Positions 1 to 64,000 of a stretch of 64,000 nt of DNA are shown piece by piece. How positions within the stretch are numbered: the stretch's first letter is position 1; each line of letters begins with the position of its first letter. The stretch is taken from NCBI RefSeq assembly GCF_963506605.1, contig NC_083276.1, positions 84,630,001 to 84,694,000 on the forward strand. Direction: 5' to 3'. The DNA comes from Zootoca vivipara. Its lineage: Eukaryota. The notes below the pieces were generated by a model. The model saw nothing but the letters and a program-made list of their open reading frames with translations. It made no database searches and was not told the DNA's origin. Position numbers and translations under genes: made by a program.

Positions 1-57
1 TGCGGAAAGTGAAGGTGAATTCGGGTCCTGGGTGTGGTCTTGACCCGGAGGGCCCAC
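1..57 (-). CDS. DNAJB2: DNAJB2 copy 1, G/F-region exon (partial)
   Basis: ttcccccacag acceptor at 60-58, phase 1, [19 protein letters not shown]. Confidence 0.85.
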   Translation of the reverse strand, partial: MGPPGQDHTQDPNSPSLSA

Positions 58-3000
58 CTGTGGGGGAAGCAGAGACCAAATGTGAGCCTTTATTTTCCTC
101 ACACCAAGGCACTGGCTTACTGTTTACCAAGGTTAAGGCCGTGGCACCCTGGAGCGCCTTGAATGACGGCCGGGGTGCCACGGGCAATGTTGTTTTCTGT
201 CCCTCTTTTCTTCTCTCCCTCCTCTGATGCCCTCTTGCATCTCTGCCTCCCAAAGCCTTGCACAGCTGTTTGTTGCAGCAACCCTGGCTAAAAGCTCCCC
301 AAACAAATGGTGCCTCTGGAGCTGGCCAGGGGGTGCTTCCCAGGCCCCTGTGGGACAGTGTGAGAAGCCACCTCTCTTTGGGGCAAGGGCAGGACCTCCG
401 TTAGTTGGTCAAGGGAGCTGTGGACTCAGAAAGGTTGAAAACCTCTGGCTTAGGGGTACTGGATAACTAAAATCATTTACATCCAAGGCCCAGCAAACCT
501 GCAGCCTGCCAGCCAGCCATGCCTTGTTATGTCTGCAGCCCCTGGAAATACCCCGTATATACTCGAGTATAAGCCGACCCGAATATAAGCCGAGGCACCT
601 AAATTTACCCCCCAAAACTGGGAAAACTTACTGACTTGAGTATAAGCTGGTTCACCACACCACAAACCGGCGGAGGAGGAAGGAGCAGCCCCAAAGGGCT
701 GCTTTCATTTTTTTTAAACATAATTTTTATTGATTTTACAAATTACAAAAAAAAACGGTACATACATGAACACCTTTTCCACCTTCTTCCCACCCCCCTC
801 CATGGGTCCTCCCCTGCCACAGAAGTATCCCACGCAGGTGAACAGTCAGAGATGGTCCATTTTATGGTTGGATTTCTGTCCTCCTCCCCCTCCCCTGCCC
901 CAAAGCCCCCCCCCTGCCACCAGAGAGCTCCAGGAAATCAGGGCAGTACGCAGGAAGGCATCCATCCAACCATCTATTCTCATACCAAAAAGAATTAAAA
1001 AAAGAAAAAAGAAAAAAGGACAAAAAAAGAAGAAAAAAGTAAAAGAAGAAAAAAACAAAAATAATCTTTTTTTCCACTCATAATTAATAAACCATATTTT
1101 ATGGGCTTCCCCGACCTCCCCCCTTCCCCGGTTTTCGTCCCTTTTTTATCCTCTTCAACAGTTTCTTAATCTATAATATAATTACCTTTATACCTCATAC
1201 TATTTTAAAACTTGACTATTATCATTTTCACCGAATATCTAAATCACTAAAAAATCAAACTCCAATTTTTCTTCCCGTGCCTAATTTTTTTCCCCTCTAT
1301 AAGCCTCCATATTTTCACCTTTTTCCAAAATCAATTCACTTTTAAACTATAACTATTCCCAATCTAACCTTTCATCCCCAATTTCCGGCTCCAACCCTCC
1401 AATCCAGCAAGTTCCATAGTCAGCAGTCCAGTTTTAATCCTAATAATCCATCCTATCAATCACAACCCCGCTCTCCCTTCACCCCACCCCCTTTTTGCAG
1501 TATTTTGCCATCCAGGCCTCCATACAGCACCCCTGAGTTTCTTCTCTTCTCTGATTATTTTTTTCCTCTTCCCTGTGGGCATTCTGGAGTTCCAGTAAAT
1601 CCAATCGTACCCCCCTCAAAAGGAGGGCACTCCACATGACTTTTTGTAGAGTAAAATCGTCTTTTCTTTCATGGTGAGCTTCATTTTGTATTATATTATC
1701 ACAGTCATCGTCTTCATCTTTTCGTTCCAAATCACAGTCCCCATCATTGTCAAAATCCTCCAAATCTCTGTCACTATCATTCTCACACTCATCCTCCTCA
1801 GTTTCAGTAGCTTCATCCTCTAAGAACTCATATTCCGCCATCACCATCTGGAATTGTTGCTTTAACTCTTGCTGTTGTGTCTCATCTTGACATAGTCCTA
1901 TTCTTACTTCCCACATGATGGTCAAAACAGTCCGCTGGAACTCAGGCGAATACCTTTTTGTTGACATAGTTCAATCCTGGTTACAATCTTCAATCCTGAA
2001 GAAGTGTGCATGCACACGAAAGCTCATACCAAAATAAAAACTTAGTTGGTCTTTAAGGTGCTACTGAAGGAATTTTTTTATTATAGTTCAATCCTGTCAA
2101 GGTCAAAACTTGTCACATGGGGTGGAAAATGGTCACAGTTTATTTTCTCGACTCCATTTTAACAAGCTGGCTGCATTCTCCGAATCTTAATACATAGAAG
2201 TAAAGTCCAAACTCATATTTCAAAAGCATATAAACCAAAAAATTCCAAAAAGTCCAAAAATAGAAATAAAAATAAAATTCCACTTATAAATCCCGATCAG
2301 CTCACTGGGTTGTCTGGGCTGCCGGCTCCCGGGGAAAAGAAAGGTCTTTCTGGATCTTTTCCTCTTTCTGCAGGGTATTCACGTCCCCAGTTTTTCTCCC
2401 CTTTTACCCTGCATCTAGGGGAGATCCTCTTTGATGCCTTTGAGGGAACCTTTTAAATTAAAATCTTCTGTTTACGGCTTCGGGTTTCTATTTACTGTTT
2501 CTTAAATTGCCGGTGGGGGGGGGTGGCTTCCATTTTTTTTCCTCTCTCCCAAATCCAAATTAATTTGTAATCCAAATTTTGAAATTACTTACAGTCTTGT
2601 TTCCTAATTATTTTTTCAAAAGAATCCAGCGCTCTCCGCCTTCGGCTTGAAGCTTCTCTCCGCTAGGGTAACGTTGTCGTTCAAAATGGCCCCCACGACT
2701 TCTACCCTCCTCGCTCCGGAGCTCTTATTAGAGCTTACCGGAGAGTTGGGGAGTCCGGATTGGGGCTCTGCCGAACAAAATTCGCCCCCGGGACGCTCTT
2801 CCCGGGGTTCTAAGGGGCGCAGCGTCGCTCTCGCTGCCCTCCCCACTCCTAGCAGAGACGGGTCGCCTCGGAGACGAGACGAAACCCCGCCGATCGGCGC
2901 TGGCGCTGAACCGGAAGCCCCCCAAAGGGCTGCTTTCAGGCTGCTCGTTCCTCCTCCGCTGCCTTTGCCGCTGTCGGAAATGCGCTTGGGTGGGACCCTC

Positions 3001-3679
3001 ACTCAAGTATAAGCCAAGGGGGGCTTTTTCAGTATTAAAAATGTGCTGAAAAAGTCGGCTTATACTCAAGTATATACGGTAGTTTAATCAAGCACTGATT
3101 CATGGGTCAAAAGCCACAAAAGGGCTACAGAGCTGGACAAACCCATTTTACAGAACAGAAAAACAAAACTTAAGAATCGCAAAAAAAGGGCTGTTTGGGC
3201 CATGAAAGGCCTAACTGCGCCACAGCTGCTTTGGTTTGGAACTGACAAGGCAGCCAAGATCTCAGTAGTATTCTGCTCCCCAAAAAGTTACCCAACTCTG
3301 CAAATTTCTCCCAGGAAATTTCTCCCTGTGAAAGTCGCTCAATCACACTGCTATGACAACAGCTAAAGTAGCTAATGCAGAAGGCCTGTGTGTTTCTGAG
3401 CTGCACATAAGCTATCTGCTGCCGTCTTTGTTCTTGCCCTCTTGGCAATGCAGAAATCTGCTTTGAAACCGATCCTGGTTTTTGATGATATTTGTCAGGA
3501 TAACCCAAATCCTGATCAAGCTCCTTACCTTGACCCATGAGCCCATCTTTGCCATATCTGTCATAGACTTCACGCTTGCTCTCTGAAATCAGAAAACACC
3601 TGAGTTAGATAGTTGCCCCCCAAAAAGAGGTGAGGCTCAAGCAGACATGTCTGCCATTGACTTAGTTGGGACACGGTTG

Positions 3680-3714
<35 letters not shown>

Positions 3715-6700
3715 CTGCGGGGCAGGGAATGCTACTGAGTCCTTCCTTGTCTACCCAACGCTAGTCCTACCTGGGTTAATAATTAGGAGTAATTTGCATA
3801 GCGTGCTCAGAAAACATTGCATTATTTCAGAAAAAACTTGCAACAACTGTGAGAAGTCAGCCAGCAAAATTGGGATCATATTACAGCTAGGGGCTGAGAG
3901 AGAAAACAGTTAATGAAACACACCTTCCATTTAGTCTATCTTAAAAGGCTCTCATTTCAAAGGAAGCCCAATCTTCCACGGCCAATTGTCCCACAAGGCT
4001 TAGGTGGGTGCTCTCGACTTTACCTCTCAGCTTCTAGTTCCATTATTACAGGGGTGGGAAACCTTCTTGGCTCCAGAGCCCAGACACTGGAGATTTTGCC
4101 ACAGGGCCCAATTTGACAGGTGGACCGAACAACTGGCCAGCCAATCACATGACATAATGATGGCATCACGTGTCTGACAGGAGGGTGGGGCTGACACCTG
4201 TCAAAATTCTTCCCAGAGCTTTGGGGAAGTCATTCCACACTTCAGCTTTAAACACAATGTGGGAGGTTTAAAAGAGGAATCGTGTTGGAAGGGACACCGA
4301 GGGTCATCTAGCTGAATCCACTGCAATGCAGGAATCTCAGTTAAAGCATCCATGACAGGTGGCTTAAAAACCTCCAAGGAAAACAGGAACATGAAGAGAC
4401 TTGCAACGCACCCTTCGAAGCAGTCTCCACCCACTCATTTAAAGATACTTTAAGATGCCTTAGCTTGCTAGTGCTCTGCCTCTGCTTGAAAAACGTGCCT
4501 CTTATTCTCCCTTCTCTGCTTTGTTTTATTTTGGTAAATAAAAATGGCAGCTGGGGGGAGGCAGAAACCTCCCACCAACCCCAGGCAGTATGGCCAAAGG
4601 TCTGGGCTTACAGGAGCTGTTGCCCAACCATATCTTGATGGCCACAGGTCCCACATCTGCACCTTAACCCTGTGAATAAAACTCTGCGCTCCTCCTCTTT
4701 TTCCTTCTCTTACAAGGAATAGGAAATCTCCTCAGTCTCCAGAAACAGCCCTCAACCAAGGCCAAGACCCTACATGAACCAAAACAGCCTGAGGGAAAGA
4801 AAGGGGGAGGAGAGAGTCGATGCTTACTGTCCGATAGCACTTCGTAGGCTTCTGCTATCTCCTTGAACTTCTGCTCCGCATTTTCCTTGTTATCTGGGTT
4901 TTTATCCGGATGCCACTGCAAGGCTTTTTTCCTGTACCTGTTTGACAACAAGACAACCATTATAGCTTGGTGTATATTTTTTTATAGGCCCTGACAAAAA
5001 CCAAGGCCACAGACAACTTCTCTCTCCCCTCACACTGGTCACATACTGGCCTACATTCATCCTCTTATAATTAGAAGCAACCCTGCACACACACCTTTCT
5101 GCTTATGTAGACATTCTGCTTCTGTGGGAAGAGAGCTTCAACACGTGGGTCTAAATGATCCTCATTTGCTTCCAGGTGAATCTAGACTCCTCTCTGTTCC
5201 CACAGGAGCTGATAGCAGTTGATGGCCACCGCAGATGAAGCTCCAGCTCAACTAAGAGTGGTTATCAGTCATTGTTCTGCCATCTGTCCTCCACGAGGGG
5301 GCACTTCACTCCCGCAGTAGCACAAAACCCACAAAATTAAAGGTGAAAGCCAATTTACGGGTCCTTGGCTTTTCAAAGGCAAGTAGGTTGCTGCACTTCC
5401 AAAACAGGATCCATGGAGTCTCTTTCACACAGGAAGAGCAGGCAACAAGCCTGGAGATTTGCTCACCTGATAACTTGCTTCATGGGAGGCTGAGGAACAA
5501 GGGTTTCTACAATACCTCTCTCCTGTTACAGGTGTGCTGCTACCTTAGGGCACCTCCAGCTTGCACTAACACAAGGAGCAGAGTGGAGGCGTTCCCCTAA
5601 GGGGAAATTTTGGGCCAAAGGGCTCTTGGACCCTACAGCTTTCATTATACTGCAGTGCCACAAAGATCTCCTGGCACAGCACTAAGTGTCGACACGTTCT
5701 CCCTCTATTCCACCTCTGGAGTGCAGACCTTCCTGTGCTCATTCCAAAAACAAAAGCACCCCTACAAACAGCTCATCCCTCTCCATTCAATTATCTTCCT
5801 GTAAGGTGGGTTAAAAACAATGCACGAAAAAGGCTGTTCTTGTGTTTTTTTTAAAGTTTTACTTCTAGTAGATTCCTCATTTAAAATCAAATCAAATCTG
5901 AATCTTCACACAAGCTGCACAAGGTTTTGGATCAATCTCCAAGGCACTATTTAATAGCACATCAACATGCTTTAACAGTTATGACAACCAATCAGCATGT
6001 GCTTTGGTTTTCGGAAAATATACAAAATGTAGTTTGGAAACTGAATTTAAATACTTATGTTGATCTGTTCTCTTGGCAACCTAAAGCCTCCTTTTTATAT
6101 GCTATTGCTATAGTATTCTTACAGAGGTTTGTGAACGTTAATTAGGCAGCAGAGGGAAATTAGACAAACATAATATAAATCATCCCTCAATCGCAGGAAA
6201 GAAGAATTTTCAGTATTTGGCAACTAAGTACCTGCATAAGTGTGCTCTGGTTCGCCAGAAGCGGCTTTGTCATGCTGGCCACATGACCTGGAAGCTGTAT
6301 GCCGGCTCCCTCAGCCAATAACACGAGATGAGCACCGCAACCCCAGAGTCGGTCACGACTGGACCTAATGCTCAGGGGTCCCTTTACCTGCACAACAGCC
6401 CCAAGAGCTAGAAAAGATTCTCAGTACATTAGACCTGAAACTAGTAGCTACCAGGTTCTCCACAGGAAAACTAGGAGCTCGAGTGGAACCAAAAGATGGA
6501 AGCAGAAAGGGGGGGAGGACCCGAAGCACTGGCAAAATGCAGTGCCCAAGGCTAATCAGAGTCCAAGGCAAAGTTGGCAGTACAACTTACTGCCACAAAG
6601 CCACCCTGTATCCCCCTAACACTGGGAAACGCAGCGTTCTGAGTGCTCACTATTCTTGCCATAAACTTAAACAGGCTGCCCTCCACTAAACTGTGGCCGG

Positions 6701-6892
6701 GTACGCTGTGCCACCACATCCACATCTCACAGTCACACTCATAACCACCACACCAGGCACTAGGTTAGAAAAAGGTACCTTCCAGCAGTCAGTAGCCTTA
6801 GTTAGAAATGGAGAGAACGCAACTTACGCCTTTTTGATGTCATCCGGTGAGGCGCCACGGGGCACCCCCAGCACTTCATAGTAATCCACCAT
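1..6892 (-). CDS. DNAJB2: DnaJ homolog subfamily B member 2 (copy 1, probable ortholog), 5' part; continues beyond the left edge
   Basis: Coding exons 6892-6828 (65 nt, [22 protein letters not shown]), 4937-4828 (110 nt, [36 protein letters not shown]), 3582-3529 (54 nt, [18 protein letters not shown]) and 57-<1 ([19 protein letters not shown]). All have GT-AG boundaries and consistent phases. HPD is intact and FTFTFR matches DNAJB2. Confidence 0.88.
708..2919 (-). mobile_element. 2.2-kb non-autonomous L1-type retroposon
   Basis: 19-bp TSD ccccaaagggctgctttca (689-707 and 2920-2938); CpG-rich 5' end starting GGCTTCCGG; AATAAA plus A-tail at the 3' end; no RT; acidic 162-aa ORF 1479..1967. 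Confidence 0.75.
1980..2082 (+). mobile_element. Penelope-like terminal fragment
   Basis: ctgaagaagtgtgcatgcacacgaaagctcatacc...gttggtctttaaggtgctact, flanked by a 14-bp duplication atagttcaatcctg (1966-1979 and 2083-2096). Confidence 0.65.
3529..3582 (-). CDS. DNAJB2: DNAJB2 copy 1, J-domain helix IV exon
   Basis: 54 nt, tttcag acceptor and gtaagg donor, [15 protein letters not shown]. Confidence 0.9.
3681..3711. repeat. (CA)n microsatellite
   Basis: Direct observation. Confidence 0.95.
4828..4937 (-). CDS. DNAJB2: DNAJB2 copy 1, HPD exon
   Basis: 110 nt, caaacag acceptor and gtaagc donor; lies within ORF 4664..4960. Confidence 0.92.
6241..6389 (+). mobile_element. Sauria SINE, 3' half
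   Basis: Matches the full copies in the window; ends ggggtccctttacct. Confidence 0.8.
6828..6892 (-). CDS. DNAJB2: DNAJB2 copy 1, first coding exon
   Basis: ATG at 6892 in cacc-ATG-G context; donor gtaagt at 6827-6822; acceptor tttgcag ending at 6912. Confidence 0.9.
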
Positions 6893-8069
6893 GGTGCCCA
6901 AATGTGCTACCCTGCAAACCTAGAGTAAGAAGGAAAAGTTAGTATAGCACACCTCTGCTGGGCATTACCCAAGCTAACACCATCCGAATTATAATAGCCC
7001 TCCCACCCACCCTTTATCGCCGGTCAGAATCTACAACGGAATGGTTGTGTCAAGAGTCATGTAGTAACACATCAAAAGGGTTCATGGATACACCCAGACC
7101 AAGATCTTTGCCGTTCCTGAGCCCTTAAAACAACTGGTACAAGTGCAGCAGGGAAGGGTGCACAACTCTAATGTGAGAAAAACAGAATCCATCAGGTGTA
7201 GCCAACCAAGGATTGGCCATCAGCTGCTCTGGCAAAGTCAGGCATGTCTGGAAAAGGGATTCTTGTGAGCTGCCAGAAAACGCCACATCCCAACAGTGTC
7301 TTCCTTCTTTCCAAGCTGCTTCACACACGATGGACATTAGTTGATTCACAGTTATTTTGATTATGTGTAACCATGATGTTCCCAATGGCACGATAGCCAT
7401 ACTTTCTTCTCCTACACACACCTCGACTATATACACCATAAGAAATCAGTGCTTATCAAACAAACAAAACACCTAAGCCTAGAAAAATGGATAAAAAGCA
7501 ATAGGTGTGGCTTTTGCACATTCTAAGGAAAATAATAAGGGACGTGAAAGATCCACATATGCGCTTGCTATATATGCACTGTAAATAAATGTCCAGTCAT
7601 TTAAAGAGAAGGAAGAGGGATCTAAAAAGTGCATAGAAAGAGATGTGAACATCCAGGGAGGGTGAGAATGCCTTCTCTCCCCCCCTCTCTCTGGACAGGG
7701 AAGCTCCATTTTTTTGAATGAGTGCTTAAGCTTCCACCCACTCAAAACGTGTATTGCAAAGATTTCTATTTAGGACAATCTACATTAATAGAGAATGAAG
7801 TGTATGCTTTGGATGTATACAACGCTCAGATACAAGCTGCATTTCCACACCCAGAGGGTGCTGTCATCTTTTATGAAAGGGCCTTCCCTGCTGGTGAACT
7901 GCTGCTAATCTTTTGGTGACATCTGATCTAGTTTGGAGAAACTAGAAGCAACTAGCCTATGTGTACTGTCCTTTTGACCTGGTCCCAATCTTCTAACTGT
8001 GCCACACTTCCAGCTACAGTTATAACAGTGCAAACCTTTGCATATCTACTCAGACCTAAGTACCATTGT

Positions 8070-8818
8070 TTAAGGAGACTTACTTCCAGGTAAATGCAAA
8101 CAGGAATCCAGCCTAAGGTTTTTGAAGCTGCAAATAATAGAAATTACCCCAGAATTGGCCCTACTAAACATCTTCCAAGATAATAATGCCCATTTAGACC
8201 ACAAAGACCTCATAACCCACCTACTTTCAGCAACCAGAAATATCATAACCAGACATTGGAGAGACCAGTCAGGAATAAGCATGGACCAATGGTACCAAGT
8301 AGTATGGGAAACAGCCTTACTAGAAAAACTAACCAACAAGCTGAAACTGGCACGGGGACAAATAGAAGAGGATGCCTTCACCCTGGTATGGTTCCCCTTT
8401 ATCACACACACAGCCCAACAAGATAATGACAAAAATTTACCGCCGGCATATAAATCAGTATGGCTAACCTGACCCAAAACACCCACCCACCCCACACACA
8501 CATGAAAACAAAGACCATCATAGCCAACAAATGAACAACCACACCCTTGGCCAACCCCAATCTCTCACCATCAAAAGAACACAAGCAAATAAAGGAGTAC
8601 CAACACAAAAAAGCTGACATCAAGCCCTACATATATTAAGCAAAACAGAGACATCGTCACCTAATCCCACCCCCTATCTACCTCGTTTTCCCTTTCTTCT
8701 TAGTGTCTTAACAAATGAAACTGATTTGCAAAAATGATACATGTTAAAATATGAGAGACACTGCACACACCTTTGTAATTCAAGAAATCTTTAATAAAAT
8801 TTTTTTTTAAAAAAAAAA
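8070..8818 (+). mobile_element. 5'-truncated L1-clade LINE (ORF2 C-terminus, 3'UTR, A-tail)
   Basis: ORF 8122..8472 (ATRNIITRHW...WETALLEKLT...VWFPFI) resembles the L1 ORF2 C-terminus; aataaa and polyA near 8793-8818. Confidence 0.7.
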
Positions 8819-11799
8819 CAACCACTGAGCCTCCTATTCTCTGACTATGGAAGCCTGACTTCAGCAAACATGGTCCACACATTTCCCAGCTTGGATCTAT
8901 AATTGCCATGACCTGGTGCTGCTGCTTTTGAAACAACTACTCTGCATAAACATTAGTTAGATGGATGACACTCCCTCTCATTGAAAAGTCTCTTCTTCCA
9001 GGATGGATAGATGGAAAGACATCTGGTTTTACAGGAATCACCTTAGGATGCTTATTGCTAAACCCATTCAGACATGCAAATAGAATAGGGTGGTACTCGA
9101 AAGAAGGTTTCTGAATGGCCCCTGCTTGGTTGCATCAGGATCTACCGGTAGGAGAGCTTGTTCCACTTCCAAAACTCTTCCTACAAAACCACAAGTGCAT
9201 AGCAACCCTGGCCCATGCCTCCTGGAGCCCAGACAGGTTTAGCAGCCCATGCTTCTAAACTCTCTGCTGGTTGGAGCCTTAGGCCAGATTCATATATGAA
9301 GAGTACTGCTTAAAACACAAGAAATGTTGCTTGTCTCCATATAGGAAGCTGCTTGGGTTATGTCAACCACAGATTGGGGATGAAATTGCCTCCAGCCAGC
9401 AAAGAGCTGCTTTGCAACCTAAAAGACCCATAGTGTGGAGATGCATCCACAACCCCACACTGTTGCTTGCACCATGGTTTTGGATTGTCAAGCAAAGTGG
9501 GGGGGGGGGGAATCTGTGAGCCTCCAGAAACCCCCAACATCTATCATCCCTAACCATCCGTTGCCATGGAGCCTATGAATCCGGGATCCATGGGGAAACT
9601 CTCCTACCCAAAGGCAACACTGAACAAGCACCTGAGCTGACCCAGACCCAGTGCACCCAAAAGGATGCTACTGGCCCATTGCCTTCCTCATTAAGTATCT
9701 TTATGCATTAAGCGGTTTAGCGGCCATTAAGTTTTAAAGAGATTAGGAGGCTGCAGGAGGAGCAAGAATAGCTACTGCAACAGCACTAAGACAGGAAAAC
9801 GACCAAGAAGGGTTTTCTGTCTCACAGTGTTGCAGCCCAGTTCTGAAGCTCAGCTTTACCTGCTGACCTGCAGATCGTTGCTTACCTGTTTGGATCATAC
9901 AAAAGGATGCTCGAGCATTTAACTCACAAGGAGAACTCCTGCAGGCTAGTGGCTATATGAATGATAAGAAATGAAATCGCAACCCCATGCTCTTTGCAGT
10001 TACAATGCAAAGATGTTCACTCTGTGGGGTTGTTTTTTAATGCTGATACTCATCAGCACTGACTCCTTTGAGCTCTCCAGTCTTGGGTTTTCAATTTATC
10101 AGATTCATGATACACCACTTCCTGTTGCCATTTCCTTTGTGGATCATCCACTCTTCTGTCAACGTGTCCTCCAAAATATAAACAAAATTGGAAGCTGGTG
10201 TGGAGATGACAGGGTGCCCCTTCACCTCTGAGTTGGGTTCTGCCTAAACTCTTTGACAGGGGTACCTTCCTTACCTCTACTTTGCTGGAACAGAAGAGGC
10301 AGAGAAGGCTTTTGCAATTGGGTGGTTTTCTTTTCTCCTCCTCTGGGAAAGAAGCAGAAAGACTCCACCTTAACATTGTTACACTAACCCCATTTCCACA
10401 TTAAAAATATTTCCCTTCTGCCCCGCCCCCAAGTTATGCAGAGACATTCCATTTGAGGTCACCCTCTGTCAAGAATGACTTTCCAACACCACCCTAAAAT
10501 ATGCAAACCAATACTAAGTACTGTAATATTAAGGACTCTGAGATCAGGGAGATGGGTTTCCAGGCCAAAGTATTTGACTTGAGACACTCTTCAGAACCTC
10601 ACCAAGTTCCCTTCCTCAGGAAAAAAGGGGGGGGCACCTTCCTACACCTTTCATTTCATTTGGCTTTTTATGGCACCAGCTCACTTCTTCAAAAGTTGCC
10701 CGAACGTAATATTCTCTTTCCTGCCTTGCCTAGTGCACATTTGTGTTTGAATCAAATTAAATCTGAATAAAATCGTCACCAACTCCCTGCCTTGTTCATC
10801 CCATCAAGCTGATCTTTTAAAACAACAAGTCCTCCTAAGGAGCTTCCACCGCCCCTTTCCATTTATCTCAATCAGCTGGTAGAATCCTACAATTTGGTTT
10901 GCAGCAGCCTGCAATCAGGGGCAGGCCTTCTCTAGAGCTCTCCTAGAAAGCGCGAGTGCTTTTGTTGCCGTTTCCCGGCGAAAATGCTTATTTGTCCCTC
11001 GCGGGGCTGGCTCTGGGCCCCCGCCTCCCCCTTTGTTTTGCGGTGCGCCACCGGATCAACAACAAGCACAACATCCGGCCGGTGAGAGAGACCGATCGCG
11101 TTTCAGTTTCTCGACTGTTCTAACAGCGCCTTTTCCCATAGCACTCATTTTCCTGCCGGCAGGAGAAAACAACCAACACGCATTCCGCGCAGGGCAGCAC
11201 CGGCGGGTTGCAAACGCCTCTTTTTCTGATGGCATTTTGGGTGGGGAAGAAACAGGCATGCCTAAAACTACCCACAGCCTCCCGGATCTTAAACCCTATT
11301 TTTGGACAGCGCGTTAGTTACTGCGGAACGAAACTCAGCTGCTCTCCCCGCGTAACGTATGTACACGCGCGCGCAACGCCCACCCGACACAAGAGCGTGT
11401 CTTGAAAGCGGGGATAACAGGGGTGGGTGATGCCACCCTTTGACCCTTCAGTCCTGCTAGATGCGGGTACGACAAGGCGATAGCAAAGGACCGAAATTGT
11501 TGTTTTTATTTATTATTCGTTGAATTTATATACCGCCCTTCTCCCGATGATCACAAGTGCGGTTTACAGTACAAAGACACGAAATAGGAAAAACAATACC
11601 CTCCCACCCCTCCTATAGAGGTAAAGCGGTTTTAAAATCGTATTGACAGCAAGCGCAACTTCGAAACACTTCTGCTGCTAGCTGCTAGAGATAGACCCTC
11701 GTCGGTGGGTCTGCAGACAGCCTCTAGCTAGCACTAGCAGGGAATCTGCCAGCTGCTCCACATTCCTATCTCGGGGATCCTAGAAAAGATCTGCATCTC

Positions 11800-12400
11800 C
11801 AGATCGCTTCATGCGGCCGCTCTCCCCTGGCCGTCATCTGCCTGACTGCCTCGCTTTTGTTTTATTGCAATGGCACCCGATGCTCCGAGAAACAAGCGGG
11901 CAGCAGGCAAGCCAGCAAGCAATCGTACCTCAGCGCTGGAGGAGGCTCCGTTCGGACTGCACCATGCTCCGCAGTTCCGCAGCCCCGCTCGCTTGGGACG
12001 CCAGTTTTTCGCCTCTCTCGCCTCCTGCTGCTGCGGCTGTCAAAGGAAGAGCGGAGGAGGGCCCCGGCCTGCAAGCCCCAGCTCGGCCCCGGGGACTGGC
12101 GCCGGCGCCGGCCAATGGAACGCGCGGCTCCATTGTGACGTCGGACCCTGCACTCTGAACCGGTGAGGTAAGGCGAGGCGGCCGCGGCCAACAGCTGCTC
12201 GAGGCTCCGGTGGAATTCTCTGGGGCGCGCTTGCGACGGGCGGCGCGTGGAGCCCCCTCCCGGCCCCACGCGGATGTGCGCTGCGACTCTGGTACGCCGA
12301 TGAACGCCCTTGTGGGTGGAAACATCTCGCAGCATCACAGGCTGCAACGCGTGCAGGACGCACTCTTACCTGGGAGTAAGGCTCGTCGAACTCCCTGGGG
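11800..12400 (-). promoter_or_regulatory. CpG-island promoter and probable non-coding first exon of copy 1
   Basis: GC/CpG-rich; CCAAT at 12112-12116; CRE-like TGACGTCG at 12136-12143; candidate minus-strand donor GAG|gtacga with exon end at 11929. Confidence 0.7.
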
Positions 12401-12520
12401 CTGACTTCAGAGTAGACACGTCTAGGGTTACACTGTCAGGCAGCCCTGGGTCTCAGGTTGCAGCTTTTCTGTCTGAACCTGATGCTCAGTGCTACATGAA
12501 TTTCATTCCCACTAGTGTTC

Positions 12521-12523
<3 letters not shown>

Positions 12524-12568
<45 letters not shown>
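12524..12568. repeat. (AAT)n microsatellite
   Basis: Direct observation. Confidence 0.95.
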
Positions 12569-12569
<1 letters not shown>

Positions 12570-12701
12570 TAAAAATCCTTCTGTACTAGTGCCACATTAC
12601 CATCCCTCTCTGCATAAAGAGTAGCAGACTGTTAAGTATTTTATTTTTCTAAACAACAAAAATACCCATGAAAAGAAAAACAGATTTAACAGCAAACCAC
12701 A

Positions 12702-13012
12702 GTTAAACCACAGAGCCTAGGGCTTGCCAACTGATTGGTGGTTCGAAACCCCAAGATGGGGTGAGCTCCTGCTGCTCAGTCCCTGCTCCTGCCAACCTAG
12801 CATTTCGAAAGCACATCAAAGTGCAAGTAGATAAATAGGTACCGCTCTGGCGGGAAGGTATACAGTGTTTCCGTGCGCTGTTCTGGTTCACCAGAAGCGG
12901 CTTAGTCATGCTGGCCACATGACTCCCTCAGCCAATAATGTGAGATGAGCCCCACAACCCCAGAGTCATCTGCGACTGGACCTAACGGTCAGGGGTCCCT
13001 TTACCTTTACCT
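12702..13012 (+). mobile_element. Sauria SINE
   Basis: tRNA-like head with ggttcgaaaccc B-box and (acctt)n tail. Confidence 0.85.
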
Positions 13013-13490
13013 AATATAAATACAACACAAGGAGCTTTCAATGATCAAGTCAAAAGATTAAAAACAAATCATGAGTAAATGAACTGGTTGCAATTGTGAA
13101 ATTATAAAATGGTAAAATTATAAACAATGTATAAAAGCACAAGTTACCTCACACAACAAATGAAATGGGGGGTCTTGCCTGTTTGCAGACAAGCTGCAAA
13201 CACAACATTTTCCTTTTACAAAGGAGAGGAAAGCAAAATGTTTGGCACCAGCTTGGCTGCAGGAGTTGCCAGGAGGAGGTGTACAAGACACCATCCAACA
13301 GTCTTAGGGACTCTACTCCAGATTTGTGTAGGGTTTACTCTTTAGCCTTTCCTTCTCCAAGATATGTCCCACGAGGCAGCCTCATAAAGAGCCTAGTAAA
13401 GGTAATTGCCCTAATATGGATGCTCCATGGGTGGGTGGGTGATAATCTCCAGATTTGTATTACACCATAAATTTCTTGTTTTAGAAACAA

Positions 13491-13690
13491 AATAAAAAAA
13501 TTCCTTCCGGTAGCACCTTAGAGACCAACTAAGTTTGTCATTGGTATGAGCTTTTGTGTGCACACTTCTTCATGCACACGAAAGTTCATACCAATGACAA
13601 ACTTAGTTGGTCTCTAAGGTGCTACTGGAAGGAACTTTTTTTATTTTGTTTCGACTACGGCAGACCAACACGGCTACCGACCTGTAACTT
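13491..13690. mobile_element. Inverted pair of Penelope-like terminal repeats
   Basis: ~80-bp arms (tagcaccttagagaccaactaagtttgtcattggtatgagc and its reverse complement); same family as 1980-2082. Confidence 0.7.
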
Positions 13691-14429
13691 GTTTTAGAAA
13701 GTAAGGACTTGTGTGAAATGGTGTGGGGGGGAGGTGAGGTGGGTAGTTGGCTGTAAGCTCTGCCAACATTAGCACAACATGGAGGCAGCAGGTCAGCTGA
13801 GAAAATACCAGACAGAGCATAGATTGTTGTTATAAACTGGTGGGTGGTAGCGGTAGCACAACTGAGACATGATGTAGCAATTTAGAACAGGGAGGGTGGA
13901 TGGCAGAAGCCAGCTGCAGTGACTCAGCATTAGGGAAATATTGCTGCTATAGAAGCTTGTCAGCCAGGTCTCCACCAGGATCCTAAAGCCTGAGACTCAA
14001 GAGGTGCGTCCTGGTGATGTCACAGGGTTACGTAATCTTCAAAAACAACAAGAAGAATCTGATCATTGGCTTGGGCCTGGGTGTATGGCCTCAGAATGAA
14101 AGGGTGGAATTTAGCACTAAAGGAAGGAGCTAGAGATGTGACAGATCAGAAAAAGAGGGGGGGGGGTGGCGAATAAGGAAACACTTTGTTTTGCAATGGG
14201 GGAATGAAAGAGAGAGAATAGAAAACCTCTAATGAATGTTGAGTAAGAAACCTTTTATAACACTATCCCTCAATTCCATATGCTTCTCAGATAATCCTGT
14301 GCGCTGTTTGTAACTGGTGGTGCTAGATACACAAATCACATGAGTAATAGTTACCACAGGCAGGCATTTGCTAGCTAGTTAACACATAAAGAAGAAACCA
14401 CCCTGGCAGAAGGCCTTGGTGACACATCC

Positions 14430-14431
<2 letters not shown>

Positions 14432-14474
<43 letters not shown>
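14432..14474. repeat. (GT)n microsatellite
   Basis: Direct observation. Confidence 0.95.
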
Positions 14475-14478
<4 letters not shown>

Positions 14479-16104
14479 ACACTCACCCCCAATGCATGGA
14501 AGCCGCAAAAAGGAGTGCTTTCCTGGTGAATACCCAAAGAAATAAAAAATTACTGGATGCATGGGGAATTCCATGTTCTTACAGTAATCCAGAAAAATTG
14601 GTAAGGCTGTGTGTGCATCAAATCAATAGGACAGTGTCAGGGTAGAGGTTTAAATAATCATCCTGACCTGTTTTTTTTTAATTGCTTATGCTTAATGCTT
14701 AGCAATGCTAAATTGGATTATATTTAAAAAACTAGCATATGCAAATAGGTTGTTGTCTTTCTCTCTGTGTGTGAGAATAGTGGTCAATGTTGAGAGACTG
14801 TGACTGTGTCATTACCTGGCAAGTCTGCATATGTTTTTTTGCAAAGGGTAGAAACTTGCTTATTTTAAAACCAATGAAATGGGAGGGGGGGGATGACAGG
14901 GTGTCCTAAGGTGCTATGGGGGGGGACCAGAGTCTGCTCTTGCTGCCATGTTCCGAACTTTGTGGTGAGATCCTAACAGTTTATATATTTATAAAAGCAG
15001 CGCCCCATCACAGGACCTATGCAGTGGGATATTAATCTGTGTGGGTGTCCTGCTTCTAAGAACTGCCTCCAGGTTGCTCGCCCTACTAGCATACACCTTT
15101 TCCAGGTGCCATTATCTTCACTCAAGGGTATGATGCAGAGCAGGTGTTAACCACAACTCGTTCAACAGCTTGATCTTTTGCTGACATGATGCACCATCCA
15201 TCACGTATGTATCTGGTGGGGCAGCCTTTCTCAGTGTCTCCAGGCAATGATGGAAAGGTGATTGGCATCTCTACATGTGCAAAACACCTGCCTTGCTACT
15301 GAATCTTTGTAACCTGCTCCCATGCATCTGGACTAGAGGCTGTGGCTTTCAGCTAGGCTTGAACATCTCCCTTCCTCACTAAGAACACTGAATAGTAAGT
15401 GAGCTGTAGGGTAGAAGGCTGCCCTTTGTTCTTAAGACAGGATTTTGGTCCCTTCTAGCTCTTTGTAACTTTACAAGCCAGTAATATGGTGGCGGGGGAA
15501 GAGGACGAACCCTAGAGATGGTCCATCTATCAGGCAACCACGGCTGTTTGAAGCTCCTCCACTCTTTGCTGGTTTGACTGGTTTTCCTCACCAACACACT
15601 TTCAATTAGGCTGCACCCAGAAAAACCAAATTCTGACATCAGAATAAATTATTTGGCGCTGGTAGGATGCCTCAAAGTGGTCACTTGACATCATAATGAC
15701 TGGCTCAATTACTTATTGAATTTGTACCCTGCCCTTCATTCCCAAGGAGCCCAGGGCTCAAAGCTGGTCTGTGGGCGAAGTAAGGATCCATTCTACAAGC
15801 TAGATCTAATTCCCCAAGCCTGAATTATGCAAATGAAGTGCATGTAGTAAAATCATTAATGTTTTCATGATACATTGCTTTCTTAAGACTTTTTTTTTAA
15901 AAAAATTATGTAATACATAAACGGTTTTAAATAAAATAAGTGCACACCTCTGAGCTTGGCAGTTCAGGCAGAGCCAGGCGGTTCCTGGGCTGGGGTACCC
16001 TGCTCGCCCCCCTCTCAGGGGAATAATGCCACTGTGGAGACCAACAGCCAGGCTGTGACCTTTATTGGACACGGGAGCATTCTTCTCTTGCATGTCGGTG
16101 GGGC

Positions 16105-16646
16105 TCAGAGGACAGTGCACATGATGGATTCCCTCTCCCTGTGGGAAGGGATAATGTCGGGGAAGACATACCGCATGTCATTGAGGACCGAGTCATTCTC
16201 TTCAGGGGCCGCCGGCAAGGCGAGCTGCTGCTTCTCCGGTTCTTCAGTGCAGCCTCTGCCCTTTGGGCCTTCTGCTGGCTTGTCTTCCTTTGTGCTGTCT
16301 CCTGCACCCGGGCTCCTGGCTCTAATGGGAAAGGGAGCACCCGCCACTTCCTCGCTGAGCCCTGGCGTCCTTTTGTGTGCCCGCCAAGTGCCGCCTCGCC
16401 TCTTCCTGGAGCTGTCTCGGGCGGCGCCTGCCAGGTGCTGCTGCCCCAAGGTCTCCATCTCAGACAGGCTGTAGGCCAGGGTGGCCCGATGCAGCTCCTT
16501 GTCTTCGTCGTCAGGGTGGGCGCAAGAGAACCCTGCGCTCTGTGGGCGTGGCGGAGTCGGGATGTCCGTAGCAGACGAGCGCAGGATCTCGCGTTGCTCT
16601 GGCTGGATGAGCTCCACCGTGGCCTTCATGTCATTGTTGGTGAGGT
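16105..16646 (-). CDS. copy 2, terminal exon (UIM-like region and CaaX)
   Basis: Part of ORF 16105..16698 after the ctcctccag acceptor; [19 protein letters not shown]; ends CTVL-stop. Confidence 0.88.
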
Positions 16647-19600
16647 CTGGAGGAGGAGAACAGAGCAAGGGGTGGGGAAGCAGCTCCTTCAGCATCACTC
16701 ACTCTGTGGGCCCAGCATCCCTGAGGCTCAAAGGGGCTTTGCGTTCTGCCCCAGCATGCAGCAGTGTCATTTGGATAGGAAGGAGAGACAATGGGAGCAG
16801 GGGCAGGACACCTGAGAGAGCAACATAGAATGAATGGGAAGCCCCTTCAGCAGCCCTGAATCAAGGAGGACCCACTGCCAATGTGAAAAGAATATCCTGT
16901 CCTCATTGGATTTCTCTGCTTATTTTAATGTGGGAGAAACATGGACCAATTCAAGCCTGGGCCCAAATAGTCTTAATCCTTGCACAGCTGCTAATGGGCG
17001 ATGAGGTACAATGGATGCCTTTATTACTCCAGGGACTGCTCAGCCTAGAGTGAGCCATAGTGCTGCTGTTCCTCCTCCTCCTCCTCCTCCTCCTCAACGT
17101 AGGCTCAGTGTCACCCATTGGCTCTGACAGTCACAGTAAGCACCAGTCACCACTGAGTGAGATGCAGGCCAAGACCCCCATCTTCCCTTCTAGATGTGTG
17201 TCGAACTCTAGTGCCCTCCGAGTTTGATTTCTTACCACACACTTCTTCCACTTTGAGCTCCCCGTCCGCGTCAATCTCCATTCTCTCCTGCCCATTCTCA
17301 AGGATCCTGCAAAAGAGGCCTGACAGTTTATCCAGCACTTGCCACATTGCATTCTGGTCAAGCGTGCGCTGCCGCCACGCCACACCCCACACCCCACACC
17401 CCAACAGCCACACAACAGAGGCATTCTCAGTGACTTCTTTCCTAAACTCCCTCCTGCTAGAAGCTCAGCACAATCCAAACCTGAGCATTGCTCAGAAGCA
17501 CTGTAAGACTTAGGACAAAGTTAACACAGAGTGTATATTTTTATCGTCAACTCTGTGAGAATGTTTTGCTTCATTTTTTTCCTGCCTTAACAGTTTTTAA
17601 TAACATAAGCACAGCATGGGGGCTAGTTATATATCTAAACAAATAAACTGATTGATTGGAAAACTACTGGTAGCAAGCAGGAAACAATTGACAAGATCTA
17701 CTCCACAGGGGTAGGAGTTATTACCGGTAGTTTCCGGTATTGTTATCATCAGTGATATGAATGCAAGAGTGAGAAGAGCAATCGTCAGATGTGCAGGGGA
17801 TGGAGTAGAATTGCAAGGAATCCAAAGGACAAGCTACACATTCAAAATTATCTTAATAAAAACGAGAATTGGTCAAGAGGAACAAAATGAAATTAAGCAA
17901 GGGCAAATCTGAAACGTTACAGCAAGGATAATTCTTTATTTGCAGTACTGTGTCGAGGCTTGGACACTAAAGGTTTTTAAACCCACACCAGTTCATAAAT
18001 GAACTGTAAGAAGATAAAAGGTTAAACCAGGCATCCCCAAACTGCGGCCCTCCAGATGTTTTTGCCTAGAACTCCCATGATCCCTAGCTAACAGGACCAG
18101 TGGTCGGGGAAGATGGGAATTGTAGTCCAAAACATCTGGAGGGCCGAAGTTTGGGGGTGCCTGGGTTAAACAATCTGAGCAAAGGATCAGCCTACAGATT
18201 AAGGAAGGACAATATACTGGTCGTTTTTAATAGTATTAAAAAAATCTCAGAAGGTGATCAGGTAGGTGGACAGGGCAAAAATACGTAATCGAAGGAAAGC
18301 AGTTTTAGGTTAAACATAAGGAAGAATTTCCCATTTGTAAGAGCATTTCATCACACATGAAATGCTTTTGAAGGGCTCTTCTATTGCATTATTTGCACAA
18401 CACATGAATTTGGGTTAATGAAGGACAGGTAATAGAAAAGGAACATACATTCTAAGTTGAAACAAAATGCCAAATGATGGTTTGGCAAAGTCCTGAACTC
18501 ACAAACTCCCTCTTCCCCCTTCGCTCTCCATTCTCCTTTTGCATAATTTGCTTTAGTGAGTTGTTTCTGTTCTTGCAAAAAATGATAGTTTGCCATTACA
18601 TCTGATTGGGGGGCAGGCTAACTTGCGTGTGCCTGGCCCCTCCTTGTCACCTCACCTCCTGGTGGTTATCCGTTTGCCGTTGATGTACTTAGTAGATGTG
18701 GAGACAGAGCAGAAGCCTATTCCTAATTCAGCACCAGGCCCAAACGTAGTGAAGAAATCTAGGAGGGGAAAGTGACAACATCACTGCTAAGGGGGGTGGA
18801 GGCAGCTAGCGCAGGCCTCAATAATCCCAGCCAAACGGCAGACGCCTTCCCATACTGCGAGTGTCAGTGGGCTAATGAAGGGAGGCACCAACACTTAACA
18901 GGAGAATTGTTCCTTGGACATTTAAAAGCAGGGGTGAATTGAGTCCTTGTGAGATGAAAGAGCCAGAATGAGGTAGAGAAGCAGATATGGAAGAGGGAAA
19001 GTGTATTGGAGAAGCACAGAGGCAAGGCCTGCAATGAGCATGTGCAGCAGATCGCCCACTGAGCTGCTCAAGGCTGCAAGGTGATGAATCCTTGCCTTAC
19101 CTGTCTGGAATGGAGAGCTGTAGGAGCAATAGGAGTAGGTGGTGCAGCCTGGCGCAACCCACTGGGGTATTCCTCCTTGAAGAGCTGTATATGGGGACAA
19201 CTCCTCTGGAAAGGAAGGAGGAGGCTGATAAGTGAGAGACTTTCCAGTTAGACATTATAACCCAGATAATACAAGGACATGTTCAGTTTGGTTGCTTGGT
19301 GCAATGAGCCTAAGCAGATCAGGTAATATAATGCAATACAAATCCATGATCATACCATACCCCAAGACACAGAGAGGATGTCTTATGTGACATGCACCCC
19401 TCCAGCAAGGGCGAGGACAGAGCAGAAAGATTGCAGCCAAGATAGACCTGGAAGTTGGAACCTTCCCCCTGTCCTCGTCTCCGACAAAGCACAAAAAAGA
19501 AAAGCCCTGTGGATCATGGTAGCGGATATAATCCACTGCTGTGGTGGCTGATTCATTAGGGTGAACAGAACACTGCTCTGAGCTCAGGCTCAGACTGGGA

Positions 19601-22600
19601 GGACTAGCTCACACAATCCTCTCTCTCTCTCAAAAGTCCACTCCTGTTCCTCTCCAAATGGCTCTGTTTCAGCAGCCTGGTGACACAACACACACTTATC
19701 TGGGCACAAGACCCTCTGAAGACAGTGCGACTGCTACCGGTATCTGAGCAAACATGCACAGGGTTGAACAGTTGCAGAGGGGAGGAAACATTTTAGTTGT
19801 TTCCACTGTTGAAAAAGAATGCGAATAAGAAAAATGTGAGCGAGGCCGTTGTCTTGTAACCTTGGTCCTGCAAGCTATAATAACGTCTAGCTCCGTTGTC
19901 TCTGAGAAAGGTACTGTGTCTTGAGAATAGGGTGTTTGTGCCTTTATTTTTTTTAGCAGAAGAAGCAAGTTATAGACATTTTTAAGCAGGGTCGTGAAAC
20001 TTTTGCAGCCCAAGGACCACATTCCCTCACAGGCAGACTTCTAGCAGCTGCATGCTGCTGGTGGGTGGGGCCAGGTGCAAAGTGGGTGGGGCCACAAATG
20101 CGGCTCTCACCTTTGTCTAGTAAGCAGCAGCCCAGCCATGCAAAACTCAGCAGCTTCTGCATTTCCTCCTTTCCACATTTCTCTATCACAGCAAGCCACC
20201 GCTACTATCAAGGTTCAAAGACACTTTCACACCAGAAGAAAGAACTCAAGGAGGATGGTGCAAAGTAGGGTCGGTAAGGGATGCAGCCTGGGGACATTGA
20301 GTTTAGTCTCTGGCATCTCCAGGTTAAATGAAGAGAAGTCTCATGTGCAAAGGCTGATGAAGACCCCTCTGCTTGAGGCCTGAGCTGCTGCCCACCAGAG
20401 GAGACAGCTGTGAGCCAGAGGCACCATTATAAGGCAGCTTTATGTTGCCTACCCCTTGTTCCCCTCATGCCAGCACATACCACAGAATTCGTTGAAGGGA
20501 TCTTGTCCTTCGAAAAACTCTCTGAAGACCTCATCTGCATCACGGAAGGTGAACATGAAGTCCGGAGTCTCAGTGGCGCTCGGAAAAACCCCAGCACCTT
20601 CAAGAAAACAAACCAGATACCTGTCACCATCACTTCTCAGCACACCATGGATGTCTTTCAGGGAGTGAAGGAAGACGGGGAAAGGGATGATATGCTGAGG
20701 ACAGCTGAATCTAGGCATGATCTCTTGGCCCAAAGCAAGACGCAGAGCCAGAAAGGAAGAATCACAGAGCAGGAAGCAGCCCAAACCGTAAAAGAAAACA
20801 ATTCAGTTCATTATTCCCTCTTGATGCATGCGCCCCTTTGCAAACAGCGGTCAAGCAAGAGGACAGCTCCCAAAATAAAAAAAACAGAGAAAAAGATAGA
20901 GGGATAGGGGCGGGGCGGGGGGGAGGACACAGTGAAGGACACATGCATCAATGTGTTTTGAGCCACCCAGATTTTCATCAGGTTTCCCCCCTCCCTCCCT
21001 GTGAGATTCCCTCCCTGTGAGATTTCCAGTAGGGAAGAACATTTCCAGGTGCAAGCTTGGGACAGCCTGCACAGGGTAGGATCCTGTCCTGCGGTGCTAA
21101 ACAAACTCATATGCTTTCAGGGCCCTGATGTTGGGAAAGATTGAGGGCACTAGGAGAAGGGGACGACAGAGGACGAGATGGTTGGACAGTGTTCTCGAAG
21201 CTACGAACATGAGTTTGACCAAATTGCGGGAGGCAGTGGAAGACAGGAGTGCCTGGCGTGCTATGGTCCATGGGGTCACGAAGAGTCGGACACGACTAAA
21301 CGACTAAACAACAACAATGCTTTCAGGGTAGCAGGGGGGAGCACCAGTTGGTGAGAGTACCAGGAAGTGCTTGTGGTGAGGACTGAGCCCAGAACAGAAG
21401 TGCATGTGGATAATATGTCCTGTATGTCTACACACCAACCTCCACTTACCTGTGCTTAGTCCCATCAGCCCCTCGAGTCCGTAGAGGTCATAAAGGTCCC
21501 GCTTATAACCTGCCAGAAATAGGAACAAGAGGAGGCCAGTCCCACCTTGAAGCCCATTCAATTTTTGCTACAATCCTGTGCATATGCTTTAGCTACAAGA
21601 CTCCTGAGACAGCAGCGGAGCAAGGTGGGAGCGGTGGCGGTAGGCCACCCCAGGTGCCACCACTAAGGGGGGTGACAAAATGCCAGGTGGCACTCACTGT
21701 GGGGTCTGCAGCATGCCCGAGCCACACGTTTCTCCCCAAACAGTCCGCCTGCCACCTCCCCCTCAGCTGTAGGGCGGCTGAGTGGGAGGAGGCGGGCAGA
21801 CCCCTTGGAGGCCCTGCGGAGCGTCCTGACCCAGCTGGCCCTGGCCCCGTGTGTGGCTGGCCCCGCTCCCAGATGCAGGGCACGCACGCTGCTCCAGGCA
21901 CCCAATTGGCTTGCTCTGCCGCTGCCCTGAGACACCACAAGCTCTCCCTCCAACGCTAAGCACTGTGGCCCCAAACAGCAGCAAAGTACTGAGTAGCAGA
22001 AAATATAGTTGCTAAAAGTACCCCTGGTTCTTCCTTTTCAGGAGATGGATGGAAGGCAGACTGGCAGGCCTAGCAGTGAACCAAAGGGGATGCCAGGTGC
22101 CTGGAGAAGGGGTTGCACAGGAAACTCATGCTGGGTGGACTGTGATTGGGCTGAGCTCTCACTTCTGTGGCCTGCAGGGAGTGAGAACTGGGAACCAGCA
22201 GCAGCTCAGGAAGAGGCATGTGTGCATTATAGGGAAGGTCTCTGAAAGACCACAACAAGGCATATAGGAGCACATAGGGAACAGCTCCGAGATGGGAGAT
22301 CCCCTGGGATGGGGAATGGCGAAAATGGTCCAATGTCTTACTGTCTGATAGCACTTCATATGCTTCTGCTATCTCCTTGAATTTCTTCTCCGCTTGTTCC
22401 TTATTCCCTGGGTTTTTGTCTGGGTGCCATTTCAGTGCATTCTTCCTGTACCTACAGCAGTCCAAAAGGAGAGACTTAACTGTAGGATTACCATTAAGAG
22501 AAACCGTCACTTCTCAATATTATGTCAAGAGGAGAGGTGTCATTTCTTCCCCAATACCAGCAGTACATGCCATGGTGCATTCCTAAACTACACAATCTGT

Positions 22601-25600
22601 TGGTTTCTAGAAGTCTTCACATTAGAAGAAGCAATTATGGCTAGGAAAGGCGGAATTGATATTGGGGGGGGGGCGGATTTCCAAGAAAGCTCAACAAAAT
22701 TTGGGGTGTCCTGGTTTTTACTTTTTGAAATACTGTATGGCAACCCTAATATTGGCAATTATGTAATTTCTGCATTCCCCAGATATTACAGAAAGGACCA
22801 CCACGTAGCCAGCGTGTACAACCAATTTGTAGGAATACCTTTGTAACCTCAAGGATAGGCTACTATGATGCACTCTGTTTGGGTTGCATTCAGTTACTAT
22901 CTGGTGGGTTCAGCTAGTAGACAGTGTGGGATCCTGCTTCCATGCTGGGGTATGCCTCAAAAGATGGATGACACCTGTCATGTAGCATCTGCATTGGCTC
23001 TCTGTCCTGTTGCATTCCAGGCACAATGCAAGGTGCTAAATCTGATCTCTTAAGCCCCTTTGGCCGTTATGATTACTGAGTGCCTTCTTGAATACATTGT
23101 CCATGCACCAAATTCAAACAGCAAGGGCATGTGCTGTAGATACCGTGTTTCCCCTTTTTTAAGACACCGTCTTATAACTTTTTTTCCTCAAAAAAACACA
23201 AGGTGTCTTATTTTCAGGGGATGTCTTAATTTTTTATTACCATTTTTATTATGGACCCACCCTGGGGAGCAACTTCCTTTAAAAAGAGACAAGGAAAAAA
23301 GAGCAAAGGCAGCGGTGAGGGAGACACTTTGTGCATGCTCAGAGACCACCCCATCCCCAGCTATAAACCCACCCCGGTTTTCCAAGACGCCTTTTCCCCG
23401 GCACTGGACTGGCGGGGGGATGTGAAGGGGGTGTCTCTCTGTGCATGCTCAGAGGCAGCCTCGTCCCGGGCGCCGCTATGGGAGTGGAGGGCACTCACCT
23501 AACCATGACCCAGATCCCGGCCACGACGAGGCGCCGTGTGCCGGCAGCGGACTGAGCCGGAGCCCCTGGTGCAGGCCAGCGTTGAGCTCACTACCGGCCC
23601 CGCCGAGCACAGCCACGGGCCCATCGCCCAGCCCGCCCGCCTGCCTGCCTCCCGCTTCCCTGCCCACAAAATTCCGGCGGCGGGCCATGCAGCCCATGCC
23701 GCTCCAGCAGAGCGGAAGGGGCCAGCAGCGCTTCCGCCGCCGTCCGCACCCCGGCGCCACAGAAGGACCCGCGAGCCTCCCGCCACCGCTCTGCCTTGGG
23801 CCATGCGGCCCACAACATTCCGGCGGCGCGGATGGGGCCAGCAGGGCTCCCGCCGCCGCCCGTCACCCTGGCAGGGCCAGCGGGGCTCCTGCCGCCGCTC
23901 TGCCTTGGGCCATGCGGCCCACAACGTTCTGGCGGCGCGGATGGGGCCAGCAGGGCTCCCGCCGCCGCCCGTCACTCTGGCAGGGCTAGCGGGGCTCCCG
24001 CCGCCGCTCTGCCTCGGGCCATGCGGCCCACAACGTTCCGGTGGTGCAGAAGGTCCAACGGGCCTCCGGCCGCCGCTCTGCCTCGCCGCTCTGGCTGGGC
24101 ACTCCGCCCGGTGCTGCTGGACGTTCCGAGCGCTCGGCGCTGCGGAGCGCTCCACTCTGCAGCCGCCTGTTCCGGCGGCGGGGCGGCAGGCCTCCTCGGC
24201 CGGGCCAGGAAGAGGCCAGGCCGCTGGCTGGGCGCTCCACCCGGCGCTGCTGGGCGCTCTGAGCGCTCGGCGCTGCAGAGCGCTCCACTCTGCAGCCGCC
24301 TGTTTCGGCAGGTGGCTCGCCGCTGCAGCAGCTGGTTCCAGGCCCCGCTGGCTGGCTGGGGCGCTTGGCGGTCTCGCTGTATATGGTATGAGAGGTATGT
24401 CTTATTTTCGGGGGGTGTCTTAGATATAGCAACTCCTAAAAAATGCTGCCATGGCTTACTTTATGGCTACGTATTAAAAAAGGGGAAACACGGTAGGTGA
24501 GTTTGGTGGCTGACCTATAATTGCAGAACTCCTTTGTCCTAGAGTCCTTTGTCCAATCAAAGTCTGGGCCTGTAAGCTCTCCAGAATGGTTGCAGAACAT
24601 TTTTTCTTTGGCCTGGCATTCTGTGGCCAGGGTTAATCAAGCATGGTGTGATTTTGTTTGTTTGTTTGTTTTCTATATGAGTACTATTTCATCTTCTTTT
24701 TGTTTGTGTGTGTCATATTATTCTGTGCACTTGTAATTATGTCCTTTTTATTTTTCAATCTCTCTCTATATAAATGTTCCCACTTCGTGCGTGGAGGTCA
24801 CACCCTTGCTCTGTAACCGCTGAACCAAATTGCATCAAATTAGGGTAAAGCGTACCTTGCCCATCAGGGAGGGATCTGGCATAATTTCCCCCTCAAAAAA
24901 ACCACACCTTTCACACCTAAAATAATGATTAAACACAAAAAAGGTGGCGCCCAAATTAGACATCACCAGCAGAAGGTCTGAAGACTCCAGCAGCATCCAA
25001 TAGAAAGACAGAACGCACGCTGCTGCCTCCAAAGCCGTGCCACCAGATGACATCACAAAATTCCACAGCAACCAACTGAAAACAGGCCTTTTGCAGCAAC
25101 AAGGCCCAACTTTGCCCAGCAGACTGAATAGGCCGCAGCAGACTAGGCCGCTTTCCAGACTAGGCCAAGTGGAGGTAGGGGCCTGCCGGGGGGGATGGGG
25201 GGGCTGAATAGGGGGCATCGTATGGTTGCTTTGAAGTGCAATACTGTAATCTACCTGGAATCCTTGGGGAAAGGTAGGATAGAAATTGAATGCACCAAAC
25301 AACTTAAATAAAGGGCAGATTGCACAGATATTCCTAAAGGGGTAGGGGTGAATTAGATGTGCCCAACACAAAAGCCCCTGGACCTATTTACCTGCAATAT
25401 GGCAGTTTATCTACTCTGGAAAGGCTGCTATGTATCCACTTCTGTCAAAGGTGAAAAAAGTCAGTCGTTTTTTTAAAAATCCCAATAGCGAATAAAGGTG
25501 AGGAGAAGGAAGCAGGGTAAGATAGACCTCCCCAAGCTAAACTGGGCAGGCTCCAAACTGATCTGAGCCAAACTGGGCTATTTTATGAAGTGCCAAATTC

Positions 25601-25710
25601 GGGTCCATGTAACATCTTGTGGTTGGTGCACAATGTGCTACTTACGCCTTCTTAATGTCATCTGAGGAGGCAGTTTGAGGGATGTCCAGTGTTTGGTAGT
25701 AATCAACCAT
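16105..25710 (-). CDS. DNAJB2-like paralog (copy 2), 8 coding exons, 390 aa, ends in CaaX (CTVL)
   Basis: Exons 25710-25646 (65), 22451-22342 (110), 21509-21450 (60), 20597-20481 (117), 19205-19101 (105), 18758-18656 (103), 17306-17236 (71) and 16646-16105 (542) total 1173 nt in an open frame. Motifs: [54 protein letters not shown]. Confidence 0.9.
17236..17306 (-). CDS. copy 2, CTD exon
   Basis: [24 protein letters not shown], 71 nt. Confidence 0.9.
18028..18163. mobile_element. 136-bp hAT-type MITE
   Basis: caggcatccccaaact TIR, 8-bp TSD ggttaaac. Confidence 0.85.
18656..18758 (-). CDS. copy 2, S/T-CTD exon
   Basis: [34 protein letters not shown], 103 nt. Confidence 0.88.
19101..19205 (-). 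CDS. copy 2, coding exon 5
   Basis: [35 protein letters not shown], 105 nt, strong acceptor and gtaagg donor. Confidence 0.8.
20481..20597 (-). CDS. copy 2, G/F exon
   Basis: [39 protein letters not shown], 117 nt, gtatgt donor. Confidence 0.88.
21123..21316 (+). mobile_element. Bov-B/RTE LINE 3' fragment
   Basis: ggggtcacgaagagtcggacacgact and (caa)n tail; TSD atgctttcaggg. Confidence 0.88.
21450..21509 (-). CDS. copy 2, coding exon 3
   Basis: [20 protein letters not shown], 60 nt, GT-AG. Confidence 0.88.
22342..22451 (-). CDS. copy 2, HPD exon
   Basis: [36 protein letters not shown], 110 nt, GT-AG. Confidence 0.92.
23143..24493. mobile_element. 1351-bp GC-rich non-autonomous Tc1/mariner-pogo element, copy A
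   Basis: TIR ccgtgtttcccctttttt and aaaaaaggggaaacacgg, TA TSD, internal imperfect tandem repeats, no transposase. Confidence 0.85.
25646..25710 (-). CDS. copy 2, first coding exon
   Basis: [22 protein letters not shown], gtaagt donor; acceptor tttacag with exon start at 25738. Confidence 0.9.
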
Positions 25711-26011
25711 GATGCAGCTTGTTTAGTGCAGAGGCCAGCTGTAAATCAGGGGAGAACATGGTAGGACATTGATCATCCTCCAGTCAGGCTTCCACACTCA
25801 CCCACTCCAGCTCTCAGAAGCACTCAGCTGATGCCAGATGCAAAACACCTTCTGCTGAAAAAATACCTAATACAAGATGTCTGTTCAAAACACAGTTTAG
25901 CTTTATGTGCAGCCACCACCATCCCATATCCCATATCCTCATAAATTGCAGGTGGCATGTGCTTTCACCTCAGGAGGACATTGCTGACCAACTCCCTTGT
26001 TCTACACTATA

Positions 26012-26253
26012 CAGTGGTACCTCAGGTTACAGACACTTCGGGTTACAAACACTTCAGGTTACAGACTTCACTGACCCGGAGGTAGTACCTCGGGTTAAGA
26101 ACATCACCTCAGGATGAGAACAGAAATCGTGTGGTAGCGACGTGGCAGCAGCAGGAGGCCCCATTAGCTAAAGTGGTACCTCAGGTTAAGAACGGTTTCA
26201 GGTTAAGAACGGACCTTCAGAACAAATTAAGTTCGTAACCAGAGGTACCACTG
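26012..26253. mobile_element. Tigger/mariner-type MITE
   Basis: cagtggtacctc TIRs, TA TSD; truncated relative at ~27850-28027. Confidence 0.8.
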
Positions 26254-27256
26254 TATTATAAATGAATAAGTGGCCCTAGGTCCTAGCTAAGCATCACAAA
26301 GGCACAAATTATTGTACTTAAATAAAGTAAAAAAGGTCTTTGGCCTGTGTTGATAACCAAGATGTAAAACATTAAGTATATATACCTGCAATAAATTGCC
26401 CTGGATCTTTACAAGTGGAAACAGTGGCAACACCTCTCCTCCATTTAGCGCAGACTGCGCAGACTGCAGACAATATTACAGGATTTGCACTGCAACACAC
26501 ATTCACCCTGTTATCTGCCCTATTATCATTCCCACTAATCCAGGCATGTCCAAAGTCTGTTTTGGGGGTCTAATCCAGCTCAGCAACGTCAATCCTAAAA
26601 AAAGTTCAACAACTTTGGTCGGCCCTCACACATCAAATTGGGCACCCCTACACTAATCCATGTTGTGCACACAAGATCACTAGGGGCTTTGTTTTTGAGA
26701 AGGTCATTGTGGTATAATAGCGACAGGTTCAAATCCCTGCAAGGCCAGGTAGAGATTATTAGGAATACTAATACATTGATCCACATTCTGAAGGGAATTC
26801 CATTAAGTTTCCTTCCACTGACACATTTTAATGTATTTTTAAGCAATGCCAAGGACATGCTTTATAGATATGTGCAATTGCTTTGTGGGTATCTGGACTG
26901 GTTACCCACAGCCATCCACCACTGAGCTGCCATCTGGACTTGTAGTTCAAGAATGCAGATATAAAATAGCAGGAAGGCCGCTGTGAGAACAGGATGCTGG
27001 ACAAGATGAGCAGGCTCATCTTACATTTTTGTGCTTAAGGGTCTAACCTCCTGATTCTGATCTCTGCATTCCAGGGTTTCTCTAGACTTTACTCTTCTTC
27101 ATCTGCATCCCTGGAGACATAGACCTCATTTGGCTTCTTCCACCCTCTTGCTGTGGAGTTCTGGATTCATCTTATTGTTTCAGGAGGGAGGGAGGGAGGG
27201 AGGGAGAAGGTACATGCTATCTGCATCATGAACTCAATACCTCTGGCTCTTCATAC

Positions 27257-27398
27257 CTGCAAAAGCCTCTGTTTCTGCCTCTGGCTGCCTTGGACATAGG
27301 AAAGGACAGCAGGACCTCTCCATCATCCTTTTGCATCTACCCTCTCTTGATGAACATATACTGCAGCCAATGGCAGTCTTCTGCAGATTGTGATGTCA
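27257..27398 (-). promoter_or_regulatory. copy 2 promoter module and probable 5'UTR exon
   Basis: CCAAT at 27367, TGATGTCA at 27391 (same 24-nt offset as copy 1); candidate donor CAG|gtatga with exon end at 27257. Confidence 0.6.
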
Positions 27399-29023
27399 GG
27401 GGTGTGAGGCTGCAAGCTCTTGGTCATGGCCCAGGTGTATGGTACTTGGGAGGGGTTAGTAATTGAGGGAGGGGGACTCCAAGCCAGGGCATCACCATGT
27501 GACAACTAGAGGCTGGGATTCATCACAGACATGGAGAGGAAATGGTAAGGAATATATGGCACTGTGTGTGATCTGTTGTACAAAATAACGTATGAAACTG
27601 TGAAATAACATCTCTGTAACACAAAGTCATACAGCATATCTGTGGGTCCCTGAATAACACTGTTTTGTCATTGGCTTCCCCTTGTGTGTAGGGTTGGCTA
27701 GGATCCACCTGCAGCCAGACATGACCGGGCTCAGTTCTAGAACATGCAAAGGAATAATAAAGAAGAGTGTGTGTCTGAGCATGTGTCAAGCATTCTTTTG
27801 CTCACCCCTGAGGAACTACCATCGATCTCCATGTGTCTGGGATGAACTCCACTAACCCGGAAGTAGTACCTCGGGTTAAGAATTTTACCTCAGGATGAGA
27901 ACAGAAATCACATGGCAGCGGCGGCAGGAGGCCCTATTAGCTAAAGTGGTACCTCAGGTTAAGAATGGTTTCAGGTTAAGAACAGACCTCCGGAACAAAT
28001 TAAGTTCGTAACCAGAGGTACTACTGGTACTTGTCTCCTTGGCTCGGGGTCGCATAACTCCAAACCCTCCAACATTTCTCCAATGAAAATAAGGATGTCC
28101 TAAGGAAAAGCAGGACGTTCCAGGATCAAATCAGAAACCGGGAAAGCTTCTGTAAATCCAGGAATGACCCTGGAAAATAGGGACACTTTGAGGGTCTGCA
28201 GTAAATGCCTGCTTAGTTAGGTGTATGGGAGTCAGAGGTAGGTCCAATTATGATGATCAATTGGCTGAGGAGTGTTATTTCCCTGATCATGAGAAATCCC
28301 ATAATTTTGAGGTGCCTTTGGGCTTCAAAGCTAGGGAACAGCTGAGGTGGTGCCAGGAACTGATATTACAGAGGTGCCCTACAGTCTGTCACAATCACTA
28401 TTGTTTCTGTGCCGTAGAAAGCTAAATCTGTGAGTGTTGGACAAGTTGCTTTGGATTACAGCCTAACCAGTTGTTCCTATTTGTGCTTATAAAAACTCAC
28501 ACTGCAATGAAGCAGAGGGAAATAATCCATGAATTTTCTGAAGCCAAACTGCCGGCATGGTTGTTGATAAGTGATGCATGTCATGTAATGAATAGGTGCA
28601 TATAATTAATAGGTAGTGCATAGAGTGTACCAGTAATTCCTGAGGTAGGAAGCTTCAGACAGGACATAAAACGGTAATGATGATTGACATACATCTCCTA
28701 ATGAATTTCTCCTGCTCTGCTCCTGTTTGCAGAGTGATAAATGAAAAAATATATATGCAACAACAAAAACAAACCTCCTGAAATATGGCCATGCACTCAG
28801 TTCCAACTCATGGCAGTCACAATCCATATTAGGGGAAATACATTTAGCAGGTCAACCAAAATAGTGTACAAGCATTTGACTTCTCCAGAGGCTAGATGGC
28901 AGACAGAAAGCAGAGTTAGGGTAGGAAAAGGCCATGTGACCTGCATCTAATTACAGTCTGAAGATGGAGTGGGGGAGGTGGCGGTAGACATTCAAAACAG
29001 GCTAGTTATGTACTAGGCAGGTA

Positions 29024-30374
29024 CCGTGTTTCCCCTTTTTTAAGACACCGTCTTATAACTTTTTTTCCTCAAAAAAACACAAGGTGTCTTATTTTCAGGG
29101 GATGTCTTAATTTTTTATTACCATTTTTATTATGGACCCACCCTGGGGAGCAACTTCCTTTAAAAAGAGACAAGGAAAAAAGAGCAAAGGCAGCGGTGAG
29201 GGAGACACTTTGTGCATGCTCAGAGACCACCCCATCCCCAGCTATAAACCCACCCCGGTTTTCCAAGACGCCTTTTCCCCGGCACTGGACTGGCGGGGGG
29301 ATGTGAAGGGGGTGTCTCTCTGTGCATGCTCAGAGGCAGCCTCGTCCCGGGCGCCGCTATGGGAGTGGAGGGCACTCACCTAACCATGACCCAGATCCCG
29401 GCCACGACGAGGCGCCGTGTGCCGGCAGCGGACTGAGCCGGAGCCCCTGGTGCAGGCCAGCGTTGAGCTCACTACCGGCCCCGCCGAGCACAGCCACGGG
29501 CCCATCGCCCAGCCCGCCCGCCTGCCTGCCTCCCGCTTCCCTGCCCACAAAATTCCGGCGGCGGGCCATGCAGCCCATGCCGCTCCAGCAGAGCGGAAGG
29601 GGCCAGCAGCGCTTCCGCCGCCGTCCGCACCCCGGCGCCACAGAAGGACCCGCGAGCCTCCCGCCACCGCTCTGCCTTGGGCCATGCGGCCCACAACATT
29701 CCGGCGGCGCGGATGGGGCCAGCAGGGCTCCCGCCGCCGCCCGTCACCCTGGCAGGGCCAGCGGGGCTCCTGCCGCCGCTCTGCCTTGGGCCATGCGGCC
29801 CACAACGTTCTGGCGGCGCGGATGGGGCCAGCAGGGCTCCCGCCGCCGCCCGTCACTCTGGCAGGGCTAGCGGGGCTCCCGCCGCCGCTCTGCCTCGGGC
29901 CATGCGGCCCACAACGTTCCGGTGGTGCAGAAGGTCCAACGGGCCTCCGGCCGCCGCTCTGCCTCGCCGCTCTGGCTGGGCACTCCGCCCGGTGCTGCTG
30001 GACGTTCCGAGCGCTCGGCGCTGCGGAGCGCTCCACTCTGCAGCCGCCTGTTCCGGCGGCGGGGCGGCAGGCCTCCTCGGCCGGGCCAGGAAGAGGCCAG
30101 GCCGCTGGCTGGGCGCTCCACCCGGCGCTGCTGGGCGCTCTGAGCGCTCGGCGCTGCAGAGCGCTCCACTCTGCAGCCGCCTGTTTCGGCAGGTGGCTCG
30201 CCGCTGCAGCAGCTGGTTCCAGGCCCCGCTGGCTGGCTGGGGCGCTTGGCGGTCTCGCTGTATATGGTATGAGAGGTATGTCTTATTTTCGGGGGGTGTC
30301 TTAGATATAGCAACTCCTAAAAAATGCTGCCATGGCTTACTTTATGGCTACGTATTAAAAAAGGGGAAACACGG
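29024..30374. mobile_element. 1351-bp GC-rich non-autonomous element, copy B
   Basis: Same length and orientation as 23143-24493; internal ORF translations identical at offset 5881. Confidence 0.85.
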
Positions 30375-30560
30375 TATCAGGTTACACTAAGACCTCCTAA
30401 TGGCTGATCTCCCATCTCTTCAATAATGAAACCTGAATAAAACCTGGATAATAGCCCCTTAAGGTGGTGCCAGAGACAGTGGAATCACCCACCTGTATAC
30501 TTTGTAATTAAGTCTTTAATCATGCTTCCCACTAGTTTTCCCAGAATAGATGTTAAGCTA

Positions 30561-30907
30561 AAGGTAAAGGGCCCCCTGACCATTAGGTTCAGTCGTGACC
30601 GACTCTGGGGTTGCGCACTCATCTCGCGTTATTGGCCGAGGGAGCTGGAGTACAGCTTCCAGGTCATGTGGCCAGCATGACAAAGCCGCTTCTGGCAAAC
30701 CAGAGCAGCACACGGAAACGCCGTTTACCTTTGCACCGGAGCGGTACCTATTTATTTACTTGCACTTTGACGTGCTTTTGAAGTGCTACGTTGACAGGAG
30801 CTGGGACCGAGCAACAGGAGCTCACCCCGTTGCAGGGATTCGAACCGCCGACCTTCTGATCAGCAAACCCTAGGCTCTGTGGTTTAACACAGCACCACCT
30901 GCGTCCC
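30561..30907 (-). mobile_element. Full-length Sauria SINE
   Basis: TSD gatgttaagcta (30549-30560 and 30909-30920). Confidence 0.9.
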
Positions 30908-31179
30908 TGATGTTAAGCTAACCATCATATAATTCCCTGCCCCCCCCCACTGGACCCCTATCTCAAAAATTGGTGTTACATTGTTCACTTCCTGTCATGG
31001 ACATTTTATTTATATGCACGGAGGGAACAAAACTTCTGTTGTTCTAAACCCTTACTAGGGAAGTAAGTTCCAGTGAACTCAATGTGACAAATTCTGGATA
31101 AGCAGAGCTTCCATGTTCAAGAGCAGCATTCCACTGAATACCAGTTGATTGAGCTGGGAGGCGCATTAAGAGGCCTACT

Positions 31180-31305
31180 CAGGGCTTTTTTCCCCAGCTG
31201 GAACTCACCAGAGCTCAGTTCTGGCACCTCTCAGGTGGGCGCCATTGCTATTATAAGGTGTTCATGGTGAGTTCCGACATCTCTTTTCCTTGAAAAATAG
31301 CACTG
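31180..31305. mobile_element. Short hAT-type MITE
   Basis: cagggctttttt and aaaatagcactg ends; near-perfect 8-bp TSD ggcctact/ggcctatt. Confidence 0.6.
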
Positions 31306-32541
31306 GGCCTATTGCCTTCATACCCTGTTTTTGAACTTACTGAAGACCCCTGGTTAGCCACTGTGGAAAGCCAAGTGCTGAACTAGGTTGTCCAGTGGTT
31401 TCATCCAGCTTGAGGTCTTTGGATGTTTATATGTTGGCATCTTATGTAGGCATGGGCAATCGGGGCAGAAATTCAAAGTATCGAGGAGGAAAAGCAAATG
31501 CTGTGGGGATAAATTCAGACAAAGCAGCAAGTGGCTTAAGTGTCATGGATATTGGGGACAGGCAACTATTTCAGCAAAGGGATCCCTGGGCCAAAGCACC
31601 ATTGTTCCTCTCCCCCTCAGCCCCTGGATACTCAGTGTTCCCATTGCTGCATCTGTTACGGTAGTTCAGGGATAGAAAACCTGTGACCCTCTCAATGTTA
31701 CTGGATTACAACCCCCGTCATCCCTTGCTGGCTGGGGCTGAGGGATTCTGGGAGTCCAGCATCTGGGGAGCCTCATAATAATTCCTATGTATCCTGTTGA
31801 GTAAATGAGGCATCTGGCCAAATCTGACCACCCCGGTCAGTAACTGGACTCTTGACCAAAGGCTATAAAACTGTAAAACTTCGTTTCAAGTGTCTGACTC
31901 TCATCTTAAGCAGCATGCAATGTTCTCGAAATAGCTATGCCGCTAAAGCATAAAGTGCTCTCGATGCACACAAGCTGACCACCTGTTGTTATGTCCTGTT
32001 GTTGTGTTATTGGTTGGAAATTCCCTAACAAAACAAAACTGGCTGACTACAAAGAGATCTAAATTCAGAGGTATATGCAAAGCGATGTATAGCTGCGCTT
32101 GAGTAGGTAACTGTCAGCTAGTTAGATACAATAATAGTTATTCAGCACCCCCTGGGGGAGCAAAACAGCAATGCAGCTTAAAACTAAGAAGGCAGCTGAT
32201 TGGTTAAAGGGATACTGCAGAGGGTCGGGTAAGGGGCAGACCTTTACTGTATGAAATTGTATTTAATACTCTGTACATGCAGATGGTTTTTGTGCAAGTA
32301 GAGAAGCTTTATTCTCGCTGCACCTTATTGCTTTTGTCTGACAGAAACAATAAAATTGTTCTTAGAACTTTGAAACTTTGCTGCCTGAAGTTTTTTCATC
32401 TGGTCTATGTCTGGAGTCCTAAAACACTGTATAACATAAGAGCAAGCAACAAGTATGAACAAATAAAATTTGGGTTCCTGACCCTTCCTTTATTGTACTC
32501 TCAAACACTCACTCCTTGCGGTGCCCAGCACTTATCCGCAC

Positions 32542-34181
32542 TCACAGGTTGTCGTTAAAGAGCTTGCACCAGCATTGGGAGCATCGCGGGCAGGAAGATG
32601 GGGCATTTGGGTCAAAAATTTCCCCTTGGCTAGTTAAATATGGAGGCCAAGTCTTTCCATTATGAGTTGGAGCATCAATATGTGGAAGAAGCAAGCTCTT
32701 CCTTGGATTTAATTGGTTTATTCTATTCCAGGCTTGGATATTTTCCCACTGGTTTCCTTGCATGGCCTGATTTGTTCCACGTGGTTTTCTTTTAGCCGGA
32801 AGTGGTGCTTGGCCAGCACCAGAGAACTCGGGGGCCCCACAGAAGAGAAACCTTGCTGCATTTTCTGCTGGACTAAGCCAAACGGTAGCTGGCACCTTCC
32901 ATGTATAGGCAGGCACAGTGCTCTCAGTGGGCTGGGGGGCTGCTTTGTTACCTGCCCAAACACTGTTTTGGACCTGCACCTTGCTTTTCCCAGCATTCAG
33001 CTGCTTCTTCTGGACTGCCACGTTGTTCTTCACAGCATGCAACTCATTTTTCTGGACTTTCATCCTGCTCCTCTCATCATTCAGTACCCTCTTTTGGACA
33101 TTCGCCTTGCTCTTCCCGGTGTGTGTCTTGTTTTCTCCAGCCTGCAGCTCACCCTTTTGGGAACGTATTGCTTTTCCATCTTTCAACTTTGGCGATATCA
33201 ACTTATTCATCCTCCCTGACATCTCCTTACTTTTGATTGGTGAGGTTTTCCTCCTAGTGTTCCTCAGGTGTCCAATACGTGGCTCCTGTTTGTCGGATCG
33301 TTCCTTCTGCCCAGCACCCTGCTCTGTCCCATGATCAGGTTCACATCCTGGATGGGATCTATGTTTCTGTACTGAAGATTTCTCAGTTTGCATCTCATGC
33401 TTTCCAGGGGGGGCATCAGCTTCCCCATTCCGAAGCTTGTTCTTGGTGTTTGGCTCTGACTTCTCATGCCGTTGTTTCGTTTTCCCTATATGAAGCTTAC
33501 TCTCACAATGCAGCTCAGTTTTTATCTTAGTAAACTTAGCCTTCCCCGTATGGGTCTCCCAATCTTCGCTCTGTTGCCTGGCCTTTTCTGCATAGGCCCC
33601 ATTCTTCTCAGTTGGGGCTTTCCTCTTCCCATTGTTGCTCTCGCTATTCTCCACAAGAGCTTCTTTACCAGACTTGCTGCTCCTAGTGTGCAATGCGCTG
33701 TTCTCAGCAGGCAGGTTTTTATCCCTAGTCTGCAATCTCTTTCTCCCATCCTGGAGCTGCTTACCCTTCCCGACTGGAAAATCATTTTTCTCAGGAGGCA
33801 ATTGGTTAAGCTTTGCCCGGTGTCTTTTGTGAGACTTTCTACGTGGATGCAAAGGAAGGGGCTTGTTAGGCTTCTGACTTTGATCATTGGACTCGGAATC
33901 TGACTCTGAATTTGATTCACTGGATTTGGAGCTTGACCTGCTACGTTCAGAACTGGACTCAGAACTGGATTCATTAGACTCATCAGAGTTCAAGGTGGAA
34001 TAATGCTCTGAACCCGATGACTCATCATCAGACTCAAATGTTGAGTCATCATACTCAGAACAAGAACTCTTATCATTCTCCACACTCAACTCGTCATCCT
34101 GAGAACTTGGTTTGTCTGGTTTGGTGTGGTCTTTCTCATCTACCGTGTTACTCTTGTGTTCCTCATGGGCAGGCATCACAC
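32542..34181 (-). CDS. copy 3, large terminal exon (546 aa)
   Basis: Uninterrupted ORF 32542..34230, tttattgcag phase-1 acceptor, polyA signal ~48 nt after the stop. Confidence 0.82.
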
Positions 34182-37100
34182 CTGCAATAAACCAAGTTTT
34201 TAAGTCTTGTGACAATTTTGCTCTGTTCACAGGACAAATCTAAGCCTGATTTCTATGTAGTGGAAACAGTTGTCTGTAGTCTGTAGTCTGTCAGACTGTA
34301 GTCCAGGCATTCCCAAACTTTGGCCCTCCAGATGTTTTGGACTACAATTCCCATCATCCCTGACCACTGGTCCTGTTAGCTAGGGATCATGGGAGTTGTA
34401 GGCCAAAACATCTGGAAGGCCGCAGTTTGGAGATGCCTGCTGTAGTCTGACAGTTAGGTTTTTCACCTTGGTTTCCTCTGCAACAACCGCCATGATAAAG
34501 GGGGGATAAGTCCCCTTTCTTATAAGCACACAGAAAATTTAATATTCAAGGATGAATCTTCAGGCGCATAACAAATACATTTCCTTCAGTTAGTAGAACT
34601 TAAGCATTTCAGAAAAGAAGATAAGTGAAATTAAAAGCATGTCACAATTTAATATATCAGAAAGATACTTATACCCAACTTCCTTTGAAAGAGATGCATT
34701 TTTCTAATCTTTCTCCATTATCAAAGAACAACAAGACTGCATTCCACAAAATATCTAACTTCTTGAAAGGATCTGATAATCATATGCCCAAAGTATATAC
34801 AATGCAACTTCTGCAACAATGTTGATTAAACATAGCTTATTATCATCAAAGCAAAATAATTTTAGCAACATCTAATAGAACTACATCAAATACAGTTTCT
34901 TTCTTTTTTTAAGTGTATCTGGATGGAAGTTACATAGATATATTATAAAAACCTAACTTGTACAAAAATGTGTTTGGCTCACATCTGAGCATAATAAAAG
35001 TATAAGTTATAAAATAGCATTGCTGTGAACACAACTTGTTCAAATAATCTATACAGGTGGTTTGATTAAGTCAGGCTAATTCAATATTTTCTCCTAAAAG
35101 GAGACAAAAGCATTTCGTTGCAAGATAGGAAATGGGGAATAGTGATGTGCTACTTTGACACACAGGTCTGGGCTACCTTTGAAGGATGTTACAAAAACAG
35201 AAAGATGTATTTGATTTCCATTTTAACAACTTTAATTGTGATGCTTTGGGGCGAGGTAAATTACCGTATCTTATAGGGCTTGTTCTAGTGTTTCCGGAAC
35301 CAATCAAAATGGATGCAAAAATGGGTTTTGAAGTGAGACTATTTGCCACAGTTTATTTAAAGGACAGTTCAGTTAGTGGCCTGGAATACTCAGCACTTCC
35401 ATCTTACTTTAAGGCAAAAATCAGCAAAGCTCATGTGTGAACCACAGCATATTTCCTATAAGTCCCCAAGGGTCTTCAGATACCCCAGGGTATCTCTTAG
35501 AGACCACCTGGTGAGCCCATTATTCTGAAGTGGTCAGGGCTCTTAGCATCATTAGACCCAAGTTGTTCTCTGCTCATTCATAGATAGATGGATCATTGAA
35601 TTAACATATATGACAATACAAGCAATAGAAGACAAGAAAGATTAAATAACAATGGATGACTGGTTCATCAATATATCATGGTGGTTAAATTTATTCTAAC
35701 AGTTAACTTTTCCTATTAACCCCAATGGTTTTTGTAGTGGTGGGATCTTACCAACCTCTACTCTTCCTTCTCCTGTTTTCTAACTCACTACTGGGGCATT
35801 ATGCTCTATAACTCCACCCACTTCTACCCCTTGTATCCTGCTCCTCTAAGGGAACCCTTTGACCCTTTCCTTCTCTGTTTCTATACTGCCTTTGCTTTCT
35901 CCACCTTCTCTGTCTTCCTCGTCTTCCTCCTCTCCCTTGCCTCCTACTTTAGCTCCTTCCTTCCGAGTTGCATCCATTATCCTCCTCTGCTAGCTTCCAG
36001 TCTCTCCTGCTTTCTCTTTAACCTGCTTCAGATGCACCATCAGTCGTGCCTTTATCCTCTGGCTGGTCAGGCATCCCTACAGCTTTAGTGATGCTACCTC
36101 ATTCTGCCTGACTCACCTCCCACCCAGACTGTCAGGCTGCAGGGCAGGCAGAAGAGCTGCGGCAATGCTAGTTCTCAAAAGCAGTTTATACCCTTAATTG
36201 GAAAGCAAGTTTGGGCAAACACCTGCTTAAGCAACCTTCTGGCCAGCTAAGTAATTGGTTCTCCATGAAGGAGTTGAAATTTCAAGCATAAGGAGCTGAC
36301 TGAGAAAGTGTGTTGTTAGCCAATGGGTTCTCCCCCCCCCTTTTTTTTTAGACTTCAAACATGTTTGGAAACATTCAGTGCACATGTTTTAAAACTAAAA
36401 ATAAATTCTAACTAATATATGCAGATATACCTGACACTGCTCATTAACATCTCCTAGTTGTTGATGCCTGCTTCACTCCAAATAGCACTTCCCATCTCTA
36501 ATTGTTCAAATCCCAGAGGGAAAGGTTCTGGGGAGCAGCAACTACAAATGGCGCTGTGTGCGTCTGGCCTATTGTTGGATGGAGGACACTACTGGGAAGA
36601 CAGCCAACAATAATTATGCAGGAGGGGGTGGAAACTGTTTATAAGATATGCCAGATACCAGCTTTTTAGCTCTTCTATAGGTCGAACCAGCACTTGAATT
36701 GTGGCTCCAAGGTTATAAAAAGTCAGGCAACACATTCTGCACAAGCTACAGCTTTGGAACAGTTGTCAAGGGAAGTTCCACGGAGTAGCTAAGCGCAAAA
36801 GGCTAAGCAGTGCAGGTTACTGAGAGCTGAAAAGCTATGAAAATTAAAAAGTACATGACATGCTTTGAAGTAGGTTATAAACCTGAAACAGAGTAGTGGG
36901 CAGGAATAAGGCACCCACAACTGAGCTAGCCAGCGAACACCCAGCATGTCAATACAGCACTTTCTGTCATGCATCAGATAATGATTTTGATTGTGCTCAA
37001 TCTGATCTCTGTCTGCCAGGTCAACCAGAGGCAAACAGCATTCTTATATTAATTGTGTGGCCTCTGGCTGGCTGACCCAGGATTCAATGCAGGTCAGCTG

Positions 37101-39919
37101 AGCTGACAACCTCAGTGGGGTTAAGTCAAAGCTGGATCCAATTAGAAAGCTGTTTCACTCTTTCTCTTCCACTGCCTTGGGTCCCAAACACGTTACAAGG
37201 AACAAGTGGCTGTTGCTGATCTTGGTCTCCCTGGTAACTTGTAATTAAAGAAGAAGTGCCATTATCACACTCTTAATTTCTTCATCCCTGCAAGCAGCAC
37301 CCATATTTAGCTAAATATTACCGGGGCAAGGTGGAAAGGCAGGTCACTGCTGCCACACATTACTCATCGCATGTTCTTTGGCCAGTGGTTGCAGCTCTGC
37401 GGATCAGGAAGAACTCCACAGAGAGACTCCTAATTGTGGCTTTCTCCATTTCCTCTCAGGCACGTGAGACTGAATTGTGAAATCACTCACCTTTTTCATT
37501 CTGTCTGTCCTGGAGGGAGCAATCCAGGTTATGCTTGTTTGCTGAAAGGCAGAAGATAGACCTGAAAGTTCTCCAGCCCTGCTGCAGCCAGCTGCAATCG
37601 CTTGATTCAGGATTTGGAAAACTACCACCCCTCTAGGCTCAAGGCATATATAAAACTGAAACTTATTGTATCCCCACCCCACCCCCAGTGACTAACCAGC
37701 TTTTTAAGAAGCTTACAGTTAGGGATAAACAAACCTGCCAGTTTCCGTTTCTCTCCCCTTTTTTAGTTTTTCCATCTTTAAATTCAATTCACCACATTCC
37801 TGCACCAGTTTGCATTTTTTTAAAAGTCTACGTGAAAATTCACCATCATTTCTTCTAATATCTGTATGCAATTCTGCCTAGCTTTTGCAAGGTATTTTCT
37901 CTTAACATGAATCATTTTTGTGTGTTGTTTTTGCTATATGCATTTTTACTTTCCTCTAATGTATACACAGGTGTTTGTTTTTTGTTTGTTTTAAGAACTG
38001 GATTGCAAAATTCAGGTAAGTGTGAATTTTGGAGAGCTGCATTTTGGCTTGCGTTTTGGTTTGGGAAGCATGAACAAGGTAGAGTCGCATTAAAATGCAA
38101 GCTGAAGCAAATTTATGCCCCTGTCCCTAGTTATAGTTAATTGCAGCAGCATAGGGAGCTATGAAAATGTGCAGAGATCCTGGCAGCTGTCTAAAGAAGA
38201 AGGCATATTGCAGGAGAGAAGCTCTAGGCACCTACTAATAGGACATGGACTGGTGGTGAAACTGCATGTTTCCCCATAGCTCCACTACTTCAGAAGAGCA
38301 TCCCAAAGCAATTTCCCAAAAGGAAGATGGCAATGTTGAGGCACAAATGGGACATCAGCCTCCTGTGCATATAAACAAAGAAGGTGATGCCTCCAGGCTG
38401 TCAGGAGATGTGTGTAGACTGCTGTTCTTTATCTATTGGGTTTGGACCAGTCTGACATAAGGTGGGTCATAGCAATGGCATCACAACGTTTGCTTCAAAA
38501 GAAAAAGAAAAGTAGAAAGATAGGGGCCTGGGAGCAGGCAGAGAAAAAAGTGTGGGTATATATCTACTCTAAATATTGGTGCGATTTCTGTACTAGTTAT
38601 AACTTGTTGTTTGCCTCTCCCCCTGCAAGCTTGGGGATTGCAGTTTGGCACAGGTGCTAAGAGAGATCTATCACCAGCTGGTTCCCACCCAGAACTGCAT
38701 TTCCCCGGGTTCGGGAGAAGACGGTTAAGCCTGTAGACCAGGCATCCCCAAACTTTGGCCCTCCAGATGTTTTGGACTAGAATTCCCATCTTCCCCGACC
38801 ACTGGTCCTGTTAGCTAGGGATCATGGGAGTTGTAGGCCAAAACATCTGGAGGGCCGCAGTTTGGGGATGCCTGCTGTAGACTTTTAAAGCATTGTCAAT
38901 AGATCCAGAGAGAGAAGGAGAAGGGGAATATATATGTTAGAAAATAAAATAAATGTGGGTCCCATGCTGCAGGTTGGGGTTAAAGATGCTTTTCAGGTGG
39001 GAAAAGACTGACGTTTACTGGTGTGGATTTCTAACCAGGATTGCTTCAGTGCATAGCACAGGTTGAAAAGACTCTCTCCCTCACTCTCTTGCTGATCAGC
39101 AACTAGGATCAACTTGTGTTTCATTGGGAAACCAAGGCACCAGTGAAGTGAGAAGAGCAGAAGGGTCTAGGAGTCTGAGCCCTTACTGTTTGACAGCGCT
39201 TTGTAGGCTTCCATTATCTCCTTGGACTTCTCTTCAGCTTCCTTTTTGTTATCTGGGTTTTTATCAGGATGCCACTTCTTCAGTTTTGCTCTGTACCTGT
39301 TCAGTTAAAAGAAAGGATGTAAAGAATTAGGTTCCAGGAGGCCTGTTTATTTTTTGAGCAAGTCATCCTGATTTGTTTGCACAAAAATTGTGCAGAGGTT
39401 ATACCACTCTGCCAAGTGGTGATTATCTCCCACTTCCCAGTGCTTTCCCCATCACTTTTTTTAAACAGCAAAATTCTACAAATAGAACCAGGTTTGTTGT
39501 ACAAGAGTACTGTAGTGCTCCTTGCTACTTATCACCCTGTACCCCTTCCTCACAGGTGGGTTATGTAGGTGCTACCCTGTTTCCCCTATTTTAAGACGTA
39601 GCCATAAAATAAGCCCTAGCAGCGTTTTTAAGCATTCAAGGAATATAAGCCATACCCCGAAAATAAGACATAGTGATAGGCGCAGCAGCAATGCCGGCCG
39701 CGGAAGGAGGAGGAAAAAAATAAGACATCCCCTGAAAATAAGCCATAGTGTTGTTTTTTTGAGTAAAAATAAATATAACACTGTGTCTTATTTTCGAAGA
39801 AACACGGTATTTATTGCACAAAGGATGTAAGATGGCATCTACCTGACTGGGTGAGAAATATGTGCAAAACTCCTGACTCTCTGGAAACAGTCTGCTTGGG
39901 ACCACCCGTTAATCACCTG

Positions 39920-39967
<48 letters not shown>

Positions 39968-40979
39968 TATATTTCTGCAACTCAAAATCAAACACATTGC
40001 CAACCTTAAAGAAGGAAAAATGCTTACTTCATTGACTTCTGAAGGTATTAGAATTCAGTGCTTCCTCATTGCCCCAACATAACAAATCCCCATTCCTAGC
40101 CATTAAAAGTATATACAGTCGTACCTCGGGTTGCGAACAACTCGGGTTGCGAACAACTCGGGTTACGAACTGCGCACCCCCGGAAGTGTTTTCGCCGCGC
40201 GTGCGTGCGCACAAGCGTCGAGCGCGCTTTGCGCATGCGCAAAGCATGAAAATAGCTAAAATAGCGCTTTGCGCATGCGCGAAACGGTGGTTCGGGCCCT
40301 TTTCGGGTTACGAACTTTTCGGGTTACGAACTGCGACCCAGAACGGATCGCGTTCGTAACCCAAGGTACCACTGTATAAGTATACTTGTGTTCATAATAG
40401 GTGACTCAGGATTCAATGCTGGCTTCTCTTTTCAAAACAGCACATACTCTTTTGCTATCTCATCCACACAACCCATTCATTCATTCATCCATTCTCCCCC
40501 TCCTCTCTGTCCTATACACACAATGTAGCCTCCCCCTTCCCTAGCTGCATTTAGGCCTCACGAAACCTTCCTACTGGAGCCAACAGAAGGGTTTCTCCAG
40601 CCTAAATAAGTATGGCGCAAAGGCATTTTTTGCAAGGGGGAAGATTAACTTTCCCCTCCCTAGCTGTGACTCTGGCTTGAAAAGAAATCAATTAGGCTTG
40701 AAAACGAATCCTATTGGCTTCGGTAGGAAAGTCTCTTGAAGACTAAATGTGATGCTGGGGATGAGGAGGGAAGAATGGAGGCTGTGAGCTAGACAGGGCA
40801 GCCTCAAGGCTGGCGGTTCCTCGGGCGAAATGAATGCTCTGAAGGCTGACTTACGCCATTTTAATGTCGTGATGCGTTGCACCCTGGGGAATGCCCAGGA
40901 CTTCATAATAGTCCTTGTCATCTTTTGTCTGTCCTGTTGAGAGACTTGGAGGGACACTGGGGTGTCTTGGCTGACCCAT
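32542..40979 (-). CDS. Divergent DNAJB2-derived J-domain protein (copy 3), ~641 aa, with long charged low-complexity C-terminus
   Basis: Exons 40979-40855 (125; MGQPRH...[22 protein letters not shown]), 39296-39187 (110; [36 protein letters not shown]), 37541-37491 (51; [17 protein letters not shown]) and 34181-32542 (1640) total 1926 nt in frame; AATAAA at 32494-32489. The join to the terminal exon is inferred from phase and position. Confidence 0.75.
34304..34439. mobile_element. 136-bp hAT-type MITE
   Basis: TSD ctgtagtc. Confidence 0.85.
37491..37541 (-). CDS. copy 3, coding exon 3 (divergent helix IV)
   Basis: 51 nt, tctgcctttcag acceptor and AAG|gtgagt donor, phase 1-1. Confidence 0.65.
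38739..38874. mobile_element. 136-bp hAT-type MITE
   Basis: TSD ctgtagac. Confidence 0.85.
39187..39296 (-). CDS. copy 3, HPD exon (absent from the ORF track)
   Basis: 110 nt, gaacag acceptor and gtaagg donor, [10 protein letters not shown]. Confidence 0.9.
39575..39807. mobile_element. Short MITE related to the 1351-bp elements
   Basis: ccctgtttcccc and gaaacacgg ends, TA flanks, shared tgtcttattttc/ataagcc subterminal motifs. Confidence 0.7.
39924..39964. repeat. (AT)n microsatellite
   Basis: Direct observation. Confidence 0.95.
40116..40374. mobile_element. Tigger/mariner-type MITE, CpG-rich (young)
   Basis: cagtcgtacctcgggtt and aacccaaggtaccactg TIRs, TA TSD. Confidence 0.8.
40855..40979 (-). 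CDS. copy 3, first coding exon with N-terminal extension
   Basis: DYYEVLGIP motif, gtaagt donor; nearest in-frame ATG at 40979; acceptor ttctattctgcag with exon start at 41017. Confidence 0.75.
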
Positions 40980-41356
40980 GCAGGGTAGAGACAGGGAGAT
41001 GCCGTAAATACCTGGCCCTGCAGAATAGAAAGCAGAACTAGGCGGAAAGAGCGGCCTTACTGTCTTGACATTAGTTTATAAACTATAAAACTAGCTTGGA
41101 TCTTGGATCAAAGCCAATTATTTTAATTGGTTTAAGTTTGTTTTTATGCGTGTGTTTTTAATTAAGAATTATTTGCATCAGATCGGACTGTTATAGGATG
41201 TGTGATCTTTGCTGTTTATCATAGCTATGGTTTTAAACTGCCTTGTGCATAGGAATGTAAAAAAGCGGTATACAAGTAAAATTAAAAAGCCATTGATTTA
41301 AACCTCAGCTGGGTGCATCTGAGAATTAGTCTTTGCCTTTCAGGGCCACATGCATT

Positions 41357-41550
41357 TAGGGTGGGGACTTCTGTGCCTTTAATTGCCCTGCTCTCTCTTG
41401 AGTCCGGAAACCTTAAAGAGAAACCAGCAGGCCCTTTGCTTGGAAATTAAACAAAGGGTCTGCTGGTTTCTCTAAGGTTTCCAGACTCAAAAGAGAGCAG
41501 GGCAATTAAAGGCACAGAAGTCCTGTCCTCTATTGAGTCTGGCAACCCTA
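41357..41550. repeat. Long inverted repeat (palindromic MITE)
   Basis: ~75-bp arms ggacttctgtgcctttaattgccctgctctct... and ...agagagcagggcaattaaaggcacagaagtcc; taggg/cccta ends. Confidence 0.75.
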
Positions 41551-42850
41551 CGTGCATTACTACAGGAAACACAGTAGAAACAGAGTATACATTTCAATCA
41601 GTATCATACCACTTCATAGCTACAATTTAGGAGTTCCCTGGGAAGAAGAATTGGTTGTAAAACCACTCTAGCAATTGAAGCTCTGTGAAGGGAATAGAGG
41701 TCTCTTAATTACTCTCAGCACCCTTAACAAACTACAGTTCCTAGGATTCTTTGGGAGAAGCCATAATGTTAAAGTGGTATATTAGTGCTGTAAATGTACG
41801 GTATGAGTGTGGCCTAAGAAATGACATAGTCCCTCAGAGGGTAAGTGCTGTGCTATAGTTTTCTTCACTGTCAAATTAGCCGCACATTTATAAGCAGCGA
41901 ATATTTTATGCCACCAGAGCAAGCAACAAGATGCTTACACTTCACTGAACTGAAATGTTGCTTTAAAACAGAGTTCTCTAGCTGATACCCTCCAAATGCT
42001 GATGAGTTCTAACTCAGTGGTCAGGGATGGGAATACTGGAGTCCAGCAACGTCCGGCGAGCACTAGCTGGTGGAAGGCTGCTTTAAAATGACCCTTTGAC
42101 ATGATTAGGGCCCAAGCCTATGCCATACTTGTGGGATAACCAGCCTCATATAACCAACATACATAAGTCTAATTAATGCATGAAGGAGTTAAGACCATAG
42201 AGTATAGAGTAAGCTGTCCTGCCAAGTTTAGTTCACTGTGGGAGGGACTAGGTAATCAAGCCTTTGTTCCCCTTCAGTCTTTCTGAGAAGCTCAGCGAGT
42301 GAAAAGGCTAACTTGGTTGCTACAGCTTAGCTGCATAGCTCTCACAAGCCACTCTTTGAGCTCCTATACCAATAATTTAGGAACTTTCACCTCTGTAACT
42401 GACAAGTTTTAATGCCTGTGCAACTTTTTCCCGAATGCTGGATGGGAAAAGTACATGAACCAGATCTTTGAAGAATTTGTAAGTAAACCAATCTTAACTT
42501 ACCAAACATGTGGTCTTTGGAAGTTTTGGAACTCACAAGGGCATATTTTAAAGGTCTGACAGGCTATACATCCACATTTCACTTTGCTGCATATTTTGTG
42601 ATTTTAAATCTCTGCTGTGGTTCTCTCACCAAAGAGTATTTGCCCAAAACGTAGAGCTTGGCATCCAGAAATTCTCCTTTTATACCTATTTTTTCCCCTT
42701 GAACCAACAATAGTTAGCACATCAGTGACCCTGGCCTTATGTATCAAAGGCAATTGTTTTCAGGTGGCATAAAATGAGCTAGTCAACCCAAGATGAAGGC
42801 TTGGTGAGTAGTTCCACTAAGTATCTGAACAGCTGAAACCCAGACCCTAC

Positions 42851-42986
42851 CTCACAGTCTCAAAGGATTTTTCCTGATGATTGACACATCCTTTGGTATC
42901 TTCATTTTCCATGTAGGCAGAGCCCTAGTCACTCAGAGCTGCTGCCCGGGGTAAGAAAAGAGGAGCTTGATTGTGATGTCAGGGGC
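42851..42986 (-). promoter_or_regulatory. copy 3 promoter module and probable 5'UTR exon
   Basis: gattgtgatgtcagggg identical to the copy 2 promoter (TGATGTCA at 42974); CCAAT position degenerate; candidate donor GAG|gtaggg with exon end at 42851. Confidence 0.55.
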
Positions 42987-45795
42987 TCTGCAACTTGCAC
43001 TCATGATTTGTGGTTGGCTGGCAACAGGCAGTAGGAAGTATGGTATAAGCTCCAGGGCATCCTGACTCTTAGGCAGAACCTCATAAATACGCACCAGCTG
43101 TAACAGCCCAAATAGACATGCCACAGCCCATAAATGAAATGGTGTAGCCTCCACATTTAAGCCTGCAATAAATTTGTCAACAACTCAGGTGGCTATCTAT
43201 CCATAGACCAATTCCAAGTAGCAAGATGCCATGGCAAAGATGGCGAGAAGCAGCGTTCATTGACTGATATTCATTTTGTAACCAATATAGTTATTCAGAA
43301 ATGTGATGGGGCTTAACTTCAAGCATTTTCAAACATGAACTTCATTAAATTCCAAAACTCAAAGCAACCTGGCAGCTAATTCACTTGAGAGTTGCCTGCA
43401 GATGTCAAAAACCAACCACGGCAGACATCGATCAATTTGCAAAGGATTCTCCAGCTCAGACATCCCACTGAAAGTGCATACATGTGTTTGTGTTTTAAAT
43501 CTGTTTAATAAATTCATGTTGTGAATATATTGTGTGTTTAATGAAATGTATTAAGTTTCTATTTAAATAGATATATTTAATTAAATTCATTAATAGTGCA
43601 TATTAAGATAATATTAACTATATTGTGAACACTTTAATTTATGATATGGAAATTTAATTCACTGTGTGGCCCCCAAGTTGCGTGTCACTCTTGCAGCCCA
43701 TTTGGTCTGAGAGGTTAGCATTAAATAGTCTTTTTTTAAAAAGGCAAGGCAAGGCAAAAGTAACCCATATAAAAATGCCTCAAACTACTTGGACACAGAG
43801 GTGGGGAGTGTGTCCCATGTAATCCATGTAACTGGTGCTGATAGGTACCTATTGCAGTTGTACAACAACCGTAAAACACAGTAGCGCTGCTGGTTGTAAT
43901 GGAGTTGCTAAAGAGGAGGAGAATCATATTTCACGGTCACCTCCAACAGTGGTTTGAGAGAGCTTCATTAACATGCAACCCTGAAATTCCAGATGCCCTC
44001 AAACTGATGCCAAAGTTTTGTGCCGTTTTGTGCTGCGAACCCCACGTTTTGTGCCACGGCCCCCAAATAAGTAATTGACAAAGCAAAATGGGGTCACAAG
44101 TTGATGCCAAAAAATCCAACCTTGTCCAGTCGACTCCAAACCAGTACCAAAAACCGGGGGCCACAAGGACACCCCAAAACCCAATCACATCCTATTGACT
44201 CCAAACTGGTACCAAAGTGGTGTGCTGGGTTTTGTGCTGCAAACCCTGCTTTCTGTACAGCCCCCCAAACTGAACAACTGACACTCAGACAAGAGTGTTC
44301 CTAACAAACAAGCTATTTCAGCTCTGATACTAATCCATTTCCTTAAGATACAGGTGATCCTGCTAAACCAGGAATTCCAGAAGGGAGCCACAAGGACCAG
44401 ACTCTGCCCCTCCAAATGCTGTTGAACTCCAACCTCAATCATCCTTGATTATGGATGGAAGGATCTGTCAAATTTCTTTCAGTTTCTCCTTTTTTCCAAT
44501 CTTAAAGTTGGTTTTGCACATTTCTACAGCAATCTTCGTTTAACTTTTGAAAATCCTCATAAAAATTTCTCTCAATGAACACATTTATGTATGCAGTTTC
44601 TCCCAGTACAATGCATTTCTGCATGTTATTTTCCCTAATATATTCTTTTTTTATGCACACTTTTTATCTAATATGGTACTATATGCATTTTTGTAAACAA
44701 TGTTTGGTGGGAGAAGTGTTGATTTTGATATGAGCAAATTTCAAAGGATGGTTGTGTTTTGGTTCTGATATTGTTTCAGAAAGTATATTTTTGATAAATT
44801 TGCCTTTAAATGAGAACTAAATCCAATTTCTTCCCATTCCTATACTTGACCCATGGGCTATGCTGGCTGGAGCTGTTGGAGTCCAACATCATATAGAGGC
44901 CCACAAGTTAGCCACTCTTTCTCTACACATTTTTGTGGACCATAGTAAACACCCTCTACAGAGACCAATGTCTCTTCATGTCCTGAATTATTGTTGTCTT
45001 TATTGCCATGGATAATGACTCTGGAAAACCCATAAAGTATCTGTAGGGTGCATGCTGCAATTGGCCAGACAGCATCAAAGCTGAAGAAAGTCAAGCAGCT
45101 AAAAACTGCCAGATAAAGGTTTGCTTGGAAAGTGACCTAGTGTGACCTCTTCTCAACATTGCCATTTAAAGAACTAGATCTGCGAATGAAGATGTATCAC
45201 ATCTCTGAGGCAGCCCCCACCACAAGGCTGTAGGCCCCAGAGCCAGAGAAATCTTGACCACACTGCATTCTTTTATCTTGAGGAACAAAAGTATCTCCTC
45301 CATGCCTGACCAGAAAAGAAAATGGAAATGAACATCACTGTTCCCAGCCTTTATTAAACAGCCCATTGCCCTTTGCTAACCTCCGTCCTAATGGATCCCA
45401 TAATTTTCAGTTCTCACTATACTGGTAAGCAAGTAGACTTAGAGGACATGTTTCTGCCTGAGTCTTCTTCAACCATAGTGGAGTCAATTGGTGACTTGTG
45501 AGAGTGAAGCTATTCCCTTCGGCAAGGGACTGTTTCTTCTCTGCCTGAGGGGTTGCATTCACTACTTCATTGCCCCCCCCCTCTTCCTTCTGCCCATCCC
45601 TCCTTGTTGTCATGATATGTTTCTTGGCAGCCAGCCTCTCCCCACTCAGCAGCTGCCTAGCTCCACCCAGGATCCATTTTTGCACCTACTTCTTCTTATC
45701 AGTGTCTTCAGTGTATTTGTATCAGGCACATGTGGCAACAAGTTCCTCCCGACTTGCCACCAATATATGGGATTTAATTCATGTGCATCGTGCTG

Positions 45796-46052
45796 CTAGA
45801 ACTCAGGGATATGGGATTCATCGTCATCCTCAGTCTGGAACTCATCATGAGACTCGCTGTCTGTGTCTTCTGCCGGGGACATATTTCCTGCTCTGTAGCC
45901 TTTATTCCTTTGGTTGGGGAACAGGCGCCTGATGGTGCGCACCTCATAGATGGGTTCAGAATCAGAGTCATCATGGTAGCTGAACTGAGGTGCGGACCTG
46001 TATCTGTTGGGCCCTCCAGCTTCTCTAATGGATGCTCTCTCAATGGGCACAC
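45796..46052 (-). CDS. copy 4, terminal exon
   Basis: ctttcttgcag acceptor; [11 protein letters not shown]...SEPIYEV...[10 protein letters not shown]-stop. Confidence 0.8.
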
Positions 46053-47813
46053 CTGCAAGAAAGGGCGAGACAGGTTAGACCAGAGCTTTTCAACCTTTTT
46101 GAGTCCACGGCTCTCTTAAACAACTACATTGAGTGTTCCCCAGCCGTCTCTCCTGTCCTGTCCTCTGGGCAGCTGTGCTCTGGGCAGGGGGGGGGGTGGC
46201 CCGCCCTGGGTGCCATGCAGGGGTGACATTGTGGCCGCCCCTGCCCCCTGAGATGCTTGCCACTCGCCGCACACACCCAGTCCTGCGCACCGCAAACCAC
46301 GCACGCCCCGGGACGCGGCCCACTTGCCGTGCACCCCCCCAGCATGTGGCACACACCCCGCGGGTGGTGCACCACGTCCCCCTGGGACACGTGCCATGCC
46401 CCCTGGGACGCACGTCAGCCATGCCCCTGGATGTACGCTGCTCCTGCAAATACTCCGCAGGCAGGTAGCTTCGCCACTGCCCAGGGCTGCTGCAATAAAC
46501 AGCTGTGAAAGCCTTTGGCAGGCAGAGATGTGAGAGAGCATCATAGGAAGAAAGGAAGGAAAGAGGGACAGAGGCCAGTGTTGCCTGCAGCACCCCTGAC
46601 CATCATCCAAGACACCCCAGGGTGCCACGGCACACTGGTTGAAAACCACTGGGTTAGATATATCAGCACCAAACAAAGTCAGTAGGATCGGACATCGCAT
46701 CCGTGAAACTGCAAGACTGTCTTGTCTGTGTCTCTCCACATAGCTTAAACCTGCTTTCCATAACATGCTGGCTGTGAGCACTGGGGCACCCACAGGACAT
46801 CTAACCCACACAGGACCTAAGGCTTTCTTAAAAAGTCCGTTCTCTACTTCTGAACCTTACCATTAACAATAACAGATTTAAGCTCTCCATCCTCTTCAAC
46901 TTCTACTCGCTCCTGTCCATCCTCAACAATCCTGGGAAGGAGAGAAATGCTGAATAAGTTACTCTGCCAGCAGAGGAGAAAACCAAACTCCTTCTGGGTT
47001 AATCAAATCCAATTGGCCTCCCATACCAGGGATGAGAAATGGGTACCCTCCAGATGATGCTGAACTACAACTCCCACCACCAGCAACAACCATTGGCCAT
47101 GTTGGCTGGGGCTGATGAGGATGGAGTCTAACAGCATCTGGAGGGCCACTGATTCTCCATCCCTGCCCTATAAGCTGACAACTGGTTGTAGGAAGAAGTG
47201 AACCTTGGTGGGAGAGTCAGCTGCTTTCACATCTAAGAAAGGTTTGTGTGACTAAAAACCTGGCTACATATGTGATGTTACTTTTCCCAGGTGCGGCCTA
47301 GAAAATGCCAATAAATGCTGTTATCATTTATAAGTGTAATTTATAAGTTTATACTATATTTTATGTACCTTTTTAATTATTATTTTATATTAAAATTAAT
47401 TTCAATGTATGTAACACTGCTCTAAAATAAAAATATTTGAATGTATGGTTAAATGGGTTGTACAAGAATTATGTATTAAAGTGAAACAGGTACATTGTTT
47501 TTTGTGTTTGTATGTCTCTCTCTCACACACACACCATAAACATCCTGTCTTCAAGAGCAGAAATCAAATCTGAACCTGGGTAGTTAATTAATATTTATAT
47601 CATTCCCTCTCAAAAGTTGTTAAATATATCTCTCACTCCAAAAACCAGCAGTTGCATAGTATTTAAAAAAAAACAAAAATGCACATAATTAATATGGCAG
47701 CCCTGTTTAGGGAGGCTTTTAATGTTAATAGATTATTTTATTTCATTTTTCTGTTGTAAGCCGCCCAGAGTGGCTGGGGAAACCCAGCCAGATGGGCGGG
47801 GTATAAATAATAA

Positions 47814-47852
<39 letters not shown>

Positions 47853-49467
47853 GTAAAGGTAAAGGGACCCCTGACCATTAGGTCCAGTCGTGACCGACTC
47901 TGGGGTTGCGGCACTCATCTCGCTCTGTTGGCCGAGGGAGCCGGCGTACAGCTTCCAGGTAATGTGGCCAGCATGACAAAGCCACTTCAAGCAAACCAGA
48001 GCAGCACACGGAAATGCCGTTTACCTTCCCGCCGGAGTGGTACTGGTACCTATTTATCTACTTGCACTTTGACGTGCCTTCGAACTGCTAGGTTGGCAGG
48101 GGCAGGGACCAAGCAACGGGAGCTCACCCCGTCGTGGGGATTCGAACCGCCGACCTTCTGATTGGCAAGTCCTAGGCTCTGTGGTTTAACCCACAGCGCC
48201 ACCCGTGTCCCTAATTAATATGGTCATGGTGGTCAAAAGGAAGAATTACAACAGTGAAATGTCAGATTTGAATTCTGCACTCTCCCAATTCACAGGCTAG
48301 GTTTATACAGCCCGTAAGTCTGTGGCGAGTGGTGGCTCCAGGTTCTGGTGACCCCTTGGGTGAGGGGGGCTCACTGAGGATCCCTCAGTGAGCCCCCCTC
48401 CTCACCAAGTCACTGTTGCCCACTTAGTTCTCTCCCTCTGGGCCCACCCTGATCATTTGTCCACAGCAGGGTTTCTAAAACTTGGTTCTCCAGTTGTTTT
48501 TTAACTACAACGCCCATCATCTCTAATTAGCAGGAACAGTGGTCAAGGCTTATGGGGAATTATAGTCTAAAAGTACCTAGAGACCCAAGTTTGGGAAACC
48601 ATGATGAAGAGGAAGCTGCTGTTCCATCTCCTTCCTCCTGTCACAGCATACTTGTAGAGCAGGGGTGTCAAACTCAAATTCATCGGGGGCCGCATCAGCA
48701 GTTTGGTCTCCCTCAAAGGGCCAGTTGTATCTGTAGGACTATGTGTCCACTCTTTATTATCATAAATTATTGTCACTGCATTCAATTATTACTGTTTTTT
48801 GTAATAATGTAAGTAATAACTAGCAGAAACATAGTCAGAATAATGGCAAGTAGATATTCAAATGTACAATTATTGTACAATTTATTGAAAAATGATTTTT
48901 GGTAACTGCACTGGGTGGTGGAGGCTCGCTAGGGTTTCATGCAGGACCTTTGCAGAGCTACTAGTACCTGGAGATGCTGGGGTCCTTCTGCATGCAGGAC
49001 AGATGTTCTGCCAGTGAGCCACCACCCTTCACCAAAGGGACTGGCTGAGGTTGACTCACTGGAGCTGCTCTCCTGGTTCCAGGGTTTAAGGGCCAGAAGT
49101 ATAAAGCAGCATNNNNNNNNNNNNNNNNNNNNNNNNNNNNNNNNNNNNNNNNNNNNNNNNNNNNNNNNNNNNNNNNNNNNNNNNNNNNNNNNNNNNNNNN
49201 NNNNNNNNNNNNNNNNNNNNNNNNNNNNNNNNNNNNNNNNNNNNNNNNNNNNNNNNNNNNNNNNNNNNNNNNNNNNNNNNNNNNNNNNNNNNNNNNNNAG
49301 AGAAAGAAGAGTAGGAAATAAGGAAGGGAATAAAGAAGGAAAGAAAAAGAAAGAGGGAGAGAAGACGGAAAGGGAGAAAGATGGAAGGAAGTAGAGGGAA
49401 AGAAAGAATAAGAATGAGGGAGAGGAAGAAAGTTGGGAAGGACGGAAGGACGGAAGGACGGAAGGAA

Positions 49468-49521
<54 letters not shown>

Positions 49522-51953
49522 AAAGAGGGAGCAGGAGGGAGAGAGGAAGGAAAGAGGTGAGAGAAAGAAGAGTAGGAAAGAAGGAATAAAGAAGGAAAGA
49601 AAAAGAAAGAGGGAGAGAAGACAGAGATAAAGAAGGAAGGAAGGAGAGGGAAAGAAAGAATAAGAACAAGAGAGAAGAAGGAAGAAAGGGAAGGGGAGGG
49701 TCGCCGCCTTGATTCAGCGCCAGAAAAGAGCGTGAAGGGACCCAGGGGCAAAAAGCATTTCCCCGGCCCCAGCTGTTTGTCGGCGCTTTGTTGGCGCGGC
49801 GCTTCAGCAGCAAGGTCCCACTGCTGGGTCCCGCTGGCTGGGGCGCTCGGGGGGCCACATGACGAGGTCTGGCGGGCCGGATTTGGCCCCCGGGCCTTGT
49901 GTTTGACACCCGTGTTGTAGAGGGTTTAGTGAACAGGCCACAATAGCAAGGAAGAGGAGCAAGCCTCAGTGGCTCCAGAGACTGGGCAATGGGCCCCCAG
50001 AAGAGATGTGGGCCTTGGTGGTAGCCCAATGATACCCTACCCTGACACCTGCCCTTGCTATGGCTTGCCCCTTCTCCTCCTCCTGCCACAACCCACAATA
50101 GATCTTCTTGTTCTCTTCCCTGAGTGCCAATGCTTGCCAGCATTTTATTTGTCCTATTCAAGTACCTTCAAGAACAGACTGACACACGGATACATGCCAA
50201 GTTGCTGTTCAAGGCACAGGAACAGTTCTATCGAGGAAACTGGTCACCCTAAGGAAGCCACCCTCACCTTTTGGTTGTGATCTGCTTGCCGTTGACGAAA
50301 TCAGTTGAGGAGGAGTAGAAGCAGAACCCATTTCCTCCACCAGCACATGCACCAAATGGCATTCCATCTCCTGAAAAACAAGATGGCAACATCAGGCCTC
50401 AGGTACTTGGGATGAGAGCCAAGAGATACGCAGGTGGGAACGCAGTATTGTCTACTGACCACCAGCAGCTCTCCATCTACTTTGGTGGAGTTTTCTACCA
50501 GCATGCCAGGAGCTCCTTTGGAGCAGGGGAATAAGCATCATCCCAAATAGAAAGGACCTCTCTGCTGGTAGATCAGCACTTACACTACTTCAGTGGACCT
50601 TCAGCTCTCCTGGGCCTGGCATTTGGAGTAGTTTTCCCATCAGGCAGTTTGAGACAGCTTGGGAAACATCCAGGAGAGAAAAAGCCATAGAAAGGGTGAA
50701 CCTTCCATCCTGGTAAACTGCATAGGGGCAAGACCCACTGGTGTTGCTGAGGCCACTAGGCCAAGTGTATGTTCATTTCCTTGAATAAAGAGTCAAATTC
50801 ACTGAAAACAGACACCTGATTACTGTATTTTAGTGCTGACCTGCCTCTGTCTCCAGCCTTGACAGCTGGTTACTTGGAGTGAGATTGATATTTTGCCTGG
50901 TTCTACCATTGGCCACCTCATGAGAAGAGAAGACTCCCTGGAAAAGACCCTGATGTTGGGAAAGATTGAGGGCACTAGGAGAAGGGGACGACAGAGGACG
51001 AGATGGTTGGACAGTGTTCTGGAAGCTACGAACATGAGTTTGACCAAACTGCGGGAGGCAGTGGAAGACAGGAGTGCCTGGCGTGCTCTGGTCCATGGGG
51101 TCACGAAGAGTCGGACACGACTAAACGACTAAACAACAACAACCATGTGTGTCTTGGCTCTCTTTCTTGAGTCACCTGAAACTATTTCTCCAGAAACACC
51201 TCTTATATAGCACCCCTTCTTTCCTTTGGCAGGTTGTAGGCCAGAGAGATTATGTGAGTTGACAGGCAGGGAATTAGACCAATTGACTTTTAGGTACCTT
51301 CCAGTCCTCTTGAGAGGAATCACCACTTACCAAAGAAAGGGTCCCGTCCTCCAAAGAAGTCCCTGAAGACATCATGGGCACTGCGGAAGTGGAACATATA
51401 ATCAGGGCTCACGTTGGTCCTAGCTGATGCCCCAGGTCTACCTGAAAATAGTTAAAAGGAAAGATATGTCAAAGCCAGGTACGCTGGATATTTGATGAGA
51501 TGATGGACCTGGAAGTTGTCAAAATAGTAATTCCTTCCCCCATAGCTAGGTGCCCTGGAACCAGAATGGAAAAACCCAGAAGGATGAAGATTGTTATAGG
51601 GCACGCATCTCCAAACTGTGGCCCTCCAGATGTTTTGGCCTACAACTCCCATGATCCCTAGCTAACAGGACCAGTGGTCAGGGAAGATGGGAATTGTAGT
51701 CCAAAACATCTGAAGGGCCAAAGTTTGGGGATGCCTGTTATAGGGCATTGCTGTATACAACCCGCTTTGAACCTCAGCAGATGAGCTCGCCATGAGCAAG
51801 TACAGTCAGGACAGTTTAATTTAATGTTGGAGTGGGGAACTTTTGTCCCTTCATATGTTGCTGAACTACAACTCCCCTAATCCTTGACCATATTTGCTAG
51901 GGGCGATGGTATCTGGAGTCTAACCAAGGGCTACAGGTTACCCATCCCTGATT

Positions 51954-52009
<56 letters not shown>

Positions 52010-52202
52010 TTATACCCCGCCCTCCCCAGTCAAAAACCAGGCTCAGGGCGGCTCACACCAACAAAACCACAATAAAACATAAAAACAATTAATTAAAATA
52101 CAGTATTAAAATTTAAAATGCAGTCTCATTTCAAGTAGTCCATAAATCCAGGCCATGGTATCTGGAGTCTAACCAAGGGCTACAGGTTACCCATCCCTGA
52201 TT

Positions 52203-52255
<53 letters not shown>

Positions 52256-55243
52256 TTATACCCCGCCCTCCCCAGTCAAAAACCGGGCTCAGGGCGGCTC
52301 ACACCAACAAAACCACAATAAAACATAAAAACAATTAATTAAAATACAGATTAAAATACAGTATTAAAATTTAAAATGCAGCCTCATTTCAAGTAGTCCA
52401 TAAATCCAGGCCATGAGGGAGGAAAACACAGGAGTCAGGCTAAGTCCAACCCAAAGGCCAGGCGGAACAGCTCTGTCTTGCAGGCCCTGCGGAAAGATGA
52501 CAAATCCTGCAGGGCCCTGGTCTCCTGGGAAAGAGCGTTCCACCAAGTTGGGGCCAATACTGAAAAGGCCCTGGCTCTAGTAGAGGCCAATCTAGCCATC
52601 TTATGGCTGGGGATCTCCAAAGTATTGTTGTTTGTGGACCTTAAGGTCCTCCGCGGGGCATACCAGGAGAGGCGGTCCCGTAGGTACAAGGGTCCCAAGC
52701 CGCATAGGGCTTTAAAGGTCAAAACCAGCACCTTAAACCTGATCCTGTACTCCACCGGGAGCCAGTGCAGCTGGTAAAGCACTGGATGAATGTGATCCCA
52801 CGGCCGGGACCCCGTAAGGAGCCTCGCCGCGGCATTCTGCACCTGCTGGAGTTTCTGGGTCAGTTTTAAGGGCAGCCCCGCGTAGAGCGAGTTACAATAA
52901 TCAAGCCTGGAGGTGACCGTCGCATGGATCACTGTGGCCAGATCAGGGCGAGAGAGGTAAGGGACCAACTGCTTAATACGGCGGAGATGGAAAAATGCCA
53001 CCTTTGCTGTGGATGCAACCTGCGCCTCCTTGGAAAGGGAGGCGTCGAAGGTTACACCCAAACTCTTGACAGAAGGCGCTGGCACTAATTGAGTCATCTT
53101 ATCATCTGTGACGAAGAAGATTTTTCCTGGACTGTCTGTCACTTACCTCTTCCCAGTAGCCCATCCTTACCCCAGCGGTCATAGATGTCACGTTTGTTCT
53201 CTGAAAAGGAGAAAGAATAAGAAGTCAACCAACCCGCCATCCAATCTCAGAGACAGTGGTTTCTAACAGCAATCTGGCATGCCATGCTGGATCTTGAATA
53301 ACAGGCGCATCACCTGGAAGCAGAAACCACTGTAGGCGCATATAGGCTGTCAGCATTTCACAGGAGGGATTCAAGCACATACAAGAACTTTAGGTTTGTG
53401 TGATTAAAAAAGATGAAAGGGCTCCATCACTCTACCAGCACAACAAATCCACTTGAGAAAAACCCGGACTTTTTGCAGTTAGGAGAGAGATGGGGAATTG
53501 CATTGAAAAGTATGAGATGAACGAAGGAGGAATGGACAGGTGTATCAAATGATGCATGGGCAGAATTGCCATATAACTGTCCCATAAACAAATTGGAACA
53601 AATGCTCAATAAAGACCAGACATAGTCTAACCACAGTGTAAGCTTTGTGCAAGCAAATCTGGATGGATGCTCAATAAATAGTCCATTTGGAGGAGCCCTG
53701 CTTCTGCCAGTGTTCTTCCAACGATAGCATGTAGTTTGAAACTTGAAAATGCATCTTTGCCACAAAATGACCAGGACAGATTAACCATTGTTAAAATCGT
53801 GTTTATGGAAGACAATCTTACTCGGCTACGAGTGATTACCAAAGAAGAAAGAAAGAAGAAAGAATACTTACTGTCTGAAAGTACTTGATAGGCTTCTGAA
53901 ATCTCCTTGAATCTCTGTTCTGCAAATTGCTTGTTTTCTGTGTTTTTATCTGGGTGCCACTTTAGAGCTTTCTTCCTGTATCTTTATGGTTCCCCAGAAA
54001 ACACAATGGATGATAAAAGTCAGTATCCCTGTGACCATTTCTACTACTACAGATTTGTGTATGGTTAGCCGTATTTTTCCTGACACCAGGGCAAGGAAGG
54101 GAGCAGACTCCTCCTGTCCCTAGTCTCCATTTCTTCCAGAAGCAAAAAAGACTTCAGCTTTCCCTCAGCAAGCTTCTCATTACTTCATGGCATGCACTAT
54201 GGCCATCCAAACCATACCGGTCTATCTCAGCTTATGTGAGGGCGTGTTCTATGAAACTCCTGTATAGATGGCACCACACACCAGGGCGAATTGCCCACAT
54301 GAAATTACAATCTTCTCAGAATTGTTGTGGGAAAAGAGACACCTTTTCGCACCTATGCTAAGACTTCCTACAGGTACTGTAGGTAGGTCATCAAGAAATG
54401 ACCAAAAAAGTCAGCTATCCCATTCCAACGTCACAACAGATTCTGTGGGACTATCAGCTGAAAGAGTTCAACTCTCAGGAACTTTTGACACGGATCTTGG
54501 TGGCTGCCAGAACTTAAAGGTGGCATTTTTTCATCTCCGCCAAGCTAAGCAGTTGGCTCCTTACCTCTCTCACCCTGACCTAGCCACTGTAATACACGCG
54601 ATAGTCACCTCCAGGTTTGATTATTGTAACTCACTCTACGTGGGGCTGCCCTTGAGACTGACCCAGAAACTCCAGCGGGTGCAGAATGCCGGGGTAAGAC
54701 TCCTTACGGGGTCCTCGCCGCGGGATCACATTCACCCTGTGCTATACCAGCTGCACTGGCTCCCGGTGGAGTACAGGATCAGGTATAAGGTGCTGGTTTT
54801 AACCTTTAAAGCCCTATACGACCAAGGACGCTCATACCTATAGGACCACCTCTCCTGGTATGTCCCACGGAGGGCCTTATGGTCTTCAAATAAAAACATC
54901 TTGGAGATCCCGGGCCACAGGGAGGTTAGGCTGGCCTCGACCAGAGCCAGGGCTTTTTCGGCCATGGTCCCGAGACTAGGGCCCTGCGGGACTTGACATC
55001 TTTCCGCAGGGCCTCCAAGACCGAGCTGTTCCGCCAGGCCTTTGGCCAAGGCAAAGTCTGACCCACTCTCTCCTTCTGTAATCCTCACAGAACTCTAACC
55101 CAATGGTTCCTATTAATTTGATTCTGAATTGATTTTAGAATGGATTTTAATTGACTGTGTGATTTTATGTACACTGTGCTATTTTTACTTGTTGTTAGCC
55201 ACTCTGAGCCCGGCTTTGGCTGGGAAGGGCGGGATACAAAAAA

Positions 55244-55274
<31 letters not shown>

Positions 55275-57202
55275 TGCCTCCCAAATGGAAAACCTTAAGG
55301 GTCTTGTATTAGCTGGAAAAAACCCCTCATAAATTACATGTTGGCAAATGCTTGGAGGATCCTGAAAATTTATATGCTGTTTGGTGGAGTTTTATTATAT
55401 ATACAACAAATACAGACACACTAAAAATAAAATAAAATAAAACCTGCTGTCAGGGAGTTGTTGCGGCTACTCCCGAGTAAAGTCCGTTTTGTCTGTGCAT
55501 ACTATTTACAGTGCAGAGATAGCAGAAAACATGACCTCCTAGTCACTCTCAGAACCCAGGAATGGCGCCCGTCGGCTTCAGGGTGACCATAATAATCTGG
55601 GCACCCCGAAACACCACCCCTTCACCCTGTGTTTGGGCATGTGCCTCAATTTGGGGGCCAGAAGGAGCGGTGCCCCTTCTTCCCCTGGCCAGTTGGGGCA
55701 GTGCCTGGCCTCCTACATCTCCCTGAGCCGTCCCTCCTCCACTTGTTGGTCAGAGTGGTGTAGGGGCTCTGATGCCTCGCTGAGCCTTCCCACCTCCATT
55801 CCACTTCCCCCTGACCCGCTGCTAGCGCTGTCACTGGGCGAAGTGCTGGTCAGGATGATGGGGGGAGGCTCCCTGTAGGGAGTCTCCCTGACACCTGCCC
55901 TCAGCAAGCCTCTCCCATAAGAGGAGTCAGGGAACCAGCCCAAAAATCAGACAGTGAGGCAACCCGGGCTGGCTCTAGGGGTAGGCTGGGTGGCGCGGTG
56001 CGCCAGGGCACTGGGCCAGCAGGGTGGGCGACGTGTGGCAAAGCTGCGTGGAAGCCGTGCTGTGCGCTCCCACCAGGGCGGGGGCACCGGAGCGATCTCC
56101 GCACCACGGCGCCAGGGCGCCCGACATGCTTGAGACGGCCCTGGAGGCAACCTAATAATATAGCGGTCTAGCAGTAGATTCTGTAGTACAAGGGTAGCAA
56201 AATGTGACTATTCTGTGGTATTATTCTTTCTTGTGGTAATATACAGTATTAAGAAGCGTGGCTTCCAAATGCATCATAGCTGCCAAGTTTTCCCTTTTCT
56301 CGCGAGGAAGCCTATTCAGCATAATGGAAAATCCCTTTAAAAAAGGGATAACTTGGCAGCTATGATGTTTGGGCTAAGGAATTCAGCAGAGTGAAGCAGC
56401 TGCTTCATGTAGAAAATGCTGGCTGGGGTGGGATGAAGAGTGGTGGCAAGGTTTTGGAGGACTGAGGTGCGCCAGGAACTGAATCCTTGCATAAGGTTTT
56501 AGCCCTGACATTGGAATAGGTTCTGAGACTAAACCCTAGTGAGCCTTGTATCAAATTTTCATGGTGAGAGATAGAACCAGGGTACTAGTGCTATCGCCTA
56601 ATTAAAGGAACTCTCAGCAGATTCAGGTGAGGTATGTGAACATTGCAGTAGGCATCCTTTTTAAGAAAATCCCAGAACAATGGGATTTGCTCAGTAAAGG
56701 ATTTGCAATACAGAAAGGGGAATCTTTCTTTTGTTGAGGTTGAAATTTAGTGTGGTGCTGTTGTTTTAAGTTGTGTTTTTTTAAAAAAATATATTCTTTT
56801 TTTGAAAAAACTGCTGCTTGATTTAGCAGGGCATGCTTTTCATCGATCATTTTTGTTGTTGCTGCTGTTGATCTGATCTAGCTGATTAATCAGTTACAGT
56901 AAATGTTGCAGCCTCCCCTAGACTGTGCCTAAACAGATGCCTGATCTCTAGAATAAAAAAATAACCGGCACCTATCGTGCTAGAGCCCAACTATCTCTTC
57001 CTTCCTTGACACCAAAAGTATAGCAAGAGGTGAAAGGTCCCTCCAGACCCCATATTGGCCGAGAGGCTGGGAGGGCAACGTCTCTCTTAAGAGCATGGAA
57101 GATGGTAATGGGGTGGACATGGGGAAGAGGCACTTACGCTTTCTTAATGTCATCCAAGGAAGCATTCTGGGGGAGACCCAGAGCTTCATAGTACTCGACC
57201 AT
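45796..57202 (-). CDS. DNAJB2-like paralog (copy 4), 7 coding exons, 256 aa, acidic tail without UIM or CaaX
   Basis: Exons 57202-57138 (65), 53981-53872 (110), 53200-53147 (54), 51441-51331 (111), 50370-50268 (103), 46931-46861 (71) and 46052-45796 (257) total 771 nt in frame. Motifs: [55 protein letters not shown] at 45355-45350. Confidence 0.87.
46081..46651. mobile_element. hAT-type non-autonomous element
   Basis: cagagcttttcaacc and ggttgaaaaccactg ends; TSD ggttagac/ggttagat. Confidence 0.7.
46861..46931 (-). CDS. copy 4, CTD exon
   Basis: [24 protein letters not shown], 71 nt. Confidence 0.92.
47853..48211 (-). mobile_element. Full-length Sauria SINE
   Basis: Matches the other copies; abuts the (tta)n tail of an L2-like 3' end at ~47700-47852. 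Confidence 0.88.
48660..49914. mobile_element. hAT-type element containing a purine-rich microsatellite and the assembly gap
   Basis: caggggtgtcaaac and gtttgacacccgtg ends; 8-bp TSD ttgtagag. Confidence 0.75.
49113..49298. other. Assembly gap (N run)
   Basis: 186 N bases. Confidence 1.
50268..50370 (-). CDS. copy 4, S/T-CTD exon
   Basis: [34 protein letters not shown], 103 nt, gtgagg donor. Confidence 0.87.
50909..51143 (+). mobile_element. Bov-B/RTE LINE 3' fragment
   Basis: [21 protein letters not shown]...RWLD C-terminus and (caa)n tail. Confidence 0.9.
51331..51441 (-). CDS. copy 4, G/F exon
   Basis: [37 protein letters not shown], 111 nt. Confidence 0.9.
51602..51737. mobile_element. 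136-bp hAT-type MITE
   Basis: TSD ttataggg. Confidence 0.85.
51957..53100 (-). mobile_element. 5'-truncated L2-clade LINE with duplicated 3' end
   Basis: ORF 52435..53142 ([13 protein letters not shown]...QNAAARLL...LHWLPV) is the L2 ORF2 C-terminus; (tta)n tail. Confidence 0.88.
53147..53200 (-). CDS. copy 4, coding exon 3
   Basis: [18 protein letters not shown], 54 nt, GT-AG. Confidence 0.9.
53872..53981 (-). CDS. copy 4, HPD exon
   Basis: [36 protein letters not shown], 110 nt; weak acceptor ggggaaccataaag. Confidence 0.9.
54516..55272 (+). mobile_element. 5'-truncated L2-clade LINE
   Basis: Same L2 motifs in ORF 54268..54843 with a premature stop; (tta)n tail. Confidence 0.88.
55448..55893. 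mobile_element. Solo LTR
   Basis: tgtcagggag...ctccctgaca ends (TG..CA) with 5-bp TSD cctgc. Confidence 0.75.
56276..56363. mobile_element. Tiny MITE
   Basis: TIR catagctgccaagtt and aacttggcagctatg. Confidence 0.6.
57138..57202 (-). CDS. copy 4, first coding exon
   Basis: [22 protein letters not shown], gtaagt donor. Confidence 0.9.
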
Positions 57203-57690
57203 GGTGAATTGATGTTTCCAGCAGAACCAATGAGCAGGTTGTAAACACAGAAAAAGCAGCCAGGTGTTGTCTCTGGGTGTCAACCAATGTCTGTGGGTTC
57301 TCAACTGAGGTTAGAGGTGGTCATGGCCGTCCACCAGGCTGGGTAACCCGATGCGGAGTAGCAAAAGGCAGTGGTGTGGACAGTTGACCCTACAGCACAT
57401 GGAAGAGAACTTATACCAGCGGGGTGTACATTAGCATCTCCCAAATCACAAAGAAAAGGCAGTTGTGGAAGAAGGAGAGCTACATACTTTTATACATTTT
57501 TGTCATTTTCCTAGACTCATATAACGCCAAACTGCCTTTATATAAGCTGAAGATAGTAGCAAAACTACAAGCATTAGGGTTCTTAGCTGTTCAACTCTAG
57601 TTTGTCTCTCCCCCCCCCCTTAGTTTGTGCTATCTTGGTATCCTTACCTCCATAGACTTAAATGTGTCGTAAAATGCCAGTAGCTATGCA

Positions 57691-57875
57691 GGGAAGGGCC
57701 ACAGCTCAGTGGTAGAGCCTGTGCTTTTCACGTGGAAAGTTCAATCCCAGGCATCTCCAAGTAGGCCTGAGAATGTCCGCTCTCTGGAACCCTGCCGTGT
57801 TGCTGCCAGTCAGTGTATGCAACAGGGAGCTAGATGGACTATTGGTCTGACTCAGTATAAGGCAGTTTTCTATGA
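57691..57875 (+). mobile_element. Degenerate tRNA-derived SINE
   Basis: agctcagtggtagagc A-box and gttcaatccc B-box; ctgactcagtataaggcag 3' motif. Confidence 0.65.
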
Positions 57876-58429
57876 TCCCAGAGGTTTTGCTCCTGTGTGA
57901 AAGCTGGTTGATCTATTCCCGTTAGTGTAACTATCACCCATTTCAGAAAATTTCATTGCCATGAACTATAAGCGGCTGATCTACTGTGAAAAGTTTAATC
58001 TGGAGCAGGGAGGGGGGAACCTGGAGCCCTTTAGATGCTGAACTCCAGGGCGCTCAGCTGTCGCCAGCATGGTCAAACAGGGATGGTGGGAGTTGGAGTC
58101 ATACAATATCTGAAGTGCCACACAGGTTCTCCACCCCAGTTCTAGAATTTAGAGATGTATGTGTGGTTCTAACTGGTACAACTCACTTTGAAAGCTGAAG
58201 CAGAAAAAAACTGCCAGGCTGGACCAGAACCTCATAGCCCCATGTGATTTGTCTTTGCCAAGGAATAGTATCAAGGGCCCCAGAAGAATGGAAAGACCTC
58301 CGCTCTTGGCAAGTGTAAAAGAACATTCTTTGTTTAAGGACAGCGTCACCGCTCTACTACGTTTCCTTTTTCTCACAGTGACCTACCCGCTGTAAACCGC
58401 CACCCCATTCGCAACCTGACCAGGCCTAC

Positions 58430-58634
58430 CTTATTGTGAAAGAATGAACTGTCCTGGCTGCATGGTGGGCACAGTTCTAAGGTCTTGCAGGTGTCCGTTC
58501 ACACCTGCACAGGCCCAGTTGCTGCCAGATGGGAAGGGACAGGGAAAGGAACTCTGCAGCAACCTAGCATCCAATTCCGTTGCTGATTAGCAGCAGCAGC
58601 AGCCAATGGGATGCTCCAGCCGATTATGATGTCA
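58430..58634 (-). promoter_or_regulatory. copy 4 promoter module and probable 5'UTR exon
   Basis: CCAAT at 58603, TGATGTCA at 58627 (24-nt offset); candidate donor AAG|gtaggc with exon end at 58430. Confidence 0.6.
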
Positions 58635-60826
58635 TCTCTTTGTATTTTTCACTTTGGGAGATTATAAATTTAACCACACATGGGATGGAGGAGGAAGAAA
58701 GAGAAGGATGCCCTTTGGCCCGTGCTGCTGATCTTGCATAATTATGATATCCATAATTATGAACTATTATATCCATAATTCTTATTCCCACCCACCCACT
58801 CATGCTTGAAAGGCACTGGCAGGCAACAGAAGTACTTCCAAGATGATGCTAGTCATGAGGACCGAAGCACAGCTTCCTAGAGTGGGTGCTTCTGTATAAC
58901 AGCAAGAGAAGATGGTGCTACTCCCATGCCAATTTCTCTAGGAAACATCTGCACAATCCACCTGCTACGTGTCATCATGAATTCCAACACTGCCACCCCA
59001 TTGTCACCCTCCATTAGGGTTCTTGGGTTCCAATTTCAAGTTTCAGAGCATTAGATGTCTTCTGGGGCATCCAGAAACAGAACCTCCCCTTTGATAAAAG
59101 CTGCAGGGGAGATGGTGGTTCAGATCAGAGTAGTGACTATGATGGGAGAGTGGAGCGTAATCTTCCCTGCCTGCAATCTTTTTCAATGAAAGTAGTGACA
59201 CAGGCAGATGCACACCCAGCTGCTATTTGCTCCAGTCAGGAGTATGAAACATACAGGTGCTATACCAGGTGGCAGGGGTGTGGTGAGGGAAATTTTCTTT
59301 AGAAAACCTGCATGGGGAGAAAATGTATAGTAAGGAGTTAGTGAGGGAGCAGGGATCCCCCATATTCCTGGGTGCCAGATGATTCCCCCCTCTAGGTTAT
59401 TGGGTGCTGGGGTTTAACCAGAGCTGACACACTGAGTTTGGGGTTTTTTTGACAGACAGAGGGGCAGAAGGAGATGGTGGTCCTGCCTTAAGCCATCTAC
59501 AAAAGACACAGGTAACTGAGGGGGAGGTTGCCAGGGCAACATGAGCATGGTGTCACACAGGAAAATTGTCACCTTTTAAAACTAGGCTTGGAAAAGCAGG
59601 GAGAAGGGGAGGAGTTGGTTGGCAAGGGGAAGGAGAAGCAGGAAATAGGTAAAATTCCATGCAGAGGCTGAAGGAGAACCATTCTGGCAGGCTAGGACAG
59701 AGGCATGGGAACGGTTTGCAGGATTCCTTAGGCTCCAATGCTGCACTGCTGTAGGGAACAAACCCCTCGAGATGTGAATGCTCTAAACTCTGCACTCCCT
59801 CCATTGAACGCTTCCGGTGTAAATATGTGTAGAATAAACCATATTTGTTAAAGACAGAACAGACTCCTCCACACCTTGATTCCCTGGAATCTGGCTACCT
59901 ACTGCTCAGCAGAGATTGGGGGTGGCTATTGTAACAATATGTGTTTTCCCCCTTTTTAACTGCTCAACCAGCTGCTGTGAATTTGTTTAAACAGAGACAG
60001 GGAGAGAGATCCTACATCTTTCACATCACATATAGTTTGACTCTTTGGAATCTCCAAGACAAAGAGTAAAATCTCAGGCTGAGGCTCCAGCACACAAACA
60101 GGGGTGGGCTATTTCTGCTTTTTGAGAAATTTTTCTGTTACCACCTACCCACGCCCCATGTCTATCAGGTTCTGCACATCTACGCCCACGGCAGAGTCAA
60201 GCAGCCGTCTCAGAGGTGGGAAAGTGGACTGAACCACCTCAGAATGCAGGTGGGGGTGCCATTTTTTAATGGTTTGCCATGTTTATAAATGAACACCACA
60301 GTGCCCTGCATGTAGAAACTAAACTCTTTTATCAACGAGTATGGTTCTAATTCTGTCTGCTTCTTGTTGTCTTCATTTTCTTATTTCAGGAAGCTTTCCC
60401 CCACCCACCTTTAGTAGTACAGCTGCTCAGACCCCAGTATCTCAAAGACCACTCCTCCCCATATGAACTGACATGGACCCTGCAATTGTCATCCTTCTGT
60501 GGGAAATCCAGAGGGTGGCAACATGAGAATGGGCCTTCTCAGTGGTGACTCCCTGCTCCTTGAATGCTCTCCCCAATGATGCTCACCTGGTATCCTCTTT
60601 GTCTGGTGCTAGGCACCAGACAAAACCTTTCCTTTCTCCTGGGCTATTGGCCTTGTTTGAAGTATTTTATGTGATGTGGTCTCTTTGGTGGGGCAGGATC
60701 TGCTCTTGTCTCTTAGTTGTACAGCTCTGTTTTTTAGGTTTTCATTTAATGTGTTAATTGTAATTGGTTTTACGACTTCTGTTGTGCTTGTCAGCTACTT
60801 TGAGTCACTTCTATGAGTAAAGCAAT

Positions 60827-60828
<2 letters not shown>

Positions 60829-60871
<43 letters not shown>
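60829..60871. repeat. (AAT)n microsatellite
   Basis: Direct observation. Confidence 0.95.
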
Positions 60872-61771
60872 GATATGTAAATAAATGAATCCACCTCAGA
60901 ACTCTGTTGCTTCATTCCTTTCTCTGTCTGTGACATGCGTAGACCAGGCCATAGATTAATGTTAATTCCTTCTCATCTTATCAATACAACCAGTGCAATT
61001 CTATGCACATTTATACAGAGGTTTGTGTTCAACTTTTAAGTGTACATAGGATTGCAGCATAAGCCTGTTTGAGAGATGCATTTTAGCAGCAAGAATGCCC
61101 ATTAAGGCATTTACTTCCAATCTGAGGTGCAATGACTATCCTTGGGGCCCTCTTTTTGTTAACTTCCCACAGATACTGTTATGTAAGATGAAAAATTCCC
61201 CAGAAAAAGTGTGCCCCTCCTTGTCCTTGTCCTTGTCCCTGTCCCTCCCAATGAGAAGGCTCACTTCTTTGGGCAGATAGTTTTCTGATTTTCCTAAACT
61301 GTGTTTTACGTCTCAGTACAATTCCTTTGTCTAGTTCCCAGTTCATAGATGATTGCATCTCACATCGTCTCTGACCTTTGGCCGACCTGGCAAGGGCTGA
61401 TGGGAATTGAAGTCCAACAACATCTGGAGGTCTCCATGTTGGCTACCCAGACTCTAACACATTATTACTTCCCCTTTTCTTGATCTGCAGTGATCTTTCC
61501 CAAGTAGTCAATCAGCTCTGAGTCAGGAACTAGACAAAGGAACTGCACTAGACATAATCATCTGTCCAAAGAAGCCTCTAAAACCATCCCACTTTCATTC
61601 ACTATAGATATAGAATGATGCTGTATGAAGATTATAAAAGTAGTAAAGACAAGACATGGCCCCTCAGTCTTGATGACATGTCTCTGTTTATTTTTAAATA
61701 GTAGGTCAACCTATGAACGAACTGACTGCTTGTATAAATACGACAATATTTGGAACGAATTTATACACAAT

Positions 61772-62122
61772 GTAAAGGTAAAGGGACCCCTGACCATTAG
61801 GTCCAGTCGTGACCGACTCTGGGGTTGCGCGCTCATCTCGCATTATTGGCCGAGGGAGCCGGCGTATAGCTTCCAGGTCATGTGGCCAGCATGACAAAGC
61901 CGCTTCTGGCAAACCAGAGCAGCACATGGAAACGCCGTTTACCTCCCCGCTGTAGCGGTTCCTATTTATCTACTTGCATTTTGACGTGCTTTCGAACTGC
62001 TAGGTTGGCAGGAGCTGGGACTAAGCAACGGGAGCTCACCCTGTCGCGGGGATTCGAACCGCCGACCTTCTGATCAGCAAGCCCTAGGCTCAGTGGTTTA
62101 ACCACAGTGCCACCTGGGTCCC
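61772..62122 (-). mobile_element. Full-length Sauria SINE
   Basis: Matches the other copies. Confidence 0.88.
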
Positions 62123-62853
62123 TAGTGGACCATTAATATTCATATTAGGATAATAATATCAAATTTGTAAAAGAATGTATGGGTTAGGGTATTTTTGTAT
62201 ATATTCATATAATGTTTTTCCCCCTTAAAAAAAAGTAGTTCAGAGAAAATCCCAACCACTGTGTGATATACCCGACACTTAATATAGGATACATAGTTGT
62301 GTTCATGGTACAGAACTTAGTACAGAACCCCTGCTGTTCCAATGTCGGAAACAATGAGGTGTGCAGGGCATCCAGAGGTTACACCCATGGTTTTCATCCC
62401 ACGATAGAACCACAGATCATTACATTAATCCACCCCCTCCATCCACCCCCACTTATCTATATTCCAAACCTTTGCTTTCAGTCTTCAAGAGTAAACAGAA
62501 AATGCTTTTAATTTTGAAACAGAAATGGCCTCTAATGCCAGCAAGCTATGCCAGTGAAGTGTCCAATGAACTGCAGATGTGGTCCATTTACAAACGTTTT
62601 TTCCAAATTGCAACACTTGGGATTTGCTGGCACAGAATCTGGAACATAGCACCACCTGTTAGCACAATGATCATTCCCTACCTTCTTTACTCTTTCAAGT
62701 AGTTTCCAGGACTTTGCAGGCTAGTCTCAAGCAGCTTCTATGTCCTTGGCTTTTAAATGAAATTACAGCGGAGCACAACCTGGAAAATTTTTCACTTCCA
62801 CCCTTTATTATGCATCTCTCCAGCTTCCGGGGATTTATAAGGTTCTCCTTGGT

Positions 62854-63999
62854 CTAGGAGTTATAGGAGCAGCTGGAAGGGGAGGTCAGGGGAGAGGAGA
62901 AACTGCCCCTGCCAGGGATCTTATTTACTCTGCTCAGGAGCCTGCCAGAGATATCTGGGAGATGAGGTGTCATTCCCCCTCCTGTCCAGTAGGCTCCTCT
63001 TGGGATGTGTGCATGGATTGCTCTGCCGACGCATGGATTCCTGTCCCCTCTGGGCCAGTTGGAATGGTCTACAAATATATGGTTTCCACACAGGAAAGGA
63101 TTGCCTCCAGTATGGAGCTGCCTTGCCCCTCTCTGAGGTGGGTTGTTTATGTTGGGGAGCTGGCTCATACTGCTTGCCCACTTGTCTCCTTCTGAAATGG
63201 GCTCTTTGGAAGGCTGGTGCCCTCTGCACAAAAGCTTCCTCGTTCCATCCAGGAATTTCCTCATGCCTCCCAGAAGCCCTTCCGAGCTCTCCACTGGCTG
63301 CTTCCTGCCTCCATTGGGTCCCTGACCCTGCTCCTCAGGTGGCACAGCTGGCGGAGTACTTCCAGTTGTCCCCCTAAGGGAGGCGGGTGATGCTTCATTG
63401 CGACCCGAAGACGGCCTGCTTCCAGAAGCCGGCCTGTAGCCAGCAGGTCCTTGAGCATCTTCAGCATCTCCAGAAGATGGATCCAGAGGGTCGTGGGAGT
63501 AGCCACATCTGGGATGTGAGATGCATTCCCTCTGAGGGTTATTCCAACCCGTAGGGAACTCAAATTCAGGAGTCGTGGCATCTTTAAGCTCCGATTCATT
63601 CTGCTGCGGGGGCCACTCATACACAGGTGAGTACTCGCAATCATATGGAGACTCGTACACCGGGGAGTCCTTGCAGGTATAGTGCGTTTCGTATATTGGA
63701 GGAGTATCGTAGCCGTATTGCCATTCATACAAAGAAGAGTTGTCGAACCTGTACTGAGACTTTGGTCCAGAGGTCTCATATATGTATGGCGAATCAGATG
63801 GAGAGAAGTCATCATCGTACTGTGACTCATAAATGGGGGAGTATCTGCAGCTATACCGAGGGTCATATATGGTAGAAAACTCATACGCATTTTGTGACTC
63901 GTACACAGGAGAGGCTGTGTATTTACAATGGGCTCCATTTTTCTTCACAGGAGATGAGCACCTGGAAGGCATCTCATAAGCCGTGTAAGAACTGCATCC
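62854..63999 (-). CDS. Terminal exon of an upstream gene encoding Tyr-rich 12-aa repeats; possible fifth DNAJB2-family copy
   Basis: ORF 62854..63972 stays open to the window edge (>=381 aa); AATAAA at 62809-62804; same strand and array-like spacing; repeated SP[VI]YE motif. Confidence 0.7.
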   Translation of the reverse strand, partial: GCSSYTAYEMPSRCSSPVKKNGAHCKYTASPVYESQNAYEFSTIYDPRYSCRYSPIYESQYDDDFSPSDSPYIYETSGPKSQYRFDNSSLYEWQYGYDTPPIYETHYTCKDSPVYESPYDCEYSPVYEWPPQQNESELKDATTPEFEFPTGWNNPQRECISHPRCGYSHDPLDPSSGDAEDAQGPAGYRPASGSRPSSGRNEASPASLRGTTGSTPPAVPPEEQGQGPNGGRKQPVESSEGLLGGMRKFLDGTRKLLCRGHQPSKEPISEGDKWASSMSQLPNINNPPQRGARQLHTGGNPFLCGNHIFVDHSNWPRGDRNPCVGRAIHAHIPRGAYWTGGGMTPHLPDISGRLLSRVNKIPGRGSFSSPLTSPSSCSYNS

Positions 64000-64000
64000 A

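What the first reader, a model, noticed from the sequence alone, without database searches (positions are those of the whole stretch)
1..64000. Tandem array of 4-5 DNAJB2-derived co-chaperones with a conserved HPD J-domain and completely different C-terminal modules
Seen: four head-to-tail minus-strand genes share DNAJB2-type exon sizes and phases, have open spliced frames and an intact HPD, yet the three complete copies end differently (UIM-like plus CaaX; a 546-aa charged tail; a short acidic Tyr-containing tail). A fifth large terminal exon follows at array-like spacing. Established: DNAJB2 is single-copy in human, and HPD stimulates Hsp70 ATPase while C-terminal regions set client and location. 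Inference: a lineage-specific expansion producing a modular family of Hsp70 adaptors by terminal-exon replacement. The introns show no obvious mutual similarity while the frames remain intact, which suggests old duplications under selection.
Basis: partly seen in the sequence, partly recalled or inferred. Interest (0 to 1): 0.92.

Follow-up and report, generated by a model that had tools for sequence, protein, structure and literature searches.

The report
Lizard DNAJB2 co-chaperone gene array
This stretch of the common lizard genome holds five neighbouring descendants of the DNAJB2 co-chaperone gene that keep the Hsp70-activating J domain but carry very different tails; four of the five types also occur in other lizards and snakes, so this is an old, conserved gene family that I found in none of the papers searched.

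Summary
The window is Zootoca vivipara. It carries four head-to-tail minus-strand J-domain genes (c1 to c4, high to low coordinates) plus the terminal exon of a fifth (c5).

- **Gene models.** Every splice junction is AG/GT, frames are open and HPD is intact. Exon sizes and phases are shared.
- **Tails.** c3 (355 aa) ends in a UIM plus CaaX, like DNAJB2. c1 (256 aa) has a short acidic tail. c2 (624 aa) is identical to NCBI LOC118082318: J helices I-III, then a 546-aa tail predicted disordered. c4 is cut off by the window start.
- **Assembly gap.** It lies in c1 intron 5 and touches no exon.
- **Conservation.** c1, c2, c3 and c5 each have orthologues in other lizards and snakes under unrelated automatic names.
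- **Origin.** In a tree all types fall in the vertebrate DNAJB2 clade (88/93). The order of duplications, a turtle link and c2's own origin are unresolved.
- **Selection.** Paralogues have saturated dS and dN/dS of 0.07-0.20.
- **Not supported.** "Terminal-exon replacement" is only partly right, and three RNA runs gave no reads on c2.

Verdict: a real, old, conserved DNAJB2-derived family, already predicted in public annotation but absent from the papers searched. Interest is moderate. The scan noted c2 and c5 before, on this same DNA.

The parts
62854..64000 (-). c5: terminal exon (partial, runs off the window end) of a fifth J-protein gene. It has Tyr-rich repeats of the form xSPxYEx. Stop codon at 62854-62856; AATAAA 45 nt after the stop.
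   Evidence: ORF. Its 14 squamate orthologues of about 610-660 aa mostly carry PF00226. Their N-termini hold a full J domain plus the FTFRSPW.VFREMFG motif. Six Tyr motifs are counted. PolyA hexamer.
45796..57202 (-). c1: 7-exon gene, 256 aa. Exons 57202-57138, 53981-53872, 53200-53147, 51441-51331, 50370-50268, 46931-46861, 46052-45796. HPD at 53956-53948. It has a J domain, a G/F motif, a short S/T stretch, a C-terminal-domain motif and an 86-aa acidic tail (PIYEV at 45954-45940) that ends ...HIPEF.
   Evidence: AG/GT at all junctions, open frame. Snake orthologues of 264 aa are 78-83% identical and the tail is conserved. Exon 2 scores 54.1 bits against Pfam DnaJ.
49113..49298 (.). Assembly gap inside c1 intron 5, next to a 400-bp purine-rich tract (49299-49700).
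   Evidence: Exon 5/6 phases match. Snake orthologues show no extra residues at this junction.
32542..40979 (-). c2: 3-exon gene, 624 aa, identical to NCBI LOC118082318. Exons 40979-40855, 39296-39187, 34181-32542. HPD at 39271-39263. It has a 22-aa N-terminal extension, J helices I-III only, then a 546-aa tail: an acidic Ser cluster (34065-33871), a basic middle part and conserved C-terminal motifs (32907-32818 and 32592-32545). A possible in-frame alternative acceptor would start the exon at 34220 (+13 codons).
   Evidence: model equals P0003. (no exon 3-6 homologues). (12 orthologues aligned). (only residues 21-80 fold confidently). (Pfam DnaJ positions 1-56 of 63). (acceptor homology).
16105..25710 (-). 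c3: 7-exon gene, 355 aa, the most DNAJB2-like tail. Exons 25710-25646, 22451-22342, 21509-21450, 20597-20481, 18758-18656, 17306-17236, 16646-16105. HPD at 22426-22418, UIM at 16506-16447, CaaX (CTVL) at 16119-16108.
   Evidence: The tail aligns with the mammalian, shark and turtle DNAJB2 UIM and CaaX. Naja orthologue P0068. Tail orthologues P0001 and P0002.
1..6892 (-). c4: partial gene, cut by the window start. Exons 6892-6828, 4937-4828, 3582-3529, 57-1. HPD at 4912-4904. Its J domain is the closest to mammalian DNAJB2 (77% over 95 aa).
   Evidence: (2lgw 64.1 bits against DNAJB6 57.5).
29019..30376 (.). CpG-island-like stretch 3.3-4.7 kb upstream of c3's ATG exon, probably the c3 promoter. 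A copy with one mismatch lies at 23138-24495 in c3 intron 1.
10851..12550 (.). CpG-island-like stretch upstream of c4's ATG exon, probably the c4 promoter. No such island lies upstream of c1 or c2.

Best explanation
The window holds part of a conserved tandem array of DNAJB2-derived J-domain protein genes in the lizard Zootoca vivipara, in the order c5-c1-c2-c3-c4 on the minus strand. All arose by old tandem duplication of a DNAJB2-type gene.

Each keeps an N-terminal J domain with HPD. This is the element that docks on Hsp70 and stimulates its ATPase (established for the family; inferred here).

What differs is the part that chooses clients or location:
- c3 keeps the ancestral DNAJB2 equipment: G/F motif, short S/T stretch, C-terminal domain, one UIM and a CaaX box. 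It probably acts like the membrane-anchored, ubiquitin-binding HSJ1b form.
- c1 keeps the core but has lost the UIM and CaaX in favour of a conserved acidic tail.
- c5 keeps the J domain and G/F motif, has a remodelled core, and has a last exon expanded to about 460 aa with Tyr repeats.
- c2 is reduced to J helices I-III fused to a 546-aa disordered tail with conserved short motifs.

The c2 tail most likely arose when the ancestral exon 3 stopped being spliced at its donor and ran on (inferred).

c3 and c4 have CpG-island promoters and look broadly expressed. c1 and c2 lack them and look tissue-restricted (inferred).
For: - Gene models are intact with canonical splice sites and shared exon sizes and phases.
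- Exon 2 of each copy passes the Pfam DnaJ threshold on its own (42-58 bits against a cut-off of 27.8).
- For each exon 2 the best PDB hits are human DNAJB2, then B3, B6 and B8, about 15-20 bits above DNAJB1.
- Orthologues: c2 in 12 or more squamates, c5 in 14, c1 in snakes and a cordylid, c3 in Naja.
- In the careful tree each type is its own clade: c3 100/99, c5 100/100, c2 99/94, c1 85/98. All lie inside a vertebrate DNAJB2 clade (88/93) that excludes fish DNAJB6b and amphioxus.
- Linkage elsewhere: c5 and c2 are two locus tags apart in Phrynocephalus; there is a fused c5+c1 model in Crotalus adamanteus; c1 and c5 share an 804-kb C. tigris scaffold.
- Purifying selection: paralogue dN/dS is 0.07-0.20 with saturated dS. 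c2's J domain is 79% identical between lizard and python, against 40% for the middle of the tail.
- A polyA hexamer follows each stop within 18-48 nt.
- AlphaFold finds only the J domain folded in c2 and c5.
Against: - No RNA support was obtained. Three RNA-seq runs of the species, about 6% of each read, gave zero depth on the start of c2's terminal exon. On c2 exon 2 there were only about 31-nt cross-matches. The tissues are unknown.
- c2 lacks helix IV. It also has Ser where helix III normally has a conserved Phe, and this is invariant in its orthologues. Its Hsp70 stimulation may therefore be weakened or altered.
- With only about 58 residues, c2's DNAJB2 ancestry is not proven by sequence (p-AU 0.20 for placing it outside the DNAJB2 clade).
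- Only one true DNAJB6 was in the tree, and no tetrapod B6, B3, B7 or B8.
- c4 is incomplete.
- All orthologue models are computational predictions.
Confidence: 0.8

Rival explanations
1. The expansion is not squamate-specific. It dates to the ancestor of reptiles or earlier, turtle genes are orthologues of particular squamate copies, and other lineages lost copies.
For: Pelodiscus has at least three different DNAJB2-like proteins, two of them on one 411-kb contig with adjacent accession numbers. In the quick trees turtle K7FEW0 is sister to the c1 clade (SH-aLRT 96), or grouped with it at weaker support. Chrysemys 'DNAJB2' has a c1-like N-terminus and a c3-like tail.
Against: In the careful tree the turtle-c1 link dissolves into a polytomy. 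A tree with all squamate copies as one clade is not rejected (p-AU 0.198). No tail homologues of c2 or c5 were found outside squamates, but that search depends on shared words.
Confidence: 0.35
2. c2, and perhaps c5, is an annotation chimera: a J-domain relic (exons 1-2 of a dead DNAJB2 copy) joined by gene predictors to an unrelated downstream ORF that is a separate gene or no gene.
For: There are no RNA reads on c2 in three runs. Two homologues lack the J domain (P0015, P0012). The tail has no Pfam family, no Atlas look-alike and no predicted fold. A Met codon sits at the second residue of the Zootoca tail.
Against: Eleven of 14 homologues carry J domain and tail in one model across different annotation projects. 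Exon 2 is the best conserved part of the protein and its HPD is invariant, which a relic would not keep for this long. The Met at the start of the tail is not conserved in snakes, Anolis or Pogona. The phase of the exon 2 donor fits the acceptor. A 546-codon ORF is kept open from lacertids to snakes.
Confidence: 0.1
3. The J exons of c2 come from another DNAJB lineage (DNAJB6-type) that moved into the array, not from DNAJB2.
For: The AU test does not reject c2 on the non-DNAJB2 side of the tree (p 0.203, log-likelihood difference 3.2). In the PDB search the margin of DNAJB2 over B3, B8 and B6 is under 3 bits for c2.
Against: c2 lies between two DNAJB2-type genes, in the same orientation and at array spacing. 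Its exon 2 has exactly the same length (110 nt) and phases. The free tree puts it inside the DNAJB2 clade. DNAJB2 is still its top PDB hit.
Confidence: 0.07
4. The copies are an assembly artefact, such as collapsed or duplicated haplotypes.
For: An assembly gap lies in the region. A 1358-bp segment is duplicated at 99.93% identity.
Against: The copies are only 63-71% identical at the nucleotide level in shared exons, with saturated dS. The introns are unrelated. Four types (c1, c2, c3, c5) have their own orthologues in other species.
Confidence: 0.01

Closest known systems
Human DNAJB2 (HSJ1a/HSJ1b; PDB 2lgw holds its J domain)
   Same: It has an N-terminal J domain with HPD, and it is the best PDB hit for exon 2 of all four copies. 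c3 also shares the FxFR..VFREFF motif, the S/T stretch plus the ENGQER.E..DG C-terminal motif, one UIM and a C-terminal CaaX box.
   Different: From general knowledge, there is a single gene in human; here there are at least five in tandem. The first UIM is degenerate in c3. c1 has no UIM or CaaX. c2 has nothing after J helix III in common. c5 has a remodelled core and a roughly 460-aa Tyr-rich last exon.
DNAJB6 / DNAJB8 (PDB 6u3r, 2dmx)
   Same: They have the same architecture as c1 and c3 (J domain, G/F, S/T-rich, short C-terminal domain) and nearly the same PDB scores for exon 2. NCBI names the snake c1 orthologues 'DNAJB6-like'.
   Different: In the tree the fish DNAJB6b falls outside the clade that holds c1-c5 and the DNAJB2 proteins (88/93). 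The array sits at the locus of the UIM/CaaX-bearing gene. The S/T stretch is much shorter here.
Public gene models: LOC118082318 (Zootoca), LOC103279114 (Anolis), 'DNAJC21-like', 'cylicin-1-like', 'nipped-B-like', 'SRRM2-like', 'DNAJB6-like' in other squamates
   Same: These are the same genes. c2 equals LOC118082318 residue for residue. The others are orthologues of c2, c5 and c1.
   Different: The automatic names are unrelated to each other and none points to DNAJB2. No paper in the searched library mentions these loci or a reptile DNAJB2 expansion.
Mammalian DNAJB3 / DNAJB7 / DNAJB8 (lineage-specific extra copies of the B6 type; from memory, not tested)
   Same: They are another case in which the DNAJB2/B6 group spawned extra lineage-specific members that keep the J domain and change the rest.
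   Different: As far as I recall, those are dispersed and mostly intronless. The copies here are tandem, keep their introns and have long new tails.

Membership tests
J-domain proteins (Pfam PF00226) | His-Pro-Asp motif between helices II and III | tested here: met
   HPD is present in c1-c4 and invariant in the c2 and c5 orthologues.
J-domain proteins (Pfam PF00226) | Profile score above the curated threshold | tested here: met
   Exon 2 alone scores 54.1, 57.7, 57.6 and 42.1 bits against a cut-off of 27.8. P0003 (= c2) scores 68.3 bits.
J-domain proteins (Pfam PF00226) | Complete four-helix J fold including helix IV (KRxxYD) | tested here: not met
   This row applies to c2 only. c2 covers profile positions 1-56 of 63, its model shows three helices, and no exon-3 homologue is spliced in. 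c1, c3, c4 and c5 do have KR..YD.
J-domain proteins (Pfam PF00226) | Stimulates Hsp70 ATPase | not testable with these tools
   This needs a biochemical assay. c2 has Ser in place of the conserved helix III Phe.
DNAJB2/B6 subgroup of class B | J domain closest to DNAJB2/3/6/8 rather than DNAJB1 or the A and C classes | tested here: met
   The top four PDB hits for each copy are DNAJB2, B3 (HCG3), B6 and B8, with DNAJB1 about 15-20 bits lower.
DNAJB2/B6 subgroup of class B | FxFR..VFR.FFGG.DPF motif, S/T stretch and ENGQER.E..DG C-terminal motif | tested here: met
   Met in c1 and c3. c4 shows the start of the motif before the window ends. c5 orthologues keep the first motif and a degenerate C-terminal motif. 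It is not met in c2.
DNAJB2 proper | Falls in the DNAJB2 clade of a family tree | tested here: inconclusive
   All types lie inside a clade with shark, fish, axolotl and mammal DNAJB2 (88/93). However, only one DNAJB6 was sampled, and for c2 the alternative is not rejected (p-AU 0.20).
DNAJB2 proper | Ubiquitin-interacting motifs after the C-terminal domain | tested here: inconclusive
   c3 has one clear UIM that aligns with the DNAJB2 UIM, but the first UIM is degenerate and Pfam reports nothing. c1, c2 and c5 have none.
DNAJB2 proper | C-terminal CaaX box (long isoform) | tested here: met
   Met in c3 only: it ends CTVL, aligned with mammalian CLIL and shark CLLS. c1 ends ...HIPEF, c2 ...FNDNL and c5 ...SYNS.
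DNAJB2 proper | Position at the DNAJB2 locus (conserved neighbours) | not testable with these tools

The most novel reading that the evidence does not exclude
Squamates, possibly all reptiles, have kept for well over 100 million years a family of DNAJB2-derived Hsp70 adaptors. In these the J domain is coupled to fast-evolving disordered tails that carry conserved short motifs. Examples are a multi-tyrosine repeat scaffold in c5, and in c2 an acidic serine cluster plus a Cys-rich C-terminus on a J domain that lacks helix IV. If so, these are new classes of J-domain protein that bring Hsp70 to lineage-specific clients or compartments, perhaps in a restricted tissue such as testis.
Probability: 0.45. 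Interest if true: 0.65.

Novelty: new variant of a known kind. Interest (0 to 1): 0.5.

Why it matters
J-domain proteins decide where and on what Hsp70 works, and DNAJB2 is a human neuropathy gene. A conserved reptile array is a natural experiment in how co-chaperone specificity evolves: one J domain has been combined with a ubiquitin/membrane tail, an acidic tail, a tyrosine-repeat tail and a 546-residue disordered tail.

The c2 type tests whether a three-helix J domain with a changed helix III still drives Hsp70.

The result also corrects public annotation. The same gene family is currently filed under 'DNAJB6-like', 'DNAJC21-like', 'cylicin-1-like', 'nipped-B-like', 'SRRM2-like' and 'uncharacterized'.

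It is not a new kind of system. Gene-family expansion with tail divergence is common among J-proteins.

Tried and rejected
- **RNA support.** No indexed RNA run holds the c2 terminal exon. I laid three raw RNA runs of the species on 33800-39400. Depth was zero on the terminal exon. Reads piled only on two SINE-like repeats, plus nine roughly 31-nt cross-matches on exon 2 that carry the c4 base. This is no support, and it is also not evidence of silence.
I could not fetch synteny in other species or DNA for codon-based tests on orthologues.
- **Tails.** There were no Pfam families, no usable ESM Atlas look-alikes and no confident fold, so no fold search was run.
- **Idea that c2's conserved C-terminal motif descends from the DNAJB2 G/F exon.** hhalign picks that pairing as its best alignment, but at E = 0.21 and probability 0.3%. 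Not supported.
- **Search for exon 3-6 remnants in c2's intron 2.** Nothing above chance.
- **AU tests.** Neither a squamate-only clade nor c2 outside DNAJB2 is rejected.
- **c3 last-exon search.** It found only two short Logan fragments, because full-length c3 (355 aa) exceeds the tool's length window.
- **Joined spliced models.** The models of c1, c3 and c4 were never sent to a search tool. They were assembled by coordinates inside local scripts only, for translation, alignment, dN/dS and trees. Searches used single exons by reference, or database proteins.

Full report
**Identity of the window.** The 565-codon ORF at 34239-32545 matches NCBI protein LOC118082318 of Zootoca vivipara at 100% (P0003). 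My three-exon spliced model of that gene equals P0003 residue for residue. The window is therefore common-lizard DNA.

**Checking the observation.** A six-frame scan finds HPD[KR]N on the minus strand at 53956, 39271, 22426 and 4912. I number the genes c1 to c4 from high to low coordinates, which is the direction of transcription.

I found exons in three ways: by self-comparison, by motif searches, and by reading splice sites. Models assembled by coordinates have AG and GT at every junction and no internal stop.

| Gene | Exons (window coordinates) | Length |
|---|---|---|
| c1 | 57202-57138, 53981-53872, 53200-53147, 51441-51331, 50370-50268, 46931-46861, 46052-45796 | 256 aa |
| c2 | 40979-40855, 39296-39187, 34181-32542 | 624 aa |
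| c3 | 25710-25646, 22451-22342, 21509-21450, 20597-20481, 18758-18656, 17306-17236, 16646-16105 | 355 aa |
| c4 | 6892-6828, 4937-4828, 3582-3529, 57-1 | cut by the window start |

- Exon sizes are 65, 110, 54-60, 111-117, 103 and 71 nt, and the phases are shared.
- Start-to-start spacing is 15.3-18.8 kb.
- A polyA hexamer follows each stop codon within 18-48 nt, as expected of separate transcription units.
- The ORF at 63999-62857 (stop at 62854-62856) is the last exon of a fifth gene, c5, whose other exons lie beyond the window.

**The assembly gap.** The N run at 49113-49298 lies 970 nt downstream of c1 exon 5 and 2.2 kb upstream of exon 6. It sits beside a 400-bp purine tract.
- Exon 5 leaves phase 2 and exon 6 enters in phase 2.
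- c3 has no exon between its homologous exons.
- The snake c1 orthologues read ...ITTKR|I.EDGQER... with no extra residues.

The gap is intronic and no frame depends on it. I did not try to fill it.

**What the genes are.** Exon 2 of each copy alone passes the Pfam DnaJ threshold. Each hits human DNAJB2 (2lgw) best in the PDB, followed closely by DNAJB3, B6 and B8, and about 15-20 bits above DNAJB1. The margin for DNAJB2 is 6.6 bits for c4, 1.9 for c1, 1.8 for c2 and 0.4 for c3.

- **c1 and c3** also have helix IV (KR..YD), the FxFR..VFR.FFGG.DPF motif, a short S/T stretch ending ...NGK.ITT.R, and the ENGQER.E..DGELK motif. This is the DNAJB2/B6 architecture.
- **c3's last exon** aligns with the UIM and the CaaX box of mammalian, shark and turtle DNAJB2. 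Its first UIM is degenerate.
- **c1's last exon** starts GVP..., like DNAJB2. It then carries a conserved acidic tail that ends ...DESHI(P/D)EF.
- **c2** has a conserved 22-residue N-terminal extension and J helices I-III, then the 546-residue tail. No homologue of exons 3-6 lies in its 5-kb second intron.
- **c5 orthologues** have a full J domain and FTFRSPW.VFREMFG, a remodelled but conserved core, a degenerate C-terminal motif, and then the Tyr-repeat exon seen in this window.

**Conservation.**
- The c2 tail finds 14 squamate proteins: lacertids, Rhineura, iguanians, agamids, boas, pythons, vipers and colubrids. Eleven of them carry a J domain.
- The c5 tail also finds 14.
- A profile of the four exon 2 pieces searched against 1.84 billion representatives, with names looked up, gave these:
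  - c1 orthologues in Vipera, Pantherophis, Crotalus and Hemicordylus (named 'DNAJB6-like' or 'uncharacterized');
  - a c3 orthologue in Naja;
  - several turtle DNAJB2-like proteins;
  - a sixth squamate J type that is not in this window.
- Linkage in other species:
  - locus tags JRQ81_001956 (c5) and JRQ81_001958 (c2) in Phrynocephalus;
  - a fused c5+c1 model in Crotalus adamanteus;
  - c1 and c5 on one 804-kb scaffold in C. tigris.

**Tree.** I built a careful IQ-TREE of 42 rows by 207 columns. The c2 rows were cut to the J domain and the others to the shared core.
- Each type is its own clade: c3 100/99, c5 100/100, c2 99/94, c1 85/98.
- All lie in a clade with axolotl, shark, fish and mammal DNAJB2 (88/93). 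That clade excludes fish DNAJB6b, a catfish protein, amphioxus and three unnamed representatives not looked up.
- Relations among the types, and with the turtle genes, are a polytomy.
- The bootstrap had not fully settled.
- AU tests reject neither a squamate-only clade (p 0.198) nor c2 outside DNAJB2 (p 0.203).
- No tetrapod DNAJB6, B3, B7 or B8 was available.

DNAJB2 derivation is therefore well supported for the array as a whole. For c2 it rests mainly on position and exon structure.

**Selection and age.** Between window paralogues the shared exons are 63-71% identical in DNA. dN is 0.21-0.32, dS is 1.2 to above 2.9 or undefined, and dN/dS is 0.07-0.20. Outside exon 2 the copies share only interspersed repeats.

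In c2, identity between Zootoca and python varies by region:

| Region of c2 | Identity, Zootoca vs python |
|---|---|
| J domain | 79% |
| C-terminal 129 residues | 57% |
| Acidic Ser cluster | 52% |
| Basic middle | 40% |

The exon 2 part is almost invariant. These are old genes under constraint.

**How the tails arose.**
- c1, c3 and c5 keep seven exons. Their differences lie in the same last exon and, in c5, in the core. This is divergence and expansion in place rather than replacement.
- For c2, the DNA just upstream of the annotated acceptor still resembles the ancestral exon-3 acceptor.
- An AG two bases further on would give an in-frame exon start at 34220, adding 13 codons.
- The Lacerta, Anolis and snake models keep a 17-residue segment there that begins NK(R/H/C), like exon 3.
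- They then read through the place where the exon-3 donor G|GT used to be.

I infer that the c2 tail began as read-through of exon 3 with loss of exons 4-7. This is an inference, not a demonstration. No homology between the tail and DNAJB2 exons is detectable (hhalign E = 0.21).

**Structure.** AlphaFold with the orthologue alignments gives a confident three-helix J domain for c2 (residues 21-80, pLDDT 88-95), with everything else below 50 apart from short weak helices (residues 554-569, pLDDT 57-59). For c5 it gives a four-helix J domain (pLDDT 62-83) and a disordered remainder. The tails are best read as disordered regions with conserved short motifs.

**Expression.**
- No indexed RNA run holds the c2 exon.
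- Three raw RNA runs of the species, about 6% of each read, gave no depth on c2's terminal exon. Their reads pile on two SINE-like repeats.
- Nine short matches on c2 exon 2 all carry C at 39266. That is the c4 base at the homologous codon, and they cover only the 31 nt that c2 and c4 share. They are most likely c4 transcripts.
- CpG-island-like stretches lie upstream of the ATG exons of c3 and c4 but not of c1 or c2. This hints that c3 and c4 are broadly expressed and c1 and c2 are not (inference).

**Function (inferred).** All copies should recruit Hsp70 through the HPD J domain.
- c3 should behave like prenylated, ubiquitin-binding DNAJB2b.
- c1 looks like a soluble DNAJB2/B6-like chaperone with a new acidic C-terminus.
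- c5 and c2 look like adaptors whose disordered tails bind other partners.
- c2 lacks helix IV. It also has an invariant Ser where helix III normally has Phe. From memory, that Phe matters for DnaJ activity, so c2's activity needs testing.

**Novelty.** The genes exist as automatic predictions under unrelated names. Four literature searches found nothing on them or on a reptile DNAJB2 expansion. I rate this a new variant of a known kind, of moderate interest.

**Limits.**
- The joined models of c1, c3 and c4 were not sent to any search tool.
- c4's tail lies outside the window.

Noticed in passing
window 23138-24495 and 29019-30376: A 1358-bp direct duplicate with a single mismatch, 5.9 kb apart. 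Both copies look like CpG islands (GC 0.66, CpG o/e 0.79). One lies upstream of c3's ATG exon and the other inside c3 intron 1. It is either a very recent duplication or an assembly error.
   Followed up: partly
window 10851-12550: A CpG-island-like stretch lies between c3's 3' end and c4's ATG exon, probably the c4 promoter with a non-coding first exon. No comparable island lies upstream of c1 or c2.
   Followed up: partly
window 21123-21317 and 50948-51142: A 195-bp element is 98.5% identical in non-homologous introns of c3 and c1. From memory, its translation resembles the 3' end of BovB-type retroposons. This was not tested.
   Followed up: no
window 18015-18164, 34293-34448, 38728-38883, 51601-51737: These are copies of a SINE-like repeat. 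In three RNA runs the two copies in c2's intron are covered hundreds-fold by reads at 95-99% identity with many different flanks, so this repeat family is abundantly transcribed somewhere in the genome.
   Followed up: partly
window 52220-53005 and 54516-55274: An inverted pair of retroelement-like ORF fragments (77% identical) lies in c1 introns 1 and 3. There was no Pfam hit at E up to 1.
   Followed up: no
window 39266: All nine RNA reads of run X13 over c2 exon 2 show A>C here and match only about 31 nt. This equals c4's sequence at the homologous place, so it is indirect evidence that c4 is transcribed.
   Followed up: partly
not in the window (proteins P0147, P0139): There is a further squamate-only J-domain type (Crotalus adamanteus NXF25_001690, Salvator merianae A0A8D0C0E2). 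It forms its own long-branched clade inside the DNAJB2 group, and in C. adamanteus its locus tag is 84 away from that of the c5+c1 fused model.
   Followed up: no
window 1482-1970 (minus strand): A 163-codon acidic ORF lies inside c4 intron 3, with only a weak low-complexity Pfam match. It is probably chance or repeat-derived.
   Followed up: no

What the first reader, a model, noticed from the sequence alone, without database searches (positions are those of the whole stretch)
12112..58634. The same CCAAT + CRE promoter cassette sits upstream of each copy, with CpG decay in the paralogs
Seen on the + strand: copy 1 ccaatgg-N17-tgacgtcg (12112/12136), copy 2 ccaatgg-N17-tgatgtca (27367/27391) and copy 4 ccaatgg-N17-tgatgtca (58603/58627), all with an identical 24-nt offset. 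Copy 3 keeps gattgtgatgtcagggg (17/17 identical to copy 2, CRE at 42974) but has lost CCAAT. Each has ATT[GA] directly before the CRE and a plausible minus-strand donor 120-210 nt downstream (11929, 27257, 42851, 58430). Only copy 1 lies in a CpG island. Established: CpG-free CRE variants are typical of CREM-tau-driven post-meiotic germ-cell promoters. Inference: whole genes were duplicated with their promoters, and copies 2-4 became tissue-restricted, possibly to testis like mammalian DNAJB3/7/8.
Basis: partly seen in the sequence, partly recalled or inferred. Interest (0 to 1): 0.8.

Follow-up and report, generated by a model that had tools for sequence, protein, structure and literature searches.

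The report
Shared CCAAT–CRE promoter core, lizard DNAJB2 paralogs
Four tandem DNAJB2-like chaperone genes in the common lizard carry the same short pair of transcription-factor sites (a CCAAT box and a cAMP-response-like site) upstream; this is a real, anciently retained promoter core of an ordinary kind, but neither its use as a start site nor the proposed testis role could be shown.

Summary
CCAATGG-N17-TGAYGTCR occurs exactly three times in the window, at 12112, 27367 and 58603, against 0.01 expected. Each match lies upstream of a minus-strand DNAJB2-like gene. Copy 3 keeps only a 17-mer identical to copy 2, at 42969, and has no CCAAT. Only copy 1 sits in a CpG island (about 11000-12400).

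The window is Zootoca vivipara. The duplicates are old: copy 3 has orthologues in snakes, iguanians, cordylids and amphisbaenians, and dS between copies is about 0.8 to above 3. Yet copies 2 and 4 are 69% identical from the CRE to a shared splice donor, and only 27% identical just upstream of the CRE. That indicates a constrained proximal promoter plus a 5'UTR exon.

TGATGTCA is a published, lower-affinity "TG-variant" CRE. It arises by methyl-CpG deamination and is typical of promoters outside CpG islands, so the pattern is a known one.

Not shown:
- No start site was mapped.
- The one read-laying run found no RNA on copy 2's exon 1 or first coding exon. No positive control was laid.
- The tool for fetching other species' loci was closed, so conservation in other species is untested.
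- The testis/CREM-tau idea has no support here.
- Copy 4's donor is more likely at 58505 than at 58430.
- The N gap is intronic and irrelevant to the cassettes.

This is a new member of a known kind, of modest interest.

The parts
12112..12143 (-). Copy 1 cassette: CCAAT box (GGCCAATGG, 12112-12118) and a CRE-like octamer TGACGTCG (12136-12143). This is 7 of 8 of the canonical CRE, with an intact CGTCA half-site. In gene orientation the CRE is distal and the inverted CCAAT box is proximal.
11000..12400 (.). CpG island of copy 1 (GC 0.56-0.70, CpG observed/expected 0.85-1.18). The cassette lies near its gene-upstream edge.
11929..12111 (-). Putative non-coding exon 1 of copy 1, ending at donor GAG|GTACGA (last exon base 11929). 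No start site was mapped.
   Evidence: sequence reading only
6827..6892 (-). Copy 1 first coding exon ([22 protein letters not shown]). The J-domain HPD exon is at 4823-4936, and further exons run at about 3565 and to the left edge of the window.
27257..27398 (-). Copy 2 conserved block: TG-variant CRE TGATGTCA (27391-27398), CCAAT box AGCCAATGG (27367-27373), a 5'UTR-like stretch, and donor CAG|GTATGA (last exon base 27257).
25645..25710 (-). Copy 2 first coding exon ([22 protein letters not shown]), preceded by acceptor TTTACAG. Other exons: J at 22337-22453, G/F at about 20553, CTD at about 17299, terminal exon at 16105-16698.
42969..42985 (-). Copy 3 remnant: a 17-mer GATTGTGATGTCAGGGG identical to copy 2, containing TGATGTCA (42974-42981). 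There is no CCAAT box at the homologous position.
40854..40979 (-). Copy 3 first coding exon as in NCBI's model P0003 (ATG at 40979). Its N-terminal extension MGQPRHPSV... is conserved in other squamates. J exon at 39185-39295; terminal 545-codon exon at 32545-34179.
58505..58634 (-). Copy 4 conserved block: TGATGTCA (58627-58634), CCAAT box AGCCAATGG (58603-58609), a 5'UTR-like stretch, and donor CAG|GTGTGA (last exon base 58505) homologous to copy 2's donor.
57137..57202 (-). Copy 4 first coding exon ([22 protein letters not shown]). The ancestral acceptor TTTACAG reads TTTACAA here. Other exons: 53864-53983, 53142-53216, 51335-51433, 50267-50356, 46856-46942.
49113..49298 (.). Assembly gap. 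It lies in the copy-4 intron between the ...ITTKR exon and the IVEDGQER exon and abuts an AGAA-type microsatellite. It is not part of any cassette and was not filled or looked up.

Best explanation
The cassette is the retained core of the ancestral DNAJB2 proximal promoter. It was copied with the gene in ancient tandem duplications in the squamate lineage.

In gene (minus-strand) orientation it reads: CRE-type bZIP site, then CAAT, then 13 variable nt, then an inverted CCAAT box of good NF-Y consensus, then about 100-180 nt of non-coding exon 1, then a splice donor.

Inferred mechanism. NF-Y on the CCAAT box opens and positions a TATA-less promoter. A CREB/ATF/CREM-class bZIP dimer binds 24 nt further upstream and supplies activation. 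Transcription starts a few tens of nt downstream of the CCAAT box and runs toward lower coordinates.

The parental copy 1 keeps an unmethylated CpG island and a CpG-containing CRE. Copies 2-4 lost the island and carry the TG variant TGATGTCA. That variant has lower affinity, but it has no CpG, so methylation cannot silence it. Its identity in three old paralogs suggests it is a conserved working state.

Copy 3 has lost the NF-Y site and may use another start.

Shown: the motifs, their spacing, their non-random occurrence, the copy 2-copy 4 homology bounded by the CRE and a donor, CpG status, and the age of the duplication. Inferred: factor identity, start-site position, and any expression pattern.
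For: There are 3 exact cassette matches against 0.01 expected, all in the same orientation, each upstream of a paralog. The extended motif ATTRTGAYGTC is present at all four copies. All three CCAAT boxes are RRCCAATGG. The copy 2-copy 4 local alignment has z = 16.8: 92 of 134 positions are identical between the CRE and a shared donor TGCAG|GTRTGAA, against 6 of 22 immediately upstream of the CRE. Apart from repeats, BLASTN finds no other DNA similarity between the copies except the J exon. dS between copies is 0.8 to above 3. Copy-3 orthologues exist across snakes, iguanians, lacertids, an amphisbaenian and a cordylid, so neutral sequence should be randomised by now. Conservation extends only on the minus-strand-downstream side, which fits the gene's direction. 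Copy 1's cassette lies at the upstream edge of a 1.4-kb CpG island. Published work supports the rest: TGATGTCA is a functional lower-affinity CRE variant produced by methyl-CpG deamination, is biased to -1..-150 of start sites in vertebrates, and lies mostly outside CpG islands (PMC1796609); ATF1/7, CREM, FOS and JUN co-localise with NF-Y-bound CCAAT boxes (PMC7793273).
Against: No start site was mapped. Three raw RNA-seq runs (about 6% of each was read) and one contig set gave zero depth on copy 2's cassette, exon 1 and first coding exon; everything that was laid was repeat fragments. Copy 1 matches the paralogs only in the motifs themselves (z about 0.4-2.3). Copy 3's evidence is a single 17-mer, and its annotated ATG exon lies 2 kb downstream of it. 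Copy 4's exon-2 acceptor AG is lost, and ATTGG and TATAAG motifs lie just upstream of its ATG exon, so a nearer start is possible. TGATGTCA is somewhat frequent in the window generally, with 9 sites against 2.5 expected.
Confidence: 0.62

Rival explanations
1. The cassette is a promoter relic. It is truly homologous (inherited by duplication) and is the working promoter only for copy 1. In copies 2-4 it no longer drives transcription, and those genes start nearer their first coding exons or are barely expressed.
For: No RNA on copy 2's predicted exon 1 or first coding exon. NCBI's copy-3 model begins at 40979 with an N-terminal extension conserved in other squamates. Copy 4's ancestral acceptor reads AA instead of AG, and ATTGG and TATAAG motifs lie just upstream of its ATG exon. 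Copy 3 has lost the CCAAT box.
Against: With dS above 1 between the copies, a relic without function should not keep 69% identity over about 150 nt, with sharp boundaries at the CRE and at a splice donor. It should also not keep an exact 17-mer in copy 3.
Confidence: 0.17
2. The conserved element is regulatory, but the octamer is read by something other than CREB/CREM. Candidates are another bZIP pair such as ATF/C-EBP-type heterodimers using the adjacent ATTG, or a TALE homeodomain complex that cooperates with NF-Y.
For: ATT[GA] directly abutting the octamer is conserved in all four copies, so the recognised site is longer than a CRE. The paralog form has lost the CpG that strong CREB binding needs (PMC1796609). 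NF-Y is known to form fixed-geometry composites with TALE factors and to pair selectively with bZIPs.
Against: Copy 1 has a plain CGTCA half-site. The DECA motif is not matched (about 5 of 10 positions by eye), and the spacing is 17 nt rather than 11. TGATGTCA is documented as a working CRE variant.
Confidence: 0.14
3. One reading: copies 2-4 are testis or post-meiotic genes driven by CREM-tau through CpG-free CREs, by analogy with mammalian DNAJB3/7/8.
For: CpG-poor promoters tend to be tissue-restricted, and young or divergent paralogs are often testis-biased (general knowledge). CREM is among the bZIPs that co-localise with NF-Y. No reads on copy 2 in three RNA runs of unknown tissue is compatible with restricted expression.
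Against: There are no tissue data at all. The premise called 'established' was not found in a CREM review. The TG variant is a general CRE form outside CpG islands. From my own knowledge, untested here, mammalian DNAJB3/7/8 are intronless copies related to DNAJB6, whereas these are intron-containing tandem DNAJB2 copies.
Confidence: 0.15
4. The similarity comes from a dispersed repeat, from gene conversion, or from chance.
For: The window holds several repeat families, including a SINE-like element near each promoter at 12702, 30559, 47852 and 61771, and a 99.9% identical 1.36-kb duplicate.
Against: The cassette and its flanks are not part of any self-BLAST repeat. There are only 3 matches, each at the homologous place. 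At 69% identity the copy 2-copy 4 block is not a recent conversion tract, and neighbouring exons have dS above 1. Genome-wide copy number could not be checked.
Confidence: 0.03

Closest known systems
Canonical CRE versus its 'TG-variant' TGATGTCA (Smith et al. 2007, PMC1796609)
   Same: The CpG-island copy has the CpG form and the copies outside an island have exactly TGATGTCA. The site lies close upstream of the presumed start. The CG-to-TG switch is the commonest difference between homologous CREs.
   Different: The paper compares orthologues in mammals; here the switch is between ancient paralogs in a lizard. Copy 1's octamer is TGACGTCG, not the full palindrome.
NF-Y CCAAT-box promoters with a neighbouring bZIP site (NF-Y regulome, PMC7793273). 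From memory, untested here: the CRE-CCAAT pairs of the cyclin A2 and fibronectin promoters.
   Same: A CCAAT box with RRCCAATSR flanks next to a CRE/TRE-type site at a fixed distance in a TATA-less, CpG-island promoter.
   Different: The 17-nt gap (24-nt offset) is not one of the spacings named in the passages I read, which report a TRE 10-12 bp 5' of CCAAT. No binding data exist for this locus.
DECA-CCAAT composite read by PBX/PREP, NF-Y and Sp2 (bioRxiv 10.64898/2026.02.16.706105)
   Same: A fixed-geometry composite of a CCAAT box with a TGAT-containing site.
   Different: The DECA decamer is not matched, the spacing is 17 nt rather than 11, and copy 1 is plainly CRE-like.
Promoter divergence of gene duplicates (Fraimovitch and Hagai 2023, PMC10100218)
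   Same: Promoter sequence similarity is almost entirely lost between old paralogs. There is an asymmetry between a parent copy in a CpG island and duplicates without one.
   Different: Here a short core survives despite saturated divergence. That study covers mammals and reports CpG-island depletion mainly for retrocopies.
DNAJB2 (HSJ1), an Hsp70 co-chaperone
   Same: Copy 1's J-domain exon is closest to the human DNAJB2 J domain among solved structures. G/F, Ser/Thr-rich and CTD exons are present. Copy 2's terminal exon contains a UIM-like ...[11 protein letters not shown]... stretch (the resemblance is from memory).
   Different: This is a squamate tandem array of four to five copies with divergent tails. 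Pfam did not call a UIM.

Membership tests
NF-Y-type CCAAT box in a proximal promoter | CCAAT pentamer with favourable flanks (RRCCAATSR; consensus from my own knowledge) | tested here: met
   GGCCAATGG in copy 1 and AGCCAATGG in copies 2 and 4. Not met in copy 3, which has no CCAAT at the homologous position.
NF-Y-type CCAAT box in a proximal promoter | Position about 60-100 nt upstream of the transcription start | not testable with these tools
   No start site was mapped. The only read-laying run gave zero depth over copy 2's cassette and exon 1. The distance from the CCAAT box to the presumed exon-1 donor is 98-183 nt.
NF-Y-type CCAAT box in a proximal promoter | Occupancy by NF-YA/B/C | not testable with these tools
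   Needs ChIP or EMSA.
cAMP response element (canonical or TG variant) | Octamer TGACGTCA or its documented variant TGATGTCA | tested here: met
   Copies 2, 3 and 4 have exactly TGATGTCA. Copy 1 has TGACGTCG, 7 of 8 with an intact CGTCA half-site. Variant status per PMC1796609.
cAMP response element (canonical or TG variant) | The CG form lies in CpG islands and the TG form mostly outside them | tested here: met
   CpG observed/expected is 0.93 for copy 1 against 0.04-0.27 for copies 2-4. Table 3 of PMC1796609.
cAMP response element (canonical or TG variant) | Within about 150 nt upstream of the start site and bound by CREB/ATF1/CREM | not testable with these tools
   No start-site or binding data.
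CREM-tau-dependent post-meiotic testis promoter | Testis- or spermatid-restricted transcription | tested here: inconclusive
   Copy 2's 5' exons had no reads in 3 RNA runs. The tissues are coded or unknown, and no positive control was laid.
   Not stated in the CREM review, which describes TGACGTCA and half-sites. TGATGTCA is described as a general variant outside CpG islands.
DECA-CCAAT (TALE/NF-Y/Sp2) composite | A PBX/PREP decamer 11 bp from the CCAAT box | tested here: not met
   The gap is 17 nt, and the octamer plus flank does not match the decamer (decamer consensus from my own knowledge).
DNAJB2-type class B J-protein genes | J domain with HPD, closest to DNAJB2, followed by G/F and C-terminal exons | tested here: met
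   HPD exons in all four copies. The best solved-structure match is DNAJB2 2lgw, E = 1.1e-17, narrowly ahead of DNAJB8 and DNAJB6. G/F and CTD exons are present in copies 2 and 4; the G/F exon of copy 1 is at the window edge. Copy 3 has only the J domain plus a new tail.
Dispersed repeat / transposable element | Multiple copies unrelated to gene position | tested here: not met
   Within the window there are only the gene-associated copies, and no self-BLAST repeat covers them. The genome-wide count was not testable.

The most novel reading that the evidence does not exclude
The TG-variant CRE plus NF-Y cassette is not a decaying relic. It is a methylation-proof version of the parental DNAJB2 promoter, kept under selection since before the main squamate radiation in three paralogs without CpG islands, and it gives them a restricted (perhaps germ-line) expression programme. 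That would make the array a natural experiment on how a housekeeping CpG-island promoter is converted into tissue-specific promoters while keeping the same two factor sites.
Probability: 0.2. Interest if true: 0.5.

Novelty: new member of a known kind. Interest (0 to 1): 0.3.

Why it matters
If the cassette is the working promoter in all copies, the locus is a clean example of promoter inheritance and re-tuning after tandem duplication. The same NF-Y and bZIP sites sit at the same spacing, but the CpG island is lost and the CRE is switched to its CpG-free variant. That would help annotate the 5' ends of a squamate-specific family of Hsp70 co-chaperones with novel tails. It would also give a compact reporter-testable pair (CG versus TG octamer in an otherwise conserved context). 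It does not change what is known about CREs, NF-Y or J-proteins.

Tried and rejected
1. RNA support. The look-up of sequencing runs was run on copy 2's 3' half and read laying on 24500-28990 with X1 and X10-X12. Only repeat fragments were laid, with zero depth on the cassette, exon 1 and the first coding exon. X1's 12% word share was therefore probably repeats. Both tools are capped at one call, so no positive control (copy 1) and no other copy could be laid.

2. Cross-species footprinting. The other collections (viral, metagenome, prokaryotic genomes, phage, plasmid, E. coli) cannot hold lizard loci, so I did not scan them.

3. A search with copy 2's terminal exon found only two short Logan ORFs. 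Full-length relatives fall outside the tool's length limits.

Exons were handled one by one by reference.

5. The DECA-CCAAT (TALE/NF-Y) reading was considered and rejected on motif and spacing.

6. A coding reading of the copy 2-copy 4 conserved block was considered. Each copy has a short upstream ATG that stays open to the donor, but the two differ in length by 2 nt, so no conserved peptide results (reading).

7. Pfam did not detect a UIM in copy 2's tail.

8. The bacterial promoter scan is irrelevant to a vertebrate locus.

9. The large HMMER representative search and the third word search were not used, because the proteins' identity was not in question.

Full report
**What is there.**
The window carries a head-to-tail array of DNAJB2-like J-protein genes, all on the minus strand. 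HPD-containing J-domain exons lie at 4823-4936, 22337-22453, 39185-39295 and 53864-53983. The first coding exons (M-V-D/E-Y-Y...IKKA) lie at 6827-6892, 25645-25710, 40854-40919 (extended to an ATG at 40979 in NCBI's model) and 57137-57202.

Copy 1's J exon is closest to the human DNAJB2 J domain among solved structures, narrowly ahead of DNAJB8 and DNAJB6. Copies 2 and 4 keep G/F, Ser/Thr-rich and C-terminal-domain exons. Copy 3 is a J domain spliced to a 545-codon low-complexity exon.

A search with that exon returned a 100% match to Zootoca vivipara LOC118082318. It also returned orthologues (35-88% identity over at least 95% of the query) in Podarcis, Lacerta, Rhineura, Phrynosoma, Hemicordylus, Pogona, two Anolis species, Phrynocephalus, Python, Crotalus and Pantherophis. 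So the window is the common lizard, and at least the copy-3 duplication predates the split of scincoid, lacertoid, iguanian and snake lineages.

**The assembly gap.**
N 49113-49298 is the only gap. It lies between copy 4's ...ITTKR exon (50267-50356) and its IVEDGQER exon (46856-46942). These are adjacent coding segments in this family, so the gap is intronic. Its right side is an AGAA-type microsatellite. It is 6-9 kb from the nearest cassette. I did not try to fill it or test continuity across it, and nothing below depends on it.

**Checking the observation.**
- CCAATGG-N17-TGAYGTCR has exactly three matches, all on the + strand, against 0.01 expected.
- CCAATGG alone is not enriched: 12 matches against 15.9 expected. 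TGAYGTCA is mildly enriched: 9 against 2.5. The signal is therefore in the combination and its placement.
- ATT[GA] abuts all four octamers: 5 matches to ATTRTGAYGTC against 0.07 expected. The fifth match, at 15687, is in the opposite orientation, has no CCAAT box, and lies just beyond copy 2's last exon.
- The 17-mer shared by copies 2 and 3 is unique to those two places, even allowing three mismatches.
- Copy 3 has no CCAAT at the homologous spot.
- CpG observed/expected within 250 nt of the octamer is 0.93, 0.04, 0.08 and 0.27 for copies 1-4. Copy 1's island runs from about 11000 to 12400, with the cassette near its gene-upstream edge.

**Is it paralogous promoter sequence?**
At ordinary BLASTN sensitivity, the only co-linear similarity between the copies is the J exon, plus exon 2 for copies 2 and 4. 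Synonymous divergence in the two J-domain exons is about 0.8 to above 3 for every pair. Neutral DNA is therefore saturated.

Against that background, a local alignment of 500 nt around the octamers gives z = 16.8 for copy 2 against copy 4. The aligned block starts exactly at the octamer. It runs through the CAAT, the inverted CCAAT box and about 100 nt more, and ends at a shared donor TGCAG|GTRTGAA. That is 92 of 134 aligned positions identical, against 6 of 22 just upstream of the octamer. A block bounded by a factor site and a splice donor is what a proximal promoter plus a non-coding first exon looks like.

Copy 1 resembles the others only in the motifs themselves (z 0.4-2.3), but at identical spacing and orientation. 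Copy 3 shares only the 17-mer. Conservation extends on the minus-strand-downstream side only, which matches the genes' direction.

**What the literature adds.**
- Smith et al. (PMC1796609) describe TGATGTCA as the "TG-variant" CRE. It is produced by deamination of the methylated central CpG, is functional but of lower affinity, and is the only variant besides the canonical CRE with a significant bias to -1..-150 of vertebrate start sites. It interchanges with the canonical form between orthologues and lies mostly outside CpG islands: 17% of TG:TG pairs are in islands, against 80% of CG:CG pairs. The pattern in this window is the same rule seen between paralogs.
- The NF-Y regulome analysis (PMC7793273) lists ATF1/7, CREM, FOS and JUN among bZIPs that share promoters with NF-Y-bound CCAAT boxes. 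A CCAAT-plus-CRE module is therefore a familiar architecture.
- The DECA-CCAAT composite of TALE factors, NF-Y and Sp2 needs an 11-bp spacer and a different decamer, so it does not fit.
- A CREM review (PMC10454534) speaks of TGACGTCA and half-sites.
- Work on promoters of mammalian duplicates (PMC10100218) reports that promoter similarity is lost quickly with duplicate age, which is why the surviving core is informative.
- No paper mentioning both DNAJB2 and squamates was found.

**Attempts at direct evidence.**
The single run search listed genomic runs of the same species, three raw RNA-seq runs of 2026, and some contig sets. Tissues are not given.

The single laying call covered copy 2 from its first coding exon to 1.6 kb upstream of the cassette. 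About 7.5 million records per raw run were read, about 6% of each. The bins holding the first coding exon (25550-25849) and the cassette with exon 1 (27200-27499) had zero depth in all four runs. Nearly all laid reads ran on into unlike sequence, that is, they were repeat fragments.

This neither supports nor refutes a promoter. Because I could not lay copy 1 as a control, it also says nothing firm about tissue restriction.

**Caveats on individual copies.**
- Copy 3: NCBI's model starts at ATG 40979. The N-terminal extension MG(Q/L)PRHPS... recurs in Podarcis, Rhineura, Phrynosoma, Anolis and Python models. The ATG exon was thus extended upstream of the ancestral acceptor. Whether a 5'UTR exon near 42851-42960 is still used is unknown.
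- Copy 4: the acceptor that reads TTTACAG in copy 2 reads TTTACAA, and there is no AG between it and the ATG. Other AGs lie 30-50 nt upstream, as do two ATTGG motifs and a TATAAG. Copy 4 may therefore use a shifted acceptor or a nearer start.

**Most likely mechanism (inferred).**
NF-Y binds the inverted CCAAT box, and a CREB/ATF/CREM-class dimer binds the octamer 24 nt upstream. Together they drive a TATA-less promoter that starts shortly downstream and splices a short non-coding exon onto the ATG exon.

The parental gene keeps a CpG island and a CpG-containing site. The paralogs sit in CpG-poor, presumably methylated DNA and carry the CpG-free variant, which binds more weakly but cannot be blocked by methylation. 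All three paralogs carry the change on the same strand and have kept it since before squamate lineages split. It therefore looks like a conserved state, perhaps inherited from one ancestral duplicate, rather than continuing decay.

My estimates:
- about 0.85 that the cassette is truly homologous and constrained;
- about 0.6 that it is the working proximal promoter in copies 1, 2 and 4;
- about 0.15 that the testis/CREM-tau reading is right.

**Verdict.**
This is a real, well-observed feature, and it is a new instance of known kinds: an NF-Y/CRE promoter core, and CG-to-TG CRE switching with CpG-island loss. The expression inference is unsupported.

Noticed in passing
window 23138-24495 and 29019-30376: A 1358-bp segment is duplicated at 99.9% identity. 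One copy lies in copy 2's intron and the other 1.6 kb upstream of copy 2's cassette. It is GC-rich (0.62-0.66) with internal tandem units of about 115 nt (23682-24309). It could be a very recent duplication, a young element or an assembly artefact.
   Followed up: no
window 57233-57245: Copy 4's first-coding-exon acceptor is TTTACAA where copy 2 has TTTACAG, and there is no AG between it and the ATG. ATTGG motifs at about 57228 and 57284 and a TATAAG at about 57411 lie just upstream, hinting at a shifted acceptor or an alternative start.
   Followed up: partly
window 40920-40979: Copy 3's ATG exon is extended 5' past the ancestral acceptor (CAACAG|G). It adds [20 protein letters not shown], an extension also present in the models of other squamates.
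   Followed up: partly
window 15634-15697: Two TGACATCA octamers lie 52 nt apart on the + strand, the second followed by TAAT. That is the copy-4 form of the extended motif, in the opposite orientation and without a CCAAT box. They lie just beyond copy 2's last coding exon.
   Followed up: partly
window 12160-12175: Directly after copy 1's octamer the + strand reads CCGGTGAGGTAAGG, a good + strand donor inside the CpG island. This may reflect divergent (bidirectional) transcription.
   Followed up: no
window 21123-21317 and 50948-51142: A 195-bp segment is 98.5% identical between an intron of copy 2 and an intron of copy 4, far above the divergence of the surrounding DNA. It may be a young repeat insertion or a conversion tract.
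   Followed up: no
window 12702-13022, 30559-30911, 47852-48215, 61771-62124 (also 6243-6389): A SINE-like repeat of about 350 bp occurs once in each intergenic or upstream region. The copies at 30559 and 61773 lie at a similar distance (about 3.15 kb) upstream of the copy 2 and copy 4 cassettes and are 90.6% identical.
   Followed up: no
window 27275-27335 and 58505-58570: Each presumed exon 1 of copies 2 and 4 contains an upstream ATG that stays open to the donor. The two differ in length by 2 nt, so no conserved peptide is implied; they may be uORFs (reading).
   Followed up: no
window 46856-46942: Copy 4's CTD exon reads ...VNGKVQK and then a stop if it is not spliced, while AAG|GTAC at the same place could act as a donor. 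This suggests short and long isoforms, as I recall for DNAJB2 and DNAJB6.
   Followed up: no

What the first reader, a model, noticed from the sequence alone, without database searches (positions are those of the whole stretch)
32542..40979. Copy 3: J-domain fused to a novel 546-aa tripartite low-complexity tail, with no G/F, CTD or UIM
Seen: after three J-domain exons I find no DNAJB2-like downstream exons, only a 1640-nt phase-matched exon with a polyA signal. It encodes an S/D/E-rich acidic block, a long K/E/N/Q-rich basic region and a terminal Cys cluster (CPRCSQCWC). The J-domain keeps HPD, but KFKEI becomes KSKEI and helix IV is divergent. Established: the G/F helix V (xVFxxFFG) autoinhibits class B J-domains. 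Inference: this may be an un-autoinhibited, class C-like J-protein tethering Hsp70 to chromatin, a condensate or a structural element.
Basis: partly seen in the sequence, partly recalled or inferred. Interest (0 to 1): 0.78.

Follow-up and report, generated by a model that had tools for sequence, protein, structure and literature searches.

The report
Lizard J-protein with long floppy tail
This is a real gene found only in lizards and snakes: an old copy of the Hsp70 helper gene DNAJB2 that kept its Hsp70-docking head in altered form and swapped the rest for a long unstructured tail of unknown role.

Summary
On the minus strand lie J-domain exons (40979-40855, 39296-39187, 37541-37491) and a phase-matched 1640-nt terminal exon (34181-32542) followed by AATAAA.

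- **Identity.** The exon-4 product is 100% identical to RefSeq XP_034965511.1, "uncharacterized protein LOC118082318" of Zootoca vivipara (624 aa). So the gene is annotated but unstudied: five paper searches found nothing on it.
- **Exon 3.** The RefSeq model skips the 51-nt third J exon (helix IV). Models of 8 other squamates include it.
- **Distribution.** Orthologues occur in geckos, cordylids, lacertids, a worm lizard, iguanians and snakes. A profile search of 1.84 billion proteins found the tail nowhere else.
- **Tail.** It is predicted disordered but has three nearly invariant islands.
- **J-domain.** It keeps HPD, but all 14 J-bearing orthologues carry Ser in place of the KFK phenylalanine. 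F-to-A at that position abolished function in four tested J-domains.
- **Missing parts.** No G/F or UIM exon is present, whereas the three neighbouring copies keep G/F and canonical helix IV.
- **Expression.** Three Zootoca RNA runs gave no reads on this gene, so the splice junctions remain unproven here.

Verdict: a squamate-specific, class-C-type DNAJB2 derivative; its function is inferred only. The scan had already noted a neighbouring paralogue with a different tail (s1-853069).

The parts
42851..42912 (-). Alternative upstream 5' exon (MENEDTKGCVNHQEKSFETV, ends in phase 2, donor GTAGGG). It is in frame with exon 2 but not with exon 1.
   Evidence: tblastn of the Lacerta model P0003 gives 20 of 21 identical. 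Sequence and donor were read. Similar N-termini occur in the Phrynocephalus P0009 and Paroedura P0044 models.
40855..40979 (-). Exon 1: start codon, a 22-aa N-terminal extension and J-domain helix I ([20 protein letters not shown]).
   Evidence: 100% match to P0001 residues 1-42. Pfam DnaJ positions 1-20. Donor GTAAGT.
39187..39296 (-). Exon 2: J-domain helix II, HPD loop and helix III, with KSK in place of KFK.
   Evidence: Pfam DnaJ 45.4 bits against a cut-off of 27.8. Best PDB match is DNAJB2 2lgw. It is the most conserved island of the protein, residues 48-73, mean column conservation 0.87.
37491..37541 (-). Exon 3: 51-nt cassette coding a degenerate helix IV ([16 protein letters not shown]). 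The Zootoca RefSeq model skips it.
   Evidence: Good splice sites. 88.9% identity to the Lacerta model. Included in 8 and skipped in 5 of 14 J-bearing models.
33847..34181 (-). Start of exon 4: acidic Ser/Asp/Glu block (residues 80-190) containing the conserved [12 protein letters not shown] motif.
   Evidence: Composition: S 30%, net charge -19. Invariant Y122, S125, F127, S129. pLDDT below 50.
32932..33846 (-). Basic Lys-rich region (residues 191-495) with degenerate 14-aa repeats (K.EL.AGK.K.NVQ) and conserved basic clusters (GKRKA, TRRK).
   Evidence: Net charge +38. The repeat is clear in the Hemicordylus orthologue P0023. Basic clusters were listed. pLDDT is 29-39.
32545..32931 (-). C-terminal conserved region (residues 496-624): [17 protein letters not shown] (32910-32860), predicted helix [16 protein letters not shown] (32757-32710) and Cys cluster CPRCSQCWC (32592-32566).
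   Evidence: Invariant columns. Conservation islands 503-519 (0.92) and 610-616 (0.90). Coordinates verified. AF2 gives only weak helices, with mean pLDDT 54 for this part alone.
32489..32544 (-). Stop codon (32544-32542) and the first AATAAA (32494-32489).

Best explanation
**What it is.** This is an intact protein-coding gene confined to squamates, RefSeq LOC118082318 in Zootoca vivipara. It arose by tandem duplication of DNAJB2 before the living squamate groups split. It kept the two or three 5' exons coding the J-domain. It lost the G/F, helix-V and UIM exons and instead ends in one 1640-nt exon coding a 545-residue disordered tail.

**How it most likely works (inferred).** It acts as a class-C-type (J-domain-only) Hsp70 co-chaperone or adaptor. 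The HPD-bearing J-domain docks Hsp70. The tail decides where and on what, through three nearly invariant short motifs: [10 protein letters not shown], an amphipathic [15 protein letters not shown] helix and a C-terminal CxxCxxCxC cluster. The tail's acidic phospho-Ser-type block followed by a Lys-rich block with NLS-like clusters suggests a nuclear or nucleic-acid/condensate setting.

**State of the J-domain (inferred).** It is probably tuned down or altered rather than hyperactive, because Ser sits at the KFK phenylalanine position and helix IV is degenerate and optional.

**Shown versus inferred.** Shown here: gene structure, orthology, conservation, predicted disorder and absence of relatives. 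Inferred: Hsp70 recruitment, localisation and the attenuation.
For: - **Identity.** The exon-4 product is 100% identical to XP_034965511.1, which carries PF00226.
- **Orthologues.** They are 41-88% identical and 561-654 aa long in lacertids, Rhineura, iguanians and snakes, plus a cordylid and a gecko. The gene tree follows squamate phylogeny with 9 of 13 inner branches strongly supported.
- **Chance.** Expected number of chance ORFs of this length in the window is about 7e-8.
- **Ancestry.** The J exon's best PDB match is DNAJB2, and the gene sits in a tandem array of four J-gene copies.
- **J-domain conservation.** HPD and KS(K/R)E are present in 14 of 14 J-bearing orthologues, and exon 2 is the most conserved island. 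AF2 gives J helices I-III at pLDDT 88-95.
- **Tail disorder.** 534 of 624 residues have pLDDT below 50.
- **Tail conservation.** Even so, the tail is 39-66% identical, by region, between lacertids and snakes or iguanians, with invariant islands.
- **No G/F, no UIM**.
- **Known kind.** J-domain-only proteins with disordered regions are a large recognised part of class C (PMC10410713, passages).
Against: - **No transcript evidence in this species.** Three Zootoca RNA-seq runs, each about 1.09 billion letters read (about 6% of the run), gave zero depth on the 33500-34181 part of exon 4 and on exon 3. The few reads on exon 2 belong to paralogue copy 1. The tissue is unknown.
- **J-domain may not work.** F47A at the KFK position abolished function in E. 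coli DnaJ, Ydj1, an Hdj1 chimera and a Pfj4 chimera, and a large hydrophobic residue was judged the minimum requirement (PMC1906734 passages). The Ser here may therefore prevent Hsp70 stimulation.
- **Separate isoforms elsewhere.** Predicted isoforms of other species include tail-only forms (Hemicordylus X2, X3) and a J-only form (Pantherophis X4).
- **No fold and no partner.** Localisation rests on composition and motif patterns alone. AF2 of the C-terminal part gave pTM 0.18.
Confidence: 0.6

Rival explanations
1. The J-domain is a relic that no longer stimulates Hsp70. The protein would then work through its tail alone, or the J-like head would only bind Hsp70 passively as a decoy or anchor.
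For: - Ser replaces the KFK phenylalanine in 14 of 14 orthologues.
- F47A abolishes function in four tested J-domains (PMC1906734 passages).
- F47 is among the J residues in contact with the Hsp70 NBD/linker in a simulation study (PMC13012618 passage).
- Helix IV is degenerate and skipped in 5 of 14 models.
- Tail-only isoforms are predicted in Hemicordylus.
Against: - Exon 2 (helix II, HPD, helix III) is the most conserved part of the whole protein. It is 93.9% identical between Zootoca and Anolis over 33 residues, and its island conservation is 0.87. A dead domain would not be expected to show this.
- HPD-K-N, Y25, the basic helix II and L57 equivalents are all kept (my reading against the numbering in PMC1906734).
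- Helix IV and D59 are dispensable in tested J-domains, including an Hsj1 chimera.
- AF2 still folds helices I-III at pLDDT 88-95.
Confidence: 0.22
2. The J exons and the large exon are two functional units that are mostly expressed apart: a short J-only protein and a tail-only protein from an internal promoter. The fused models would then be minor forms or annotation products.
For: - Pantherophis isoform X4 is J-only, 104 aa.
- Hemicordylus X2 and X3 and Paroedura X3 lack all or most of the J-domain.
- There is no junction read in Zootoca.
- Phase compatibility by itself has a 1 in 3 chance.
Against: - Fused models exist in 14 of the 16 rows compared, from gecko to snake, always with the same junction position.
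- Both possible junctions (exon 2->4 and exon 3->4) are in frame in Zootoca.
- No other downstream J-gene exon exists for these J exons.
- The two rows without J (Crotalus P0014, Logan P0010) start with translated intron-like sequence, so they look like incomplete calls and not tail-only genes.
Confidence: 0.12
3. A decaying DNAJB2 duplicate lying beside a chance or non-functional ORF.
For: Helix IV is degenerate, the KFK Phe is lost, and there are no RNA reads in three runs.
Against: - A 565-codon open stretch is expected about 7e-8 times by chance in the window.
- The ORF is kept in all the squamate species found, with invariant motifs and a gene tree that follows the species tree.
Confidence: 0.02

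Closest known systems
DNAJB2 (HSJ1), the parent gene
   Same: The J-domain exon's best solved relative is DNAJB2 (2lgw, E 2.1e-10). The gene has the same intron positions and phases at the J exons. It lies in tandem with DNAJB2-like copies that keep helix IV, G/F and, in copy 2, a UIM exon.
   Different: It has no G/F region, no helix V and no UIM. The KFK Phe is replaced by Ser. Helix IV is degenerate and optional. There is a 22-aa N-terminal extension and a 545-aa unrelated terminal exon.
Class C 'J-domain-only' proteins with disordered regions (as surveyed in PMC10410713)
   Same: It has a J-domain and no other InterPro/Pfam domain. The tail is predicted disordered. Class C is defined by exclusion, and about 100,000 J-proteins carry only a J-domain (passages).
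   Different: This one has a traceable recent class-B origin, is confined to one reptile order, and carries a non-hydrophobic residue at the KFK position.
Neighbouring squamate DNAJB2 paralogue with a Tyr-rich tail (earlier scan finding s1-853069; its tail ORF is at window 62854-63972)
   Same: It has the same design as described in that note: a DNAJB2-type J-domain followed by one long disordered terminal exon. It is on the same strand in the same gene array.
   Different: The tails show no detectable similarity (hhalign probability 0.9%). I did not examine that gene's J exons, which lie outside the window.
Cysteine-string protein DNAJC5
   Same: It has an N-terminal J-domain plus a Cys cluster elsewhere in the protein. 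DNAJC5 J-domains are among the PDB matches (2n04, 2ctw).
   Different: There are only 4 Cys in 9 residues, at the extreme C-terminus. My recollection that DNAJC5 has a far longer, palmitoylated central string comes from no call. The J-domain is nearer to DNAJB2/6/8. The resemblance is only a lead for possible lipid or zinc binding.

Membership tests
J-domain proteins (PF00226) | Profile match above Pfam's gathering score | tested here: met
   Exon 2 alone scores 45.4 bits against a cut-off of 27.8. The RefSeq protein P0001 scores 68.3 bits over profile positions 1-56 of 63.
J-domain proteins (PF00226) | HPD tripeptide between helices II and III | tested here: met
   WHPDKN at 39274. Present in 14 of 14 J-bearing orthologues.
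J-domain proteins (PF00226) | Large hydrophobic residue at the KFK position of helix III (F47 of E. coli DnaJ) | tested here: not met
   Ser in 14 of 14 orthologues. Phe in the three best PDB matches shown and in window copies 1, 2 and 4. The requirement is taken from PMC1906734 passages.
J-domain proteins (PF00226) | Four-helix fold including helix IV | tested here: inconclusive
   AF2 gives helices I-III at pLDDT 88-95 for the RefSeq form, which lacks exon 3. Exon 3 lacks KRxxYDxYG. With exon 3, the Hemicordylus protein matches all 63 Pfam positions.
J-domain proteins (PF00226) | Stimulates Hsp70 ATPase | not testable with these tools
   Needs a biochemical assay.
Class B / DNAJB2 subfamily | G/F-rich region with helix V after the J-domain | tested here: not met
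   Motif scans find G/F exons for copies 1, 2 and 4 (19, 20559, 51400) but none between 41000 and 26000. The tail has 8 Phe in 545 residues and no G/F run.
Class B / DNAJB2 subfamily | Ubiquitin-interacting motifs | tested here: not met
   A pattern that hits the copy-2 control exon gives 0 hits in P0001 and 4 orthologues. Pfam was uninformative because it also missed the control.
Class B / DNAJB2 subfamily | J-domain sequence nearest to DNAJB2/6/8 | tested here: met
   The top four PDB matches are DNAJB2, DNAJB8, HCG3 and DNAJB6. This shows descent, not present membership.
Class C J-proteins (defined by exclusion) | J-domain without the class A/B G/F, zinc-finger and CTD modules | tested here: met
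   Only PF00226 is found. There is no G/F. The tail is disordered in AF2.

The most novel reading that the evidence does not exclude
Squamates have kept, since before their living groups split, a rewired J-domain that retains HPD but carries an invariant Ser where every tested J-domain needs a bulky hydrophobic residue, and that has lost the G/F brake and made helix IV optional. This could be a natural conditional J-domain, for example one switched by phosphorylation of that Ser or by a partner. It would tether Hsp70 only weakly or on demand to a nuclear or condensate scaffold built by the charge-blocked tail, whose three invariant motifs engage a squamate-specific partner. Together with the neighbouring Tyr-rich paralogue, it would mark a reptile-specific radiation of DNAJB2-derived adaptors with new disordered tails.
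Probability: 0.15. Interest if true: 0.65.

Novelty: new member of a known kind. Interest (0 to 1): 0.42.

Why it matters
J-domain proteins decide where Hsp70 acts. Here a class B gene (DNAJB2, a human neuropathy gene) has been turned into a class-C-type adaptor by exon loss and the gain of one long disordered exon, and the origin can be dated and its intermediates examined. Gecko and cordylid still have a near-canonical helix IV. Lacertids, snakes and iguanians have lost its Tyr-Asp core.

The fixed Ser at the KFK position is a natural test of a residue that mutagenesis calls essential. If the domain still works, it would show how far the J-Hsp70 interface can be retuned.

The practical value is modest. 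The gene is already annotated, is unstudied, and is restricted to lizards and snakes.

Tried and rejected
- **RNA evidence.** Three raw RNA runs of the same species plus one contig run were laid on 33500-39450. They gave no reads on exons 3 or 4. The two high peaks (34296-34494, 38674-38872) are an interspersed repeat in the introns. The few reads on exon 2 carry flanks identical to copy 1 exon 2 (window 4858-4887) and to its spliced exon 1. The runs therefore contain a paralogue's mRNA but none of this gene. This neither proves nor refutes the junction. The tissue is unknown.
- **ESM Atlas.** The tail could not be read. With the stored RefSeq protein the best non-J hit scored 0.76, below the level that shuffled proteins reach. 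Rejected.
- **AF2 of the C-terminal 135 residues.** Mean pLDDT 54, pTM 0.18. This is too poor for a fold search, so none was run.
- **Common origin of paralogue tails.** hhalign against the Tyr-rich ORF 62857-63972 gave probability 0.9%. Against ORF 1482-1967 it gave 0.04%. Rejected at this sensitivity.
- **Weak hits of the big search.** The 16 hits below 1e-10 all but one fall on profile positions about 335-460, the Lys-rich repeat zone. The three I read (P0026, P0028, P0032) are simple 7-residue repeat proteins. One hit is a bacterial T9SS protein matching 23 positions. I rejected them as compositional. I did not read the other 12.
- **Tandem repeats at DNA level in exon 4.** Only two 12-nt, 2.2-copy arrays were found. 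The 14-aa repeat is visible only at protein level and is clearest in Hemicordylus.
- **UIM checks.** My first UIM pattern failed its positive control, and Pfam also missed the control. Both were discarded in favour of the pattern used.
- **N-myristoylation of MG...** Rejected because Gly2 is Ser in the gecko and corn snake models.
- **Paper searches.** Searches found nothing on this gene. One search was badly designed: common words swamped it. Supplementary files were not asked for, so expression or proteome tables there may mention these accessions.
Full report
**What is in the sequence**

- Exon 1 (40979-40855) starts with ATG. It codes a 22-residue extension and then [20 protein letters not shown].
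- Exon 2 (39296-39187) codes [36 protein letters not shown].
- Exon 3 (37541-37491, 51 nt) codes [16 protein letters not shown].
- Exon 4 (34181-32542, 1640 nt) opens with the last two bases of a Gly codon and runs 545 codons to the stop.

All have AG/GT splice sites. AATAAA follows the stop by 48 nt. The open stretch of 565 codons is expected about 7e-8 times by chance in this window. Pfam recognises exon 2 as DnaJ (45.4 bits, cut-off 27.8) and finds nothing in the tail.

**Identity**

The exon-4 product is 100% identical to a 624-aa protein in the public collection: XP_034965511.1, "uncharacterized protein LOC118082318 [Zootoca vivipara]", which carries PF00226. The window is therefore common-lizard DNA, and the gene is already annotated without a function.

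My own searches went exon by exon, and the full-length sequences used afterwards are database records.

It joins exon 2 directly to exon 4 (…LSNS|VMPAHE…) and skips exon 3. Both paths are in frame, because exon 2 ends in phase 1 and exon 3 is 51 nt long.

**Distribution**

The word-based search gave 14 proteins, all squamate: Podarcis, Lacerta, Rhineura, Phrynosoma, Pogona, two Anolis, Phrynocephalus, Candoia, Python, Pantherophis, Crotalus and one unnamed Logan contig.

I then ran a three-sequence profile of the tail alone against 1.84 billion representative proteins. It gave 21 hits at E<=0.001.
- Five are orthologues. Two were new: Hemicordylus capensis (a cordylid) and Paroedura picta (a gecko).
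- The other 16 are weak (E 1e-14 to 5e-4). All but one fall on the Lys-rich repeat zone, and the three I read are simple repeat proteins.

So the tail is present in Gekkota, Scincoidea, Lacertoidea, Iguania and Serpentes and was seen nowhere else. A maximum-likelihood tree of 16 rows follows squamate phylogeny: gecko, cordylid and the unnamed row form an unresolved group apart from the rest, then come Lacertoidea, and then snakes plus iguanians (9 of 13 inner branches starred). The gene therefore predates the split of living squamates. My figure for that split, roughly 200 million years, is recalled and comes from no call.

**The J-domain**

The best solved relative of exon 2 is human DNAJB2 (2lgw), closely followed by DNAJB8, HCG3 and DNAJB6. 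The window holds four J-gene copies on the same strand, with exon 1/exon 2 at 6886/4939, 25704/22453, 40979/39296 and 57196/53983.

Copies 1, 2 and 4 keep three canonical features:
- KFK (RFK in copy 4) in helix III;
- a canonical helix-IV exon, KR..YD.[YW]G, at 3577, 21504 and 53195;
- a G/F helix-V exon at 19, 20559 and 51400.

Copy 2 also has a UIM exon (16105-16698). Copy 3 has none of the three. It keeps HPD.

In all 14 orthologues that have exon 2, HPD is present and the KFK Phe is Ser. Exon 2 is the most conserved island of the whole protein (residues 48-73, 0.87).

Helix IV shows a gradient. Gecko and cordylid have NKR.LYDC[YF]LKDR. Lacertids, snakes and iguanians are one residue shorter and lack the Tyr-Asp core. 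The exon is included in 8, skipped in 5 and replaced by a short different piece in 1 of 14 models.

Passages of PMC1906734 bear on these changes.
- F47A at this position abolished function in E. coli DnaJ, yeast Ydj1, an Hdj1 chimera and a Pfj4 chimera.
- Leu was tolerated, and a large hydrophobic residue was judged the minimum requirement.
- Helix IV was proposed to be non-essential in E. coli DnaJ.
- D59A was tolerated even in an Hsj1 (DNAJB2) chimera.

A simulation paper lists F47 among the J residues that contact the Hsp70 NBD/linker (PMC13012618, one passage). AF2 still folds helices I-III of the RefSeq protein at pLDDT 88-95.

My reading is that the domain is under strong constraint and so is used, but its coupling to Hsp70 is probably altered or weakened.

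**The tail**

| Region (residues) | Composition | Identity, Zootoca vs iguanians/snakes |
|---|---|---|
| 80-190 | 30% Ser, net charge -19, 12 S..[DE] sites | 50-59% |
| 191-495 | net charge +38, several basic clusters | 39-48% |
| 496-624 | neither acidic nor basic | 52-66% |

The conserved basic clusters of the middle region are GKRKA and T[RK]KK; a third, KRKP, lies in the C-terminal region.

The middle region holds degenerate 14-residue repeats (K.EL.AGK.K.NVQ). They are expanded into near-perfect copies in Hemicordylus.

Three islands are nearly invariant from gecko to snake: [29 protein letters not shown] and [11 protein letters not shown].

AF2 with the 14-sequence alignment gives pLDDT below 50 for 534 of 624 residues, with only weak helices at 516-524, 554-569 and 613-621. 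The C-terminal part folded alone gives pTM 0.18. So the tail is a disordered region carrying short conserved motifs, not a domain. It shows no similarity to the Tyr-rich tail ORF of the next gene or to ORF 1482-1967.

**Transcripts**

The one read-laying run covered 33500-39450 with three raw RNA-seq runs of the same species and one contig run.
- Depth was zero on the exon-4 part and on exon 3 in all runs, and at most 1.13 on exon 2.
- The flanks of those few reads are identical to copy 1 exon 2 and to its spliced exon 1.
- The two large peaks are an intronic interspersed repeat.

These samples, of unknown tissue and with about 6% of each run read, therefore express a paralogue but not this gene. 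The junctions are unproven in Zootoca.

Indirect support comes only from gene models of other species. Those also include predicted tail-only isoforms (Hemicordylus X2, X3; Paroedura X3 has most of the J-domain missing) and a J-only isoform (Pantherophis X4). My understanding that RefSeq predicts extra isoforms only with transcript support is recalled and was not checked.

An upstream alternative first exon (42912-42851) matches the Lacerta model in 20 of 21 residues. It is in frame with exon 2 but not with exon 1.

**Explanation and rivals**

Best reading (0.6): a squamate-specific, DNAJB2-derived, class-C-type J-protein. Its tail motifs choose the place or client, and its retuned J-domain engages Hsp70. 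The charge blocks and basic clusters suggest a nuclear or condensate setting, but that is inference.

Rivals:
- the J-domain is a relic or a passive binder (0.22);
- the J part and the tail are mostly expressed apart (0.12);
- a decaying duplicate beside a chance ORF (0.02), which the conservation contradicts.

That class B J-domains are autoinhibited is stated in the start of an abstract I saw in a search listing (10.64898/2026.02.06.704373).

**Known or new**

J-domain-only proteins with disordered regions are a large recognised group. About 100,000 sequences carry only a J-domain, and the authors note that many class C members have just disordered regions (PMC10410713 passages).

Searches for six locus names, six protein accessions, three automatic names, and DNAJB2 with 'squamate' found no paper on this gene (one search was uninformative). 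Supplements were not opened.

I file this as a new member of a known kind, of moderate interest.

**Limits**
- No orthologous DNA was available, so there is no dN/dS, no synteny and no check of exon 3 in species whose models skip it.
- The tissue of the RNA runs is unknown.
- The motif scans for G/F and UIM are pattern-based.
- Twelve of the 16 weak profile hits were not read.

Noticed in passing
window 42851-42912 (-): An upstream alternative first exon (MENEDTKGC...) is shared with the Lacerta, Phrynocephalus and Paroedura models. In Zootoca it is in frame with exon 2 only, which would give an isoform without J-domain helix I.
   Followed up: partly
window 34296-34494 and 38674-38872: Two copies of an interspersed repeat lie in the introns; their translations share [19 protein letters not shown]. 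They draw hundreds-fold RNA depth with many variant letters and chimeric joints, i.e. reads from many genomic copies.
   Followed up: partly
window 23127-24508 and 29008-30389: A 1.38-kb GC-rich segment is duplicated 5881 nt apart at about 99-100% identity, with internal 109-nt tandem units. It lies between copy 2 and copy 3. It may be a recent duplication or an assembly repeat.
   Followed up: partly
window 19; 3577; 4826-4939; 6827-6886 (copy 1), 16105-16698; 20559; 21504; 22340-22453; 25645-25704 (copy 2), 51400; 53195; 53870-53983; 57137-57196 (copy 4): Three further DNAJB2-like genes lie on the same strand and keep KFK/RFK, canonical helix IV and the G/F helix-V exon. Copy 2 also has a UIM exon and so looks like the canonical DNAJB2. 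Copy 1 mRNA, with exons 1 and 2 spliced, is present in run X16.
   Followed up: partly
window 52435-53142 (-) and 54268-54843 (+): Two ORFs share a long motif (…[27 protein letters not shown]…[18 protein letters not shown]). They are probably fragments of one interspersed element inside copy 4's introns. I did not identify it.
   Followed up: no
window 48929-50161, around the N run 49113-49298: Long ORFs here are artefacts of a Ser/Phe/Leu-coding simple repeat flanking the masked gap. The gap was left untouched.
   Followed up: no
P0023 / P0041 (Hemicordylus capensis orthologue): The 14-residue Lys-rich repeat is expanded into about six near-identical copies (.TELHAGRDKVNVE). Repeat number in the basic region therefore varies between lineages.
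   Followed up: partly
window 1479-1967 (-): A 162-aa acidic ORF (many D/E, several C) lies downstream of copy 1's helix-IV exon. It is unrelated to the copy-3 tail by hhalign. Whether it is an exon of copy 1 or of another gene was not examined.
   Followed up: partly

Follow-up and report, generated by a model that had tools for sequence, protein, structure and literature searches.

The window analysed here, 64,000 nucleotides from the lizard Zootoca vivipara, covers part of a tandem array of five J-protein genes at the DNAJB2 locus and ends inside the tyrosine-rich last exon of the fifth copy. By Pfam matches the locus order is ABCB6-like, ATG9-like, two alpha-tubulin genes, copies 5, 4, 3, 2 and 1, and a protein-tyrosine-phosphatase gene, an order that we take to resemble the human TUBA4A-DNAJB2-PTPRN block. 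All five copies lie on the minus strand. Copy 1 (window 6892 and below, running past the left edge) is taken as DNAJB2 because its tail is UIM-like (weak UIM match, E 0.0064). Copy 2 (25710-16105) keeps a degenerate UIM-like stretch. For copy 3 (about 40925-32545), scans of the locus found two J exons and then a Ser/Lys-rich last exon of 545 aa (acceptor 34181), but no middle exons. Copy 4 (57202-45796) encodes 256 aa with a short acidic tail, conserved in one gecko and one snake model, that carries a single EPIYE at about 45957.

Copies 1, 2, 4 and 5 have a common exon skeleton and differ mainly in their last, phase-1 exon. Before it, exon lengths are 65/110/54/117/81/106/71 nt in copy 1 and 74/110/51/90/72/94/71 nt in copy 5. 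Phases and the 110- and 71-nt exons of copy 5 agree with those of copies 1, 2 and 4, and lizard DNAJB6 also has matching exons. The DNAJB6 gene is on a different contig, as is an intronless DNAJB8-like gene.

The in-window part of the copy-5 last coding exon occupies 62854..64000 (minus strand) and closes a J-domain co-chaperone gene that is intact, spliced and encodes 649 aa. An open frame runs from the window edge to a TAG stop at 62854-62856; the exon begins at a phase-1 acceptor 241 nt beyond the edge, and in full comprises 1,388 nt to the stop, encoding residues 188-649. An AATAAA poly(A) signal follows about 45 nt past the stop, at 62804..62809 on the minus strand. Two overlapping alternative frames (227 and 137 aa) were set aside, since the splicing phase and the orthologues use the Tyr frame.

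The gene has eight coding exons on the minus strand, with GT-AG introns throughout and an intact frame. The other seven lie 2.6-9.6 kb upstream of the last, beyond the window edge. In extended coordinates (contig position = 84630000 + coordinate), exon 1, with the ATG, is at 73820-73747 (74 nt) and exon 2, with the HPD, at 72787-72678 (110 nt), both J-domain exons; exon 3 is at 71884-71834, exon 4, with an F-x-F and a helix-5-like segment, at 70254-70165, exon 5 at 69411-69340, exon 6 at 67967-67874, exon 7 at 66929-66859 and exon 8 at 64241-62854. The initial annotation, made from the window, had proposed that the exon is the tail of a fifth J-protein, and this is borne out; it had suggested looking in the next 10-20 kb of the minus strand for J-domain exons of 65 and 110 nt, of which the 110-nt exon is there while the first J exon has 74 nt, not 65. 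It was likewise right about the AATAAA after a Pro/Gly/Ser-rich region and about the single EPIYE in copy 4.

The 649-aa model is letter-for-letter identical to a database protein (P0011). Contigs of run X1, from a related lizard, skip 7/7 predicted copy-5 introns at the exact predicted bases; X1 is another organism and its RNA status is a guess, yet joints placed exactly at GT-AG borders show that the molecules were spliced. The last X1 piece has a loose end that continues into the Tyr repeat region, and by its length the contig would end near 62793, close to the AATAAA. Some orthologue models are shorter: 5/19 are without the 72-nt exon (P0017, P0026, P0028, P0030, P0031) and three of 19 without the 51-nt helix IV exon (P0021, P0025, P0032), through alternative splicing or annotation error.

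Pfam finds the J-domain alone in P0011 (PF00226, residues 6-69, 89.6 bits against a cut-off of 27.8). It is N-terminal, keeps the HPD and has an AlphaFold2 pLDDT of about 90. After a short, Gly-poor linker with F-x-F-R comes a predicted helix, residues 93-101, that aligns to helix 5 of DNAJB6 (6U3R). The segment is thus predicted to be helix-5-like, a counterpart of the autoinhibitory helix of DNAJB6, which gates Hsp70 binding (passages of PMC12126530 and PMC10624832). With a 19-row alignment AlphaFold2 was confident for the J-domain and helix 93-101 and gave pLDDT <50 for 540/649 residues; nearly everything after residue 105 is predicted to be disordered, although low pLDDT from 19 rows is no proof of disorder. 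The S/T-rich segment and C-terminal beta-domain exons are present, but STST is lost, the sequence has diverged and pLDDT is <50; this region is not recognisable in the protein of the turtle Gopherus. Pfam finds no UIM, the C-terminus is not CAAX and the ESM Atlas gave no usable match. Tyr sulfation or secretion was ruled out by the cytosolic J-domain start and by the lack of a hydrophobic stretch (maximum 19-residue hydropathy 0.81).

The last exon also encodes conserved elements downstream of its Tyr array. An amphipathic-helix-like motif (63220..63276, minus strand, residues 510-528) has LDGT and three Leu invariant in 23/23 rows, turtles included. Two L-P-x-I motifs follow on the same strand, at 63148..63159 with Pro550 and at 62950..62961 with Pro616, each Pro invariant in 23/23; the second lies within the basic C-terminal block (residues 508-649, pI 10.2, 12 Arg). 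The order of acidic block and then basic, Arg-containing C-terminal block is found in 8/8 proteins profiled. Turtles and several paralog tails (copy 3 and a further copy at C1:90.6 Mb) likewise have L-P-x-I motifs with an invariant Pro, in the paralogs close to the C-terminus. Candidate leads on their role are SxLP, an EB-binding motif, and PxLPxI, which binds ankyrin repeats.

The best solved relatives by sequence and fold are DNAJB6 and DNAJB2 (PDB), and copy 5 belongs with the class B J-domain proteins of the DNAJB2/6/8 lineage, apart from DNAJB2 proper. With DNAJB2/HSJ1 (PDB 2LGW) it shares locus, strand and exon skeleton, and its J-domain is 76% identical to human 2LGW; it differs in the S/T stretch and beta-domain exons, diverged in copy 5, and in its end, where the Tyr array, helix motif and two LPxI stand in place of UIMs and the CAAX terminus is missing. 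DNAJB6b (PDB 6U3R) is the best sequence match (E 4.7e-30 over residues 5-190) and Foldseek rank 1; copy 5 keeps its F-x-F and helix-5-like segment, whereas the DPF after helix 5 is replaced. Copy 5 is a multi-exon tandem copy on a branch separate from lizard DNAJB6 and the intronless DNAJB8-like gene, with a 460-aa tail that has no Pfam match.

The Tyr-rich acidic array (residues 256-398) begins 38 nt beyond the window edge and occupies 63610..64000 on the minus strand. It has 25 Tyr in 143 aa, a pI of 4.4 and a consensus unit of about [ST]-P-x-Y-E-x-[QPH]-Y-x-x-x-x. Three 12-aa units stand in register in a first run (63805..63912) and three and a half in a second (63607..63738), both on the minus strand; the seven peptides quoted in the initial annotation are all present in these runs, and the 36-nt period it had claimed is borne out by DNA self-identity, which compared with 500 codon shuffles reaches z 7.3 at lag 36 (value 0.48) and z 4.2 at lag 72 (value 0.42). 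In the protein, 11 pairs of Tyr lie 12 residues apart where 3.8 would be expected (z 4.3). The array is absent from Tandem Repeats Finder output, and the repeat is therefore old and degenerate. It was matched once in its own genome (1.44 Gb), with neither a dispersed repeat nor a second copy seen, a count that is a lower bound.

Two protein searches for relatives gave 7 and 18 clusters, 5 of them shared; all 19 named ones are squamates and one is unnamed. Lacertids, an amphisbaenian, a cordylid, iguanians, a varanid, snakes and geckos are represented, under the annotations ‘uncharacterized’, ‘hypothetical’ or ‘J domain-containing’; orthologues or closest relatives among RefSeq/UniProt gene models are LOC114584453, LOC103279114, LOC106545764, LOC127059034 and LOC102462961. 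In two models, P0027 and P0029, copies 5 and 4 are run together into one protein, a sign that a snake and a gecko have this gene order too. A profile weighted towards the tail had nine matches among 1.84 billion representatives: three named squamate, two unnamed similar, two turtle and two mollusc. The two from molluscs, repeat proteins P0037 and P0039, were discounted as compositional matches; P0037, an unrelated tyrosinase-like protein of the snail Bulinus truncatus, ends in a near-perfect 12-aa Tyr/acidic repeat of similar spacing, apparently by convergence.

The turtles are Gopherus and Pelodiscus, and a turtle query retrieved just their two clusters. Like copy 5, both proteins contain a J-domain, the LDGT motif of the helix and the C-terminal LPxI, and Gopherus aligns to squamate copy 5 with an hhalign probability of 100%, J-domain included. 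Their Tyr arrays have periods of 25 and 18, and their middle exons are not recognisable. They are relatives of copy 5 by sequence and candidate orthologues. Protein searches with length and word limits gave no bird, crocodilian, tuatara or mammal relatives, which does not imply absence.

The main tree has 19 rows and 200 columns; neither it nor an earlier, shorter tree includes copy 3 or the C1:90.6 Mb copy. Its eight squamate copy-5 proteins group together in a starred clade (100/99), whose node with the two turtle sequences has 83/78. Among the paralogs copy 4 comes closest (94/90, not starred), and copy 5 stands apart from the pair of DNAJB6 and the DNAJB8-like gene (98/98). AU tests rejected none of three alternative groupings (p-AU 0.069, 0.41 and 0.10), the 0.069 being for copy 5 with DNAJB6. 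The trees settle neither a DNAJB2 versus a DNAJB6 origin nor a grouping of copy 5 with copy 4 to the exclusion of the turtles. We infer that copy 5 arose by tandem duplication of DNAJB2; since no alternative was rejected, the case for this is made by locus and exon structure more than by the tree. The array had been described as an amplified version of the copy-4 tail. Copy 4 is indeed nearest in the tree, but the likeness of the tails is weak (blastp E 0.15, hhalign 1.1%); their score exceeds 300/300 shuffles for lizard and gecko copy 4 and not for snake, whose copy-4 tail is without IYE. Amplification from a shared ancestral copy-4/5 tail is possible.

Across 19 squamate array blocks there are 22-33 Tyr per block and a net charge of -6 to -19. 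Y[ED] occurs 14 times in this protein against 3.5 in shuffles, and 262 against 67 pooled over 18 blocks; [IV]Y[ED] occurs 7 times in this protein against 0.2. Pooled over the 18 blocks, YxxQ (70 against 22), [ST]PxY[ED] (55 against 1.4) and Y[ED]x[QPH]Y (70 against 2) also exceed shuffles, with the significance of all pooled counts overstated by shared ancestry. YxxP is not enriched (3 against 2.6 in this protein; pooled 56 against 47.8, a count reached by 111/1000 shuffles), nor are YxN (9 against 8.7) and Yxx[LIVM] (27 against 36.7), both pooled over 18, and Y[ED][ED]I has no occurrence in the 18 blocks. Among 258 Y[ED] sites, position -1 holds Ala in 32, Ile in 32, Val in 29, Pro in 28, Leu in 26 and other residues in 111; I, V or L thus precedes 87/258, and +3 is mostly Gln, Ser or Pro. 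Sites preceded by I, V or L number 8 in the Zootoca protein, the most, and 2-7 in other orthologues.

The p130Cas substrate domain and EPIYA repeats have many Tyr in short repeats of a disordered region. Copy 5 is like them in its many Tyr in short repeats and its predicted disorder, and differs from them in having no YxxP enrichment, no conservation of Ile/Val at -1 and no second Pfam domain, so that on its motifs it would not be classed with these scaffolds. The initial annotation had likened the array to Src/Abl substrates with SH2 docking of the p130Cas and EPIYA type, a likeness that is weakly supported: Y[ED] is strongly enriched, while YxxP is not and Ile/Val at -1 is not conserved. The array looked Src-like because this lizard's copy has the most I/V/L-preceded sites.

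In the 35 Tyr-majority columns Tyr fills 529/630 cells, and the conservation of Tyr columns is 0.86 against 0.35-0.39 for Ile/Val columns, so that no other large class of array columns is as well kept. Four Tyr or Trp columns of the array stay unchanged when the turtles are added. The 101 replacements in Tyr-majority columns include Cys 43, Asp 13 and Phe 12 times. Aromatics are spaced more evenly than the shuffle mean in 20/20 blocks (at a level of 5% or less in 9/20), partly as a by-product of periodicity. Pooled Tyr-Tyr distances are enriched at lags 2, 4, 6, 8 and 12, and depleted at odd lags 1-13; in Pelodiscus lags of 9 and 27 are frequent. The turtle arrays have 0-1 YxxP. PxY[ED] is above the shuffle mean in 20/20 blocks (1-6 against 0.2-0.5) and forms the core that squamates and both turtles have in common. 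The WW-domain consensus [LP]PxY occurs 0-1 times in each of 18 squamate blocks and not at all in Gopherus, with 3 PPxY in Pelodiscus; [ST]PxY occurs 1-6 times per squamate block. What is conserved is a property, Tyr with an acidic +1 residue, and not a site code of -1 Ile/Val or YxxP.

Co-occurring transcripts hint that copy 5 is expressed in testis or spermatids. Spliced contigs of an AKAP3/4-family gene, with exons joined across a CT..AC intron, are found in 3/3 runs checked (X1, X5, X6); X5 and X6 are linked to the copy-5 exon through a word index (share 0.23), and X1 is the one run aligned to copy 5 itself. The three runs lack tissue labels and may be pooled samples, and contig depth cannot rank expression. 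Contigs of X20, a run with a word share of 0.00, left the AKAP exons uncovered, a result given no weight since contigs can show presence but not absence. In raw reads of X14, X15 and X16 (RNA, with one species label shared with the best DNA matches; about 6% of each run was read) intron repeats were covered and copy-5 exon bins had no depth. Zootoca itself has the family (PF05716, 372 bits), with three genes, at C5:15.70-15.72 Mb and C5:90.86 Mb, two of them in tandem. The sperm specificity of AKAP3/4 in lizards is carried over from mammals. Portions of PMC11276731 describe AKAP3 and AKAP4 as fibrous-sheath proteins of mammals and note that lizards have a fibrous sheath. Probable germ-cell expression would be a likeness of copy 5 to the testis paralogs DNAJB3, DNAJB7 and DNAJB8; in mammals DNAJB7 is spermatid-enriched, and Dnajb3 and Dnajb8 are post-meiotic (sections of PMC10064739).

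To one reading we give a probability of roughly 40%: that the copy-5 tail is a multivalent Tyr sticker which, in male germ cells after meiosis, tethers the J-domain and Hsp70 to a granule or structure under assembly. The acidic Tyr array would hold the protein at the assembling structure, and the tethered J-domain would bring Hsp70 to the assembly. Tyr may contact Arg-rich partners or the protein's own basic C-terminal block, the helix-5 gating may be released inside the assembly, and phosphorylation of Tyr or Ser-Pro would act as a switch, not as a code of specific SH2 sites. The reading fits because one chain holds an acidic Tyr block and a basic Arg block, with conserved composition and a replaceable unit. 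FUS-type prion-like domains are not strongly acidic. The strongly acidic array counts against the sticker, which would need a basic partner or phase. Tyr-Arg and Tyr-Tyr contacts drive FUS condensation (PMC10888811); with FUS/FET low-complexity domains copy 5 shares predicted disorder, abundant Tyr and even aromatics, and it has an Arg-containing block in the chain, whereas its array is strongly acidic (-6 to -19), contains Pro, is strictly periodic and is fused to a J-domain, without being uncharged and G/S/Q-rich and without an RNA-binding domain in Pfam. Condensates can open autoinhibited DNAJB1, according to excerpts of 10.64898/2026.10.17.759813. Also counting against the sticker, Tyr gives way to Cys much more often than to Phe, a pattern that plain aromatic stacking explains less well than either mutation bias or a requirement for the hydroxyl, for phosphorylation among other things.

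We hold it rather unlikely that the array is a multisite phosphotyrosine scaffold, in which a tyrosine kinase acts processively on YE sites and SH2 proteins dock, linking signalling to Hsp70 recruitment. Y[ED], [IV]Y[ED] and pooled YxxQ exceed shuffles and Phe seldom replaces Tyr; given the strong enrichment of Y[ED], phosphorylation may well occur. Mammalian sperm proteins become tyrosine-phosphorylated at capacitation (PMC11276731), and a Src-family kinase reportedly phosphorylates the DNAJB6b J-domain (PMC13503143 and its preprint). The lack of YxxP, YxN, Yxx[LIVM] and Y[ED][ED]I signals speaks against docking, as do the mixed -1 residues, a +3 that is mostly Gln, Ser or Pro, and turtle arrays with almost no YxxP and another period; passages of a lizard capacitation paper (PMC11083041) give no tyrosine-phosphorylation result for lizard sperm.

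The sticker reading has a variant, also somewhat improbable, in which the condensate is self-made. In this reptile germ-cell J-protein a phospho-switchable Tyr/Glu array, rebuilt independently in squamates and two turtle lineages (12-, 18- and 25-residue units), would pair with the Arg-rich block and so open the protein's own helix-5 gate on Hsp70. Copy 5 would then belong to a tandem set of DNAJB2 genes that direct Hsp70 to different targets through a swap of the last exon alone.

ODF1, an outer-dense-fibre protein, fuses a chaperone domain to repeats. Copy 5 might similarly be a structural sperm protein, its tail polymerising (cross-beta or Tyr/Cys cross-linked) into an accessory structure whose assembly the J-domain chaperones. 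This is a doubtful prospect. The enrichment of even and depletion of odd Tyr-Tyr lags is as for one strand face, but lag parity follows automatically from a 12-aa unit, and the frequent lags in Pelodiscus are 9 and 27. Cys is the commonest Tyr replacement and AKAP3/4-family contigs co-occur; on the other side, the array is about 10% Pro, one per unit, and AlphaFold2 gives it no strands.

With similarly low probability, the array serves as an acidic spacer or solubility tail under loose constraint, the functional parts of a largely redundant gene being the J-domain, the C-terminal helix with LPxI and the conserved middle exons. Leaving out the near-duplicate P0012, orthologues are on average 92% identical to copy 5 in the J-domain, 86% in the middle segment (residues 109-164) and 80% in the helix motif, against 57% in the array and 55% in the acidic stretch. 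Turtles have a rebuilt unit, the search matches include no relative from birds, crocodilians or mammals, and Dnajb7 knockout mice are fertile (as told in sections of PMC10064739), so that the role of copy 5 may be minor. Against a mere spacer stand the conservation of the Tyr columns, unmatched by any other large class in the array, the four Tyr or Trp columns that hold even with turtles, and the flanking Pro/Gly/Ser linker, which is just 41% identical.

Very improbable is the reading that low-affinity PY motifs (P-x-Y-E) recruit WW-domain NEDD4-family ubiquitin ligases in replacement of the UIM link of DNAJB2, where UIMs route clients to the proteasome (passages of PMC5409130): PxY[ED] exceeds shuffles in every block, Pelodiscus has its PPxY and the copy-5 last exon occupies the place of the DNAJB2 UIM exon, but canonical motifs are nearly absent from the squamate blocks and absent from Gopherus, and two agamids have a single PxY[ED].

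Copy 5 is known from database gene models, and its type of tail is without a description in the literature searched. Queries with six squamate LOC ids gave no papers and no description of copy 5 was found, subscription papers and other papers' expression supplements being outside the scope; a search on a J-domain protein with tyrosine-rich tail, condensate, spermatid and Hsp70 also found none. The 19 supplement files of Hara 2018 (PMC5901865) contain no ‘DNAJB2’, and of three ‘dnaj’ places the two shown are DNAJC3. J-proteins decide where Hsp70 works, and copy 5 keeps the gated DNAJB2/6 head while carrying an unusual type of tail that is kept in lizards, snakes and two turtles. With five copies that differ in their last exons, the locus is a natural experiment in the evolution of J-protein specificity. 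Should the sticker model hold, copy 5 would offer a single-chain system for condensate and tyrosine-phosphorylation control of Hsp70 recruitment, and a candidate for reptile sperm assembly; should it fail, copy 5 is an undescribed reptile-lineage chaperone of modest general interest.

Some further genes and repeats were noted. A sixth multi-exon DNAJB2/6-like gene lies on the plus strand at C1 about 90,611,400-90,621,100, about 5.9 Mb off; its 391-aa Lys/Glu/Gly-rich last exon ends in an LPxI motif like those of copies 3 and 5. Two intronless DNAJB6/8-like genes, probably retrocopies, are at C2:41.36 Mb and C7:27.21 Mb. One alpha-tubulin last exon (L003:6139-7161, minus strand), about 4 kb upstream of copy 5 and on the same strand, ends in Tyr; the second alpha-tubulin (L006:5965-6969, plus strand) has an end without Tyr. 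Within the window, a near-identical GC-rich block with 109- and 133-nt tandem units is present twice, at 23509-24497 and 29390-30387, about 5.9 kb apart, one copy within a copy-2 intron and the other upstream of copy 2.
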